Shown here in pieces: positions 1-43,882 of a stretch of 43,882 bases of DNA. The translations under genes were made by a program, and so were the position numbers. Source of the DNA: Candidatus Saccharimonadota bacterium (GTDB lineage: Bacteria; Patescibacteriota; Saccharimonadia; Saccharimonadales; UBA10212); assembly GCA_013815775.1 (NCBI GenBank), contig JACDFN010000001.1, forward strand, positions 1 through 43,882, written 5' to 3'. Positions within the stretch are counted from its first letter, which is position 1. Each line of letters opens with the position of its first letter. Under the pieces are notes generated by a model. The model saw only the letters and a list, made by a program, of their open reading frames with translations, made no database searches and was not told the DNA's origin.

Positions 1-85
1 CCTGCGACAAAATTGCTTTGCAACTGCGCAAGGCGGCCTAGCATTACTCACTTAAATCCCGGCCTTACCTTCCCCTAAATGTTGA

Positions 86-120
86 GTGCGGAGCGCAATT
101 GGCTCCGTCACAGCACTTTT
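86..120 (+). terminator. Stem-loop, possible intrinsic terminator for a + strand transcript entering from the left
   Basis: CGGAGC/GCTCCG inner stem, AGTGC/GCACT outer stem, then a T run abutting the 3' end of the convergent tRNA-Arg. Confidence 0.4.
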
Positions 121-196
121 GGTACACCCGACAGGATTCGAACCTACGACCTTTGGCTCCGCAAGCCAACGCTCTATCCAGCTGAGCTACGGGTGC
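120..196 (-). tRNA. tRNA-Arg, anticodon GCG
   Basis: Reverse complement GCACCCGTAGCTCAGCTGGATAGAGCG-TTGGC-TTGCGGA-GCCAA-AGGTCGTAGGTTCGAATCCTGTCGGGTGTACCA; canonical D and T arms, encoded CCA. Confidence 0.96.
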
Positions 197-216
197 ACGT
201 TTCAAGAACAGGGGTG

Positions 217-225
217 ATTGTATCA
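217..225 (-). promoter_or_regulatory. Extended -10 promoter of tRNA-Arg
   Basis: TG-A-TACAAT on the minus strand, 20 nt upstream of the tRNA. Confidence 0.55.
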
Positions 226-325
226 CGCTGTAGGTATAAATACTAGAAACTGAAGGGAAGAGCAACTTTAGCAACGGATTCATTCCGCACCCACCACGAT
301 GAGGAGAACCTAGGTTTTCCCCATA

Positions 326-898
326 TTAGAACCGTAATCGGGAAGTGAGCCGCTCAATTCGGTCTGGCTTGCGGTCTTCGTGGGGGATATGTTCGCCTAA
401 GGCATTTACAATACGCTCCTCATCCGCAGGCGGGTAGTAAGCCGAGATGGGTGGCATAAATCTTTTAAGTGGCAGCAAGCTTACGCTATTAATATCTCCT
501 TCGTTAACCACTGTGAAAGATCTAAATTGCCTGAAACTGTACTTTTTATCGGCTATTCGTATTCCGGAGTTTGATATTTCATATTTTATTTCGCGTGGTT
601 TACGAGAAGCAAAAACTCCAACAATTATTCCAACGGCCAATATAACGCCAGTAGCAAAATATTCCTTGGTCAAGAAATAAATTCCGGCAGCAAGAACCAA
701 TGTACCGCCTGCCAGGGCACCGTACCATCCGCTACTGTGTTGGTGGTCTATATATTCCGAAGCAGTCCAAGAAATTGTATCAGCAGTTTTACTTAAGGGC
801 TTTTCGGAATTAGCACCCGAATTGTCCGGTACCGGTTCCTGATTTTCATCGCTGCTGTCTGGCTTATACTGCCATGATGCGTCTGAGTTTTCATCCAT
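326..898 (-). CDS. Hypothetical membrane protein (acidic disordered N-terminus, 2 TM helices, small PH-like beta domain)
   Basis: 190-aa ORF; ISWTASEY..H..W motif, two hydrophobic segments and YEISNSGIRI..KKYSF; resembles a common CPR family. Confidence 0.75.
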   Translation of the reverse strand: MDENSDASWQYKPDSSDENQEPVPDNSGANSEKPLSKTADTISWTASEYIDHQHSSGWYGALAGGTLVLAAGIYFLTKEYFATGVILAVGIIVGVFASRKPREIKYEISNSGIRIADKKYSFRQFRSFTVVNEGDINSVSLLPLKRFMPPISAYYPPADEERIVNALGEHIPHEDRKPDRIERLTSRLRF

Positions 899-992
899 AA
901 TAATAATCTAGTAGTAGTTATAACTTAAGCATATTGTAACGGAATCGATTGCTTTAGACCATAAAGGCTGCCTGGCTATGTAAGGTGTTTCT

Positions 993-1001
993 TGATATAC
1001 T
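993..1001 (+). promoter_or_regulatory. Extended -10 promoter of the tRNA-Ser pair
   Basis: TG-A-TATACT, 40 nt upstream of tRNA-Ser(TGA). Confidence 0.55.
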
Positions 1002-1041
1002 TACCCCGTTATTTTACCAATTTAGCTACATTAACAAATAA

Positions 1042-1127
1042 GGAAGGGTGACCGAGCGGTTGAAGGTACCGGTCTTGAAAACCGGCAAGCGAAAGCTTCG
1101 TGGGTTCGAATCCCACCCCTTCCGCCA
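1042..1127 (+). tRNA. tRNA-Ser, anticodon TGA
   Basis: GGAAGGG acceptor, CCGGT-CTTGAAA-ACCGG anticodon arm, AAGC-GAAA-GCTT variable arm, GGTTCGAATCC, GCCA end. Confidence 0.96.
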
Positions 1128-1206
1128 GCACATTCAACACTGGAAGCTTCGTAATTTACTCAACCGATAAGCTACTGTCGGCTTTCGTGTAAAGTGTCGC
1201 TTATAA

Positions 1207-1308
1207 AATTCAAGACAGCTTGTCTTGAATTATGGACGAAGAGCTGTTCGTAAAATTTGTTTTTCAAATACGGCACGTCATTTGAAAAACAAATCCAAGG
1301 ACAAGCTC
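1207..1308 (+). repeat. Long inverted repeats in the inter-tRNA spacer
   Basis: AATTCAAGACA/TGTCTTGAATT (1207-1231) and ATTTGTTTTTCAAAT/ATTTGAAAAACAAAT (1255-1294), the latter enclosed by GAGCT/AGCTC (1241-1308). Confidence 0.85.
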
Positions 1309-1315
1309 TGAGGAA

Positions 1316-1408
1316 GGAGAGGTACCCAAGAGGCTGAAGGGGTCGGTTTGCTAAATCGATAGGGGGGCGCAAGCTCCCGCGAGGGTTCGAATCCCTCCCT
1401 CTCCGCCA
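1316..1408 (+). tRNA. tRNA-Ser, anticodon GCT
   Basis: GGAGAGG acceptor, TCGGT-TTGCTAA-ATCGA anticodon arm, long variable arm, GGTTCGAATCC, GCCA end. Confidence 0.96.
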
Positions 1409-1520
1409 TACTAGTCTTAGTTGAATTAGAGTCGGGGTCCCAAGCATTGTTTTTTACATTTTTTTATTGACATACCCCCTAATAAACATAACAATAATTA
1501 TGAATACATAACCTTAACTT

Positions 1521-3341
1521 ATGAAGGACCTACAAATGCTAAAAACAAAACTATTAAATAGTAGTTCCTCCTTTTCAAAGCGTCAGATGACTATATTCGC
1601 TGTGTTGTTTGCGGTCATTGGGGGCTTTTTTCTATATAGGACTTTTGCAGCTGGGCCTTTGGTGGCTAGTTTAGAAGCAGAGCAAATGACATTACCCGGT
1701 GGTGGTAGCGTTATTGCTGACGCCAATGCCAGTAGCGGTAAAGCTGTGAAGTTAAGGGGTTCCGGTGTAATCCAGGGACTTGTATCGTTGCCATCCTCGC
1801 TTACATCATTTGACATAGTAGCAAAAGCTAACAAGTGCCACGGTAAATGGCCATCCATGAGAGTTGAACTGAGTGGAGTTCAACTTATTAGTACCGTAGT
1901 TTCATCTAATAGCTGGAAGACATATAGTGCCAACACCAACGCTGCCAGTGGTAGTCGTAACGTCTATGTGAGCTACACCGGTGGAAGCGACTGCACGACC
2001 ACACTCTATTTGGATGTTAGCCGTTTTTATGGACCGACTAATGAAGTTACCCCTCCGCCAACTATATCCCTAAGTGCTACACCATCTTCTGTAAGTCCCG
2101 GGTCGCCGGCTACGCTAACCTGGAATTCGGCTAATGCAACCAGCTGTACAGCCAGCGGAGCTTGGAGTGGATTCCAGCCTACAAGCGGTTCTACATCTAC
2201 CGGAGCCCTAAATAATACCAGCACCTATAGTTTAGGGTGCACTGGAAGTGGGGGGGATGCCAATGCTAGTACCACTGTTACGGTTACCACTGCTACGCCT
2301 CCGCCACCACCTCCGCCACCCTCAGGCACAAACTACGACCCACGTAACGGCGGCCGTCTCTTTTCAATCTTGGCTTCTTGGAATCAGCGTATCCCGCTAA
2401 ATCCAGCACTATCCCCCAACAATTCAGCTCAAATAAATAAGATCGTCGAGCTGGTGAACGCCAGGGGGTGGCCGATGGGCACTAGAGCCTATACCGCGGC
2501 CACATATTTCGTAGACTCTTCCACGCCGAAGCGAACTGTTTACACGGTAGAGGGCGGGCCTCTCTACAACGTGCCAATCCCGAATGAGATATACCTTCCT
2601 CAAGATGTTCCTCTCTTAGACGTTTCGCTGGTCACAGTAGACCTACAGCGTGGTTGCGTCTGGGATATGGGCGGAGTCAAGCTGAGGACAACAGATAGCA
2701 ACCTTGATACTCAATACGCCTGGAACTACAAGGTAGACTCACCGGGCTGGTCACAATATTCTGGAACTCCAAGTGCCTCAGGCTCCGCCTTTCCCGGAGG
2801 ACTCATCTTCCCTGAGGAGATAAAAGCGGGTCGAATCGATCACGCTCTTAGGTTCAAGTACCCATTCCACCGTGTCAGTGGCCGCGTAGGCGGCCAAGGT
2901 AGCTGGGGCCAGGCTCCGGTAGATCCCGCCAATTCATCCGATATGTGGGGACCGAGCTTGACAACCTACTCCGGTGTCTCCGGCTACTCGGGCTCCGAAG
3001 AGTCGTATACGATACCCGAGGGTGGACGCATCCAACTAGACCCGAATCTGAATCTCGACACCTTCCAGCCCGCTCTTAACAGGTGGCAGAAGATTGTTGC
3101 GAGGGCGCTCCAGGAGTATGGAGCATACTTCGTGGATTACGGAGGTAACTTTGCCTTCGACTTCAATAGCCGTATGGCCTACCAGAACGACCCATATGTA
3201 GCGTCCGATGTACTAGGAACTTCAGACGACTACGTCTACATGCCCAACGAGCTAGCTAAATACTTACGATCGCTTGCGTCTGGGCCGCAGAAGACTCCTG
3301 TCTGGAACCCAGCCGGTAATAGAGACCCTGCCTGCTCCTAG
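1521..3341 (+). CDS. Secreted/surface multidomain protein: signal/TM, CBM-like module, Ig-like repeat, poly-Pro linker, uncharacterised C-terminal domain
   Basis: Hydrophobic leader ending RTFAA; LEAEQM..ASSGKAVKL typical of CBM6/35-like jelly-rolls; ATLTWNSANATSCTASGAW Ig repeat; P9 linker; GGLIFPEEIKAGRIDHALRF...ARALQEYGAYFVD. Start could be 1536. Confidence 0.8.
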   Translation: MKDLQMLKTKLLNSSSSFSKRQMTIFAVLFAVIGGFFLYRTFAAGPLVASLEAEQMTLPGGGSVIADANASSGKAVKLRGSGVIQGLVSLPSSLTSFDIVAKANKCHGKWPSMRVELSGVQLISTVVSSNSWKTYSANTNAASGSRNVYVSYTGGSDCTTTLYLDVSRFYGPTNEVTPPPTISLSATPSSVSPGSPATLTWNSANATSCTASGAWSGFQPTSGSTSTGALNNTSTYSLGCTGSGGDANASTTVTVTTATPPPPPPPPSGTNYDPRNGGRLFSILASWNQRIPLNPALSPNNSAQINKIVELVNARGWPMGTRAYTAATYFVDSSTPKRTVYTVEGGPLYNVPIPNEIYLPQDVPLLDVSLVTVDLQRGCVWDMGGVKLRTTDSNLDTQYAWNYKVDSPGWSQYSGTPSASGSAFPGGLIFPEEIKAGRIDHALRFKYPFHRVSGRVGGQGSWGQAPVDPANSSDMWGPSLTTYSGVSGYSGSEESYTIPEGGRIQLDPNLNLDTFQPALNRWQKIVARALQEYGAYFVDYGGNFAFDFNSRMAYQNDPYVASDVLGTSDDYVYMPNELAKYLRSLASGPQKTPVWNPAGNRDPACS

Positions 3342-3391
3342 CAGGCACTTTAAGGAACTTACGGGATTCCTTAAATAAGCCTTTTAGGCTT
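3329..3391. terminator. Three tandem hairpins between convergent genes
   Basis: TGCCTGCT/AGCAGGCA (3329-3347), TTTAAGGAA/TTCCTTAAA (3349-3375), AAGCCT/AGGCTT (3377-3391). Confidence 0.55.
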
Positions 3392-3456
3392 CACATATAG
3401 CTCCATGCTCGACTATTCCGGCATCCTTAAGCATTTGACTTATCAGGTGTGAATAT

Positions 3457-4152
3457 TCAAAGGCTTTTAGCAAAAACTAAAGCATCGACGTGTTTGGCGC
3501 CCGATTGGCGTAACATTTGGGTCGCCGCAGCAAGAGTCGCTCCGGTAGTCACTACGTCATCTATAAGAAGTACGCTGCGACCTTTTACTAAATTTGGTCG
3601 ACGGAGATAATAACTGCCACCTGCCTGAGCGCGCCGGGCTTCTCGCCGACTACCAACTTGCCGCTGCTGTCCAAGGCGCCCTAGAGCACAACAGCTTTCT
3701 ATTTTTAATATTTTCGAAAGATGGCCAGCCAGTAGTTCGGCATGCCCAAAACTTCTTTGGCGCATACGGCTCGTGGCGGTAGGAATAGGCACAACTGAGT
3801 AATTGGTGTTTTTTATTTCCTCATCACCGCTATAAGATAGGAAAGTTTCGGCCATCAGGCTGGCTATTGGCGTAGCGGCTGCACGCAGATGGCCAAATTT
3901 GTAAGCTCTAATTAGCTCTTTTGCTGCACCCCGGTAATCTGTAGTTACCCAGATATGTCGGGGGCCACCAAAATGTCTACACCCAGAGCAAGTTTGTGAT
4001 TTTTCGCTCAAACTACCACAGCGCCAACAACGAGCCCCAAAAGGAATTATCTCGCTGGATATGCAAGCCCGACAAAGAGCACTGCCTTCTGATGCGCAGA
4101 TCACGCATAGAGGAGGAGCCAACCACCCTATAGCTAACTCAATCATACTCAT
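3457..4152 (-). CDS. comF: ComF family competence protein (double zinc ribbon + phosphoribosyltransferase domain)
   Basis: Four CxxC pairs; VVPIP..R.RQRSFGH; VLLIDDVVTTGATL PRPP-binding motif. Confidence 0.92.
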   Translation of the reverse strand: MSMIELAIGWLAPPLCVICASEGSALCRACISSEIIPFGARCWRCGSLSEKSQTCSGCRHFGGPRHIWVTTDYRGAAKELIRAYKFGHLRAAATPIASLMAETFLSYSGDEEIKNTNYSVVPIPTATSRMRQRSFGHAELLAGHLSKILKIESCCALGRLGQQRQVGSRREARRAQAGGSYYLRRPNLVKGRSVLLIDDVVTTGATLAAATQMLRQSGAKHVDALVFAKSL

Positions 4153-4293
4153 CTATTTAGCTTCGGCCGGTTTGATTAATGTATATAATCTATGGTCTTT
4201 GTATCAAAAGTCAACCATGACCGTTTTAAATAATAATTACTGGCCTAAGAACCGTGTTGTAAATCTACTGTTGTAAATGTTAGCTATAACATG

Positions 4294-4321
4294 TTGCTTG
4301 GGAGGGCTAATAGGCTATACT
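4294..4321 (+). promoter_or_regulatory. Putative sigma70 promoter of hsp20
   Basis: TTGCTT-N16-TATACT; GGAGG SD upstream of ATG 4378. Confidence 0.5.
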
Positions 4322-4377
4322 AGCCTTAACATAAACATGCAAATTAGAAAATAATCCGTAAGTTTGGAGGAATAGCC

Positions 4378-4851
4378 ATGGCTAGAAGTAGCCAACAAGA
4401 TGACCTTTTGATGGGTGATGACATAACCGCAGCTTTTTTGAGTGAAGAGGATGAAGTACAAGTTGATAATTCTAGCGAACCACAACGTACACCGGAAGCT
4501 GAAGAATGGGACGACGAGTCTCCCGTAGCTGGACAGCTAGCAGTGGATGTTTATGAAACCAAGGAAAAGTTGATAGTCAAAGGCCGTGTAGCAGGTGTCA
4601 ATAAAAGTGACCTCGATGTTAGTATCTCTGATAATACGCTTACTATTCGCGGCACCCTTAACGCCGGTAATGAAGATGGGGTAGAGAACTACTTTCTGCA
4701 AGAGTGCTACTGGGGTGAGTTTAGCCGGAGCATAGTTTTGCCTGTACCCGTTAAAGAAGATGAGATAGAGGCTGTTTTAAAAGACGGCGTATTGACTGTA
4801 GGTTTTGCTAAACTCAAACAAGACACAGTCAAGAAAATTCAAGTCATGTAA
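4378..4851 (+). CDS. Hsp20/alpha-crystallin small heat-shock protein
   Basis: VDVYET..AGV.K.DLDV...LTIRG..ECYWGEFSRSIVLP...A.LKDGVLTV and C-terminal IQV (IxI) motif. Confidence 0.93.
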   Translation: MARSSQQDDLLMGDDITAAFLSEEDEVQVDNSSEPQRTPEAEEWDDESPVAGQLAVDVYETKEKLIVKGRVAGVNKSDLDVSISDNTLTIRGTLNAGNEDGVENYFLQECYWGEFSRSIVLPVPVKEDEIEAVLKDGVLTVGFAKLKQDTVKKIQVM

Positions 4852-4867
4852 AACAAATATTGAACAT

Positions 4868-4901
4868 TTAAAAACACCCCCTGCATAGGAGGTGTTTTTA
4901 A
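4868..4901. terminator. Bidirectional intrinsic terminator between hsp20 and the pilin array
   Basis: TTAAAAACACC...GGTGTTTTTAA inverted repeat with A/T tails on both sides. Confidence 0.85.
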
Positions 4902-4934
4902 TCAGTATCGTACTTTGTTAGCAATAAAAGGGAA

Positions 4935-5348
4935 CTATCCGTTGGCTATTTTACTGAGCGTAAACCTCACCAGGACCTGCGCTAAGGCTACTATAATCAA
5001 ACCTATGATGGCATAGAGTATGGTGTTTTTAGCGCTTGTGACACTCGTGTCGTTTCCACCGCTTGTTATGTAGCGCAATCCACCGACTATTATCATAATG
5101 ACGGCAATTACCCCTACAATGGCTGAAAGTAAGTTAATGACAGACCGAATTAAGTCGTTTATTTTTTCAGTGGCATCGCCGCTACTACTACAGTCTCTAG
5201 TTGGATTTTCGCTGAATTCTAGTTCAGCACCGGTGCAAAGTCCGCCAATAATATCGTTCTCTTGGGCATATGCCGGAACAGCCTGAGCAAAATTAAAGCC
5301 TAAGACTATAGCTATTGAGGCCAGGAAACCAGTTATTCTATACATCAC
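4935..5348 (-). CDS. VirB2/TrbC-like T4SS pilin 1
   Basis: Signal peptide ending AYA; two TM helices joined by GGLRYITSGG..AKNTILYAIIGL. Confidence 0.88.
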   Translation of the reverse strand: MMYRITGFLASIAIVLGFNFAQAVPAYAQENDIIGGLCTGAELEFSENPTRDCSSSGDATEKINDLIRSVINLLSAIVGVIAVIMIIVGGLRYITSGGNDTSVTSAKNTILYAIIGLIIVALAQVLVRFTLSKIANG

Positions 5349-5352
5349 TTTT

Positions 5353-5361
5353 ATTTTACCA
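5353..5361 (-). promoter_or_regulatory. Extended -10 immediately upstream of pilin 1 (possible leaderless mRNA)
   Basis: TG-G-TAAAAT 4 nt before GTG-ATG; no SD. Confidence 0.4.
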
Positions 5362-5387
5362 GGTTTTACTTCTATAATTGCGCTAAG

Positions 5388-5816
5388 TTAGGATGCTATC
5401 GATGTGGTGTTGCTTAGAACAAACCGTACTATTACCTGGGACAACGCAACAATGATTAGGCCGATTAAGGCATAAAGTATGGTGTTTTTAGCGTTCCCAA
5501 CTTTAGTGCTATCACCGCCACTTGTTATGTAACGCAAACCACCAAATATAATCATAATAACGGCTATGACTCCAATGATGACCGACAATATATTAACTAT
5601 GCGGCGCAGTAAATCGCTGAAGTTGCCCGTTGAGGTATTAGGATCTTCGCAGGTTGCTTCGCCTTCTGCGATAACTAACTCCTGAGCACCTTTACACAGA
5701 CCTCCCTGTATCGGCCCTGTGCCTTGTGCATGCGCGACTACTGGCACCAGAGTAGGTACAGAAAACATAAGCGCTGAACTCAAGATTAACAGTTTGTTTT
5801 TAATTTTTTGAAACAT
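5388..5816 (-). CDS. VirB2/TrbC-like T4SS pilin 2 (candidate major pilin)
   Basis: Signal peptide ending AHA; GGLRYITSGGD..AKNTILYALIGL; AAAGGA SD. Confidence 0.9.
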   Translation of the reverse strand: MFQKIKNKLLILSSALMFSVPTLVPVVAHAQGTGPIQGGLCKGAQELVIAEGEATCEDPNTSTGNFSDLLRRIVNILSVIIGVIAVIMIIFGGLRYITSGGDSTKVGNAKNTILYALIGLIIVALSQVIVRFVLSNTTSIAS

Positions 5817-5843
5817 TTTAATTCCTTTGGTTATTTATCTTAC

Positions 5844-5871
5844 AGTATATACGCTCTTATACCACAGTCAA
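5844..5871 (-). promoter_or_regulatory. Putative internal sigma70 promoter of pilin 2
   Basis: TTGACT-N16-TATACT on the minus strand in the 88-bp gap. Confidence 0.6.
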
Positions 5872-5904
5872 CACGCTTATGGCAACGAATGGCAGTCATC
5901 TACA

Positions 5905-6393
5905 TCAATCTGGCTGAGTACCGGGTTTAATCCCTCCACTCGAAGGGGGCGGTGTGGTGTTGGGCTGGCTAGAACTCTTCGATTTAGGGGGAGGGGTTGT
6001 ATCCGTTGCGGTACTTAGCACAAATCTAACTATTACCTGAGCTAGCGCTACTACGACCAGCCCTATAGCCGCATACAATATAGTATTTTTTGCGTTGGCT
6101 ACTTTGGTTGTATCTCCGGCGCTGGTTATGTACCGCAGCCCACCAAACATAATCATAACTACCGCCACTACTCCAATAATTACCGAGAAGACGTTTAAGC
6201 CGCTTTCTATGGTACTGTCCAACTTTTTGGGGTCGTTGCTGCCACTTTCTCCGGCACCAGCATTTGCACCGCACTTAATCTGTTCGGCCGTAGTGGTGCC
6301 CGGGCACTGTGCGTAAACGGAACCTAATAAAAAACTGAACGTAAAAATAATAGTAGCTATAAAAACCAATACTTTATTTAATAGTCGATGCAT
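5905..6393 (-). CDS. VirB2/TrbC-like T4SS pilin 3 with Pro/Ser/Thr-rich C-terminal tail
   Basis: Signal ending VYA; GGLRYITSAGD..AKNTILYAAIGL; TTPPP-containing tail. Confidence 0.88.
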   Translation of the reverse strand: MHRLLNKVLVFIATIIFTFSFLLGSVYAQCPGTTTAEQIKCGANAGAGESGSNDPKKLDSTIESGLNVFSVIIGVVAVVMIMFGGLRYITSAGDTTKVANAKNTILYAAIGLVVVALAQVIVRFVLSTATDTTPPPKSKSSSQPNTTPPPSSGGIKPGTQPD

Positions 6394-6398
6394 AAGCT

Positions 6399-6821
6399 TT
6401 ATTGAAGCACCCTGTCGGTTATAAATCTAGTCATAGCCCATGCTAGTGCAATAATAACCAGTCCAATAAGCGAATAAACAATGCGCCTTCTGCCTAAAGC
6501 TACTGCTTCGGTGCTTCCGCCTGAAGTTATTAAATTAAAACCACCCAGTAATATTATGAAAATTGCAAATACGGCAGCTACTGAGGCAATGATGGTGGCA
6601 ACATCGTTAATTGTTTCTGTTATGGGGTTAGAGGTGCCGCTTTTAGTTTCTTCGTTGTCTTTGCAAACCGAGCTTTCCGCAGACGAGTTAGTCTTAGTAT
6701 CTTTGCAGCTTCCCTTAAAAAAATTGAACTGGGCGCTAACGGTAGGGGCACTTGCAAGCAGTACCGCGCTGTATAAAAACAAGGATAGAATAACTAGGTT
6801 TATTCTATTTCTAAACATCAA
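6399..6821 (-). CDS. VirB2/TrbC-like T4SS pilin 4
   Basis: Signal ending VSA; GGFNLITSGG..GRRRIVYSLIGL. Confidence 0.85.
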   Translation of the reverse strand: MMFRNRINLVILSLFLYSAVLLASAPTVSAQFNFFKGSCKDTKTNSSAESSVCKDNEETKSGTSNPITETINDVATIIASVAAVFAIFIILLGGFNLITSGGSTEAVALGRRRIVYSLIGLVIIALAWAMTRFITDRVLQ

Positions 6822-7105
6822 TTTCCAACCCTTGTAATCACAAAATTAACAATAGCAACGGCCAGGGCTGCGATTACTAATCCGACGGCTATATGTAAAA
6901 GCCTCATCTTTGACTGGGCAATTTTAGCTGGATCACCTTGGGCAGTTATATAACGAAGACCGGCAACTACAAAAAGCAATACCGCCAGCGCCCCTAAAAT
7001 TACATAGACGAGTGCAAAAATCTTATCTATCGTCTTGCCGTCTGCTTTTGTACCCGGCAGATTGCTGTTATCTAAAAGACCGGCTAGATAATACAGTCGC
7101 TTCAT
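6818..7105 (-). CDS. VirB2/TrbC-like T4SS pilin 5 (short, no classical signal peptide)
   Basis: AGLRYITAQGDP.KIAQSK..LLHIAVGL between two TM helices; ATGA overlap with pilin 4. Confidence 0.85.
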   Translation of the reverse strand: MKRLYYLAGLLDNSNLPGTKADGKTIDKIFALVYVILGALAVLLFVVAGLRYITAQGDPAKIAQSKMRLLHIAVGLVIAALAVAIVNFVITRVGN

Positions 7106-7108
7106 TTC

Positions 7109-7507
7109 TTAACCAATTGCCCTTCCAATGAACGATACAACTACAGTGGCCATCATCACAATGACCAGACCGAATATTGCGTTCAAAATTCTCTTTCTGG
7201 CAGAAGCAGCTTTCTCTGGATTTCCATCAGATGTCATGTAGGCGACGCCGGCTATAATTATGTATATTACCGCCAATATACCAGCGGCGTAGAGCATCAT
7301 GTCTATGATGGCGAAAGCTATAGCCCAAACATCATCAGGAAATTTTACTTTGGGGGTACAATTTCCAAGGCCATCGCGTTCGCCGTCCTTAATGTATTTC
7401 CACCAACGCGGCAAGCCAAAAAACGGATTTTTAGACTGATCGAGGTCACAAGCATCACCGATATCAACATTATTTATATTCGGGAGCTGCGCTAAAAACC
7501 ATTGCAT
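7109..7507 (-). CDS. VirB2/TrbC-like T4SS pilin 6 (FFGLPRWWKY type, no classical signal peptide)
   Basis: AGVAYMTSDGNPEKAASARKRILNAIFGL between two TM helices. Confidence 0.85.
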   Translation of the reverse strand: MQWFLAQLPNINNVDIGDACDLDQSKNPFFGLPRWWKYIKDGERDGLGNCTPKVKFPDDVWAIAFAIIDMMLYAAGILAVIYIIIAGVAYMTSDGNPEKAASARKRILNAIFGLVIVMMATVVVSFIGRAIG

Positions 7508-7509
7508 CG

Positions 7510-7974
7510 CTAATCAAACACTCCCCCCGGTATTAGCCATTGCAAAAATGCCGATACGAATATAAATGCTAGCAGGGCAATCAGAGCGTTAGTTATGTGG
7601 TTTTTGGCTTCGGTGACAGCGTTTGGGTTATCGCCCGCCATAATGTAACGAATCCCTCCAAATATTATCATCGCCACTACTACCACGCCAACCCCTATGC
7701 TCAAGAAGTTAACTAGCAGCTGTAATTTTTTTACCACAGCATTCTCCTTTAAACATTCCTGGAGTTTCTTAGTGGTATTAGCATCATCGCACTTCGGGTC
7801 ACCAATGCTAGTGGACTTCTCGGTTTTAGCTGGGGGAGGAGTGGTGCCACCACTTCCGCCTCCACCAGGGTCAGGAATAGCAAGTGCAACCGCTGGGGAT
7901 ATAAATAACGCTAAAGCAAAACATGCAGTCGCTGCCATCACGATTCGTCTAAAATGAGTTTTTATCTTTTTCAT
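7510..7974 (-). CDS. VirB2/TrbC-like T4SS pilin 7
   Basis: Start reassigned to ATG 7974 (MKKIK..., signal ending ALA); GGIRYIMAGDNP..AKNHITNALIAL. Confidence 0.85.
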   Translation of the reverse strand: MKKIKTHFRRIVMAATACFALALFISPAVALAIPDPGGGGSGGTTPPPAKTEKSTSIGDPKCDDANTTKKLQECLKENAVVKKLQLLVNFLSIGVGVVVVAMIIFGGIRYIMAGDNPNAVTEAKNHITNALIALLAFIFVSAFLQWLIPGGVFD

Positions 7975-7998
7975 ACGCAGTGGAGAAATTCTTAAGTG

Positions 7999-8077
7999 AA
8001 CTATACCATAATCGAGTTTGACTGACAGCTCTTGGGGACAGTACAGATTGTGCCGTATAAACGCTTGTGGTATAGTT
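7999..8077. promoter_or_regulatory. Pair of divergent, identical extended -10 promoters (TGGTATAGTT) for the pilin and VirB6 operons
   Basis: AACTATACCA at 7999-8008 and TGGTATAGTT at 8068-8077; 25 and 24 nt from -10 hexamer to each ATG; TTGTGC 17 bp upstream on +. Confidence 0.7.
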
Positions 8078-8100
8078 TCATCAGATACAGAACCCATAAA

Positions 8101-10893
8101 ATGAAAACGAACAAAAAAATATTCTTTGGGCTATCCTTCTTTATTGCGTTAGGGTTTTTTGTATTAGGCGGACAAAAGGTGCAAGCTGCTCCAGTCAACG
8201 ACGATAGTTTTAGAGATACCTTGTATGTGATTACCGCTCTTGAGAATGATCAACCCAAAACTATTACCGTAAAGATAGCTGGCAAAGATTTTACTTTTAC
8301 CGATAAAAATACAACCGATAAAGACAATAACCTAAAAACCACCACTAATGATAGCTTTATCTGCGAGCAAAAAAACCCAACAACCGGTATTACCATAACC
8401 GGGAAACCGCAGCCAATACCGGGTGGTGGCAGCTCTTACGCCGGGTTTATTACTGTCAATTATATGAATAATACAGACGAAAAGTGTACTAATAACGCTG
8501 ACGAAATTGTTGTTAAGCTACCAATTAACCCCGTCTATAACGCGCCTGGGACAGGGGGCGGAGCTGGAACCGTGGGTAATGACGAAGCGCCCGATGTTTG
8601 TTACATTGATTCCGGTGGTTTTCCGCTAGCATGGGTTTTTTGCCCGCTTTTAAGCGCCGGTAATGCTTTAGCTAACGAAATGCTCAATCTTTTTCAGGAC
8701 CAGCTCTCATTTACTGTGAATCAAGACCTTGGCAACCAGGATAGCCAAAACAGAGTAAAGCTCGCCTGGTCACTTGTAAAAAACATATCAAGTGCCGGTC
8801 TCGTCATCATCATGTTAATTATGGTCTTTTCCCAGGCTGTTGGCAGCGGCTTGTTCGATGCCTACACTATTAAAAAAATTCTGCCGCGACTGGCAATAGC
8901 GGCCATTGTCATGCAGTTGTCTTGGGCGCTTTTTGGCTTTGTAGTAAACCTGGTTAACGACATAGGAAACGGCCTAGCGGCCTTTATGTTCGCCCCGTTT
9001 GGGGGCAGCGATAACCTAGAACTTGGCGCCCTTCTGGCCAACGCAGGTATAAGCGTTGTAGAAGCCGCAGCCATAAACTGGGTGGCCCTTATAGCCGTAG
9101 TTGGCTTGGCTGCCGCCGCACTCCCGACGACACTATTCCTAGTTTTTGCAGCCATAGTAGCCCTCTTCACTGCTTTAGTGACCTTAGTTCTTCGAAAAAT
9201 AATAATAATAATGTGTCTTATATTGGCACCACTGGCGCTTTTGGCCTGGATTCTACCCGGAACTCAGCGCTACTGGAAGCTATGGGCGGATAATTTTACG
9301 AAGGTGCTGGTTATGTTCCCGATAATAATTGCCATTGTGGCGTCTGGTAGAATCTTTGCCTACGTGGTGGGTACACAGGATAATAATAAATTTCTAAGCC
9401 TTATCCTAGTGCTGGTTGGCTTTTTTGGGCCTTTATTTTTACTGCCAAAAGCCTTTAAATGGGGTGGCTCGGCAATGGCCTATGCAGGCAATGCAGCCTC
9501 GAGCTTTGGAGGAAATGTAAAAAAAGTGAGCGAAAAGCCAATAAAAGAATACGGGCAGCTACGACAAGGTAGCATTGCCAAACAATATAATCCCGATGCC
9601 AGTAGAGGCAGACGGGCGCTTAGCCGTATCGGTTCTGGACACTTCCTTCCCACCGAACGTTCCCGTCGGCTAACCATTCGCGCCGGTGACCAGTGGGCCG
9701 CAGACCGTAATGAAGAAGCCACCGCTTATGCCGGCAGAGTATCAGAAATAGCAATGAGTAAAGGCTACACGGCATATGAGCTAGATAAAAACGGCAACCG
9801 GATCAAGGATGCCAACGGCAAAGATGTAATAGCTAAAGATAAAAATGGTAATGAAAGAGTTTGGACTCCTGGGGTAGGCGCAGCTAAGCAAGCTCTTATA
9901 GACCTGGCCGGTACCGACCAAACTTCTGACCATGCGAAGCGAGCCGGGCAGGCCGCAGCCAAACAATTGATTGATACTAGTTCATGGATTGAGCTGCAAG
10001 GCAGTACAATTACGAGAGGCGCTAACGCCGGGAAAAGGATATTTGACGCAGGAGCCAACGAAATCTGGGAGAAAACACTTACCACCAGCCCTGAACACTA
10101 CTCTAAAACTCTTAGGAGCAGACCGGATCTTGTGCCACATATGCTCCAATACACTTACGGTGATAATAAGGTTAAGGACCTCTACCCAGAAGAGTTTGCT
10201 GGCATTGATTCCAGCAACCACGATGCAGTGGCGGCCAAAGCAGCCCAGGTCCGTCAACGTAGAGGCTTAAACAAGAATCAAAGGCTCTCAGATGCAGACA
10301 GAATGATAATGTCCATAAAAGACCAGATGAATCCCGAAGATCTTTCCAGCGTGGCTCAAGGCTTCTATCAGGAGATTGCTCGGCTGGGAGATGCCCAAAG
10401 AGGTGGCAACCCTGTTGACGGCCAACGGGTCTCTAACGCTCTGCACGGAGTACTCAAGGGTCTGGCCGATACGGGGCTTCCCGGGCAGCAGGTAATCGCC
10501 AGGTTATCGGGTGGTAGCTTAGGAGAAGACGTTAATAAAGCGCTGGCGAATGGTACAGCCAGTAATAACATTGATGATTATCTTCATCATTCTCAAGCTT
10601 CTGGTAGGGGACGCCCCGCACCTCCACCTGCCAACCAGCAAACAGCTGGAACTCAAGCAGCAGCAACTCCAGGCTCATCTCAAGGCGGTCCGATAGGTGG
10701 TGACCCCAGTGTATTAAAAATTGACCACGATGCTCTCGCTGGAGCCGTAGCCAGTGCTTTCAAGGAAGTTTTGCGTACCAGCCCCCAAACCGTTTTTCAT
10801 CCTACCGAAGGTACGTCTACTTATTCTCCGCCTTCGGCTCCAGCCGAAAAACCTCCTGAGCCAGAACCGCCTCAGCAACCCCCTAGCGCATAA
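8101..10893 (+). CDS. Extended VirB6/TrbL-like polytopic T4SS membrane protein
   Basis: Start reassigned to ATG 8101 (signal ending VQA); extracellular N-domain, multi-TM core with RKIIIIMCLILAPLALLAWILPGT..W..W, long hydrophilic C-tail; upstream of PrgI and VirB4. Confidence 0.8.
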   Translation: MKTNKKIFFGLSFFIALGFFVLGGQKVQAAPVNDDSFRDTLYVITALENDQPKTITVKIAGKDFTFTDKNTTDKDNNLKTTTNDSFICEQKNPTTGITITGKPQPIPGGGSSYAGFITVNYMNNTDEKCTNNADEIVVKLPINPVYNAPGTGGGAGTVGNDEAPDVCYIDSGGFPLAWVFCPLLSAGNALANEMLNLFQDQLSFTVNQDLGNQDSQNRVKLAWSLVKNISSAGLVIIMLIMVFSQAVGSGLFDAYTIKKILPRLAIAAIVMQLSWALFGFVVNLVNDIGNGLAAFMFAPFGGSDNLELGALLANAGISVVEAAAINWVALIAVVGLAAAALPTTLFLVFAAIVALFTALVTLVLRKIIIIMCLILAPLALLAWILPGTQRYWKLWADNFTKVLVMFPIIIAIVASGRIFAYVVGTQDNNKFLSLILVLVGFFGPLFLLPKAFKWGGSAMAYAGNAASSFGGNVKKVSEKPIKEYGQLRQGSIAKQYNPDASRGRRALSRIGSGHFLPTERSRRLTIRAGDQWAADRNEEATAYAGRVSEIAMSKGYTAYELDKNGNRIKDANGKDVIAKDKNGNERVWTPGVGAAKQALIDLAGTDQTSDHAKRAGQAAAKQLIDTSSWIELQGSTITRGANAGKRIFDAGANEIWEKTLTTSPEHYSKTLRSRPDLVPHMLQYTYGDNKVKDLYPEEFAGIDSSNHDAVAAKAAQVRQRRGLNKNQRLSDADRMIMSIKDQMNPEDLSSVAQGFYQEIARLGDAQRGGNPVDGQRVSNALHGVLKGLADTGLPGQQVIARLSGGSLGEDVNKALANGTASNNIDDYLHHSQASGRGRPAPPPANQQTAGTQAAATPGSSQGGPIGGDPSVLKIDHDALAGAVASAFKEVLRTSPQTVFHPTEGTSTYSPPSAPAEKPPEPEPPQQPPSA

Positions 10894-10932
10894 GAGTTGC
10901 CAATGACGCTTATGTATCAGATACTGTAAGCT

Positions 10933-11925
10933 ATGGCTATTTATAAGGTAATTCAGGATATTGAGGCCGAGGACAAGCTTGTTGGACCGCTAAGCCTGAA
11001 GGGTTTTATTTACGCAATTATTGCAATGACCCTGGCCTATCTTAATTTCCGTATATTGCTTAGTACCGGTTTTAACCCTTTGGGTATTCTAATCGTATTA
11101 ATATTATCCTTTCCAATGTTTCTTTTTGGGGTTTTAGCCTCGCCACTAGGGCGCGACCAGCCCACGGAAGTGTGGCTGTTGAGCCATGTACGTTACTTTT
11201 TGAAGCCCCGTAAACGAACCTGGGACCAAGCCGGAGTAATTGAACTGGTAACAATCACCGCTCCAAAGAAAGTGCAAAGGCAGCTGACTAAAAATTTTAG
11301 CCCCAACGAAGTAAATAGTCGCCTCCAAGCTCTTGCCATGACGCTGGATAGCCGGGGTTGGGCCGTAAAAAACGTGAATATAAACCTTAATCCTACCCAG
11401 GGATATAGCGCTCAAATAATTCAACCAGGTTCCGACAGACTAGTAACCGCCAGCAATATGCCTCAAGACGTTTCATCTTTGGATATTCAAGCATCTGAGG
11501 ATATTCTTGACGAACAAAATAACCCAACCGCTCAAAATTTTGCAAGGCTTATGCAGCAAGCCGAAACAAACAGAAGGATTCAAACTGTTAGCAGGGTTAA
11601 TGACGCTAGAGGGGGAGTGGTCCAACAACCGGTGGATTTTAGCTTTCTGGATGAACAACAAGTAGCCACAGAAAGTTCTGGGCATACCAGGTTTGTTACT
11701 CACACGATAGTTGGGCCTGAACCCAAGCAAGTGAGCCGTATCATTCCTGTTCCCCCGCCAAACGCCATTCCTAAGGTGACAGGCTTAGCGCAAGCTGATA
11801 AAATTGAACTCATAAAGGCCGCTAAAAACGATAAGGTTTCCACGCTCGCTAAACTGGCCAATCGTCGGGCCCGGGTTGTTCAAAACGGACCCAACGAAGT
11901 GGAAATTACCCTTCATTCAGAATGA
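10933..11925 (+). CDS. PrgI family (VirB3-like) protein with C-terminal extension
   Basis: YKVIQDIEAEDKLVGPLSLK.F, two TM helices, P.E.WL....Y..KPRKR.W. Confidence 0.85.
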   Translation: MAIYKVIQDIEAEDKLVGPLSLKGFIYAIIAMTLAYLNFRILLSTGFNPLGILIVLILSFPMFLFGVLASPLGRDQPTEVWLLSHVRYFLKPRKRTWDQAGVIELVTITAPKKVQRQLTKNFSPNEVNSRLQALAMTLDSRGWAVKNVNINLNPTQGYSAQIIQPGSDRLVTASNMPQDVSSLDIQASEDILDEQNNPTAQNFARLMQQAETNRRIQTVSRVNDARGGVVQQPVDFSFLDEQQVATESSGHTRFVTHTIVGPEPKQVSRIIPVPPPNAIPKVTGLAQADKIELIKAAKNDKVSTLAKLANRRARVVQNGPNEVEITLHSE

Positions 11926-11959
11926 ACTTAAGTTAAACCAAAACGGGTGGAAGAAAAGC

Positions 11960-12781
11960 ATGAATCCTAGCCAACAGATAAATCCCAGTCAGATGCCAAA
12001 TAGTCAGGCTTTTCCTGTTGCCGTCCAGACAGGCAAGACTTCTCAGCCAACTAACCCAAATAGTACTCAAAATAGCCTCCAGATTAGCGAAATACGCGAC
12101 GGCATTGGCATTATGAGCGACGGGTCTTTTAGGGCTGCGCTGATGTGTAAGTCTATAAATTTTGACCTGATGAGCGACCAGGAGCGGGAAGCGGTGGAAT
12201 TTAGCTACCAAGGGTTTTTAAATTCGCTTTATTTTCCAATTCAGATTTTCATTCGTAGTCAGAAAGTAGACCTCCGCCCCTACCTAGAAAAGCTTGATAA
12301 AACCAGGACCGAGCAAGCTAACATGCTACTGGCCATGATGATGGATGACTATATTGGCTTCTTATCTGATGTTGCCCAGCAGACAAATATAATGGATAAA
12401 AGGTCTTATGTAATAATCAGCTACCCAGACCCTGATGAAAATTTTAGAAGTGCGATTAAACAAAGTACAGGATTTTTTAATGGCATGCTTGAGTTGTTCC
12501 GGGGTAACAAGCCTCCCCATGTAGTCATCAATGAAAGTGTTTTAGAAAATGCTAAAACCGAGTTAAAGAATCGTGTTCAAGCTGTTATGCAGGGTCTGCA
12601 GCAATGCGGCGTTCAAAGTTTGCCTTTAGATACACAGGAATTAATTGAACTATTCTACGGTGCCTATAATCCAGATACGGCTACCAGACAACAGCTTAAA
12701 AATTTTAACGACTTAAATGCCCCCATTGTCACTAAGGCTGCAGCTCCAGCGCCCGGCGCTACCACGGGGGCAATAAGATGA
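11960..12781 (+). CDS. VirB4-associated cytoplasmic protein (resembles VirB4 N-terminal/TrsD-like modules)
   Basis: Start reassigned to ATG 11960; STQNSLQISEIRDG..SINFDLMS..E..A....YQGFLNSL.FPIQI; ATGA overlap with VirB4. Confidence 0.7.
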   Translation: MNPSQQINPSQMPNSQAFPVAVQTGKTSQPTNPNSTQNSLQISEIRDGIGIMSDGSFRAALMCKSINFDLMSDQEREAVEFSYQGFLNSLYFPIQIFIRSQKVDLRPYLEKLDKTRTEQANMLLAMMMDDYIGFLSDVAQQTNIMDKRSYVIISYPDPDENFRSAIKQSTGFFNGMLELFRGNKPPHVVINESVLENAKTELKNRVQAVMQGLQQCGVQSLPLDTQELIELFYGAYNPDTATRQQLKNFNDLNAPIVTKAAAPAPGATTGAIR

Positions 12782-14703
12782 AACTTCCTTTCAACAAGAA
12801 GCCGCCCGTGCCTGAAGATGCCGGGTTCAATAATCAGATGCTTGAGCAGCAAGAGGTGAATACGGCATTTCAGAAGGGCGTAACGGCTCTGCGGGATTTT
12901 ATCGCTCCTAGTTCTCTTGAATTTAATAGCAATTATTTTCAACTGGGTACACGCTATGCGCGCTCATATTACGTTTATGGCTACCCCCACCAGGTATACA
13001 CCGGTTGGTTATCCGGCATGATTAACCTGGATGAAATAGTAGACCTATCGATGATAGTTCAGCCCGTAAAATCCGAGGTGGTACTTAATAACCTTCGCAA
13101 AAAGGTTAGCCAGCTTGAAGCAGGCATCCAGATAGACTCCGAGAAAGGTCGAGTTCGTGACCCCGCTAAACAGGCAGCCATCCTAGATGCCGAGGAGATG
13201 CGCGATAAACTTCAGGTGGGAGAAGAGCGCTTTTTCCGCTTTGGGCTTTATTTCACTCTATACGCCAACTCCATGGAGGAGTTAGAAATTGTAAGCCACA
13301 AAGTGGAGTCCTTGCTTGGACAGCAACTAATATATTCCAAGCCTGCTAGCGCCCAACAAGAACAAGCCTTTAACAGCACTCTCCCGCAGTTTACAGATCA
13401 ACTCCAAATATACCGTAACCTCGACACCGGAGCTATAAGCACCAGTTTTCCATTTACTTCTGCTGACTTAACCCAGGATAACGGCATTCTCTACGGAATA
13501 AACATGCATAACTCTGGGTTAGTTATTTTTGACCGTTTCTCTCTAGAAAATGGAAACAGCGTAGTCTTCGCTAAGTCCGGAGCCGGTAAGAGCTTTACGG
13601 TAAAGCTTGAAGCTCTACGGAGTATGATGTTTGGTACCGATATTTTTATTATCGACCCAGAAAACGAATACCAAAAAATGTGCGACGCCGTAGGTGGGGC
13701 ATATGTTCGCTTGAGCTTAAACAGTACAACGCGTATAAACCCCTTCGACTTACCGCAGGTCATAGATACCGATGAAGCCGATAACGCCCTTAGAAGCAAC
13801 CTGATAACATTGCATGGATTACTTAGGCTTATGATGGGCGGCGCACAGGCCCAAATGCTAGGTAACGGCACGACTGCCACCATGCCGGCCCTAAGCCCAT
13901 CAGAAGAGGCTGATCTTGACGCCGCTTTAATAGAAACCTACGCTAAGGCGGGTATCACTCCAGACCCTCTTACCCACGGTTCGCTACCGCCAACGGTTAA
14001 CGATCTTTACGACACCCTGCTTCATATGGGCGGCACTGGCCCGCAGCTAGCCCAAAGGTTGCGCAAATATACGACTGGTACATTTGCCGGCATTTTCAGT
14101 CAACAGAGCAATGTTAACGTCAATAACCCTATGGTAGTTTTCAACATTCGCGATCTGGAAGACGAACTAAGGCCGGTAGCTATGTATATAGTCCTTAACT
14201 ATATTTGGAACAAAACAAAAGCTGACAAGAAACGACGACTATTAATCGTTGATGAGGCCTGGCAGTTGATGCGCTATGAAGACAGTGCAAACTTCCTTTT
14301 CTCTTTGGCCAAGCGTGCTCGAAAATATAACCTCGGTATAACTACCATTTCGCAAGATGTTGAAGATTTTATGGCATCAAGGATGGGTCGAGCAATAGTG
14401 GCTAACGCCAGCATGCAAATGCTTCTCAAACAATCGCCTTCGGCGGTAGATGTACTGGCTGATGTATTTAAGCTAACCAGCGAAGAAAAGAAAAGACTTA
14501 GCCAATTCCCGGTTGGTCAAGGCTTGTTCTTCGCCGGCCAAAGCCACGTACACATCCAAGTAATCGCCAGTCCGACTGAATCTGGCTTAATAAGCACTAC
14601 CCCGAGCCCTACTCGACGACCAGCCGTGAATACAAACCCCCAAAACGAACCTACTTATTCCGATAATCTACCGCCAGAGTCTCAGCAGGCCACCGGAGCA
14701 TAA
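12778..14703 (+). CDS. virB4: VirB4/TraE-family T4SS ATPase
   Basis: Walker A AKSGAGKS, IIDPENEY, INPFD, Walker B LLIVDEAW, KRARKY..TTISQ. Confidence 0.93.
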   Translation: MKLPFNKKPPVPEDAGFNNQMLEQQEVNTAFQKGVTALRDFIAPSSLEFNSNYFQLGTRYARSYYVYGYPHQVYTGWLSGMINLDEIVDLSMIVQPVKSEVVLNNLRKKVSQLEAGIQIDSEKGRVRDPAKQAAILDAEEMRDKLQVGEERFFRFGLYFTLYANSMEELEIVSHKVESLLGQQLIYSKPASAQQEQAFNSTLPQFTDQLQIYRNLDTGAISTSFPFTSADLTQDNGILYGINMHNSGLVIFDRFSLENGNSVVFAKSGAGKSFTVKLEALRSMMFGTDIFIIDPENEYQKMCDAVGGAYVRLSLNSTTRINPFDLPQVIDTDEADNALRSNLITLHGLLRLMMGGAQAQMLGNGTTATMPALSPSEEADLDAALIETYAKAGITPDPLTHGSLPPTVNDLYDTLLHMGGTGPQLAQRLRKYTTGTFAGIFSQQSNVNVNNPMVVFNIRDLEDELRPVAMYIVLNYIWNKTKADKKRRLLIVDEAWQLMRYEDSANFLFSLAKRARKYNLGITTISQDVEDFMASRMGRAIVANASMQMLLKQSPSAVDVLADVFKLTSEEKKRLSQFPVGQGLFFAGQSHVHIQVIASPTESGLISTTPSPTRRPAVNTNPQNEPTYSDNLPPESQQATGA

Positions 14704-14709
14704 AACTAG

Positions 14710-17700
14710 ATGGCAGAACCAGCACGCCAACTAAACGAACGGGAGGGTAATACTCACGATAACCATAAGCCGGGACAAGTTTTTGAGCCAAGAATAGTTG
14801 AGGGTAACGGTGGAGGCGACTCCATACCACGAGGAAAATTAGTTGCGGCAAAAGAACCCACATATGATCAGCCTGGCAATGAATCATCCACTCCTGACAA
14901 GCCTAATTTAAAAGCTCTAGAGGGTGGCGGAGAACCTTCAAGGCCAAAGGACAATCTACGCAGTAATGCTGAGGATGAAAATTCAACATCAGAAAATTTA
15001 CTAAAGGCAGAGAGTAGTGCAGAAGTAAGCCCTCAACGACACGAAAACCCGGTAGGTGATGGCTATAAATCTGCTGGCAAGCAAAAAGGACTGATGTCGC
15101 GTTTTACTAGTCGCCGGGCCTTAATTGGTATAGGTGCCTTAGGAAGTGCCACGATAGTAGGCGCTGTTCTGCTATTTAGTTTTTTGAATATTTTTAAACT
15201 CGATGGCTTAATGAGCAATGTTACAGCTAAGGCCTTCCTGCGGAGCAGCGCCGTTTTAGACGGAAGGTCTAGCAAATGGGTTTCGGCCTACATTCAGGCC
15301 AGGATGCTTGATATGGGCGACAGCGCTGACATGAACAATAATGAAAATATACTGTTTCGGAGCAATAAGGTTGACACAAACAGCCCTTTCACAGACTGGT
15401 ACAAAACCCTTCGAGCATCGAAATTTGAATTGGAGGTCTTTGAAAAACAAGGTATCAAGTTTACTTCAGCAGTAACGGCTGATGGCAAGATTAGGCCTGG
15501 CCGCATAGACATAAAGGGTCAAGACTCCATACCTATCAAAGTAAGTGCTAGTGATTTTAGCAAAATTAGCAGCGGAGACATCGAAACAATAAACAAATAC
15601 CAAACCTACGTTGATACAGAAGTGTTCAAAAATGATAAAGCTGCCCGTAAAGCTATCAAGCAGGTGGTTAAAGAGAATACTCTCTGGCACCAAATTTATC
15701 AGCGGCGCCACCTGCGTAAATCTATCCAAAACATGACAGGAGTAAGAGATTGGCGATTTTTTGAGCAGACTAGAGATAAAGCAAACGAAAGTGGTGCTGC
15801 TGTACGAGCTAAAGTGGTCGATAAAATGGTACCTGACGCTACACTGCTGGGCAGGGTTACCCGTTGTTTGTTTGGAGTCGAGCAGTGCAATCCCAGCCGC
15901 GACGTTGCTGATCCCAAAAACCGAGCGACCGTTCAAGCCAAATACGGTACCGATAAGGCAAAAACTAAAGAGGAAATTAAAAAAGAACAGGAATTTTTAG
16001 CTCAGCTGAAAGACAAAGGTATTGACCCAAGTGATTTATCGGAAGCATTAAAGAAAATTTTAACCAGGGCTAATCTTATTACTAACTTGCTTTTCTTGCC
16101 AGATACCCTAGATATGATCGCCTTTATTGATGACAATCTAGAAAAACTTGTTAAGTTAGTTGTGCTGGCAAGAGGGGCGCAAGCCGCTGGTTTGTATCAA
16201 GAATTCTCAACAGCTAACGACCAGCTAAAAACCGGTCAAGTCACAGGGGAAGAAGTGAATCACTTTATGCAAATACTCAGCTCGGCCGGCAGTAGCGACG
16301 GATGGGCAAAGGTTGTAGAGGGTAAGGGAGACCCCGGCACCGCCTCTTCGACTGGCAAGTGTAGCAGAGAAGAATTAGCCAAGGCTGAAAAACAACCCAA
16401 TAAATATCAGAAAGAGTACGCTCTCCTATGTGCCGATGAGCGTATAGGTAGTACCGCTAAAGCACAACAAATTCAAGATGAATATAAAGCTACGGTTGGC
16501 ATCATTGTTGGGCCAATCGCAGATGCCTGGACGGGAGCTAAAGGCAATATTATAACAGGAACGTTCATTCGGGCAATTCAGTGGTTCAGCGGATTAATTG
16601 CTAGTGCACTTAGCGGTGTTTTTGGAGCAATCCTGGATATTTTAGGTCTTAAAGATAATGTCGAGAAAGCAATATTCTGGGTATTCGGTAAGCTTTCGGC
16701 TTTTATAGGCATCAACATAATCTCCGGTAACGAATCCGGAGGGAAATTTTATAACTGGCTAGTGCAGGGTGGTGCATATACCGCCGAGTCAGACGCTCGC
16801 CAAAAGGGCGCAAGCCTGACTAACGGCGCCAGCCTCGCCTCAACTCAGCTAGCTATTAAGCAACACCAGACCGACAGGCAGGAAGATATGAGTTTATTTG
16901 ACCGAGTAGCTTCGCTAGATAATCCAGACTCATTGGCATACAAAAGCTTAATTGCCGCTGATAGCTTACGATCAAACCCAAGCGCCGCCATGGCTTCGAG
17001 CTTAAAAAATATGTGGCGGGGACTTGGTAGCAGTTTTTCTACGATTCTTGTAGGGCAGTCGAGTGCGGCAACATTAGATGGTTATGCGGCCAGCAAGTTC
17101 GCCGGTATAGAGACCTATGATTATCCGCCTAAGTGTTCGACATTGAACCCAATACTATCTAAGCCCATAGATGGGACTAACGCATTGGACGTTTTTGCCA
17201 ACCCCTCAAAATATAATCTTAAAAACGCGCCTATTGGGTTATCGCAAGATGAAATTAATTCACTCAATGACTGGGACGTAATGACAAACAGCGATGAGTT
17301 CTATAATACAATCTACGGGATAATCGGCGAGAATACCGAAGATGCCGATGACATTGCTGTTCAGATCTATAACTGCCACCTGCTAGACACAGCTATTCGC
17401 GGCAGTTTAGGTTACCTATACGGCTACAGTAAGGACAATGGTCTAGAAGATAACGTTGCTAGCAGCCCGCCACCTGGCACCACTCCGCCGCCTCCAGGCG
17501 ACCCGACTTCTCCAGTTACCGGCACCGCGCAACAAATTGCCAAGCAGATATTGGCAGCAGCTGCGGCTGGGAAAATAAAGTTTAATGTACTATTTGGCTC
17601 AGATATATTTGACGGCTCAACTCCCGAGCAAAACGTTGAACAAACGGCGGCTGGCCTGCCAGCTAAGACCACCTCTACCTGCGGAAGCAGTGGTCGCGGG

Positions 17701-17970
17701 GCGCAGGCTCCTAGTCCAGTAGTTGCCATGGATCTAAACCTATTAAAGTTTATTCTGGAGGTCAGCCAAGGCCAAAATATTCAAATTAATGCTTTGGCTG
17801 GGCAATGCCATAGTTCGGGGTCTAGGCATTACGAGGGTAAAGCAGTTGATTTCGGATGCCCTTTCAACGCTTCTGCCGCTGACGCCGTAGCAGGAAAATA
17901 TGGGGTTTCTAGAAATTCTGAAAATTGCGCTCAAAACGCCCACTACCATTATTCTGTGGGGGGAAGCTAA
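14710..17970 (+). CDS. Large membrane-anchored T4SS-associated protein with C-terminal M15-like Zn-peptidase domain
   Basis: Disordered N-terminus, TM at ~aa 138-160, further hydrophobic region, Pro linker, then SRHYEGKAVD (SxHxxGxAxD) and terminal HYH. Confidence 0.75.
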   Translation: MAEPARQLNEREGNTHDNHKPGQVFEPRIVEGNGGGDSIPRGKLVAAKEPTYDQPGNESSTPDKPNLKALEGGGEPSRPKDNLRSNAEDENSTSENLLKAESSAEVSPQRHENPVGDGYKSAGKQKGLMSRFTSRRALIGIGALGSATIVGAVLLFSFLNIFKLDGLMSNVTAKAFLRSSAVLDGRSSKWVSAYIQARMLDMGDSADMNNNENILFRSNKVDTNSPFTDWYKTLRASKFELEVFEKQGIKFTSAVTADGKIRPGRIDIKGQDSIPIKVSASDFSKISSGDIETINKYQTYVDTEVFKNDKAARKAIKQVVKENTLWHQIYQRRHLRKSIQNMTGVRDWRFFEQTRDKANESGAAVRAKVVDKMVPDATLLGRVTRCLFGVEQCNPSRDVADPKNRATVQAKYGTDKAKTKEEIKKEQEFLAQLKDKGIDPSDLSEALKKILTRANLITNLLFLPDTLDMIAFIDDNLEKLVKLVVLARGAQAAGLYQEFSTANDQLKTGQVTGEEVNHFMQILSSAGSSDGWAKVVEGKGDPGTASSTGKCSREELAKAEKQPNKYQKEYALLCADERIGSTAKAQQIQDEYKATVGIIVGPIADAWTGAKGNIITGTFIRAIQWFSGLIASALSGVFGAILDILGLKDNVEKAIFWVFGKLSAFIGINIISGNESGGKFYNWLVQGGAYTAESDARQKGASLTNGASLASTQLAIKQHQTDRQEDMSLFDRVASLDNPDSLAYKSLIAADSLRSNPSAAMASSLKNMWRGLGSSFSTILVGQSSAATLDGYAASKFAGIETYDYPPKCSTLNPILSKPIDGTNALDVFANPSKYNLKNAPIGLSQDEINSLNDWDVMTNSDEFYNTIYGIIGENTEDADDIAVQIYNCHLLDTAIRGSLGYLYGYSKDNGLEDNVASSPPPGTTPPPPGDPTSPVTGTAQQIAKQILAAAAAGKIKFNVLFGSDIFDGSTPEQNVEQTAAGLPAKTTSTCGSSGRGAQAPSPVVAMDLNLLKFILEVSQGQNIQINALAGQCHSSGSRHYEGKAVDFGCPFNASAADAVAGKYGVSRNSENCAQNAHYHYSVGGS

Positions 17971-17971
17971 A

Positions 17972-19231
17972 ATGTTGGCAGAAAAAATTATATCCGCTAG
18001 TAAGTTTCTGATACTAATCCTATTTATCTGCACTATAATTTATCCGAACATTGCTGCTGCTCAGGGCAGTACTTATAGAAAATTACAAACTCCTTTCTAT
18101 GACCCAAACGGCTCCCAGACCACTTCCTGCGGAAGTGCTAGTTTAATTGGATCAGAAAATGCCGAGAAGGTTTTTAACTTTTTTAGGGGCAAGGGAATGG
18201 AAGCATGGCAAGCCGCCGGAATCATCGGTAATATGACCGCAGAATCTGGTGTTGAACCCCAGCGTCTTCAGGGAACTCCAATAGATGTAAAAACACCGGC
18301 TGAGTCTTTTTCCGGTAGCCTTGGCTGGGGCATCGTGCAGTGGACACCTGGCAGCAAATTTATCGATACCATCAACCCTATAAGCAAGGCTAACGAACTT
18401 GGGGTGCAGCTAGAGTTTTTATGGAAACAGCTAGAGGGCAAAGGGCCGCTACCCGAGAAACAAGCAGGTGATGAACTTAAAAGAACTACCGATGTAGAGA
18501 GCGCTACCGTTGCCTTCCAAGGAACAGAGCCCGGCGGAACCGTGCAGTACGAGGGTAAAAGCTATGGTCCCTATACTGGTTTTGAGAGACCGGCGGATAA
18601 GCAAGGAAGTATTGCTTTTCGGATTGACACCGCAAAAAGCATATTTGCTAAGTACGGGTCAAATGATGGAGGCGGTGCAGCGGAGTGCGTGTTAGGTGGC
18701 AGCTTAGGTATTTCAGGAGACTGCCAGGCAAACGGCATAGTCTATGAGGGTCAATATACCCAGCAGCAGTTAAGAAAAATTTTTGGCCCGCCGGTCCGTG
18801 ACACTAAGGTAAATCTGGTTAACATCGACTTCTTCGGCAGTAAAATACCAGTACATAAACTAGTTGCTCCCTGCCTCAAAGCCATAGAGCAAGAGCTAAT
18901 AGCTAAAAATGTAAGCTACAGACCCGAAGCCTTAAAGGGTGGTTTCTGGTGTATAAGAGAAAATGACGGCCAAATAGGCGACAGCAGCTACCATGTATAC
19001 GGAGCCGGGTGTGACATCAACCCCCTTACCAATAATTACTTCAGTGATGGCAAGGCAAGACCCTACACCCCCAACTGTCCAATTGCAACGGGGGTGATAG
19101 ACAGTGGCAATTGTTATGATTTACCCCCGGATTATGTGTCGACCTTTGAGAAATATGGGTTTGCGTGGGGTGGTAACTATAGCTCTATAAAAGATTACAT
19201 GCATTTTGAGTGGCATGGGGTAAAACCATGA
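17972..19231 (+). CDS. Secreted bifunctional peptidoglycan hydrolase: phage-tail-lysozyme-like + M15 peptidase (VirB1-like role)
   Basis: Start reassigned to ATG 17972; AAGIIGNMTAESG, GWGIVQWT, QLEFL, FERP; SYHVYGAGCDIN and FEKYGFAWGG..DYMHFE. Confidence 0.88.
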   Translation: MLAEKIISASKFLILILFICTIIYPNIAAAQGSTYRKLQTPFYDPNGSQTTSCGSASLIGSENAEKVFNFFRGKGMEAWQAAGIIGNMTAESGVEPQRLQGTPIDVKTPAESFSGSLGWGIVQWTPGSKFIDTINPISKANELGVQLEFLWKQLEGKGPLPEKQAGDELKRTTDVESATVAFQGTEPGGTVQYEGKSYGPYTGFERPADKQGSIAFRIDTAKSIFAKYGSNDGGGAAECVLGGSLGISGDCQANGIVYEGQYTQQQLRKIFGPPVRDTKVNLVNIDFFGSKIPVHKLVAPCLKAIEQELIAKNVSYRPEALKGGFWCIRENDGQIGDSSYHVYGAGCDINPLTNNYFSDGKARPYTPNCPIATGVIDSGNCYDLPPDYVSTFEKYGFAWGGNYSSIKDYMHFEWHGVKP

Positions 19232-19274
19232 TTGATCCAAGAATAAAGTGTAATAAAGCTGGGAGTTTACGCTC

Positions 19275-20744
19275 ATGAAGAAAAAAGCCATTTTAGTACT
19301 CTCGGCTATTGTTTTCGTACTGGTTATCTACGGCCTATATAGCACCGCTTTTATTGAAGTATCCGTTACCGGCCAAGGTAGCTCCGAAATTTCCTATAAA
19401 TTTATAAACCAAGATACTTCTAAGGAGAAGGTGATTAAGAGCGGCTCTACTAAACTAAAAACCAGAGTGTCTAAGGGAAATTACGAGATTTTGGTCAAGC
19501 AGGGTGAAGTCAGTTATGTATCGATAATAAAAGCTGCAGGATTTCTAAAAACTTCCTCGATTAGCGCTAGCCTTAAGCCGGAAAAGAGCCGGCAATTCGT
19601 GGGCAATAACCCCGGTTCATGCATGAACTACAACGACAGTATACTTGTTACGCATACCTGTGGAACTACCTACAACAAGGTCAACGTCCACGTCCCGGCA
19701 AACTCTTCTTTACCAACCTATATTGCCCAAAGCTCAAGCCTATCCATATTCGGCTATTTGGGAGGTGTAGTGAACACTAGCGAAGGCAGTCTGGCTTTGG
19801 TCCGCGCTCTAGGAGATGACGTTAGCAGCTACTTTATCCACCGTATCGACCAAAGCCTTAAATCACTTGGTTCAACTGCACTGCCAAACCTTGACGTAAA
19901 CAAATTCTACGTCATTAAATCCTATGGGAGTGGATTCATAATTTATGATACTTCTTTCCAACAGGTACTTATTTATCCTAGCAGAGCTGCAAAACCGATG
20001 ACGGTTAAGTTTGATACCCCGGGTGAAAAGAATTTAATTCTCAAAGATATAGACTTTCGAAGCAATGGGTTTACTAAGCTATACACTACAGATGACGGCT
20101 CTAAGGATGCCCGGTCGGAAGTGGTGGCTGTCCGAGAAGGGAAATCCAAGCACTATGTTTTTAATAAAAAATTTCTACAGGCTAAACTATGTGGGGAGCG
20201 GTCTTTGTGCGTAGTCACAGGCGAGCGGCTCGAGGTCTATGATATAGCGCAAGAAAAACCGAAGTTTTCTTTTGCCCTTAATGGGACGGAGCTGGTGGGA
20301 ACTTCCGGCAAGAACATCCTAATCAAACATGGCCGAGGGATAATAAACTTGGACCTGGACAAACGCAGCGGGTTTATTGAATTTGGCCTTGATGATTATG
20401 ATTACTGCGGAATACAAGAAGATGCTGGAACGTATTTGCTCTGTTTAATTAACAATAAGAATAAAAAGGTTGCTCTGCGCATAGACACGGGCTCCGACAA
20501 CACTGACAGTGTAGATAAAAAAATAAACCAGCTCCTCAATACGCCGGAGGTTTCTGATGTATCTATCTACGGTAAGTTTATCTTTATATCTCCTAACCTG
20601 GGGGAGCTTGTGTACGACAGTAGAACTAACGGCTACGGATACAACCCTGCCACCAAAAAAGCTGCTAATGACAAAATAAACCAGGAGATAGATCGGTTAG
20701 GAATAGACAGGAGAGTATATTCTATTACCAACACGATTCCCTGA
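19275..20744 (+). CDS. Membrane-anchored beta-rich extracellular protein (PEGA-like N-domain, probable beta-propeller)
   Basis: N-terminal TM; V.KGNYEILVKQG PEGA-like strand pattern; repeated beta-strand blocks and Cys pairs. Confidence 0.65.
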   Translation: MKKKAILVLSAIVFVLVIYGLYSTAFIEVSVTGQGSSEISYKFINQDTSKEKVIKSGSTKLKTRVSKGNYEILVKQGEVSYVSIIKAAGFLKTSSISASLKPEKSRQFVGNNPGSCMNYNDSILVTHTCGTTYNKVNVHVPANSSLPTYIAQSSSLSIFGYLGGVVNTSEGSLALVRALGDDVSSYFIHRIDQSLKSLGSTALPNLDVNKFYVIKSYGSGFIIYDTSFQQVLIYPSRAAKPMTVKFDTPGEKNLILKDIDFRSNGFTKLYTTDDGSKDARSEVVAVREGKSKHYVFNKKFLQAKLCGERSLCVVTGERLEVYDIAQEKPKFSFALNGTELVGTSGKNILIKHGRGIINLDLDKRSGFIEFGLDDYDYCGIQEDAGTYLLCLINNKNKKVALRIDTGSDNTDSVDKKINQLLNTPEVSDVSIYGKFIFISPNLGELVYDSRTNGYGYNPATKKAANDKINQEIDRLGIDRRVYSITNTIP

Positions 20745-20751
20745 GCAGGCT

Positions 20752-21828
20752 TTATCGAAGTTTAGAGGCAGTTGTTGTGGGTATTAAGTTGTGTGTTCCA
20801 GAAGAAAAGTATTCTACCACGGCGTCGGCGTCAGTAGTAGTTATAATAGTTTGATAATTACTCAAGTAATCAACGAGTGCGTGCCGGCGTGCGCCGTCTA
20901 GCTCAGAGAAAACGTCGTCCAGTAAGAGGATCGGTTTTTGACCCCGGGCTTTAGATATTAAACCAAGCTCAAAGATTTTTATGGCCAGAAGCAGACTCCT
21001 TGTTTCCCCGCGTGAAGCAGTTTGGTTGGCGGGTTGATGGTTTAAGATAAAAGTTATGTCTTCGCGGTGGGGCCCGTAAGCGGTAAAACCTCTCTCGTAA
21101 TCGAGACTACTGTTCTTTTCCAGTCTTGAAAGCATTTGGCTAGCGTAGCTGCCGACCGGGAACTGTACTTCGTATTGGATTGTGACAGCCGACTTGTGCT
21201 GGGCAATTTCGCTGTAAGTTTTGCTTATATTTTTATTTATTTTGTCTATCAAGACTTGACGTGCTTGGGCAATTTTGGCGCCTTGCTCACTCAAGCGAAC
21301 ATTCCAGGCAAAAAGTTGAGACTCTCCGAAAGAACGCCCACGCTTAAGAAGTGCGTTACGTTGAGCTAGCATACGACGATAATTGCCCACGAGCGCTTTA
21401 TAGCCCGGTAAGCTTCTCTCTAGCAGGCTATCAATATATTCGCGGCGATGTTGGGGCCCGCGTGTAATCATCTGAAGATGGTTGGGTTCGAAAAAAACTA
21501 CAGGAACAGTGCGCTCCAAGCTAAGACGCTTAAAAGGCTTATCTCCTAGTAGAAACGACTTTTCCACTGTCTGATTACTTCGAGTAAGCTTTAAAACTCT
21601 AGTGTCAGCTCCGTAAAAGCCTTCTAACCGAGCCCAAGGGGCTTTGTGAGATATGAGCTCTTGGTCTCGAGCTCTATATGAACTGCCGCTAGACAACATA
21701 AGAATTGCCTCTAGAAGATTTGTCTTTCCACTGGCATTAGGGCCCACCACAATGTTAACTGCCGGGTCAAATTCAAAGGAGTCATCCGTATATGACCGGA
21801 AGTTCTGTAGACGAAGGGTTGTGACCAT
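20752..21828 (-). CDS. recF: DNA replication and repair protein RecF
   Basis: LQNFRSY, GPNASGKTNLLEAI, GPHRED, ASRGE, LLLDDVFSELD; downstream of dnaN. Confidence 0.96.
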   Translation of the reverse strand: MVTTLRLQNFRSYTDDSFEFDPAVNIVVGPNASGKTNLLEAILMLSSGSSYRARDQELISHKAPWARLEGFYGADTRVLKLTRSNQTVEKSFLLGDKPFKRLSLERTVPVVFFEPNHLQMITRGPQHRREYIDSLLERSLPGYKALVGNYRRMLAQRNALLKRGRSFGESQLFAWNVRLSEQGAKIAQARQVLIDKINKNISKTYSEIAQHKSAVTIQYEVQFPVGSYASQMLSRLEKNSSLDYERGFTAYGPHREDITFILNHQPANQTASRGETRSLLLAIKIFELGLISKARGQKPILLLDDVFSELDGARRHALVDYLSNYQTIITTTDADAVVEYFSSGTHNLIPTTTASKLR

Positions 21829-21856
21829 GATAATCTAGCAGCCTTCAGCTACCCAG

Positions 21857-22948
21857 CTAACTGCGGAGTGGCATTATGAGGTGCATATAGTTTTGCTCCG
21901 ACTGGCTGCGCAAGATACAGGGTTCAAGTTTGCCATTAAAACAAAACTCTACCTCGGCTGAGCTAAATGCGTTCAAAGCGTCAATGAGATAACGAGAGTT
22001 AAGCGTTACCTCTCCACCCCCATTCACTTCGGCTTTGGCGGTGGCTGTGTTTTCGCCCAACTGTGAAGCGATTGCATTGATACTTATGTCGCCACTGGCC
22101 TTATCGGCTTTGATAGTTATACTGCCCGCACTTTCCCTAGCGAACAGGCTTGAAACCTTGGTAATGTTTAAAAAATCTGTTCGGCTGAGACGAACGGTTG
22201 TGGCAAATTTTACGGGAATTAACTTGCGGTAATCTGGGTAGTTCCCCTCAATTAACCTCGCTACTAAAATAACGTCGCCAACTTCAAAGCGTACTTGTTG
22301 ATCATCGTGTGTTATTTTTATTTCTTTATCACTGTCCCCGATAATTCTCAGTAGGTCGGCGGCGGCGGTGGCCGGCACTAGGAAGTTGAGAGATGTTTTA
22401 GTTTTTCCTAGCTTGTACTCGGCTAGACGGTAACTATCGGTAGAGGCAGCTATGATGCTCCCGTCAGAACTATGAAAATAAACACCTGTTAAAACTGGTC
22501 TAGCATCATCGGCACTAGCAGCGAAGACAATCTGCTGAAGCGCCTTTTTAAAGACTGTAGCGTCAGTGTTCCATGTGCTTCCTCCGGTAATTGCTGGCAT
22601 TACGGGGAATTCCTCAGAGCTGGTTCCGTTTATTGTGGATTTGTATTGGTCGTTAGTAATGTGCAGTTTATTGTCAGCAAGCTCTATTTTCAGTACGCTT
22701 TCGGGTAGACTAGAGACAAATTCTTGCATTAATCTGGCTGGGACTGTGATGGAGCCAGTTTCCTCAATCTTGGAACCTACGAATTGAGTGATAGCAATAT
22801 CTAGGTTGGTGGCTGCGATACTAAGCCTGTTATTGTCTGTTTTTAATAAAACATTGGAAAGAATGGGGAGGGTATTGCGTGTGTTAGCTACACGGGCGAC
22901 TGTGTTAATTGCTTTGCTTAGGTTTTCCTGGGTAACTTGGAGTTTCAT
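21857..22948 (-). CDS. dnaN: DNA polymerase III beta sliding clamp
   Basis: LPILSNVL, ATNLDI, RPVLTGV, TDSYRL, LIEGNYPDY, C-terminal LIMPLR. Confidence 0.97.
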   Translation of the reverse strand: MKLQVTQENLSKAINTVARVANTRNTLPILSNVLLKTDNNRLSIAATNLDIAITQFVGSKIEETGSITVPARLMQEFVSSLPESVLKIELADNKLHITNDQYKSTINGTSSEEFPVMPAITGGSTWNTDATVFKKALQQIVFAASADDARPVLTGVYFHSSDGSIIAASTDSYRLAEYKLGKTKTSLNFLVPATAAADLLRIIGDSDKEIKITHDDQQVRFEVGDVILVARLIEGNYPDYRKLIPVKFATTVRLSRTDFLNITKVSSLFARESAGSITIKADKASGDISINAIASQLGENTATAKAEVNGGGEVTLNSRYLIDALNAFSSAEVEFCFNGKLEPCILRSQSEQNYMHLIMPLRS

Positions 22949-23196
22949 TCTATAATTCCTATTAGTATATTATTTTAGTTGTAGTAGTAAGGGCTGTGGA
23001 TAGCGGGTAAAAGCCGAAAACACTACTGTTAAACCGGCCCGTATATTGTGTATATGATTTACTGAAGCATGTGCTTATCCTGCTCATAAGTAGGTACCTA
23101 ACAATAATAAAAGACCCAAGCCCTGTGGAGAGCGTGTAGAACAACCTGATTTTTACAAAGCTTTTGCTCAGGCTTTCCACTGGATGTACACAAAGC
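22949..23196. other. oriC: oriC unwinding half: AT-rich tract, DnaA-trios and DnaA boxes
   Basis: TAG-TTG-TAG-TAG-TAA (22976-22990), GGGC spacer, box TGTGGATAG (22995-23003); degenerate boxes at 23047-55, 23124-32, 23173-81, 23184-92. Confidence 0.88.
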
Positions 23197-24585
23197 TTAA
23201 GCATAAAGTCTCTCCTTAAGTTCGTTGACGTTTTGCTTAATCGTACCGTCATAGCTTAACTCTTTTTCGATTTTATCAACCGAATGGATAGCGGTTGTAT
23301 GATCTTTTCGACCCAACTCGTGAGCTATCTTCGGGAAGCTTAGATGAAGCTCACTTCTAAGCATATACATAGCAATTTGGCGGGGCACTACAATGTCTTT
23401 ATCTCTCTTGGGACCTAGTATTTCCTCAAGCGATATATGAAAATGTTTAGCCGTCCGTTCTATTATCTGCCTGGCGTTGATGTGTTTAGGACGGGAACGG
23501 CCGCTATCAAACATAGTTGATACTGCTTGTAGACTAGGTTCTATTTTTCTCATCTCACAAAAAGCGATAACCTGATTTAAAGCTCCTTCAAGTTCACGAA
23601 TATTGCTTTGAACTCTTGTAGCTAAAAACTCTACTACTTCGTTAGATAAATCAAAACTCAAACTAGAAGACTTGCTATGAAGTATTGCGCAGCGTGTTTC
23701 GAAGTCGGGGTTTTGCATGTCGATTGTCATCCCCCAGGCAAACCGGCTGCGTAGCCGTTCTTCTAGTGTGGGGATATCTTTGGGGGGCTTATCACTGCTC
23801 ATAATGATCTGCTTGTTTGCCTGGTATAGAGCGTTGAAGGTATGGAAGAATTCTTCCTGTATTTTCTCCTTGCCAGCTAAAAACTGCACATCGTCTACAA
23901 TTAGCACATCCGCTCCACGGTAAAACCCCGCGAAACTACTGGCGTTTTTCTTAAAGCGGATCGCATCGACGAACTCTTGAACAAACTGCTCAGTAGAAGC
24001 ATAAATTACCTTGCCGCCATTTCTTCCAGTTGATATGGCGTTACCCAAAGCTTGTATAAGATGGGTTTTACCAATCCCAACGCCTCCATATATGAACAAA
24101 GGATTGTATTTAGTGCCTGGTTTCTGAGCTATGGCTTGGCAGGCTGCGTAAGCAAGTTCGTTTCCGGCGCCAACTACAAAATTTTCAAAAGTATATCTTT
24201 CATTTAGTCCTTGACGGTAGGAATGGGTGACATCTGCTATGCGAGACTTAATCGATAATTGGTTTGCCGGTACGGCACGGCTAGAAGCAGCATGGTTGTT
24301 TGCTCCAGAGGGCTCGCCGTGACGCTGTGTTGGGACTATGCCGGTGTGGATCTTGTATTCAACCTTCTTGGGCTGGGCTCCATTTTTTGCTAATACTTTA
24401 ACTACGAGTTCGTTGAATTTTTTTTCAAGCTGGTTCTTGACGAATATATTGGGCACACCTATTACAGCTAAGTCATCTTTACACTTTATTAACTGGGTAT
24501 GCTTAAACCATGTAACAAAATTTCCACGGGAAATGCTAAGCTCGATTTCCCCTAGAACTGCTTGCCACAAGGCGGTTTCCTGCAT
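23197..24585 (-). CDS. dnaA: Chromosomal replication initiator DnaA
   Basis: YTFENFVVG, YNPLFIYGGVGIGKTHL, IVDDVQF, QEEFFHTFN, NIRELEGAL, RKDHTTAIH. Confidence 0.98.
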   Translation of the reverse strand: MQETALWQAVLGEIELSISRGNFVTWFKHTQLIKCKDDLAVIGVPNIFVKNQLEKKFNELVVKVLAKNGAQPKKVEYKIHTGIVPTQRHGEPSGANNHAASSRAVPANQLSIKSRIADVTHSYRQGLNERYTFENFVVGAGNELAYAACQAIAQKPGTKYNPLFIYGGVGIGKTHLIQALGNAISTGRNGGKVIYASTEQFVQEFVDAIRFKKNASSFAGFYRGADVLIVDDVQFLAGKEKIQEEFFHTFNALYQANKQIIMSSDKPPKDIPTLEERLRSRFAWGMTIDMQNPDFETRCAILHSKSSSLSFDLSNEVVEFLATRVQSNIRELEGALNQVIAFCEMRKIEPSLQAVSTMFDSGRSRPKHINARQIIERTAKHFHISLEEILGPKRDKDIVVPRQIAMYMLRSELHLSFPKIAHELGRKDHTTAIHSVDKIEKELSYDGTIKQNVNELKERLYA

Positions 24586-24651
24586 GTATCCTAAACCCTC
24601 ATTAAAAGTAACATCGTAAGTTACTATAAACTATAGCGAATGGCTGGTTGT

Positions 24652-24776
24652 TTTTCCACAGGCGTAACAAAAATCACTACAGTCGCGGTAGTTTTTTGGC
24701 TGTAAGGTGATAACTTATGCACAAGATGCTGCTTACCCTGTTATATTGTGGACAAAGCTTGGTCAAGAGTGGAAAA
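24652..24776. promoter_or_regulatory. DnaA-box cluster upstream of dnaA (second oriC half / autoregulation)
   Basis: TTTTCCACA 24652-60 and TTATGCACA 24715-23 (both match TTWTNCACA); TGTGGACAA 24747-55 and AGTGGAAAA 24768-76 (one mismatch each). Confidence 0.85.
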
Positions 24777-24831
24777 CCTGTTAGAATTTGGGGGTTATTA
24801 TTGTTAATTTAACGCTTCATCATTACCCAAT

Positions 24832-24969
24832 ATGCCTAAAAGAACATACCAACCTAAAACGCGGCGACGAAGCCGTGAACACGGTTTTCTAAAGCGCATG
24901 GCTACCAGCGCCGGACGCAGGGTAGTCAAGCGTCGCCGAGATAAAGGCCGCACCCTGCTTACTCGTTAG
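24832..24969 (+). CDS. rpmH: 50S ribosomal protein L34 (not in the ORF track)
   Basis: Manual translation [45 protein letters not shown]; divergent from dnaA. Confidence 0.97.
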
Positions 24970-25050
24970 TTTGCACCGCGTAGTCTGCTTCCTGACGGCG
25001 CGTAGCTCTGCACCCTATGCTTACTAACGGTCAAACTCCTACAACTTCTG

Positions 25051-25085
25051 CTTTTAGCTTTTAGCTTTTAGCATTAAGCTAAAAG
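25051..25085 (+). repeat. (CTTTTAG)x3 tandem repeat plus one inverted copy before rnpA
   Basis: CTTTTAG at 25051, 25058 and 25065; GCTAAAAG at 25078-85; ATG at 25087. Confidence 0.85.
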
Positions 25086-25086
25086 G

Positions 25087-25446
25087 ATGATTTCCCGCGA
25101 GCATCGCTTCCATGGCTATGGCAGCCTCAGATATGTATACCGCAACGGTGTGACAGTCAGGGGACCTTTATTCTCCCTGAAAGCGGCTCCTAATCCAAAA
25201 CGAAAAGGCTATCGTCTGGCTGTTGTGGTCAGCCGCAAAGTACACAAGTCTGCGGTGGCGCGTAATCGTTTACGCCGACGCCTGTATGAAGCGGTGAGAG
25301 CGCTGGAGGACAGCATCGTCCACCCGTACGATATCGTCATAACCGTATTCCAAGATTCTTTAGTAGACGAACCGCCGATTTCCTTGAGCAAACAGGTCAA
25401 AAGGCAACTTACTCAAGCAGGCGTACTAGTAAAACTCGTTCGCTAA
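25087..25446 (+). CDS. rnpA: Ribonuclease P protein component
   Basis: RLAVVVSRKVHKSAVARNRLRRRL (RNR motif); synteny. Confidence 0.95.
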   Translation: MISREHRFHGYGSLRYVYRNGVTVRGPLFSLKAAPNPKRKGYRLAVVVSRKVHKSAVARNRLRRRLYEAVRALEDSIVHPYDIVITVFQDSLVDEPPISLSKQVKRQLTQAGVLVKLVR

Positions 25447-25512
25447 CCTGCTTCTTACTAATGAGGTGAAATCTCACATGTTATTATAAGTGCCAAGAGG
25501 TTATCTATTTCT

Positions 25513-26427
25513 ATGTTCACAACTTTTGTTGTCCAGCCAATTTTCAATCTTCTGGTGCTTATCTATGCCCTAATCCCAGGACATAATTTCGGCTTAGCAA
25601 TAATTCTTTTCACAATTTTAATACGCATATTGATGCTGCCCTTAATTCGTAAGCAACTGCACCACGCTAAGGCCATACGCCAACTACAACCCGAGCTTAA
25701 AAAAATTAAATTAAGTACTAAGGGCGATCGTCAGAAACAGTCACAGATGACAATGGAACTTTATAAAGAGCGCCAGATTAACCCCTTCGCCTCTTTAGGA
25801 GTTGTTTTGGTCCAAATTCCTATTTTAATCGGTCTCTACTATGCCGTGAAGCGTATCGTTGAGAACCCCCAACAGATAGTCGACTTTTCGTACTCATTTA
25901 TAAGTAACATCAGCTGGCTGAAAACACTAGCGACTGACATTAACATGTTTGATGAAACACTATTAGGCGTTATTGACCTTACGCGCAAGGCAGTAGGAGA
26001 GGGAGGGGTGTACTGGCCGGCAATGCTGCTAGTTATTGGGAGCGCTGGTGCACAGTTTTTGCAGAGCCGCCAACTTATGCCCAAGAGCGAAGACGCCCGC
26101 CCGCTTAAGAAAATTTTAAGCGAGGCAGGGAAGGGTAAAACTGCTGATCAAACGGAGGTTAACGCTGCCGTTGGACGGGCCACTCTATACCTTATTCCCG
26201 GGTTTGTATTTATCATTTCCTTAAATTTTCCTTCTGCACTACCCCTCTACTGGTTTACCGGAAGCACCATTGCCTTCCTCCAGCAGAGAAGGATTTTAAA
26301 AGAAGATGTTTCGGAAGCTGAAGCCGTGGCTGCAGTATCCGAGCCAGACCCAGTGACTAAAAAACAAAAAGCAAAAGCCCGTAAAAATGCAAAAAATTCT
26401 CGTTCAAAAGGCAGGAGAAAGAAATGA
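25513..26427 (+). CDS. yidC: Membrane protein insertase YidC (short, monoderm type)
   Basis: FGLAIILFTILIR..LP, LQPELKKI, ELYKE..INP, QIPILIGLY, LPLYW. Confidence 0.95.
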   Translation: MFTTFVVQPIFNLLVLIYALIPGHNFGLAIILFTILIRILMLPLIRKQLHHAKAIRQLQPELKKIKLSTKGDRQKQSQMTMELYKERQINPFASLGVVLVQIPILIGLYYAVKRIVENPQQIVDFSYSFISNISWLKTLATDINMFDETLLGVIDLTRKAVGEGGVYWPAMLLVIGSAGAQFLQSRQLMPKSEDARPLKKILSEAGKGKTADQTEVNAAVGRATLYLIPGFVFIISLNFPSALPLYWFTGSTIAFLQQRRILKEDVSEAEAVAAVSEPDPVTKKQKAKARKNAKNSRSKGRRKK

Positions 26428-26924
26428 ACGAGAATATGGAAGAGGCAATCTTATACGCTAAGAAATATTTAGAGGATTTACTATCATTCTTCGGTCTGAA
26501 CACAGATGTGCATGCTACTTCTGAAGACCAGGAGGTTATTGAGCTGAGCGTTCCCTCAACTCACTTAAATGGGTTTTTAATTGGCCAGCGAGGGGACACT
26601 ATGCGTTCGCTTCAATACATAATTGGCACGGCCTTAAAGAGTCAAAACTTTTCGCACACCAGAGTTAATGTTGACATAGCTGATTACAAAAAAAATCGGG
26701 CTGAGAGATTGGTTAAAGAGGCGGAACAGTGGTTTAAAGAGGTCCAAGGTAGCGGCCAACCGAAAGAACTGGGGCCAATGAATGCTGCCGAAAGAAGGGT
26801 AGTGCACAAGGCAGCCGGCGAGCACGGGCTGGAAACCGAATCGGTCGGCGAGGGCAGGGACCGCCATATAGTACTAAAGCCGGCGGCGGCCACGACCGAC
26901 CCTTCCCCTCCCGAGGAAGAATAA
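26424..26924 (+). CDS. jag: Jag/KhpB RNA-binding protein (KH + R3H; lacks Jag_N)
   Basis: LIGQRGDTMRSLQY, VDIADY, PMNAAERRVVH, TESVGEG..R. Confidence 0.92.
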   Translation: MNENMEEAILYAKKYLEDLLSFFGLNTDVHATSEDQEVIELSVPSTHLNGFLIGQRGDTMRSLQYIIGTALKSQNFSHTRVNVDIADYKKNRAERLVKEAEQWFKEVQGSGQPKELGPMNAAERRVVHKAAGEHGLETESVGEGRDRHIVLKPAAATTDPSPPEEE

Positions 26925-26930
26925 AATACT

Positions 26931-28025
26931 TTACTTGTTAAGTATTTCTTTATAGACGCCGAGGGTTTGCTGGGCCATTTTTTTCCAAGAATATTGCTGG
27001 GCAAGCTTCAGACCGTTTTCACTCATTTCTTTTGCTAAAGCCTTATCGTCAAGTAGCTGTTGAATCTTCTCGGCCATATCTTTGGAGCTGTTGGGGTCAA
27101 AATATAGTGCCGCCTCTTGGTAAATTTCAGGGAGACAAGTCGCGTTGCTTGACGCCACGGGCAAGCCATAAAGCATTGCCTCCAGACCCGGTAATCCAAA
27201 TCCTTCGCTTAGTGACGGAAAGACATAGACCTGAGCGTTTTGGTAAAGCCATCTAAGCTCCCCTTCGGAAACAAAATCTGTAAATATTACGTCGCTAACC
27301 TTCTTATTTGTAAAGTATTTTTCGAGTTTTTGGTAGTTACCGTCGGTTTTACCGGCCAGAACTAGGCTAAGCTCAGGGTACGTCCACTTTAATTCTTGGA
27401 AAGCGTCCACCAGTCGCCTTAAATTCTTGTGGCGCTGTGCCCTGCCGACGTAGAGCAAGTATTGTTTACCCTCTAGACTTTTTATTGGCATAGGATCGGC
27501 CGTAATTTTATCTGCCGCCTCAGAGGTTACAACAATTTTATCTAAGTTTAGTCGGGTATAGCTGCTCAAGTCTTTTTTTACAAACTCGCTGGGCGTTATA
27601 ATTTTCTTAGACTTATGGGCAACTACCCAAACGACCCCCCTGTAGACCCATTGCTTCAATTTGAATACCAACCAGTTCTTTGTCGGATTATGAAACCTGG
27701 CGGTGGTCAGGTCGTGAACAGTGGTAACGGTTTTTTTGGGGTACAGCACCGGTTGGTGAGTCATAGAAAAATGCACCAAATCCGGCTTCAGGCTCCATAT
27801 CTGACGAAGAAGACCAAACTGCTCAGCAAAGGTAAATTCCCTATAAGGAGAGGCAACTTTTTTAAACTTCGGGCTCGTTGGCTGCCAAGTTTTGTAATCA
27901 TCGGGCTTAAGCAGTACCGTGTAATCGTTTTGATTATCGATTTTTTGCAAATAGTGCAGCAGCCGCTCCACATAACGGCCTGTGCTAGTCCGGAGTTCCC
28001 TTGCGTCAATCACTACTTGTGCCAT
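26931..28025 (-). CDS. GT4 family glycosyltransferase
   Basis: TVHDL, YVG....KN, VFPSLSEGFGLPGLEAM (Ex7E). Confidence 0.92.
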   Translation of the reverse strand: MAQVVIDARELRTSTGRYVERLLHYLQKIDNQNDYTVLLKPDDYKTWQPTSPKFKKVASPYREFTFAEQFGLLRQIWSLKPDLVHFSMTHQPVLYPKKTVTTVHDLTTARFHNPTKNWLVFKLKQWVYRGVVWVVAHKSKKIITPSEFVKKDLSSYTRLNLDKIVVTSEAADKITADPMPIKSLEGKQYLLYVGRAQRHKNLRRLVDAFQELKWTYPELSLVLAGKTDGNYQKLEKYFTNKKVSDVIFTDFVSEGELRWLYQNAQVYVFPSLSEGFGLPGLEAMLYGLPVASSNATCLPEIYQEAALYFDPNSSKDMAEKIQQLLDDKALAKEMSENGLKLAQQYSWKKMAQQTLGVYKEILNK

Positions 28026-28077
28026 AAACTTTAACTACTACTATATCTTAAAAGAAGAAAGAGTCTTATATTCCACC

Positions 28078-29070
28078 ATGGCAAAACGAGCATTAATCAC
28101 TGGGATAACCGGCCAGGACGGCGGCCACTTGGCCGAGCTACTCCACAAGAAAGACTACAAAGTTTACGGCATTATTCGAGGGCAACATAACCCCAAGCGT
28201 ATTGTCGTCGAACAGGAACAGCCATACGTCAACCTAATAGAGGCAGATCTAACTGACGGATCTTCTCTAGTCCGGGCAATTGAAACTGCACAACCGGAAG
28301 AACTCTATAATCTGGCAGCAGTGAGCCATGTGGGCTACTCCTTTAAAAATCCGCAACTTACAGCAGAGGTTACCGGTAAAGGAGTGCTGAACGTATTGGA
28401 GGCAATTCGATTATCTGGCGGCGAAAAAACAATTCGCTTTTATCAAGCGTCAACATCCGAAATGTTTGGGGGGCTTGACTATAACCGGCCTGGCAAAGGT
28501 TACGATGAAGATGCCCTGTTTCACCCGCGCAGTCCTTATGGCGTTGCTAAATTATACGGACATTGGATTACCAAAAACTATAGAGAAAGCTATGGTATAC
28601 ACGCAAGTTGCGGAATATTATTTAATCATGAGGGGCCACGCCGAGGGCTGGAATTTGTGACACGAAAAATTAGTAACTCGGTTGCCCGGATACATCTCGG
28701 CAAACAGGATCATATTGAGCTTGGTAATTTAGATTCAAAGAGAGATTGGGGCTATGCAGGTGACTATGTAGACGGTATGTGGCGCATGCTCCAACAAGAT
28801 GAGCCGGGAGACTATATTCTTGCTACCGGAGAAACTCATTCTATTGGAGATTTTCTGGAACTTGCCTTTAAAGAAGTAGGCATTGATGATTGGAAGCCGT
28901 ACGTAAAACAGAACCCAGCTTTCATGCGACCTGCAGAAGTTGATATTCTTCTTGGAAACCCCGCAAAAGCCGAAAGCGTTTTAGGCTGGAAAAGACAAGT
29001 AGATTTTCCTGGCCTAGTAAAGATGATGGTCCAGTACGACTTAGGGATTGAGACCAAAAGATCTACTTAA
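28078..29070 (+). CDS. gmd: GDP-mannose 4,6-dehydratase
   Basis: Start reassigned to ATG 28078; ALITGITGQDG, FYQASTSEMFG, PRSPYGVAK, GILFNHE, GNLDSKRDWG. Confidence 0.96.
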   Translation: MAKRALITGITGQDGGHLAELLHKKDYKVYGIIRGQHNPKRIVVEQEQPYVNLIEADLTDGSSLVRAIETAQPEELYNLAAVSHVGYSFKNPQLTAEVTGKGVLNVLEAIRLSGGEKTIRFYQASTSEMFGGLDYNRPGKGYDEDALFHPRSPYGVAKLYGHWITKNYRESYGIHASCGILFNHEGPRRGLEFVTRKISNSVARIHLGKQDHIELGNLDSKRDWGYAGDYVDGMWRMLQQDEPGDYILATGETHSIGDFLELAFKEVGIDDWKPYVKQNPAFMRPAEVDILLGNPAKAESVLGWKRQVDFPGLVKMMVQYDLGIETKRST

Positions 29071-29990
29071 GAGCTAAGAATATCTTCGATAGTTTGGTTG
29101 ATTGGTATTAATGGCTGCCAGCCTGTCTCTTTTTTGAGACGTTCGTAGCTGCCGTATATTTCGTGAGCGTCAGTTGGACGTATCAAAGAAGGGTCGGTTT
29201 CAACCTTAAGTCCGCTTGATCCCGTTTCATCAATTATCATATTTAGTATTTCTTCACCAGCTATACTTCGGCCGGTGCATATATTGTATGTACTAAACTT
29301 CAACTCCTTGGTTGCCAATAAAAAGTAAGCTTTAACAACGTCTCTAACATCCGTGTAATCTCGCCTAGTTTTAAGATTTCCGACTTTAACAGGAGTATCT
29401 TGCTCACCAGCTTCCAGTACTTGTTTAATAAGGTCTGGCACCAAAAAGCCCTGCAACTGCCCCGGCCCTATATGGTTAAAAGGTCTGACGATAATGCAAT
29501 CCAGCCCGCTTTCCTTATATTTTTTAGCTTCGTCTTCCATTGCCATTTTACTTTTTGTGTATGGAGAAACATCATTGGCAACCTTTGAGTCCTCTGTCAA
29601 AGGCATTGGTTGCATGCTGTCATAAACCGAGCCTGTGCTTATTGCCAGTATTCGGGTTTTAAGCTTTTGCTCACTAACCCTATTGCAAATATTGCTCAGG
29701 ACAGAAACATTTACTTTCATATATAAATCAGGTTGCTCAAAAGACTGGCCTACGTTAGCTAGTCCCGCCAAATTAATTACTGCCTGGTACGGTGCAAGAT
29801 CAAGCTTACCGACCTGTTCCTGGTCAGTTAAGTCACATATGATGAATTCATCAACTAACCTATCTATCTCACTTTTAGATTCTATTTCCCGGGCTATTCC
29901 ATCAACCTTGAACCCAGCGTCAACCAGAGCCCTAGTCAAGTGCTTTCCCACGAAGCCGTTAATCCCAGTTACTAATATTTTGTCTGCCAT
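29067..29990 (-). CDS. rmd: Probable GDP-4-keto-6-deoxy-D-mannose reductase (GDP-D-rhamnose synthesis)
   Basis: Start reassigned to ATG 29990; GINGFVG, SPYTKSK, RPFNHIGPGQ, GNLKTRRDYTDVRDVVKAY; adjacent to gmd. A 6-deoxytalose-forming reductase cannot be excluded. Confidence 0.72.
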   Translation of the reverse strand: MADKILVTGINGFVGKHLTRALVDAGFKVDGIAREIESKSEIDRLVDEFIICDLTDQEQVGKLDLAPYQAVINLAGLANVGQSFEQPDLYMKVNVSVLSNICNRVSEQKLKTRILAISTGSVYDSMQPMPLTEDSKVANDVSPYTKSKMAMEDEAKKYKESGLDCIIVRPFNHIGPGQLQGFLVPDLIKQVLEAGEQDTPVKVGNLKTRRDYTDVRDVVKAYFLLATKELKFSTYNICTGRSIAGEEILNMIIDETGSSGLKVETDPSLIRPTDAHEIYGSYERLKKETGWQPLIPINQTIEDILSS

Positions 29991-30058
29991 TAAATATAGC
30001 CTACACGAAATCAATACTATTCCGAACAATGACTCGCGGCTTCAATTGCTCATAAGAG

Positions 30059-30886
30059 GTGAAAGTTATAGAATTAAGTGAAGTGAAAGACCTAAAAAAT
30101 CGCTATCGATATTCCACTATTTTGCTTAAGCAGCTTGTAAAAACCGATTTCAAGTTACGTTATCAGGGTTCGTTTTTGGGATATGTTTGGACGCTGCTAC
30201 GGCCGTTAGCTTTATTTGCAATTTTATATGTTGTCTTTGGGAAGTTCCTAAAAATTGGCGACTCTGTTCCTCACTTTCCCATCTACCTACTACTGGGCAT
30301 AGTCGTATGGAATTACTTTGCCGAGGTAACCAGCGGCAGCGTTGCTGCTATTGTGGGCAAGGGTGAATTAATCAGAAAGATTAACTTTCCTAAGTATGTC
30401 ATTGTGCTTGCCGGTTCTTTCTCAGCACTCATAAACCTATGCATCAACTTTGTTGTCGTCGGGTTATTCTTGTACATCAACGATGTAGACATTAGAACTA
30501 TCGCGACTACTTTACCGATTTTCATCGTAGAGCTGTTTATTTTTTCATTAGCGTTAGCGTTTTTCTTAAGTGCAGCTTATGTTCGCTTTAGAGATATAAA
30601 TTATATTTGGGAAGTTATAATGCAGGCGGCGTTTTATATTACCCCAATTCTATATCCACTAAGCCTTCTGCCTGAAAATGCCGCTAAAATTATCATGCTA
30701 AATCCAATGGCTCAAATAATACAAGATATGCGCTACGTTTTGGTTACAGACAAAACCTTGACGATGAGCGGAGTTTATAACTCGCACTACATAAGGGCGG
30801 TACCGGTTGGGGTAACTATTTTACTGGTGGTTATTGCGGCCGTATACTTCAAAAAACGCTCACGTTATTTTGCGGAGGATGTTTAG
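30059..30886 (+). CDS. wzm: Polysaccharide ABC exporter permease
   Basis: DFKLRYQGSFLGYVW.LL.PL, LIRKINFP, FRDI, FYITPILYP, LNP; start uncertain (GTG 30059 or 30083). Confidence 0.92.
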   Translation: MKVIELSEVKDLKNRYRYSTILLKQLVKTDFKLRYQGSFLGYVWTLLRPLALFAILYVVFGKFLKIGDSVPHFPIYLLLGIVVWNYFAEVTSGSVAAIVGKGELIRKINFPKYVIVLAGSFSALINLCINFVVVGLFLYINDVDIRTIATTLPIFIVELFIFSLALAFFLSAAYVRFRDINYIWEVIMQAAFYITPILYPLSLLPENAAKIIMLNPMAQIIQDMRYVLVTDKTLTMSGVYNSHYIRAVPVGVTILLVVIAAVYFKKRSRYFAEDV

Positions 30887-30889
30887 CTT

Positions 30890-32068
30890 ATGAGTGACGA
30901 AATTGCTATTAGAGTAAATAACGTTTCTAAGAATTTTAGACTTCCTCACGAGAAAAGTTCTACCTTAAAGGGTGTTTTTACAAGCTTGGTATCCAAAAAA
31001 CGAAAAGGGTATGAGACACAACATGCTCTTAAGAACATCTCTTTCGAGGTCAAAACTGGGGAATTCTTCGGTATAGTCGGGAGAAACGGTAGCGGTAAAA
31101 GTACCCTGCTAAAAATTTTGGCTAACATATATCAGCCCAACAAGGGCACAGTTGAGGTTAGAGGAAAGTTAGTGCCTTTTATTGAGTTAGGAGTTGGGTT
31201 TAATCCAGAGTTATCCGGTCGAGAAAATGTATTTCTGAATGGTGCCCTGCTTGGTTTTAGTAGAAAAGAAATGCAGGCTATGTACAAAGACATCGTCGAG
31301 TTCGCCGAACTTGAACGGTTTATGGATCAAAAGTTAAAAAACTACTCTTCAGGCATGCAGGTTCGATTGGCTTTTTCCTTAGCAATCCGAGCTAACACAG
31401 ACATTCTGCTAGTGGATGAAGTGCTGGCTGTTGGTGATGCCGATTTCCAGAGAAAATGCTTCGAATATTTCAAAACACTCAAGCGTAATAATAAAACGGT
31501 GGTGTTCGTTACTCATGATATGGACGCTATTAGGGAATATTGCGATCGAGCACTAATGATTGAAGGTAGTAAAATTGTTAAAATTGGTTCTCCGGATTCA
31601 ATAGCGCAAAGCTACCACAAGCTATTCGCAACCCCTACCACCAATAAGGAAGGTGCAAGCCAAGACCGGTGGGGCGACAAGTTAGCCTACACCTCTGATA
31701 TGTCAATTCAATTAGAATCAAATACCATTACTGTCACACAAAAGGTGATGGCTAACCAAAGTTTGAGCGGTCCAGTAATAGGGTTTAGAATCAGGGACGC
31801 TGCCGGCAAGGAAGTGACAGGTACAAACACAGCGATAGAAAATACCAAAATACACGATTTAAGGCAGGGCAAAAGCATAACCTTGGAATGGAGGTTTGCC
31901 AACATTTTAGCGGACGGTCAGTATTTAATCGATCCCGCCGTTCTTCATCAGGACGGTATTACAGTGTCTGATTGGTGGAACGATTCAAAGCGATTCACTG
32001 TAAAGAAGAATCGTCACCTTCCATATACTTTAGATCCAGGATTCACACTTAGAGTTAGCAATGATTGA
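30890..32068 (+). CDS. wzt: Polysaccharide ABC exporter ATPase with C-terminal carbohydrate-binding domain
   Basis: GRNGSGKST, YSSGMQVRLAF, LLVDE; ~140-aa beta-sandwich extension starting RWGD. Confidence 0.93.
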   Translation: MSDEIAIRVNNVSKNFRLPHEKSSTLKGVFTSLVSKKRKGYETQHALKNISFEVKTGEFFGIVGRNGSGKSTLLKILANIYQPNKGTVEVRGKLVPFIELGVGFNPELSGRENVFLNGALLGFSRKEMQAMYKDIVEFAELERFMDQKLKNYSSGMQVRLAFSLAIRANTDILLVDEVLAVGDADFQRKCFEYFKTLKRNNKTVVFVTHDMDAIREYCDRALMIEGSKIVKIGSPDSIAQSYHKLFATPTTNKEGASQDRWGDKLAYTSDMSIQLESNTITVTQKVMANQSLSGPVIGFRIRDAAGKEVTGTNTAIENTKIHDLRQGKSITLEWRFANILADGQYLIDPAVLHQDGITVSDWWNDSKRFTVKKNRHLPYTLDPGFTLRVSND

Positions 32069-32948
32069 CACAAAAGCAATTACTACATTTGCGCAATATA
32101 ATGAAGACTTGATTCTATTGGCCCTCTCGCATGATAAGAGCGAGGGATTCTACGTGGACGTAGGAGCGAACTACCCCACAATAGATTCAGTCACAAAACT
32201 TTTTTACGAAAAAGGTTGGCGAGGTATTAACATAGAGCCTGTTAAGTCGCTTCATCAGGAATTACTTAAAGAGAGACCAAAGGACATAAATTTAATGTGT
32301 GGAGCAGGCGTAAAGCCCGGCAATTTATTATTGCGCGAGTATATAGGTGCGACTGGGCACTCTACGTTTGACGAAGAAGTTAAAAAGCAACGTGGAGACA
32401 GTTCAGAATATAAGGAGTATGAGGTACCGATAAAAACTCTAAATGATATCTTTACAGAAAATAAAGTTAAACAAATTGATTTTTTGAAGGTAGATGTTGA
32501 GGGATTCGAATATGAAGTAATTCTTGGCAATGATTGGGATAAGTATAGGCCGGAATTTATTTGCGTAGAAGCTACTCACCAATCGAAGGACTGGAAAACT
32601 CATCTTAAAAAAAATAAGTACAAGCTATTCATATCAGATGGCCTAAACGAGTACTACGTAGCAGAAGATTCATGGGATAAAGCGACAAATGGTTTTGAAG
32701 AGAGGATTGTAATGCTTGACTATCGTGCTCTGAAGCAACACCAACAACAGTCTTGGTCCAAAGACACAGAGCAGTTATTATTGCTAACGAACATAGTTAA
32801 ACGCCATGACAAAACAATTAGAGACCTTAGTGAGGCACTTGCACGTTCCTCGAGACTGTCCTTGACTGATCAAACGTGGCCGAGAAGATTAAAAAGGGCC
32901 ATTAAAGGCCTTACGGTCGATTGGTATAAATTTAAAACTAAAAAGTAA
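32061..32948 (+). CDS. FkbM family methyltransferase with C-terminal helical tail (candidate glycan chain terminator)
   Basis: Q..ED, GFYVDVGANYP..DSVT, GWRGINIEP, IDFLKVDVEG.E. Confidence 0.88.
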   Translation: MIDTKAITTFAQYNEDLILLALSHDKSEGFYVDVGANYPTIDSVTKLFYEKGWRGINIEPVKSLHQELLKERPKDINLMCGAGVKPGNLLLREYIGATGHSTFDEEVKKQRGDSSEYKEYEVPIKTLNDIFTENKVKQIDFLKVDVEGFEYEVILGNDWDKYRPEFICVEATHQSKDWKTHLKKNKYKLFISDGLNEYYVAEDSWDKATNGFEERIVMLDYRALKQHQQQSWSKDTEQLLLLTNIVKRHDKTIRDLSEALARSSRLSLTDQTWPRRLKRAIKGLTVDWYKFKTKK

Positions 32949-32949
32949 T

Positions 32950-34248
32950 TTAACTTCGCTTTTCTATAATCTGAAAAATGGAATTGGAGGTTTTGCTCCA
33001 ACTAAATTTTGCTGCTTGGGAGGCACCATTCTCGACCAATGATTTGGTTTTACTGTTATTCGAGGATAGTAAGCTGCGGACCTCTTTTCTAATACCAACA
33101 GACCTTTTTGTATACAATGGGACGGTGCCTGCTACTTCCACTACGGCACCGTTCTTGTAGCATATTACCGGGCATTTATGGGCCATAGCTTCCAGAACAG
33201 GTAACCCGAAGCCTTCATATGTGCTTGGGTAGACAAAGGCCAGAGCATGTTTATATAACCAGTCACGGGTTTTGTCGTCAGTAAAGCCCAAAAAAACAAT
33301 ATCTCCAAGGTATGAGGAACTTCTAAGGGAACCCTGGATTTCTTCCGTGGCAATATTTTCCGGCCCCTGCATCGTATCTCCAGTTAAGAATAGTTTAATT
33401 TTGACACCCTCTGCTCTAAGCGCATTAAAGGCAGTTATCAAATCTTCTAACTTTCTCCTTCTATCAGCTCCACCTACATATAAAAGATAGGGCGTTCCTA
33501 GGTCATGTTTAAATGGTTTAGCTAAATACCCCCAGGAGGTCTTTTCGTACCTTAGCAGCGATGGGGGTTCATCGTCACCCTCTACTGGGGATACACCTAA
33601 ATGTGTTATCTCAATTTTCTTCGGACTAGCCCCAACAAAATTAATAAAATCGATTTTAGTTTGCTCAGAGATAGCGAGCATAAGGTCAGCTCTCCGGGCA
33701 TTAATTTTTAATTTTTTCAAGTATAGCCAGCGCCTTGCTGTGCATCTTAAAGCTGCCTTTCTAGAGTAGCCTCTTGTTCTAGCAGTAGAATATGACCATA
33801 AATATTCCCATTCCAATACATAAGGAATAATGTCATAAACTATTAATACTTTTCTTAATCCCCACTTTCGCGGTAAGTTCTGAGATTGGTCGGGTTGTAT
33901 GAAAACGTCTATCCCCTTCAAGTCTTTAGTTATAGAGCTGCCAATGTAACGGTCCTTCAACTCGCCTAATTGTCGGATGGTACTTTTTATTAAGCGTTGC
34001 AACCTACCTATAGGAGAAGTCTTCTGGGCGAGCTTCTTTTCTGTTAAATACCGTATCTCGTAATTCATTCCATCAAGTTTTAGTAGCCTAACAGGATTGT
34101 TGAGATCACTTTTGAACATAAAAAAAACGAACCGGTGCTTTTCGCGATCTTTATCAGAAATATGGTTAATAAAGTTTAATACTGTAAAACCTATGCCTCT
34201 CATTCTGTGAGCGCTTTGGAGAGCAGATATATCGATGCCTATTGTCAT
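32950..34248 (-). CDS. GT4 family glycosyltransferase
   Basis: RGIG, YDIIP, YVGG..RRK, YPSTYEGFGLPVLEAM. Confidence 0.9.
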   Translation of the reverse strand: MTIGIDISALQSAHRMRGIGFTVLNFINHISDKDREKHRFVFFMFKSDLNNPVRLLKLDGMNYEIRYLTEKKLAQKTSPIGRLQRLIKSTIRQLGELKDRYIGSSITKDLKGIDVFIQPDQSQNLPRKWGLRKVLIVYDIIPYVLEWEYLWSYSTARTRGYSRKAALRCTARRWLYLKKLKINARRADLMLAISEQTKIDFINFVGASPKKIEITHLGVSPVEGDDEPPSLLRYEKTSWGYLAKPFKHDLGTPYLLYVGGADRRRKLEDLITAFNALRAEGVKIKLFLTGDTMQGPENIATEEIQGSLRSSSYLGDIVFLGFTDDKTRDWLYKHALAFVYPSTYEGFGLPVLEAMAHKCPVICYKNGAVVEVAGTVPLYTKRSVGIRKEVRSLLSSNNSKTKSLVENGASQAAKFSWSKTSNSIFQIIEKRS

Positions 34249-35411
34249 GACAACTCCTTAGCAACTTTTAAAAATTCTTCTGCGCTTTTTACCCAAGAAA
34301 ACTCCCTTGCTCGCTCTGGTCCCTCAAGCCTTGCTTTATCAGTTTTGTTATCGATATTTCTTAAGTAATCCTCCATGGCTAAGGTTAATTTCTCTAAGTT
34401 GTCACTTGGCACCATTTTCCCGGCACTACCTACCACTTCGGGTAAGGATGAGTTATTGGCAGTTATAACAGGTACACCGCAGGCCAGAGCCTCAAGTGGG
34501 GGCATTCCAAAACCCTCATAGTGGCTAGGGTAAACTAGCATTTTAGTTCCCGATATTATTGCCGGTTTGTCTTCATCTTTAACATAAGATGAAGGTCTGA
34601 TGATATTGTATCCTTCGTTTACCTTACTGATGATCTTCTGAAAGAGAGTGTCGGTTTTCCAGCCACTTACCCCAACTAGCAGCAAAGAGGTATCCTTAAT
34701 TATATCTTTAGGTAAACTGCAGAAGGCTTCAACCAAACTATCAAGGTTCTTGCGAGGCTCAAGGTTTGAAAGGGCTAGAATATAATCTCCTTCAATCCCG
34801 TATTTACTTTTTACTTCTTCAATTTCCTTTTTACTCCTTCTGTAGAATAGTCTCGGATCAGTTGCGGGGGTTGCTACCACCACCATGGCTGGGTCAATTT
34901 GATAAAAATCTATTATTTCATTTCGAGCATTTTGGGAAATTGTTAGAACTCTGTTTGTTTTTTCAATAGATTTACGGACCTGTTTAGTAAGAAAAACAGC
35001 ATTACCCTCATCAGAATATTGGCGATGTAGCTCAAAGGAAAGGTCAAAAATTACAATCGCAGATTTGCTAAAAGCTAGCGGCATACTAACAAACCTTGGG
35101 AATATATAAACTCCTGGACCACACCATAAATCAAGGGGAGGCAGCATTCTCCTGCGCCACAACGCACTCATAACTCTGAATGAGAGGGGTACGGTTTTAA
35201 AGCCAACATGCTTAAAACCAAATTTCAAAAACTTCGCTTTTGTATCATGAGGAATAATTACACTAATTTTTGGGACTTCTAATCCTAAATATTTTCTATC
35301 TTCCAATAGTTCATCTATTCCTTTTAAAATACCTAAGATATATTGGCCAACACCGCTGAAATGGCCTTCGACCAAACCTAGACCATCAATATAGATTGAT
35401 TTTTGCTTCAT
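34245..35411 (-). CDS. GT4 family glycosyltransferase
   Basis: SGVGQY, EPRKNL, YPSHYEGFGMPPLEALACGVPV, SSLPEV. Confidence 0.92.
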   Translation of the reverse strand: MKQKSIYIDGLGLVEGHFSGVGQYILGILKGIDELLEDRKYLGLEVPKISVIIPHDTKAKFLKFGFKHVGFKTVPLSFRVMSALWRRRMLPPLDLWCGPGVYIFPRFVSMPLAFSKSAIVIFDLSFELHRQYSDEGNAVFLTKQVRKSIEKTNRVLTISQNARNEIIDFYQIDPAMVVVATPATDPRLFYRRSKKEIEEVKSKYGIEGDYILALSNLEPRKNLDSLVEAFCSLPKDIIKDTSLLLVGVSGWKTDTLFQKIISKVNEGYNIIRPSSYVKDEDKPAIISGTKMLVYPSHYEGFGMPPLEALACGVPVITANNSSLPEVVGSAGKMVPSDNLEKLTLAMEDYLRNIDNKTDKARLEGPERAREFSWVKSAEEFLKVAKELS

Positions 35412-35475
35412 ATGACTTAGTCATAGTTTAACAGAGGACATAGTACTAACTACAGCGAACATTATTAAATTATTC

Positions 35476-37443
35476 TTATAGCACACCGGAAGTAGAGGTG
35501 TGCCAAAAAGGTAGATTAGCGTTGTTGTAGAGGACCAGATTCCCATCTGGTTGCATGATCATTCTTAAAGAGCCGCGGCCGGAGGTAGAGCTATGCCATA
35601 AAGGACGAGTAGACTTATCGTAAAGCACTAGGTTTCCATCTGGCTGCATGGCCAGGAAGGAGACCTGTTTACCGTCAGTCCCCGTTGCCCAGGTAGGCCT
35701 AGTTGGAGAATAAAGCACTAGGTTTCCATCTGGCTGCAAAATAAGACGAAAGCGCCTATCGGCAGTTTCAATACTCTGGCCTGGGTATAATCTTCCTACC
35801 CCCAAAGTAGTATTAATATACGAAAGATGGTCTGGTCTATGAATAGTATAGGAAGCCCAAACGGGAGTATTAGAAGAGTTATAAATAACCATGTTGCCAT
35901 CGGTTTGCAGTACAACTTGCGATCCGGGGTTACCAGAGGTTTCGGAGTTCCAAAGAGGAACATTGTTGAGACTATAAAGCACTAGGTTTCCATCTGGCTG
36001 CATAACTACCCGGCTAGCTCCCGCTAAGGGACCGGTGCTCCAAACAGACTTAAAGTTAGAATTAAGAGTTAGGTTGCCATCTTTTTGCAAAGTTAAAACA
36101 GTCTGAGAGTCTGGTGATAATAGATAATCGTCCTTGTTTAATATACCCCCTGAACCAAGTGTCGTATTAGTCGAGTTAGATGGACTAATGGCTGTATTGA
36201 CATTAACCGTGAAGAAAAGTCCGAGGTCGTTTAGCCATGAGCGGCCTTCAGCTACGAGGTTGTAGTACTCACTATACGTCCCAGCTGCATTTGGTGCCTG
36301 AAGAGCAAATTCAAATGTAGCGATCCCTCCGGGTGATATTGTGTTTTCCAACATTTTTGCGGCTCTGCTATTAGAGACCCAAGTTGAGTCGGCAAAAATG
36401 CCAACACTATCCATCGGTCTTGAAGCAGCAAGGTGGAAAAACGATTGATCCCAGGTTTGGGTACCCATATTACGAGCTTTAACACGGACGTAGATTTTAC
36501 CGCCCGGAACTACTGTAGGCACAGAAGTAAATGTTTGTGTTCTGGCTGAGTTGGAGTAAGCCCATTGACCCTCATATAACCAAGCCCAAGGAATGTTTGA
36601 ATTTGGCGAACCGAACCAGTCTATGTACATTCTCCAGAAGTTACGGTTACCGTATGCACCGCAACTATCACCGCTGCCGTATAAGTTATTCAAGGCCGAA
36701 ACGTTGGGCTGGTAGGGAGTGTAGTTATAGAGACCTGCGGTAGCCTGGTTTTGCATACTAACGTCTGTCCCCCCACAGCCGGCGTTAGGATTATATTGAA
36801 CGAAGCTTGTACGCCCACCGCCAAAGTTATATAGATTAGGCTGCTTAGCGTAGCGCTGGAATTGGCGCGCGGCGTTGTAGACTTGGTTAAAAAATCCATA
36901 ATACTCAGCGTCACATGGGGCAGTATCGGGACAGCCATATCCGGTTGCGCTTCTGTATTGAATGTTCCACGGCCAATCGTCGGTAACTAAACTTTGCTCT
37001 TTCTGAAGCAGCACAATCATTGCCTTAGCACTAACCCCGCAAGCTTGTGCTACGTCATAAATAATTTGTGCGGCGGACTTTGAACCCGCACTAACCGACC
37101 CGCCACAGTAAGCGTCGGGCGACTTGGCGGGTATTGCTTGGGAATAATCCTTAAGGCAAGTATAAGGCGGGGGATTTCCCCTGGAGGTTCCGTATTCGGC
37201 GCGGGTCATGCTGCCAGAGTAAATTTTTGTTCCGTTGGTGTCACAAACTGGAACTTTAGTGTTTAAGAATGTCTGAATATCACCGGGGTTCATAGTGTTA
37301 GGATTGAAAAATATAGCGTCGTCAATGATTCGGCCTGCTTGCCAATCGCTGCCTGATAAAGCTGAAGCCGGTGGACTGAAGACAAGTGCACTTAATAAAG
37401 AGATGGTGGCGACCGATAAGTAGAATTTTATGTACCGTGCCAT
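35476..37443 (-). CDS. Secreted protein: putative lysozyme-like N-domain + NBR1-like Ig domain + two bulb-type (GNA) B-lectin domains
   Basis: Signal ending ASA; LLQKEQSL..GYGCPD..GFFNQVYNAA..LYNYTPY; V.VKARNMGTQTW..AP..AGTY.E; five QxDGNxVxY motifs plus degenerate QKDGNLTLN. Confidence 0.85.
   Translation of the reverse strand: MARYIKFYLSVATISLLSALVFSPPASALSGSDWQAGRIIDDAIFFNPNTMNPGDIQTFLNTKVPVCDTNGTKIYSGSMTRAEYGTSRGNPPPYTCLKDYSQAIPAKSPDAYCGGSVSAGSKSAAQIIYDVAQACGVSAKAMIVLLQKEQSLVTDDWPWNIQYRSATGYGCPDTAPCDAEYYGFFNQVYNAARQFQRYAKQPNLYNFGGGRTSFVQYNPNAGCGGTDVSMQNQATAGLYNYTPYQPNVSALNNLYGSGDSCGAYGNRNFWRMYIDWFGSPNSNIPWAWLYEGQWAYSNSARTQTFTSVPTVVPGGKIYVRVKARNMGTQTWDQSFFHLAASRPMDSVGIFADSTWVSNSRAAKMLENTISPGGIATFEFALQAPNAAGTYSEYYNLVAEGRSWLNDLGLFFTVNVNTAISPSNSTNTTLGSGGILNKDDYLLSPDSQTVLTLQKDGNLTLNSNFKSVWSTGPLAGASRVVMQPDGNLVLYSLNNVPLWNSETSGNPGSQVVLQTDGNMVIYNSSNTPVWASYTIHRPDHLSYINTTLGVGRLYPGQSIETADRRFRLILQPDGNLVLYSPTRPTWATGTDGKQVSFLAMQPDGNLVLYDKSTRPLWHSSTSGRGSLRMIMQPDGNLVLYNNANLPFWHTSTSGVL
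35621..36002. repeat. Three identical 28-bp repeats encoding lectin sugar-binding motifs
   Basis: TAAAGCACTAGGTTTCCATCTGGCTGCA at 35621-48, 35711-38 and 35975-36002. Confidence 0.93.
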
Positions 37444-37447
37444 ATGT

Positions 37448-37987
37448 TTATACCTCTATAACCTTAGACTGGAAAGCTTCAGCTGTTGCTGACTTATAGA
37501 TAACTTTTATCGTCCAGGGGCCGCCTCCTAAAGGAGTATCCCACTCCATAGGGGCGCACTGAGTGTAGGATACGTTTTGAAAACCACTGGAAGATTTTGT
37601 TTTAACTTGAGAGCCCTGTGTGGCGGTTGCAGTGCAGGTTCCTCCTTCTTCAAATACACCTGTAACATATGCCCTTACTAAAACACCAGTTGCCTCTGTG
37701 ATTACTACAGTGGCCGGGTTTGTCTGTGATGAAGAAGGAGGGTTTTTAATTTGCTCGTCACGATTTACGATTTCTTCTTTATGTTTATTGGCTTCGTCTT
37801 TTTCCTCGTCTGTGGGGGGGTCTAGATTAACCTCTTGGCCGTCCTCTGTAATTAGCTGGGCCTGGTCGTTCAGAGGAGCCTTATTATTGCGAGCCACGGC
37901 CAAATATAAAAGCGCGGAACCTGCGATGATTATCGCCGCCGATGCCAAAAGAACCTTGCGAAGTTTTTTATTTCGAATAGTTACCAT
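37448..37987 (-). CDS. Membrane-anchored hypothetical protein (TM, charged linker, small Cys-paired beta domain)
   Basis: Basic N-terminus + TM; VNLDPPT.EE; GGTCTAT...C; 4 bp upstream of the lectin gene, likely co-transcribed. Confidence 0.75.
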   Translation of the reverse strand: MVTIRNKKLRKVLLASAAIIIAGSALLYLAVARNNKAPLNDQAQLITEDGQEVNLDPPTDEEKDEANKHKEEIVNRDEQIKNPPSSSQTNPATVVITEATGVLVRAYVTGVFEEGGTCTATATQGSQVKTKSSSGFQNVSYTQCAPMEWDTPLGGGPWTIKVIYKSATAEAFQSKVIEV

Positions 37988-38106
37988 GTTTGTTTTTAAA
38001 TTTGTACTTTTATTTTAACATAAGAATTTAATTGTAAACAAATAAGTTCTTAGGAAATTCTCACTAACTTACTAACCTCTCATATTGATATACAATAAGT
38101 ACCTAG

Positions 38107-40218
38107 ATGCAGAAGATAAATAAGGGTGGCAAAACCATGAAACAGTGGCTGGCCAAGGGATGGGTTCAGTGGCTTATAGCTGCTACCTTCTTCTTCTTGT
38201 TGTCATGGCTTTACTTGGGCAGGTCAATAACCGATTGCTCTACGTCCTCGGTAGCCTTTAACAGTGATAGTACCGGTGGCTTTGGTTGGTTTCAATGGAT
38301 AGGGGGTAATGATTTATCCTGGGACTACAGTACGAAAACGAACTTCCCATACGGAGAATCCGTTGATAGGCCGCACTTTATTACATCTACTCTAATCATT
38401 TTTATTTATAAAATTTTTGCAACTTTTACAACGCCAACTTGCGGAATAAACCTACTAATTCTATTAGGGTATATGTCTACAGCACTGGTAATGTTTGGGT
38501 TTATAAAATGGCTGCTTAGGCGCCCAGACATAGCACTTTTTGCCGGTTATGCAGCCGCTTTCGTGCCATACCATCAACTTAAATCAACCAGTCATATAAC
38601 TTACGTGTATGGCAGCTTTTTCATAGGTATTATTTGGGCGTACTTTTGGTTTATAAGTAAACCATCTTATAGGCGTGGAGCTCTGCTTGGCCTGATAGGC
38701 GCCTCTGGTTTTTACTTTGACGGCTATTTCATTTTCATCAGCGGGGTAATGCTTGGTGCTTTATTTGTCTCATCTTTCCTTGTGGATGTCTGGAGGCTGA
38801 TTTTTAATCGACGGGACACACAGAAGATCTTAAAAGCCGCCTTTATCCGTTTACGTTATCTCGCATTTTCAGCTTTAGTGCTGGCGCTTCTTCTGCTACC
38901 TATCCTCTCCACATATATAAGCCAAGGGGATTCAATAAAACAATCATTGGCAACAGCTAGGAGTAACATCAGGACTGAGACTCTTCTATACGGCTTAAGA
39001 CCGATTGAGTTTATATTACCGAGCTTTAACAATCCAATAATGTCAGATGGCTACCCTGCATGGCGGGCAACCAAATACCATGGCTCTAACTCTCACGAAG
39101 CTACTTTGTTTGTTGGGTATACTATTCTTCTACTAGGGACAATTGCCTATTTTGCTCTTTTCTTTCGTAAGGCCAGGTCTATCACCTTTAAAACACTGCA
39201 TTATCAAAATGTGGTATTTGTTATTACTCTTGTGCTCTTGGCCTCCCTCATCCTTGCTTTACCAGCGGAAGTTACGGTCTTTGGACAAGTTTTTTCAACA
39301 CCGACAGCATACTTAGTACAGCTGACTGCTAGCTGGCGTGTTCTTGCCAGACTCTTCCTTGCTATAGACCCGTTGCTGATAATGCTGGCTGCTCTAGGCC
39401 TATACGTTATCACTAAAGGTTGGAGGAAAATTTGGCAAGTGTCATTTGTGACTGTTTGCGGGGTTATACTTTTCTTCGAGTACTTGCCCTCACCACTTGG
39501 CAGCACAGGCGACTTATATAAAGACAGCCCGGAAGTTTACCGTCAACTTGCCAAAGATCCAGACGTTGATCTTATAGCCGAATACCCTTTAGCCGACTTT
39601 AGCAATTCCCCCTCCGTATTTACCTTTCAGCAAGTACATAATAAAAACCTACTAAACGGCAACGCCGCTGAAATTATTAAGGGGCCACTTCACTCCAGTA
39701 TCGCTGGTTTAAATGACCCCCAGACACTCGGGGCTTTAAAAATGATGGGCATAGACGTGGTAACTACTTATGGTTTCGACCCAAAAAATTCTGACCTAAC
39801 TGCCTATTACCCAAACAATAGAGGAAGAGGGGGCATTTTTTCATACACAATAAGCAGAAACGTGCCGCCACTTGATACGATCTTAATACTAAGCAAGGGG
39901 TACGAGTCTTTGTTTGTGGATGAACGCCAGATAAGCCATCGCGCCATAACCGGTCCGGCGACGATGAAAGTATTTAAAATTTGGTCCGGACAAGCAAGCG
40001 GTAGATACACCGTTAGTTTCAATGCGCAGGCCGTTGTTTGCGATAAGACCGCTCAAGTTACTGTAGATCAAGCCGGGAAAAACTTATGGTCTGGGAGTGT
40101 AGGAGCAGATTTGCCTGTAAATATAAGTTTTACGGCAAATGGGGACAAACCTATAAACCTGGTACCAACCTGCTCTTTAGACATTACTTTTATGAGTGCA
40201 AAGGAGTCAGCTAACTGA
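38107..40218 (+). CDS. Multi-pass membrane protein, probable GT-C fold (YfhO-like) glycosyltransferase
   Basis: About 12 TM helices; acidic DS motif after TM1, NFPYG, AAFVPYH, LFVGY, WRVLAR, AEYP, extracellular C-domain; start may be 38137. Confidence 0.68.
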   Translation: MQKINKGGKTMKQWLAKGWVQWLIAATFFFLLSWLYLGRSITDCSTSSVAFNSDSTGGFGWFQWIGGNDLSWDYSTKTNFPYGESVDRPHFITSTLIIFIYKIFATFTTPTCGINLLILLGYMSTALVMFGFIKWLLRRPDIALFAGYAAAFVPYHQLKSTSHITYVYGSFFIGIIWAYFWFISKPSYRRGALLGLIGASGFYFDGYFIFISGVMLGALFVSSFLVDVWRLIFNRRDTQKILKAAFIRLRYLAFSALVLALLLLPILSTYISQGDSIKQSLATARSNIRTETLLYGLRPIEFILPSFNNPIMSDGYPAWRATKYHGSNSHEATLFVGYTILLLGTIAYFALFFRKARSITFKTLHYQNVVFVITLVLLASLILALPAEVTVFGQVFSTPTAYLVQLTASWRVLARLFLAIDPLLIMLAALGLYVITKGWRKIWQVSFVTVCGVILFFEYLPSPLGSTGDLYKDSPEVYRQLAKDPDVDLIAEYPLADFSNSPSVFTFQQVHNKNLLNGNAAEIIKGPLHSSIAGLNDPQTLGALKMMGIDVVTTYGFDPKNSDLTAYYPNNRGRGGIFSYTISRNVPPLDTILILSKGYESLFVDERQISHRAITGPATMKVFKIWSGQASGRYTVSFNAQAVVCDKTAQVTVDQAGKNLWSGSVGADLPVNISFTANGDKPINLVPTCSLDITFMSAKESAN

Positions 40219-41336
40219 TGTTAATTTTTATATATGGAACAACAGGGGAGTTAATTAAAATAGCTCCCATCTTGAAAGCTGTTCCGCGGGAACAATATTT
40301 GTTAATAAATACGGTCCAACAGGCCAAGCAATTGCCGAAACTTCAAGCCCAACTCTTGATTAAAGACGATTTTTTATTAGCAAACGGCTATAAGGGAAGG
40401 GATCTTGAAAATTATTTTCAAGCATTGAGGTGGTTGCCTGCGGTATTTAAGAACTTCTTTAATAACCGCAAGAAAATCAAAAGGGCAATTAAGGAAAATT
40501 CATCCACCCAAAACCTTGTTCTTGTACACGGAGATACCAATACCACCGTTCTTGGAGCTGTCTTCGGTAGGCTTTTAGGGATGCCGGTAGCCCATGTAGA
40601 AGCCGGGCTGCGTAGTTTTGATATTATGCACCCGTTTCCGGAAGAGTTAAATCGAAGAATCGTCAGTCGTATTGCCAGACTTCATTTTGCACCCGGGGAT
40701 CAGCCTGTTAAAAATCTGAACAAAAACAAGGGTGTAGTTATTAATACGGCCTATAACACAGTCAAGGACAGTATCGACCTAGTGCGCCATATTGACACAA
40801 TAGAACTTCCTAAAAATCTTCCGGAACACTACGGCATAGTTTCAATACACCGCAACGAACTATTATCGGACAAGAATGGGTTAAGGGATTTTCTTAAAGT
40901 CTTAAGCGAAGGAGAACTTACAAGTAGTAATTTAATATTTCTGGAACACCCCGTTACGGCTGAGAAAATACGGGTTCTTGGATATGGCAAGTACTTGGAG
41001 TCGCCAAATATAATAAGGTTACCAAAATTGGACTACCCAACCTTCATGAAGCTACTGGGGGGAGCCAATTTTGTACTAACGGATAGTGGAGGGCTGCAAG
41101 AAGAGTGCACATACCTTAATATTCCTTGTGTTGTGCACCGCAAAGTTACCGAAAGGATGGAGGGTTTAGGAGCGAACGTCGAACTTACCGGTATGAAAGC
41201 TGAATTGGTGGCCGAAATTTTAGCAAAACTACTAAAACGGACCAGCTCAGCAAGTGCCTCAGAAAACCAAACATCCCCTACCCAGATAATTACAAATTAT
41301 CTGGGTAGGGGAGGATATATTACCCTTGCTCGCTAA
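40218..41336 (+). CDS. wecB: UDP-N-acetylglucosamine 2-epimerase-like protein (divergent)
   Basis: VHGDT, HVEAGLRSFD, PFPEELNR, TDSGGLQEE, TER.EG. Confidence 0.85.
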   Translation: MLIFIYGTTGELIKIAPILKAVPREQYLLINTVQQAKQLPKLQAQLLIKDDFLLANGYKGRDLENYFQALRWLPAVFKNFFNNRKKIKRAIKENSSTQNLVLVHGDTNTTVLGAVFGRLLGMPVAHVEAGLRSFDIMHPFPEELNRRIVSRIARLHFAPGDQPVKNLNKNKGVVINTAYNTVKDSIDLVRHIDTIELPKNLPEHYGIVSIHRNELLSDKNGLRDFLKVLSEGELTSSNLIFLEHPVTAEKIRVLGYGKYLESPNIIRLPKLDYPTFMKLLGGANFVLTDSGGLQEECTYLNIPCVVHRKVTERMEGLGANVELTGMKAELVAEILAKLLKRTSSASASENQTSPTQIITNYLGRGGYITLAR

Positions 41337-42258
41337 TTATGTAGAGTGGCCGGTTCTGGGTTTCGTTATGAATGCTTTCTACGTATAGAGCCAAAAGCCA
41401 ATTACTAATTAAAACCAGACCTACCAGTAAGCTGACAAATAGCGCCAGGAGTGCCGTGCCGGTTACTGCCAACCCCAGCGGGTCACCAAAAACATACTTC
41501 TCAACAAGTAAAAAAAGACCTGCTATAGCTGAAATGAAGGTCACTAACCCACCTAAGAAACCGATAAATCGAAGAGGTTTAGTGGTTTGGGACACAAAAG
41601 CATGTAGCGCCAATTTTACGAGCTTGTTAAATCCATATGTCGCCTTTCCGCTATGCCGAGCTTGCGCTTCAAATTCAATAAAGGTGCGTCTGTAGCCTAG
41701 CCAGTCCACCAATCCGCGGGTAATGCGACTGCGCTCGGTTAGCTTATTAAATTCATCTATTACCAACCTATCCAATAACCTAAAATCCGTCGAGCGAGGA
41801 ATTGTTTCTCCGTCACTAATTGCATTAAGCAGCTTATAAAAAACTTTGGAACCAATTTTTTTCACCAAACCTTCTTTAGCATTTGCTGTTCGTATCCCGA
41901 CTACAACCTGATATCCGGATTGCCATTTTTTTAAGAACTCACCCAAATAATCTATGGGGTGTTGGCCATCGGCATCAATCATTACTGCCGCATCGCCCTT
42001 GCATTTACTTAGTCCCGCGCTGCTTGCCGCCTCTTTACCGAAATTTCGGGAAAAAGAAATGTAGTGTACGCGTTCATCGCTCTTGGCCAGGCTTTTTATA
42101 GCATCAAGCGATTCATCTTCACTTCCATCGTCAACATAAATAATTTCAAAATCAGGTTGGAGAGTAGTTATAACGTCTGAGATTTTTTGGTGGTGCCAAG
42201 CTAAATTACCAGCCTCGCTATGCACTGGGATAATTATGCTAACTAGCTGCTTGCCCAT
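41320..42258 (-). CDS. GT2 polyprenol-phosphate glycosyltransferase (GtrB/DPM-like)
   Basis: VDDGS.D, FSRNFGKEAA, IDADGQHP, DFRLLDR, two C-terminal TM helices, RPLYII. Confidence 0.92.
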   Translation of the reverse strand: MGKQLVSIIIPVHSEAGNLAWHHQKISDVITTLQPDFEIIYVDDGSEDESLDAIKSLAKSDERVHYISFSRNFGKEAASSAGLSKCKGDAAVMIDADGQHPIDYLGEFLKKWQSGYQVVVGIRTANAKEGLVKKIGSKVFYKLLNAISDGETIPRSTDFRLLDRLVIDEFNKLTERSRITRGLVDWLGYRRTFIEFEAQARHSGKATYGFNKLVKLALHAFVSQTTKPLRFIGFLGGLVTFISAIAGLFLLVEKYVFGDPLGLAVTGTALLALFVSLLVGLVLISNWLLALYVESIHNETQNRPLYIISEQG

Positions 42259-43504
42259 GTTTGCCTACAATTCTAAAAATAGTATTAGTGATGAAGTATA
42301 TTATAACTCCTAGAATTACAGATACCCATAAGCTGACTATCATGTTTTGTGGGTTAGTGCTAAGTTGCCATGGCAAAAGGAGGCAAGGCAAAATCACCGA
42401 AAGAGCTAAAAGTAAGCTTCGTCGACTTCTAAGTATAAGCAAGTAAAAAGCGTAGAGCGTAACTGCCACAAGCGATAATTGAAACAAAGTCGCAAATATA
42501 AGGATTTGCCCCTGATTAGCAAATTCTGGTCCAAGTAATGCTTGAGTAATAAAGTTCTTAAATAGAACTTCTAGTAAAAGTGCCCCAGTTCCCATAATTA
42601 GCAGTACTTTATAGGCACTTCTTATAATTCGACGATTACTCATAGGATTATTAGGATCCATTTCAGGCAATATTATCCAAACTAACAAAAAAGATATGTA
42701 GTAAACTGCATTGCTGAGAATGCTAATTCCGCTATAGACTCCGGCAGTATGGGTGTCGAATAGGGCTTTGGCGAAAATAATATCAATGTTTTGTAAAATA
42801 CCTAGTCCTCCCACTACGATAACCGCTCCTGCAGTATAAAGAGTTAAGCTACTCAGGAATTTTCTTTCTGAATTTGTGAAGGGAGAGAACATGGAAGAAA
42901 TTTTCGGTAATTTTACTCCGGCCACCAACCGCAGAATCAGCATTCCCATGATAGTACCTATCATTACCCCCCAAAGAGCGCCTACTGTACCCCATATGGC
43001 ACCAAGTGTGACCGCCATGACAAACTTAAAAAAAGCTCCTGAAAACGCGTATACGCCTACCTGAACCAAACGCTTATGCCCCTGAAGATACCCTGTCCAT
43101 ATTACAGCTGGAATCGCCGTGATTAGAATCACAGCGAGTATTAAAAAGGTAAGGGGCTCATCAATTCTAAGCCCAGTATTAATAAGAGGTGAAAATGCCA
43201 ATACAAGTATTGTGGCGGCTATAAAAAACCAGATTAGAACTTTTTGAATTATTTGCGATTTTTCCCGGGCATCCTTCTCCGGATACTTTTTCACAAGGTA
43301 AATACTAATTATGTTGAATGCTAGTAAAATCGCCAGCACCTGATTAGATAAAGCTAAAATGACAGTGAAATTACCAAAGCTACTTGTATCTAGAACACGA
43401 GAGAGTACCGGGTAAGTAAGATAGTTGAAAAAAGCACCACCAAGGGAGAGGACAGTAAACATACTCGACCGCACATAAAAATTTGATAACTTTATTTTTA
43501 ACAT
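42239..43504 (-). CDS. Wzx/MATE-like oligosaccharide flippase
   Basis: Start reassigned to ATG 43504; ~12 TM; FNY...V.SR.L....FG, LQG, DIIFAK..F....AG.Y. Confidence 0.8.
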   Translation of the reverse strand: MLKIKLSNFYVRSSMFTVLSLGGAFFNYLTYPVLSRVLDTSSFGNFTVILALSNQVLAILLAFNIISIYLVKKYPEKDAREKSQIIQKVLIWFFIAATILVLAFSPLINTGLRIDEPLTFLILAVILITAIPAVIWTGYLQGHKRLVQVGVYAFSGAFFKFVMAVTLGAIWGTVGALWGVMIGTIMGMLILRLVAGVKLPKISSMFSPFTNSERKFLSSLTLYTAGAVIVVGGLGILQNIDIIFAKALFDTHTAGVYSGISILSNAVYYISFLLVWIILPEMDPNNPMSNRRIIRSAYKVLLIMGTGALLLEVLFKNFITQALLGPEFANQGQILIFATLFQLSLVAVTLYAFYLLILRSRRSLLLALSVILPCLLLPWQLSTNPQNMIVSLWVSVILGVIIYFITNTIFRIVGKHGQAAS

Positions 43505-43656
43505 AGGACCTACCAACCAATGATAGAGGACTTTCAATAGTTGCACAAAGTGCTGCACTGGTTGGTGTATTATGTTTGAGTAAAATAAAAGAAACACTAA
43601 GTACCTAGGTATATTCTACGAACACTGGCTAGCCATATTTTGTAAAAAGTTTGAAT

Positions 43657-43882
43657 ATGAGAATACATATTAAAGATTCGTCCTTTATTATTTCAACAAA
43701 TGGATTTGCGGACGGTCCTGCACAGGCTCTTCGAGATTATCTTCTTGATGTACCGTGCGAAACACTAACGGTGCTAAATCATCCTTTAGTAAGCGAGAAT
43801 AAAGGCGAGCATCTTGTTACGACCTATACCCGAGGTAAGGAAAAAACCGCAAAAAAATATAATCTTCCAAATAAGCCACCCT
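43657..43882 (+). CDS. Partial ORF running off the window; possibly a glycosyltransferase N-terminus
   Basis: Manual translation MRIHIKDSSFIISTNGFADGPAQALRDYLL..LNHPL.. open to the window end; glycan-cluster context. Confidence 0.6.
   Translation, partial: MRIHIKDSSFIISTNGFADGPAQALRDYLLDVPCETLTVLNHPLVSENKGEHLVTTYTRGKEKTAKKYNLPNKPP

Follow-up and report, generated by a model that had tools for sequence, protein, structure and literature searches.

A soil Saccharimonadales copy of the origin-adjacent type IV secretion system of Saccharibacteria

The region described here is almost certainly the copy, in a soil member of the Saccharimonadales, of the chromosomal and vertically inherited type IV secretion system (T4SS) of the Saccharibacteria, and its gene order almost certainly makes it the counterpart of SEML1_0004-0019 in Southlakia epibionticum. 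Saccharibacteria are ultrasmall parasites. In the cultured relative S. epibionticum, the T4SS is reported to be needed for growth on the host bacterium (Wang 2023, PMC10633639), while the absence of a relaxase, the monoderm ancestry, and the position near dnaA are already in print for the T4SS of Patescibacteria (Quinonero-Coronel 2025, PMC12102498). Since the region is the published origin-adjacent cluster, the finding is real, yet not new, as the initial annotation of this DNA had rightly said. Three features do not appear in the parts of the published accounts of the system available to us: three pilin types at fixed array positions, a scaffold after virB4 with exchangeable C-terminal enzyme modules, and a coupling-ATPase operon that constantly abuts gyrB. 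Taken as one reading, the identity of the locus, its proposed working, and its purpose provide what is, in our judgment, very probably the best explanation of the region.

Gene content and layout of the locus

A gene-by-gene check of the window, i.e., the whole stretch of 43,882 nucleotides that was analyzed, found every element of the initial annotation in its place. The layout suggests two divergent transcription units, namely a pilin array and a tightly packed operon with the order virB6-like, prgI, trsD, virB4, scaffold-hydrolase, lysozyme/M15 hydrolase, and anchored beta protein.

The array consists of seven minus-strand ORFs from 4935 to 8097, all of which exceed the gathering score of PF18895 T4SS_pilin (33.7-57.6 bits versus 26.6) and have a two-helix hairpin, with a signal peptide in most. 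The four distal, VirB2-like ORFs, pil1 (4935-5348), pil2 (5388-5816), pil3 (5905-6393), and pil4 (6399-6821), score 49.1-57.6 bits and form a group of variable copy number: pil1-3 share 68-72% DNA identity over 185 nt, and the distal positions in relatives hold a mixture of pil1-pil4-like types. The three ORFs nearest the operon occupy conserved positions. Position 1 belongs to pil7 (7510..7974, minus strand, 33.7 bits), which adjoins virB6 and whose type is found there in 68/70 arrays; its ORF extends to 8097, with a likely start at Met42 followed by a signal-peptide-like segment. Position 2 is that of pil6 (7109..7507, minus strand, 47.5 bits), with a Cys-containing N-terminal region, and is of the same type in 62/64 arrays, whereas position 3, held here by pil5 (6818..7105, minus strand, 95 aa, no signal peptide, 52.3 bits), is of the pil5 type in 40 of 63.

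The first gene of the operon (8101..10893, plus strand, within an ORF from 8032) encodes an extended VirB6/TrbL-like polytopic membrane protein with about six hydrophobic segments and a C-terminal helical-repeat domain. By itself, the ORF matches nothing in Pfam or NCBIfam, and Pfam TrbL is matched by just 2 of 39 members of its family; in the nearest Atlas clusters, TrbL_3 occurs in 78-95% of members, and the AlphaFold2 (AF2) model (pLDDT 64.6) matches R388 TrwI/VirB6 in Foldseek with a probability of 1.00, a TM score by target of 0.42-0.45, and a poor E value of 0.035-0.1. Because of that E value and the scarcity of TrbL matches, the earlier assignment to VirB6 is supported but weak. In 71 of 75 loci the gene is present once, and in the other 4 it is split into two adjacent pieces.

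The remaining core components named in the initial annotation were recovered with differing clarity. PrgI (10933..11925, plus strand), a PrgI/VirB3-like membrane protein with two hydrophobic segments and a C-terminal extension of ~230 aa, matches PF12666 at residues 5-96 above the cut-off (36.1 versus 27 bits). The proposed VirB4 partner (11876..12781, plus strand), which overlaps virB4 by 4 bp, resembles a free-standing VirB4 N-terminal domain, as it has matches, each scoring well short of the model's cut-off, to NCBIfam NF041427 TrsD (28.2 bits) and to the N-terminal positions 2-122 of CD1110 VirB4; its median identity is 64% (79 loci). VirB4 itself (12778..14703, plus strand) is a monoderm-type (CD1110) ATPase devoid of the N-terminal domain, which passes the NF045971 cut-off (356.7 versus 325 bits) over model positions 182-732 of 752 and has Pfam matches to P-loop_TraG, AAA_10, and CagE_TrbE_VirB. 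The window yielded no VirB8-like component.

The gene after virB4 (14710..17970, plus strand) encodes a three-pass membrane protein of 1086 aa, of the SEML1_0007 family, which on the basis of the AF2 model, fold matches, and motifs is predicted to be a helical scaffold joined by a Pro-rich linker to a LAS/M15-like zinc-peptidase module at the C terminus. The C-terminal domain has Hedgehog/DD-peptidase fold matches that are weak by their E value (probability 0.91-0.97, E about 1), and carries the strings SRHYEGKAVD and HYH, which we take to be the zinc motif. The family is present in 81/81 loci, and the modules found among 80 scanned members are VanY (11), M23 (6), M14 (3), CHAP (2), GDSL lipase (2), Exo_endo_phos (2), Beta-lactamase2 (2), Amidase_2 (1), and Phosphoesterase (1), so that, judged from sequence, the gene encodes a universal membrane scaffold on which the C-terminal enzyme module can be exchanged. 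Its neighboring proteins in relatives carry 20 families, most of them muralytic. The next gene (17972..19231, plus strand, ORF from 17900) encodes a predicted exported two-domain wall hydrolase, with a likely start at Met25 followed by a signal-peptide-like segment, that matches Phage_lysozyme2 (89.3-89.5 bits) and Peptidase_M15_4 (57.4-57.5 bits). Of the two proteins earlier assigned peptidoglycan-hydrolase domains, this one is borne out by Pfam and the scaffold, more weakly, by the fold matches. The last gene of the operon (19275..20744, plus strand), also noted earlier as an anchored beta protein, encodes 489 aa with one N-terminal hydrophobic segment; its Atlas structural neighbors are beta-propeller and PEGA clusters, the beta-propellers at TM scores of 0.42-0.60 that serve as leads only, and it is probably a beta-propeller. 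This terminal gene is variable, its family being found in 9 of 81 loci.

As the initial annotation had stated, the operon ends 7 bp (20745-20751) from the recF stop. The fixed neighbors on this side, all on the minus strand and identified by Pfam, are recF (20752-21828), dnaN (21857-22948), and dnaA (23197-24585). Beyond them lies the dnaA-rnpA intergenic region (24586..25086), a probable oriC, where 3 of the window's 8 one-mismatch DnaA-box matches cluster at 24652-24755, the total being not above the chance expectation of 10.1. On the other side, the machine is flanked by hsp20 (4378..4851, plus strand, HSP20 65.4 bits), a small heat-shock gene at the position of SEML1_0020 in Southlakia and detected in 32 of the 54 loci whose upstream flank measures 7.5 kb or more, and, outside the machine, by a comF-like phosphoribosyltransferase gene (3457..4152, minus strand; Pribosyltran 36.6 bits, with DZR_2 and PRTase_3 below their cut-offs).

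Distribution, inheritance, and mobility

The initial annotation described a domesticated system, fixed beside oriC, and proposed that synteny and the agreement of VirB4 with the lineage be examined. VirB4 is encoded by 41/41 genomes (41 genera from 17 families, the present genome included), with identities of 74-88% across the 40 other genera, and by 58 of 61 in a sample spanning the class, which is not the patchy distribution that had been named as the sign of an ordinary integrated conjugative element. Gene order is shared by all 19 loci picked by taxonomy, each with recF-dnaN-dnaA downstream of virB4; in the 54 public loci whose downstream flank reaches 9.5 kb or more, recF is found there in 53, dnaN in 52, and dnaA in 48. 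The distances of VirB4 track those of DnaN (Mantel r 0.66 over 67 loci, a value reached in 0 of 999 permutations), and on these comparisons the locus is taken to be fixed and vertically inherited. Mean p-distances among 20 genera are 0.196 for VirB4, about half that of DnaN (0.365), followed by TrsD (0.376), RecF (0.494), PrgI (0.558), and VirB6 (0.743). Conservation runs from very conserved cytoplasmic parts, through intermediate membrane parts, to hypervariable exposed ones.

An alternative view takes the locus for an ordinary integrated conjugative element, or the decaying remnant of one, that exports DNA. It draws on the fact that VirB4, TrsD, PrgI, VirB6, and wall hydrolases make up the core of conjugation machines in monoderms and that the genome has two T4CP-like genes, but it is close to refuted by the following evidence. 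As earlier reported for the locus, relaxases and mobility genes are lacking: seven relaxase Pfam families had no match in the 98.99%-complete genome, a search for PF02534 gave no match, neither an integrase nor att-like flanking repeats are present at the locus, and the sole tyrosine recombinase of the genome is on another contig. In addition, the cluster stands at one chromosomal site across relatives, its VirB4 diverges more slowly than DnaN, and a truly ICE-like second cluster looks different. This compact T4SS cluster, found in 4 of 41 relatives, has a VirB4 merely 37-39% identical, a T4CP within about 3 kb in each of the four, and, in one annotated copy, ParB and a serine recombinase.

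The earlier statement that VirD4 is absent holds for the window but not for the genome, in which two unlinked VirD4-type ATPase genes are located on contigs C2 and C4. An operon for a coupling-type ATPase is present in 61/61 genomes of the class searched, consistently abuts gyrB, and, where virB4 and the operon share a contig (16 genomes), is separated from virB4 by 80-300 kb. SEML1_0142, the gene-order counterpart in Southlakia of one of these ATPases, is called essential (ES) in the published transposon-insertion sequencing (Tn-seq) data (Wang 2023, PMC10633639).

Proposed working, purpose, and alternatives

By analogy with Southlakia, the machine would serve growth on the host, not conjugation. 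The same data call SEML1_0004-0011 and 0013-0019 ES at T1 and T2, calls that come from one relative, are smoothed by an HMM, and may include polar effects within the operon; SEML1_0004 and 0011 have 10-46 insertions and hundreds of reads despite the ES call (PMC10633639).

The working that we propose, somewhat favored as a whole, is as follows. PrgI would hold TrsD and VirB4 at the membrane, where the two would power assembly at the VirB6 channel, and the pilins would form a tube; in the array, the three specialized types lie beside virB6, followed farther out by major-type pilins in variable number. The scaffold protein and the exported hydrolase would cut the cell's own peptidoglycan for assembly and could also cut the host envelope at the contact site, this second target being suggested by the exchangeable enzyme modules. 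VirB1-type enzymes act on the cell's own wall, and the action of these hydrolases may likewise be limited to it. The unlinked coupling-type ATPase operon adjoining gyrB would probably gate the substrates. The favored function is protein export combined with a conduit for host material.

A second possibility, less likely and still to be taken seriously, is that the system is chiefly an import conduit, with pilus and channel entering the host to bring in RNA, nucleotides, and perhaps lipids. According to a 2026 preprint, another cultivated member of the phylum has host-reaching tubular structures, possibly T4SS pili, and takes up host RNA, and the idea that the pilus serves for uptake is raised, as speculation, in a review; the non-muralytic scaffold modules (Exo_endo_phos in 2, GDSL lipase in 2, and Phosphoesterase in 1 of the 80 scanned) point the same way. 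However, the preprint by its own account leaves the uptake mechanism unresolved, no T4SS of such ancestry is known to import RNA, and an essential coupling-type ATPase is typical of export machines.

It is improbable that the locus is a comF-linked apparatus for DNA uptake or competence, like Helicobacter ComB or Sulfolobales Ced. The gene comF lies 0.8 kb from the pilins here, occupies the same place in Southlakia, and adjoins hsp20 in 8 of the 11 loci having enough flank to judge, and VirB4 matches the CedB and CedD models weakly (48.7 and 26.2 bits versus cut-offs of 700 and 600), albeit at the P-loop level only. Against this, the Southlakia comF, SEML1_0021, kept 56-57 insertions and is listed as non-essential, in contrast to the essential calls for the T4SS genes (PMC10633639), and a review reports that deletion of comEC abolishes competence with viability kept, and credits competence to type IV pili. 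Because comF and comEC are dispensable in this relative, the earlier argument from comF linkage to DNA import fails.

Comparison with known systems

The nearest system is that of Southlakia ML1, whose orthology was deduced from gene order and domains, taking the published table row by row. Around and within SEML1_0004-0019 the order is the same, dnaA-dnaN-recF, hydrolases, large protein, VirB4, TrsD-like, PrgI, VirB6, and pilins, and it continues to hsp20, comF, and tRNA-Ser. The large protein is about 1100 aa and ends, as here, in a DD-peptidase fold, and both loci lack a relaxase and a linked coupling protein. They differ in the number of pilins (7 here, 6 in Southlakia), in the interval from prgI to the pilins (one large polytopic protein versus 0011, NTF2-like 0012, and 0013), in the hydrolase modules (lysozyme and M15 versus two lysozyme-like domains and a cysteine proteinase), and in the terminal gene (the 489-aa beta-propeller-like protein versus two small Ig-like proteins).

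The Patescibacteria T4SS clade, as described in the available text of Quinonero-Coronel 2025 (PMC12102498), has, like the present locus, an MPF-FATA-related VirB4 with TrsD, PrgI, and VirB6 nearby. The clade has VirB2 arrays of 2-11 genes, lacks a relaxase in most genomes, and is near dnaA and dnaN, with T4CP homologues mostly far from virB4. That text assigns the comF linkage to class ABY1 and not to Saccharimonadia, where it is found here, and treats the arrays as variation possibly aiding host adaptation, whereas here three types hold fixed positions; its description of the Southlakia t4cp as "not essential" is true of SEML1_0293 and untrue of SEML1_0142.

Among monoderm machines, the comparison extends to CD1110 VirB4 of the clostridial CTn, whose equivalog cut-off the present VirB4 passes, and to TrsD/TrsE of the staphylococcal pGO1; ConE-ConG-CwlT of ICEBs1 is a further machine of like kind. 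Common to both sides are a separate TrsD-like N-domain protein, PrgI, a polytopic VirB6-like protein, and a two-domain wall hydrolase downstream of the ATPase. Unlike the monoderm machines, the present locus has VirB2-type pilins, lacks a relaxase, a linked coupling protein, and an integrase, and is chromosomally fixed and present in nearly all relatives searched.

Finally, Xanthomonas and Stenotrophomonas have a bactericidal T4SS with wall-hydrolase, lipase, and nuclease effectors, which offers a likeness of logic only: it too is a bacterium-aimed T4SS encoded with envelope-attacking enzymes that combine a constant and a variable catalytic part. That system is a diderm VirB/D4 machine with soluble effectors recognized by VirD4, whereas here the variable enzyme is carried on a three-pass membrane scaffold.

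Gene content and fold assignments of the T4SS locus

The stretch covers contig C1 from its first base to base 43,882; the source genome has 747,099 bases in 4 contigs and is rated 98.99% complete. In the ORF and Pfam map, two tRNA-Ser genes (1042-1127 and 1316-1408) are followed by a gene for a comF-like phosphoribosyltransferase (3457-4152, minus strand), by hsp20 (4378-4851, plus strand) and, between 4935 and 8097 on the minus strand, by seven pilin genes, each scoring above the gathering threshold of PF18895 (T4SS_pilin) and labeled pil1 to pil7, with pil7 nearest to virB6. Seven closely packed plus-strand genes run from 8032 to 20744, and beyond this point recF, dnaN and dnaA are found on the minus strand, with rnpA and yidC past dnaA. 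The last T4SS stop codon ends at 20744 and that of recF begins at 20752, leaving a gap of 7 bp.

The plus-strand genes encode, in order, a polytopic protein of 953 aa; a 330-aa protein whose residues 1-96 are PrgI (36.1 bits versus a cut-off of 27); a 301-aa protein with two matches below the respective cut-offs, to the TrsD model and to the initial 122 positions of the VirB4 model; a VirB4 of 641 aa (356.7 bits versus 325 for NF045971, conju_CD1110, a clostridial NCBIfam equivalog), the alignment of which begins only at position 182 of the CD1110 model; a 1086-aa protein without any family match, termed here the scaffold protein; a 443-aa protein with Phage_lysozyme2 and Peptidase_M15_4 domains over their cut-offs; and a 489-aa protein with a single N-terminal hydrophobic segment. 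The inventory of the initial annotation is correct by the ORF listing, the Pfam matches and the short gap to recF. Some of the listed ORF starts are probably too long: signal-peptide-like segments follow Met42 of the seventh pilin and Met25 of the 443-aa protein, and the Atlas entry of the 953-aa protein begins at residue 24. When the starts are moved to these inner positions, the apparent overlaps between ORFs vanish.

No Pfam or NCBIfam match to a VirB8-like protein (PrgL/ConB, NTF2 fold) occurs in the locus, the structure search having covered some of its domains, and the window has no separate gene at the place of the NTF2-like SEML1_0012, which is dispensable in the relative Southlakia epibionticum ML1. 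The total count of DnaA boxes in the window is not above chance.

Regarding the 953-aa protein, its nearest Atlas clusters (score 0.95) come from Saccharimonadota and have TrbL_3 in 78-95% of their members. In the AF2 model, for which 39 relatives were used (pLDDT 64.6), residues of about 170-470 form a confidently predicted helical membrane core, which Foldseek matches to TrwI/VirB6 of plasmid R388 (probability 1.00, TM by target 0.42-0.45, but E only 0.035-0.1), and the C-terminal half has a likeness to helical-repeat proteins. Pfam TrbL is matched by only 2 of the 39 members of the family. The protein is likely an extended VirB6.

In the AF2 model of the 1086-aa scaffold protein (pLDDT 61.7) helices prevail. 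Residues 138-168, 629-647 and 654-672 are hydrophobic segments, and the protein also has a proline-rich linker and, at about 1009-1086, an alpha/beta domain modeled with confidence. This domain holds SRHYEGKAVD and HYH, which we take to be the metal-binding pattern of LAS/M15 zinc peptidases. Its local fold matches are to Hedgehog N-terminal domains and to the peptidase domain of pneumococcal VldE, at Foldseek probabilities of 0.54-0.97 and with E of about 1-3, and for the Southlakia protein in the corresponding place a Hedgehog/DD-peptidase domain is given at 951-1105 (PMC10633639). Together with the Pfam domains of the 443-aa protein, these motifs, weak fold matches and annotation uphold the view that the locus encodes two proteins with hydrolase domains. 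For the 953-aa and 1086-aa proteins, searches of solved structures by single sequences and family profiles gave nothing below E 0.07, and Foldseek with the full-length models gave no match at E <= 0.001, the local matches cited here being weak. Beta-propellers and same-phylum clusters with a PEGA domain are the Atlas structural neighbors of the 489-aa protein (TM 0.42-0.60) and are leads only.

Elsewhere in the window, a plus-strand gene at 1521-3341, between the tRNA-Ser genes and comF, encodes a 606-aa protein that has one N-terminal hydrophobic segment and no family match except a sub-threshold CBM60; near this position Southlakia has an STT3-like glycosyltransferase instead. The 96-aa ORF at 22962-23252 (minus strand), without family matches, spans the dnaN-dnaA spacer, overlaps the 3' end of dnaA, and is probably not a gene. 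On the other side of the origin (26424-43597), a jag/KhpB-like gene precedes a surface-glycan locus that encodes three GT4 glycosyltransferases, two enzymes of the GDP-mannose-dehydratase family, a Wzm/Wzt-type ABC exporter, an FkbM methyltransferase, a 655-aa protein with a mannose-binding-lectin domain, a UDP-GlcNAc 2-epimerase and a GT2.

Pilins, scaffold and cargo

To describe the pilin arrays, 365 pilin ORFs were ordered by their distance from virB6 and each was assigned to the best-matching window pilin, arrays cut by the end of a locus still being counted from the virB6 side. A pil7-type pilin stands first in 68 of 70 arrays, a pil6-type pilin second in 62 of 64, and a short pilin like pil5 third in 40 of 63; the outer positions hold mixed pil1 to pil4 types in varying number. 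All six Southlakia pilins were individually called essential, with polar effects possible (PMC10633639). Three pilin types thus have fixed places across the order and are not simply interchangeable variants, which suggests that the pilins divide labor rather than provide mere antigenic variety.

The segment between virB4 and recF is 4.8-8.8 kb long and has a constant layout, in which a large protein is followed by one of 370-1000 aa and then by one to three smaller ones. Iterated HMM searches, with HMMER alignments, recovered the scaffold family, that of SEML1_0007, in 81 of 81 loci, and a cysteine is invariant in 42/42 and 38/38 aligned members. Tails were delimited at this cysteine, a fixed cut at the last 230 residues being confounded by conserved scaffold. 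So delimited, no more than 80 residues follow the cysteine in 27 of 80 members, and the other 53 continue for 92-894 residues, which BLAST sorts into at least 21 clusters. In this clustering the window protein has a singleton tail, and the tail of its closest scaffold relative (49% over 736 residues) belongs to a different cluster. Among the 80 members scanned with Pfam, the domains are VanY (11), M23 (6), M14 (3), CHAP, GDSL lipase, Exo_endo_phos and Beta-lactamase2 (2 each), and Amidase_2 and Phosphoesterase (1 each). The 86 other segment proteins of at least 370 aa carry domains of 20 families, among them Phage_lysozyme2 (38), M23 (12), CHAP, NlpC/P60 and C39_2 (9 each), Amidase_3 and GDSL lipase (8 each), SLT_2 (6) and Glucosaminidase (5). 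The texts consulted on the system describe essential lysozyme and peptidase homologues after virB4; the pattern of a scaffold plus exchangeable modules was not found in them or by a literature search for it, the supplementary tables of PMC12102498, in which some of these domain combinations may already be given, lying outside that coverage.

The analysis shows the set of parts, their order, their conservation gradient and their fixation in the chromosome. In the most likely mode of working, VirB6 and PrgI would form a membrane channel driven by TrsD and VirB4, and this channel machinery would build a VirB2-type tube; muralytic enzymes would open the bacterium's own wall and probably that of the host too, and a distant coupling ATPase, described in the next section, would gate the substrates. 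Beyond this we tentatively propose, as a combination that is rather doubtful when taken whole, that the half of the locus past virB4 serves, as a polymorphic module, to breach the host envelope, that its modules match this envelope and help to set the host range, that the fixed and variable pilins build the tube, and that the gyrB-linked ATPase is the "missing" motor. The scaffold, present in every locus examined, would span the membrane three times and end at the invariant cysteine, past which an exchangeable enzyme would be displayed, the modules seen being M15/VanY, M23, M14, CHAP, amidase, GDSL lipase, an endonuclease/phosphatase-family domain and a phospholipase-C-family domain. A second wall hydrolase, no less variable, would be the partner of the displayed enzyme. 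A constant scaffold with swappable enzymes is, in this sense, a testable candidate for host-envelope specificity. As for the cargo, proteins may move out, host material may move in, or both may occur; a 2026 preprint favors the uptake of host RNA via possible T4SS pili and itself calls the mechanism unresolved.

Chromosomal fixation and coupling ATPases

The T4SS is fixed in the chromosome and is not mobile. Its VirB4 is present in all 41 genomes of the order that were compared (the source genome and 40 other genera, from 17 families) at 74-88% identity; of 61 genomes drawn from across the class, 58 have it (60-84% identity), and two of the three without a match are 88% complete. All 19 loci taken from long contigs of relatives keep the order pilins-VirB6-PrgI-TrsD-VirB4-variable segment-recF-dnaN-dnaA. 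Among the best 80 public loci, picked by VirB4 similarity and sharing at least one genome with the taxonomic set, 54 have at least 9.5 kb downstream, and these contain recF (53/54), dnaN (52/54) and dnaA (48/54); the sole locus without recF still has dnaN and dnaA. Synteny across relatives, which the initial annotation had pointed to as a check, therefore favors a fixed system. VirB4 and DnaN distances are correlated over 67 loci (Mantel r 0.66, with 0 of 999 permutations as high). In 20 taxonomically chosen genera, the mean p-distances form a gradient from VirB4 (0.196) through DnaN (0.365), TrsD (0.376), RecF (0.494) and PrgI (0.558) to VirB6 (0.743), so that the T4SS motor evolves at about half the rate of the sliding clamp.

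Conjugation as the function is very unlikely. The traits of a conjugative element (ICE or plasmid) were looked for and not found: a relaxase, a linked coupling protein, an integrase, att repeats and a patchy distribution. No relaxase match was found in the whole genome at E <= 0.1 with PF03432, PF08751, PF01076, PF02486, PF13814, PF03389 and PF07514, a negative that covers these seven Pfam families in a 98.99%-complete genome, other relaxase types lying outside the profiles. The genome-wide integrase search covered tyrosine recombinases, the single one of which is on contig C4 and not at the T4SS locus, and no att-like repeats flank the latter, which bears out the initial reading on all three points.

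The look of an element-borne version in this order is given by a second cluster. A second VirB4, 37-39% identical to that of the window, occurs in 4 of the 41 genomes with a T4CP-like gene (VirD4-type coupling protein) within about 3 kb each, and a fifth genome has a fragment of it. The copy that was annotated (L040:473-14604, from genome G038, with similar ones in G030, G004 and G031) contains two pilin-domain genes, of which one is a pilin and one a pilin-domain fusion, PrgI, a TrsD-like gene, a VirB4 37% identical to the window protein, a CHAP hydrolase and a T4CP whose PF02534 score passes the cut-off; ParB, a serine recombinase and split reverse-transcriptase ORFs are encoded there too. 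No relaxase was recognized in this copy; from its gene content, the cluster looks like an integrative conjugative element of the same kind of machine.

The genetics of the relative speak against a role in competence, i.e., DNA import tied to the linked comF, since comF is dispensable in Southlakia (PMC10633639) and a comEC mutant is viable (PMC12857230). The window scores far below the cut-offs of the Ced models for DNA-uptake T4SSs.

The absence of VirD4 holds for the window, where no coupling protein was found, but not for the genome, which has two T4CP-like genes on contigs C2 and C4; PF02534 itself has no match in the source genome. The C2 paralogue has 907 aa (TrwB_AAD_bind, 28.3 bits versus 20.5), the C4 paralogue 960 aa (TraG-D_C, 22.3 versus 22), and the two are 38-39% identical to each other. 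VirB4 and the coupling ATPase are related ring ATPases. Two small genes precede the C4 paralogue, and the resulting C4 operon (116 aa, 142 aa and the 960-aa ATPase) lies outside the window at C4:55699-64059 (L017:7700-16060). C2-type orthologues occur in 33 of 41 relatives; those of the C4 type occur in 38 of 41 (61-84% identity), and all 61 genomes of the class sample have a C4-type match (43-69%). In each of 14 other genomes that were compared, as in the source genome, the C4-type operon sits close upstream of gyrB-gyrA and shares its strand; it adjoins gyrB directly in seven, and in the other seven and the source genome two minus-strand genes for surface proteins lie in between. In Southlakia, SEML1_0142 (TraM-recognition domain, with SEML1_0140 and SEML1_0141 upstream) was called essential by Tn-seq, with 11 of 114 insertions kept, and SEML1_0293 (TrwB_AAD_bind) non-essential (PMC10633639). 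The system has been described as lacking a coupling protein, or its t4cp homologue as dispensable (PMC12102498). Given these calls, the printed dispensability fits one paralogue only, and the statement overlooks a second one that is present in all class genomes searched, lies beside gyrB, and has a Southlakia counterpart called essential.

In the 16 class-sample genomes that have both on one contig, 80-300 kb separate the T4SS from the coupling operon. A contiguous block of the two, as a trace of an ancestral arrangement, was considered and rejected, with 0 of 16 such cases. recF and gyrB are neighbors in many bacteria; here recF has the T4SS next to it and gyrB the coupling operon, so that the loci stand on either side of what is usually the recF-gyrB junction. 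It is a guess that one ancient insertion at this junction, later split, left both loci.

Outside the window, a 449-aa open frame at C1:80139-81245 is 23% identical to the ATPase part of VirB4 (E 8e-9) and, judging from this similarity, may be another HerA/VirB4-like P-loop protein.

Comparison with published systems

The system at the locus is a known one, correctly found again, and does not represent a new kind; that it is not new had been recognized at the outset, and its gene order and features are in print (PMC10633639, PMC12102498). Wang et al. (2023) reported an essential T4SS, SEML1_0006-0019, in Southlakia epibionticum (PMC10633639). As given there, the order starts with dnaA, dnaN, recF, two small exported proteins and a lysozyme-like/cysteine-proteinase protein, continues with a protein of 1113 aa whose C-terminus has a DD-peptidase fold, then VirB4, an unnamed protein of 293 aa and PrgI, and ends with a 998-aa protein, an NTF2-like protein, a TrbL/VirB6-like protein of 1088 aa, six pilins, hsp20, comF and tRNA-Ser (PMC10633639). 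This table order is that of the window read leftwards: the window has the same succession of pilins, VirB6, PrgI, TrsD-like protein, VirB4, scaffold, hydrolase and small exported protein(s), in the same place directly beside recF-dnaN-dnaA.

That growth on the host requires the T4SS is known solely from the Southlakia Tn-seq (PMC10633639), and the window organism is an uncultured soil genome, so that essentiality here would be borrowed from the relative. A 2025 review describes the system as the first T4SS essential to its own bacterium (PMC12857230), and it is the sole one so reported. It probably underlies the life of a very large bacterial radiation on other cells.

Quinonero-Coronel et al. 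(2025) reported an MPF-FATA ancestry of the Patescibacteria systems, which include TrsD, PrgI and VirB6, VirB2 arrays of 2-11 genes and a location near dnaA/dnaN, with relaxases nearly absent, and placed comF linkage in the class ABY1 (PMC12102498). The window has a VirB4 of the monoderm clade by its NF045971 profile score (356.7 versus 325), with a nearby VirB3/PrgI and a VirB1-like hydrolase over their cut-offs, and a VirB6-like protein that is supported weakly. MPF-FATA machinery is without a VirB2-type pilin, and the seven PF18895 pilins of the window differ from it in the departure known for Patescibacteria. To this known system, the points on the coupling ATPase, the pilins and the scaffold are modest and provisional additions.

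What the first reader, a model, noticed from the sequence alone, without database searches (positions are those of the whole stretch)
26931..37987. Putative muramidase-tandem B-lectin fusion embedded in a probable D-rhamnan locus: possible glycan-anchor/lectin pair
Seen: 35476-37443 has a signal peptide, an enzyme-like N-domain, an Ig spacer and two B-lectin domains, directly upstream of two GT4 genes on the same strand and beside gmd, rmd-like, wzm, wzt and a methyltransferase. Established: Gmd+Rmd make GDP-D-rhamnose, and tandem QxDxNxVxY lectins of the Pseudomonas LlpA/pyocin L type bind D-rhamnose better than mannose. Inference: the cell makes a D-rhamnose polymer and uses it to tether a wall-degrading enzyme on its own surface, like choline- or SLH-based anchoring. 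Alternative: the lectin recognises host mannosides and delivers the hydrolase to the host wall.
Basis: partly seen in the sequence, partly recalled or inferred. Interest (0 to 1): 0.82.

Follow-up and report, generated by a model that had tools for sequence, protein, structure and literature searches.

The report
Lectin-tailed wall hydrolase in glycan locus
A tiny soil Saccharibacteria-type bacterium encodes a secreted, probably cell-wall-cutting enzyme with a sugar-binding lectin tail inside the gene cluster for its own mannose/D-rhamnose-type surface polymer, most likely a way of holding wall-remodelling enzymes on its own sugar coat: a new variant of a familiar design.

Summary
Observation confirmed. 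35476-37443(-) encodes a 655-aa secreted protein with a signal peptide, an unannotated 250-aa Cys-rich head, an NBR1-like Ig domain and two B-lectin domains (5 of 6 QxDxNxVxY sites intact). It sits in an operon with two GT4 genes, beside gmd, an Rmd-like reductase, wzm, wzt (+Wzt_C) and an FkbM methyltransferase.

The head has no Pfam or PDB sequence match. A pLDDT-95.6 model gives only weak fold hits, about half of them GH73/GH23 lysozyme-like enzymes. 'Muramidase' is therefore plausible, not shown.

New here:
- The head is single-copy in 284 of 401 sampled Saccharimonadia genomes and also occurs in Actinobacteria.
- It follows a small membrane-anchored partner gene in 69 of 75 loci. The two are predicted to form a complex (ipSAE 0.80, best control 0.00).
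- A second hydrolase (CHAP), 12 kb away behind GDP-mannose genes, carries the same lectin tandem.

Lectin tails are about 10-fold commoner where gmd+rmd are present (14/40 vs 8/244). As many such loci use Ig arrays instead, and the relatedness-corrected test is underpowered.

Best reading: a self-glycan-tethered autolysin with EpaU-like logic, confidence 0.5. A host-directed lysin stays open. The scan has met this architecture before in other genomes.

The parts
26931..28025 (-). GT4 glycosyltransferase (first of three in the locus)
   Evidence: PF00534 121 bits
28084..29070 (+). [quoted passage not shown] The ORF as listed starts at GTG 27982; the family match starts at 28084.
   Evidence: PF16363 398 bits; TIGR01472 387 bits vs cut-off 415
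29067..30029 (-). Rmd-like GDP-4-keto-6-deoxy-D-mannose reductase (SDR)
   Evidence: Best PDB sequence matches 2pk3 (7e-47) and 6x3b (6.5e-37), both Rmd-type. Product stereochemistry not testable.
30059..30886 (+). Wzm, ABC-2 permease of a polysaccharide exporter
   Evidence: PF01061 52 bits; NF050109 60 bits
30890..32068 (+). Wzt, the ATPase, with a C-terminal glycan-binding Wzt_C domain
   Evidence: PF00005 80 bits, PF14524 68 bits
32061..32948 (+). FkbM-family methyltransferase; possible chain-end capping enzyme (inference)
   Evidence: PF05050 91 bits
32950..34248 (-). GT4 glycosyltransferase, last gene of the partner-hydrolase-GT4-GT4 operon
   Evidence: PF00534 72 bits; 4-nt overlap with the preceding gene
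34245..35411 (-). GT4 glycosyltransferase, directly downstream of the hydrolase gene
   Evidence: PF00534 91 bits; 64-nt gap without a terminator-like site
35476..37443 (-). 655-aa secreted modular protein P0001 (whole gene including stop)
37360..37443 (-). Signal peptide, residues 1-28, cleavage after A-S-A
   Evidence: Read from the translation; no predictor run
36598..37359 (-). Head domain, residues 29-282. Unannotated, 8 Cys, conserved E149 at the end of a helix; probable lysozyme-like wall glycosidase.
   Evidence: No Pfam even at E<=10; model pLDDT 95.6; weak GH73/GH23 fold hits; E149 99% conserved
36199..36576 (-). NBR1-like Ig domain, residues ~290-415
   Evidence: PF16158 25 bits, under cut-off 28. 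The same domain forms tandem arrays in relatives.
35821..36168 (-). B-lectin domain 1, residues 426-541; 2 of 3 sites intact
35479..35820 (-). B-lectin domain 2, residues 542-655; 3 of 3 sites intact
37448..37987 (-). P0121, 179 aa: N-terminal membrane anchor, low-complexity linker, ~85-aa two-Cys domain. Conserved upstream partner, predicted to bind the head domain.
   Evidence: 4 nt from the hydrolase start codon; upstream homolog in 69 of 75 loci; ipSAE 0.80, best control 0.00
38107..40218 (+). 703-aa multi-pass membrane protein, no family; divergently transcribed. Homologs recur near the hydrolase gene in some relatives.
   Evidence: No Pfam; tblastn hits in L009, L012, L089, L100, L107
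40218..41336 (+). UDP-N-acetylglucosamine 2-epimerase
   Evidence: PF02350 182 bits
41320..42258 (-). GT2 glycosyltransferase
   Evidence: PF00535 101 bits
42239..43597 (-). 452-aa multi-pass membrane protein, no family hit; flippase-like by eye only
   Evidence: No Pfam; sequence

Best explanation
P0001 is a secreted, modular cell-wall hydrolase. Its head belongs to a very large, unnamed, disulfide-rich family. The head probably has a lysozyme-like (GH73/GH23-type) fold with E149 as the catalytic acid, and cuts the glycan strands of peptidoglycan.

The gene is translationally coupled to a small membrane-anchored protein, P0121. P0121 is predicted to dock on the most conserved face of the head: the G168-A175 loop with D173, and N240-P243 with Y241. 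It most likely positions or restrains the enzyme at the producer's own membrane.

The pair sits in one operon with two GT4 genes of an ABC-transporter-dependent (Wzm/Wzt) wall glycan. That glycan is built from GDP-mannose and, through Gmd plus an Rmd-like reductase, probably GDP-D-rhamnose. It may be capped by the FkbM methyltransferase and read by the Wzt_C domain.

The Ig plus tandem B-lectin tail then holds the enzyme non-covalently on this mannose/D-rhamnose polymer of the cell's own wall. A second hydrolase, the CHAP protein 12 kb away with the same lectin tandem, would be held the same way.

Shown: the architecture, the gene order, the conservation of the pair, and the raw co-occurrence with gmd/rmd. 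Inferred: the catalytic activity, the complex, the sugar made, the sugar bound, and that the target is self.
For: Architecture and locus.

Head family:
- 3682 representative proteins at E<=1e-3, 2176 at <=1e-30.
- Present in 284 of 401 sampled Saccharimonadia genomes, almost always as one match, and once in this genome.
- This genome has no PF01832 or PF01464 match at E<=1.

Fold:
- AlphaFold model pLDDT 95.6.
- 24 of the 50 listed Foldseek rows are GH73/GH23 enzymes (LytB first, then SagB, AtlE, Atl, Acp, P68 lysin, g-type lysozymes, SltB1/3). All are at E>=0.74.

Tails of relatives are recognised wall- or glycan-binding modules: DUF5648, ChW, LysM, LGFP, CBM_4_9, FG-GAP.

Free-living Actinobacteria carry the same head+partner pair with LGFP tails. 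There the enzyme can only act on the cell's own wall.

Partner:
- A homolog lies directly upstream on the same strand in 62 of 75 loci by script, plus 7 more found in another frame.
- Complex prediction: median ipSAE 0.80, best of 3 controls 0.00. This mark was reached by 58 of 80 solved complexes and 2 of 110 mismatched pairs. The runs agree in >=97% of contacts and partner pLDDT is >=92, with own alignments used.

Self-glycan link:
- Lectin hit and gmd lie on one contig, 7-16 kb apart, in 14 genomes of at least 10 families.
- Lectin-positive genomes have gmd+rmd in 16 of 33 cases, against 36 of 368 for the rest.
- Among head-bearing genomes, lectin tails occur in 14 of 40 with the pair and 8 of 244 without.
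- Of 63 Saccharibacteria-type loci whose head has no lectin, 2 have gmd and 1 has rmd within 10 kb.
- The second lectin protein, CHAP + 2 B_lectin, lies directly behind ManC-like and PMM-like genes. Its lectin tandem is 45% identical to that of P0001.

Precedent: E. faecalis EpaU is an autolysin encoded in the epa polysaccharide cluster whose wall-binding domain binds that polysaccharide (PMC13343894, abstract read).
Against: - No statistically significant fold or sequence match supports any enzymatic activity. Pfam gives none at E<=10 over 27 members. PHROGs gives none. The PDB profile search gives none. Foldseek gives 0 hits at E<=1e-3 in PDB and BFVD.
- The lectin/gmd-rmd link is loose. Fourteen verified gmd+rmd genomes carry the head with Ig arrays or propellers and no lectin. 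Eight lectin tails occur without the pair. Three of the 14 positives were found only because those genomes were looked at more closely.
- With relatedness allowed for, only about 5 independent contrasts remain (2.7 same way, 0.2 opposite, 2.0 no difference; median p 0.25). The rows of that tree were partly chosen by the labels.
- The head gene sits in Wzm/Wzt loci whatever its tail (wzt within 10 kb in 25 of 63 loci). Position in the locus alone therefore says little about the lectin.
- The Ig domain also tracks gmd+rmd: 12 of 14 against 9 of 38. It, rather than the lectins, could be the binder.
- Hosts of cultured Saccharibacteria carry rhamnose- and mannose-rich wall polysaccharides. Free rhamnose and mannose block attachment through an adhesin not yet identified (10.64898/2026.10.06.756255 and 10.1101/2024.11.25.624915, passages read).
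- An adjacent small binding protein is also the pattern of effector-immunity pairs.
Confidence: 0.5

Rival explanations
1. Host- or competitor-directed lysin. The lectins, with or without the Ig domain, recognise mannose/rhamnose polymers on the wall of the actinobacterial host or of rival cells and deliver the hydrolase there. P0121 is the producer's membrane-anchored immunity protein, which blocks the enzyme's active face.
For: - Cultured Saccharibacteria are obligate epibionts. Their hosts' walls hold roughly equimolar rhamnose and mannose, and both sugars inhibit attachment by a mechanism not explained by the pili (passages read).
- Albusin B, a B-lectin domain plus an M15 peptidase, is a bacteriocin of a Gram-positive bacterium (PMC6240691, passage read).
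- The predicted partner interface covers the most conserved residues of the head. An enzyme next to a small binder is the usual effector-immunity layout.
- In this class B-lectin tails also sit on S8, M23, C1, CAP and GH26 heads, which is also the make-up of an attack set.
- Eight lectin tails occur in genomes without gmd+rmd.
Against: - The head+partner pair is single-copy, present in 284 of 401 genomes, and fixed in the cell's own glycan locus. That is unlike the patchy spread of bacteriocins.
- The same pair occurs in free-living Actinobacteria with LGFP wall anchors.
- A host's glycan is not encoded by the epibiont. Enrichment of lectin tails next to gmd/rmd is therefore not expected under this reading, unless epibiont and host make the same sugar.
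Confidence: 0.25
2. A wall-polysaccharide-processing enzyme rather than a peptidoglycan hydrolase. The head trims, releases or transfers the Wzm/Wzt-exported polymer or its linkage unit. The Ig and lectin modules act as substrate-binding CBMs.
For: - The gene is a conserved member of Wzm/Wzt glycan loci in two phyla and is co-transcribed with GT4 genes.
- No significant similarity to any peptidoglycan hydrolase was found.
- GH23-like chitinase and GH124 cellulase also appear among the weak fold hits.
- An actinobacterial homolog carries CBM_4_9.
Against: - The head is highly conserved (60-70% identity across families) while the loci make different sugars (gmd/rmd present or not). This suggests a substrate common to all, such as peptidoglycan.
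- Relatives carry LysM, ChW and LGFP tails, which go with peptidoglycan/wall enzymes.
- The recurrent weak fold hits are mostly peptidoglycan glucosaminidases.
Confidence: 0.12
3. A lectin-like bacteriocin of the LlpA/pyocin L kind with an extra N-terminal module.
For: The tandem B-lectin region matches putidacin L1 and pyocins L1/L2 (E about 1e-17) and the NCBIfam model NF033557 (186 bits). Those proteins bind D-rhamnose of the common polysaccharide antigen (PMC6240691, passages read; PMC3916391, abstract start only).
Against: - The NF033557 score is below its cut-off of 275.
- The lectins are only the last 230 of 655 residues.
- LlpA proteins act on BamA of Gram-negative outer membranes (PMC6240691). 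That target is not expected in this Gram-positive-type lineage (recalled, not tested).
- The best single match is a non-bacteriocin bacterial lectin (4oit).
Confidence: 0.03

Closest known systems
Enterococcus faecalis EpaU (autolysin encoded in the epa wall-polysaccharide cluster; PMC13343894, abstract read)
   Same: A peptidoglycan hydrolase gene lies inside the biosynthetic cluster of a rhamnose-containing wall polysaccharide, and its wall-binding domain binds that cluster's product. This is the same logic as proposed here.
   Different: EpaU is a recognised muramidase type with a different wall-binding domain, and it binds teichoic-acid-like decorations of an L-rhamnan. Here the head is an unnamed family, the tail is NBR1-like Ig plus tandem B-lectin, the sugar pathway is GDP-based (D-rhamnose/mannose), and there is a conserved membrane partner. 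Nothing here has been tested at the bench.
GH73 N-acetylglucosaminidase autolysins with repeat-based wall-binding modules (S. pneumoniae LytB, S. aureus SagB/AtlE/Atl, C. perfringens Acp)
   Same: These are the top and recurrent fold-search hits. Like them, the head has a conserved Glu at the end of a helix and the protein is a secreted modular enzyme with a non-catalytic wall-targeting tail. SagB works in a complex with a membrane protein, SpdC (entry title 6u0o; function recalled).
   Different: There is no sequence match to PF01832. Fold similarity is weak (E 0.74, TM 0.26). The head has eight cysteines and extra N-terminal elements. The partner is a small single-anchor protein, not a polytopic one.
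Lectin-like bacteriocins LlpA / putidacin L1 / pyocin L1 (Pseudomonas)
   Same: Tandem B-lectin (MMBL) domains with QxDxNxVxY sites. In those proteins the C-terminal domain binds D-rhamnose of a Gmd/Rmd-derived polymer (PMC6240691).
   Different: Those are two-domain toxins that act on BamA and carry no enzyme head. Their genes are not in the rhamnan locus. Here the lectins are the tail of a 655-aa enzyme in a Gram-positive-type organism, and the family model's cut-off is not reached.
Albusin B of Ruminococcus albus (B-lectin + peptidase M15; PMC6240691)
   Same: A B-lectin domain fused to a cell-wall-active enzyme in a Gram-positive bacterium.
   Different: The domain order is the opposite, there is one lectin, and the enzyme is a peptidase. 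It is described as a bacteriocin against another species, and no link to a glycan locus is reported in the passage read.
ABC-transporter-dependent D-rhamnan pathways (P. aeruginosa common polysaccharide antigen; Aneurinibacillus thermoaerophilus S-layer glycan)
   Same: gmd + rmd + wzm + wzt + several GT4 glycosyltransferases + a methyltransferase. The reductase here is most similar to the two solved Rmd enzymes.
   Different: The gene content of those loci is recalled, not compared here. This locus additionally encodes the hydrolase, its partner, a UDP-GlcNAc 2-epimerase, a GT2 and two unassigned membrane proteins. The polymer structure is unknown.

Membership tests
B_lectin / MMBL (PF01453) | Pfam model above its gathering score | tested here: met
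   61.3 bits against 32.4, three stretches
B_lectin / MMBL (PF01453) | Three QxDxNxVxY sugar-binding motifs per domain | tested here: met
   Domain 2 has 3 of 3 and domain 1 has 2 of 3; the site at 453 reads QKDGNLTLN
B_lectin / MMBL (PF01453) | Binding of mannose or D-rhamnose | not testable with these tools
   Needs a glycan array or ITC
LlpA / putidacin L1 lectin-like bacteriocins (NF033557) | NCBIfam model above its cut-off | tested here: not met
   186 bits against a cut-off of 275
LlpA / putidacin L1 lectin-like bacteriocins (NF033557) | Architecture of two lectin domains plus a short C-terminal extension and nothing else | tested here: not met
   425 residues (head + Ig) precede the lectins
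GH73 (PF01832) peptidoglycan glucosaminidases | Sequence match to the family model | tested here: not met
   No Pfam hit at E<=10 for any of 27 family members; no PF01832 match in the genome at E<=1
GH73 (PF01832) peptidoglycan glucosaminidases | Lysozyme-like fold with a catalytic Glu at a helix end | tested here: inconclusive
   Top Foldseek hit LytB 7pj4: E 0.74, prob 0.47, TM 0.26. 24 of 50 listed rows are GH73/GH23. E149 is 99% conserved at the end of helix 139-150.
GH73 (PF01832) peptidoglycan glucosaminidases | Hydrolysis of peptidoglycan glycan strands | not testable with these tools
   Needs zymography or muropeptide analysis
[quoted passage not shown] | Family model match | tested here: met
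   PF16363 398 bits. TIGR01472 387 bits is slightly under its equivalog cut-off of 415.
[quoted passage not shown] | Closest characterised relatives are Rmd enzymes, and the gene is adjacent to gmd | tested here: met
   2pk3 7e-47, 6x3b 6.5e-37. The genes abut. All 52 sampled genomes with an Rmd-like gene also have gmd.
[quoted passage not shown] | Product is GDP-D-rhamnose, not GDP-6-deoxy-D-talose or another sugar | not testable with these tools
   Stereochemistry of reduction cannot be read from the sequence
ABC-transporter-dependent (Wzm/Wzt) glycan export with chain-end recognition | ABC-2 permease, plus an ATPase carrying a Wzt_C domain | tested here: met
   PF01061, PF00005 and PF14524
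Autolysin tethered to the wall polymer of its own locus (EpaU-type logic) | Hydrolase gene inside the glycan biosynthesis cluster | tested here: met
   Operon with two GT4 genes, 6.4 kb from gmd. The linkage is conserved in 14 genomes.
Autolysin tethered to the wall polymer of its own locus (EpaU-type logic) | The tail binds that cluster's product | not testable with these tools
   Only indirect evidence: 14/40 against 8/244 co-occurrence; the tree-corrected test is underpowered

The most novel reading that the evidence does not exclude
Saccharibacteria use a mannose/D-rhamnose wall polymer together with Ig and B-lectin tails as a general non-covalent surface-display system. In role it would be comparable to choline-binding or SLH/SCWP anchoring. 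It would carry a whole set of secreted enzymes: an unnamed lysozyme-like family, CHAP, M23, S8, C1, CAP and GH26. The core enzyme would be a two-component machine, a new peptidoglycan-hydrolase family controlled by a dedicated membrane-anchored partner that covers its active face, shared with Actinobacteria. Because hosts also carry rhamnomannans, the same lectins could be the unidentified rhamnose/mannose-inhibitable adhesin of the epibiont.
Probability: 0.3. Interest if true: 0.8.

Novelty: new variant of a known kind. Interest (0 to 1): 0.58.

Why it matters
The cell envelope of Saccharibacteria and other ultra-small epibionts is almost unknown, and so is how they grow, divide and touch their hosts.

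If the reading holds, it names four things:
- A very large, unannotated family of wall hydrolases: 3682 representative clusters, present in about 70% of sampled Saccharimonadia and in Actinobacteria.
- The family's dedicated membrane partner.
- A new kind of bacterial wall-anchoring module (B-lectin, with or without an NBR1-like Ig domain).
- The anchor's likely ligand, a GDP-sugar-derived polymer.

It also gives concrete reagents for an open question from the cultured systems: which lectin explains rhamnose- and mannose-sensitive attachment. Labelled lectin and Ig domains would serve that purpose.

The design principle itself, an autolysin tethered to the polymer made by its own locus, is already known from EpaU and from choline-binding autolysins.

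Tried and rejected
Attempts to assign the head to a family:
- Pfam at E<=0.01 for the window protein and at E<=10 for 27 family members: no family on the head.
- NCBIfam, PHROGs, PDB by sequence and by profile: nothing on the head.
- First structure model (27 sequences, pLDDT 77.8), searched against PDB and BFVD: 0 hits at E<=1e-3.
- Second model (96 sequences, pLDDT 95.6): still 0 hits at E<=1e-3.
- ESM Atlas: the 30 nearest clusters have no common Pfam family, and no structure search was possible.

P0121: no Pfam, NCBIfam, PHROG or PDB sequence relative.

LlpA membership: rejected.

Apparent fusion of partner and head in Actinobacteria: rejected. It was an artefact of long stop-free frames in high-GC DNA; the partner is a separate ORF in another frame.

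The 80 genome-contig loci of the head family contained no lectin-tailed member. The lectin-tailed set therefore had to be drawn from the class sample.

Expression: no RNA holder listed; read laying was not used.

Independent-contrast test: run, but underpowered.

Literature:
- Searches for Saccharibacteria + rhamnose + lectin, Patescibacteria + peptidoglycan hydrolase + lectin, Saccharibacteria + D-rhamnose and Saccharibacteria + autolysin listed no paper that, by title and abstract start, describes this protein family or a lectin-tethered hydrolase in these bacteria. Those listed papers were not opened, apart from three read in passages.
- D-rhamnan + Microbacteriaceae found nothing relevant.
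- The main text of the Southlakia Tn-seq paper (PMC10633639, term search only) does not mention peptidoglycan hydrolases.

Full report
**1.
The window is the first 43.9 kb of a contig of a 747-kb, 99%-complete genome in 4 contigs. Close homologs of its proteins are named Saccharibacteria or Patescibacteria by their depositors. The only sequencing run that holds the stretch is a soil metagenome.

To the left of the finding lie recF, dnaN, dnaA | rnpA, yidC, jag, so the glycan region starts next to the replication-origin gene set.

- GT4, 26931-28025(-).
- gmd, family match from 28084 to 29070(+).
- An SDR, 29067-30029(-), whose best solved relatives are the two Rmd-type reductases 2pk3 (7e-47) and 6x3b (6.5e-37).
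- wzm, then wzt with a Wzt_C domain.
- An FkbM methyltransferase.
- Two GT4 genes, 32950-35411(-).
- The 655-aa protein P0001, 35476-37443(-).

P0001 has four parts. It starts with a signal-peptide-like N-terminus (read). Next comes a 250-residue head without any family. A weak NBR1-like Ig match follows (PF16158, 25 bits, under the cut-off of 28). It ends in two B-lectin domains (PF01453, 61 bits). Five of six QxDxNxVxY motifs are intact.

**2. Operon structure.**
The 179-aa ORF P0121 (37448-37987) ends 4 nt before the start codon of P0001. A 64-nt gap without a terminator-like site leads to the first GT4 gene. The two GT4 genes overlap by 4 nt. Partner, hydrolase and two glycosyltransferases therefore look like one transcription unit. 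It diverges from a 703-aa membrane protein of no family.

**3. What the head is.**
It belongs to a very large family. A word-indexed search scored 7840 of 8000 candidates at E<=1e-3. An exhaustive search of 50%-identity representatives gave 3682 proteins at E<=1e-3 and 2176 at <=1e-30, some with three or four tandem copies of the domain. None of 27 members hits any Pfam family on the head, even at E<=10. PHROGs and the PDB by sequence or profile also give nothing.

The alignment shows eight conserved cysteines and a nearly invariant K-E-Q at 148-150, plus D155, D173, Y239-Y241-Y244 and G-N-R-N-F.

A first model from 27 sequences reached pLDDT 77.8. A second from 96 sequences, which added divergent and actinobacterial members, reached pLDDT 95.6 and pTM 0.89. 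Neither gives a Foldseek match at E<=1e-3 in the PDB or BFVD.

The weak hits are nevertheless not random. With the good model the first row is the GH73 catalytic domain of pneumococcal LytB (E 0.74, prob 0.47, TM 0.26). Of the 50 rows listed, 24 are GH73 or GH23 lysozyme-like enzymes: LytB, SagB, AtlE, Atl, the C. perfringens autolysin, phage P68 lysin, the phage Andhra tail tip, g-type lysozymes, a GH23 chitinase and SltB1/3. Most of the rest are P450s at prob 0.01.

E149 sits at the C-terminal end of helix 139-150, as the catalytic Glu does in those families (placement recalled).

The genome has no PF01832 or PF01464 match at E<=1.

The tails of relatives are wall- or glycan-binding modules: DUF5648, ChW, LysM, LGFP, FG-GAP, DUF346-type propellers and CBM_4_9.

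I conclude that the head is probably a remote lysozyme-like peptidoglycan glycosidase (about 0.7). 'Muramidase' is one of three possible bond specificities, and none is shown.

**4. A conserved partner.**
In 80 loci of the family from species-representative genomes, a homolog of P0121 lies directly upstream on the same strand in 62 of the 75 loci with room for it. Seven more, all actinobacterial, were found in another frame once inflated high-GC ORFs were set aside. That makes 69 of 75.

Saccharibacterial members have an N-terminal membrane helix. Actinobacterial ones have lipobox-like starts. All share an ~85-residue C-terminal domain with two conserved Cys, a Gly and a Trp.

A complex prediction was run with residues 30-290 of the head and 90-179 of P0121, each with its own alignment. 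The median score was ipSAE 0.80 (runs 0.75, 0.87, 0.80), against 0.00 for the best of three controls. This mark was reached by 58 of 80 solved complexes and 2 of 110 mismatched pairs. The runs agree in at least 97% of contacts, and the partner's pLDDT is at least 92. The calibration holds only roughly, because own alignments were used.

The named contacts are G168-A175, D178, A191, Q194, N203-F207, R211, S213-Q216, P219, A221 and N240-P243. They include D173 and Y241, both 98% conserved.

This supports binding but does not show it. Whether P0121 inhibits, tethers or activates the enzyme is open.

**5. The lectin tail and the sugar pathway.**
The genome holds a second lectin protein, 12 kb to the right of P0001 and outside the window (G000:C1:49551-50828). 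It is CHAP plus two B_lectin domains. Its lectin tandem is 45% identical to that of P0001. It lies directly behind a ManC-like guanylyltransferase (TIGR01479, 245 bits, under the cut-off) and a PMM-like HAD-IIB protein, and in front of another GT4. Both lectin-tailed hydrolases therefore lie in one 25-kb stretch devoted to GDP-mannose-derived glycan synthesis.

All were at least 80% complete and the same set was used in all four searches.

| Feature searched | Genomes positive (of 401) |
|---|---|
| PF01453, any match at E<=1e-3 | 43 |
| PF01453, over its cut-off | 33 |
| gmd | 85 |
| Rmd-like gene (E<=1e-50) | 52, all also gmd-positive |
| Head family | 284, almost always one match |

The intersections below come from comparing the handle lists by hand:
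- Lectin-positive genomes over the cut-off have gmd in 20 of 33 cases, against 65 of 368 for the rest.
- They have gmd+rmd in 16 of 33 cases, against 36 of 368.
- In 14 genomes from at least 10 family codes, the lectin hit and gmd lie 7-16 kb apart on one contig.

Fetching the regions showed that most of these lectins are tails of the same head-Ig-lectin protein, next to gmd, rmd, wzm, wzt and GT4 genes.

Among the 40 head-bearing genomes with gmd+rmd:
- 14 have a lectin tail. Eleven were found by the Pfam scan and 3 only by a motif scan.
- 14 verifiably do not.
- 12 were not examined.

Among the 244 head-bearing genomes without the pair:
- 7 have a lectin tail by the Pfam scan.
- One more turned up among the 39 best-scoring that I motif-scanned. 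Forty were fetched, one had no recognisable ORF, and the unpublished G231 was left out.

Four further fusions have divergent heads below the 1e-20 threshold: G018 with the pair, G048 and G138 with gmd only, and G010 with neither.

In the independent set of 63 Saccharibacteria-type loci whose head has no lectin, gmd (>=300 bits) lies within 10 kb in 2, and an Rmd-like gene (>=200 bits) in 1.

These counts include the unpublished genomes G326 (lectin tail, gmd+rmd) and G231 (head only). Without them the figures are 13 of 39 and 8 of 243.

**6. Limits of that test.**
- The association is strong in raw counts but not exclusive in either direction.
- Three positives were found only through closer inspection of the gmd+rmd group. 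The closer-look rates were 3 of 17 there against 1 of 39 elsewhere.
- Relatives are not independent. On a tree of 71 head domains, the lectin state changes at least 8 times and the gmd+rmd state at least 15 times. Only 5 contrasts lie on supported branches. Over 200 random pairings, gmd+rmd goes the same way in 2.7, the other way in 0.2 and does not differ in 2.0 (median p 0.25). The rows were partly chosen by their labels.
- The head gene sits in Wzm/Wzt loci whatever its tail: wzt at >=200 bits lies within 10 kb in 25 of 63 loci, and in 21 of the 38 loci of at least 15 kb.
- The 'Ig spacer' is not neutral. In gmd+rmd genomes without a lectin tail, 12 of 14 heads carry two to four tandem NBR1-like Ig domains. 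In genomes without the pair, 9 of 38 do. The Ig domain may therefore itself be a binder of the locus's product.

**7. Self or host.**

Points for self:
- The linkage and enrichment described above.
- The single-copy, near-universal, syntenic nature of the head+partner pair.
- Its presence, at about 50% identity and again next to wzm/wzt and often gmd, in free-living Actinobacteria: Plantibacter, Leifsonia, Agromyces, Agreia, Isoptericola, Geodermatophilus and Phycicoccus. There it carries LGFP or CBM tails.
- The sharing of one tail by two hydrolases in this genome, and by S8, M23, C1, CAP, GH26 and CHAP heads in the class. This is what surface-anchoring modules typically look like.
- The precedent of EpaU.

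Points for host:
- In the cultured oral system, the host wall holds about equimolar rhamnose and mannose. Free rhamnose and mannose inhibit attachment, and the authors conclude that the pilus adhesin PilX2 is unlikely to be the mechanism.
- A lectin-peptidase bacteriocin exists in a Gram-positive bacterium.
- Enzyme-plus-binder pairs are also the format of effector-immunity systems.

I put self-tethering at about 0.5, a host- or rival-directed lysin at 0.25, a polymer-processing enzyme at 0.12 and a true LlpA-type bacteriocin at 0.03.

**8. Comparison and novelty.**
The design is a wall hydrolase, encoded in the locus of a wall polymer and held by a module that binds that polymer. It is known from EpaU and, with unlinked genes, from choline-binding autolysins (the latter recalled).

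New here would be four things: the enzyme family, the dedicated partner, the use of B-lectin (and perhaps NBR1-like Ig) domains as a bacterial wall anchor, and a GDP-sugar-derived ligand. Hence 'new variant of a known kind'.

In the held library I found no paper that describes the family or this arrangement in Saccharibacteria (judged by the title-and-abstract listings).

Earlier agents of this scan reported the same architecture in other genomes. Their GH73 reading, the small membrane partner and the EpaU comparison agree with what I found. The partner and the fold were tested independently here.

Noticed in passing
G000:C1:47641-50828 (outside the window, 4-7 kb beyond its right end; loci L144, L001): ManC-like guanylyltransferase, PMM-like HAD-IIB protein, then a 425-aa CHAP + two B-lectin protein, all on one strand, followed by a GT4 on the other. 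This is a second lectin-tailed hydrolase directly behind GDP-mannose supply genes.
   Followed up: yes
L127-L143 and L145-L184 (head genes of other Saccharimonadia genomes): Tandem arrays of two to five NBR1-like Ig domains are the sole tail in 12 of 14 lectin-less heads of gmd+rmd genomes, against 9 of 38 elsewhere. The 'Ig spacer' may itself be a glycan-binding module.
   Followed up: partly
L052, L056, L061, L063, L065, L070, L072, L074, L076, L077, L079-L081, L083, L084, L087, L088: The head + small-partner gene pair occurs at about 50% identity in free-living Actinobacteria (Microbacteriaceae, Geodermatophilus, Phycicoccus, Isoptericola). There the partner is a lipoprotein and the tails are LGFP or CBM_4_9. 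Whether this reflects transfer between epibionts and their host phylum was not examined.
   Followed up: partly
L089, L091, L093, L097, L101, L110, L119, L123 (class relatives): B-lectin tails also sit on S8 subtilases (2), an M23-like peptidase, CAP domains, a GH26 (mannanase-family) domain, a C1 peptidase, CHAP and a beta-propeller protein. One protein carries about nine lectin motifs.
   Followed up: partly
P0124, P0125, P0126 (public proteins): Proteins of 824-1116 aa with three or four tandem copies of the head domain.
   Followed up: no
window 20752-26924: recF, dnaN, dnaA on the minus strand and rnpA, yidC, jag on the plus strand. The glycan region starts right beside the replication-origin gene set.
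   Followed up: no
window 38107-40218 and 42239-43597: Two large multi-pass membrane proteins with no Pfam family inside the glycan region. Homologs of the first recur next to the hydrolase gene in several relatives (L009, L012, L089, L100, L107).
   Followed up: partly
(method): The six-frame PF01453 scan at E<=1e-3 missed single-domain lectin tails that a simple motif scan finds: 3 of 17 and 1 of 39 ORFs examined. Pfam-based censuses of this module therefore undercount.
   Followed up: yes
window 8032-10893 and 14710-17970: Two long ORFs (953 and 1086 aa) in the left half of the window were not examined.
   Followed up: no
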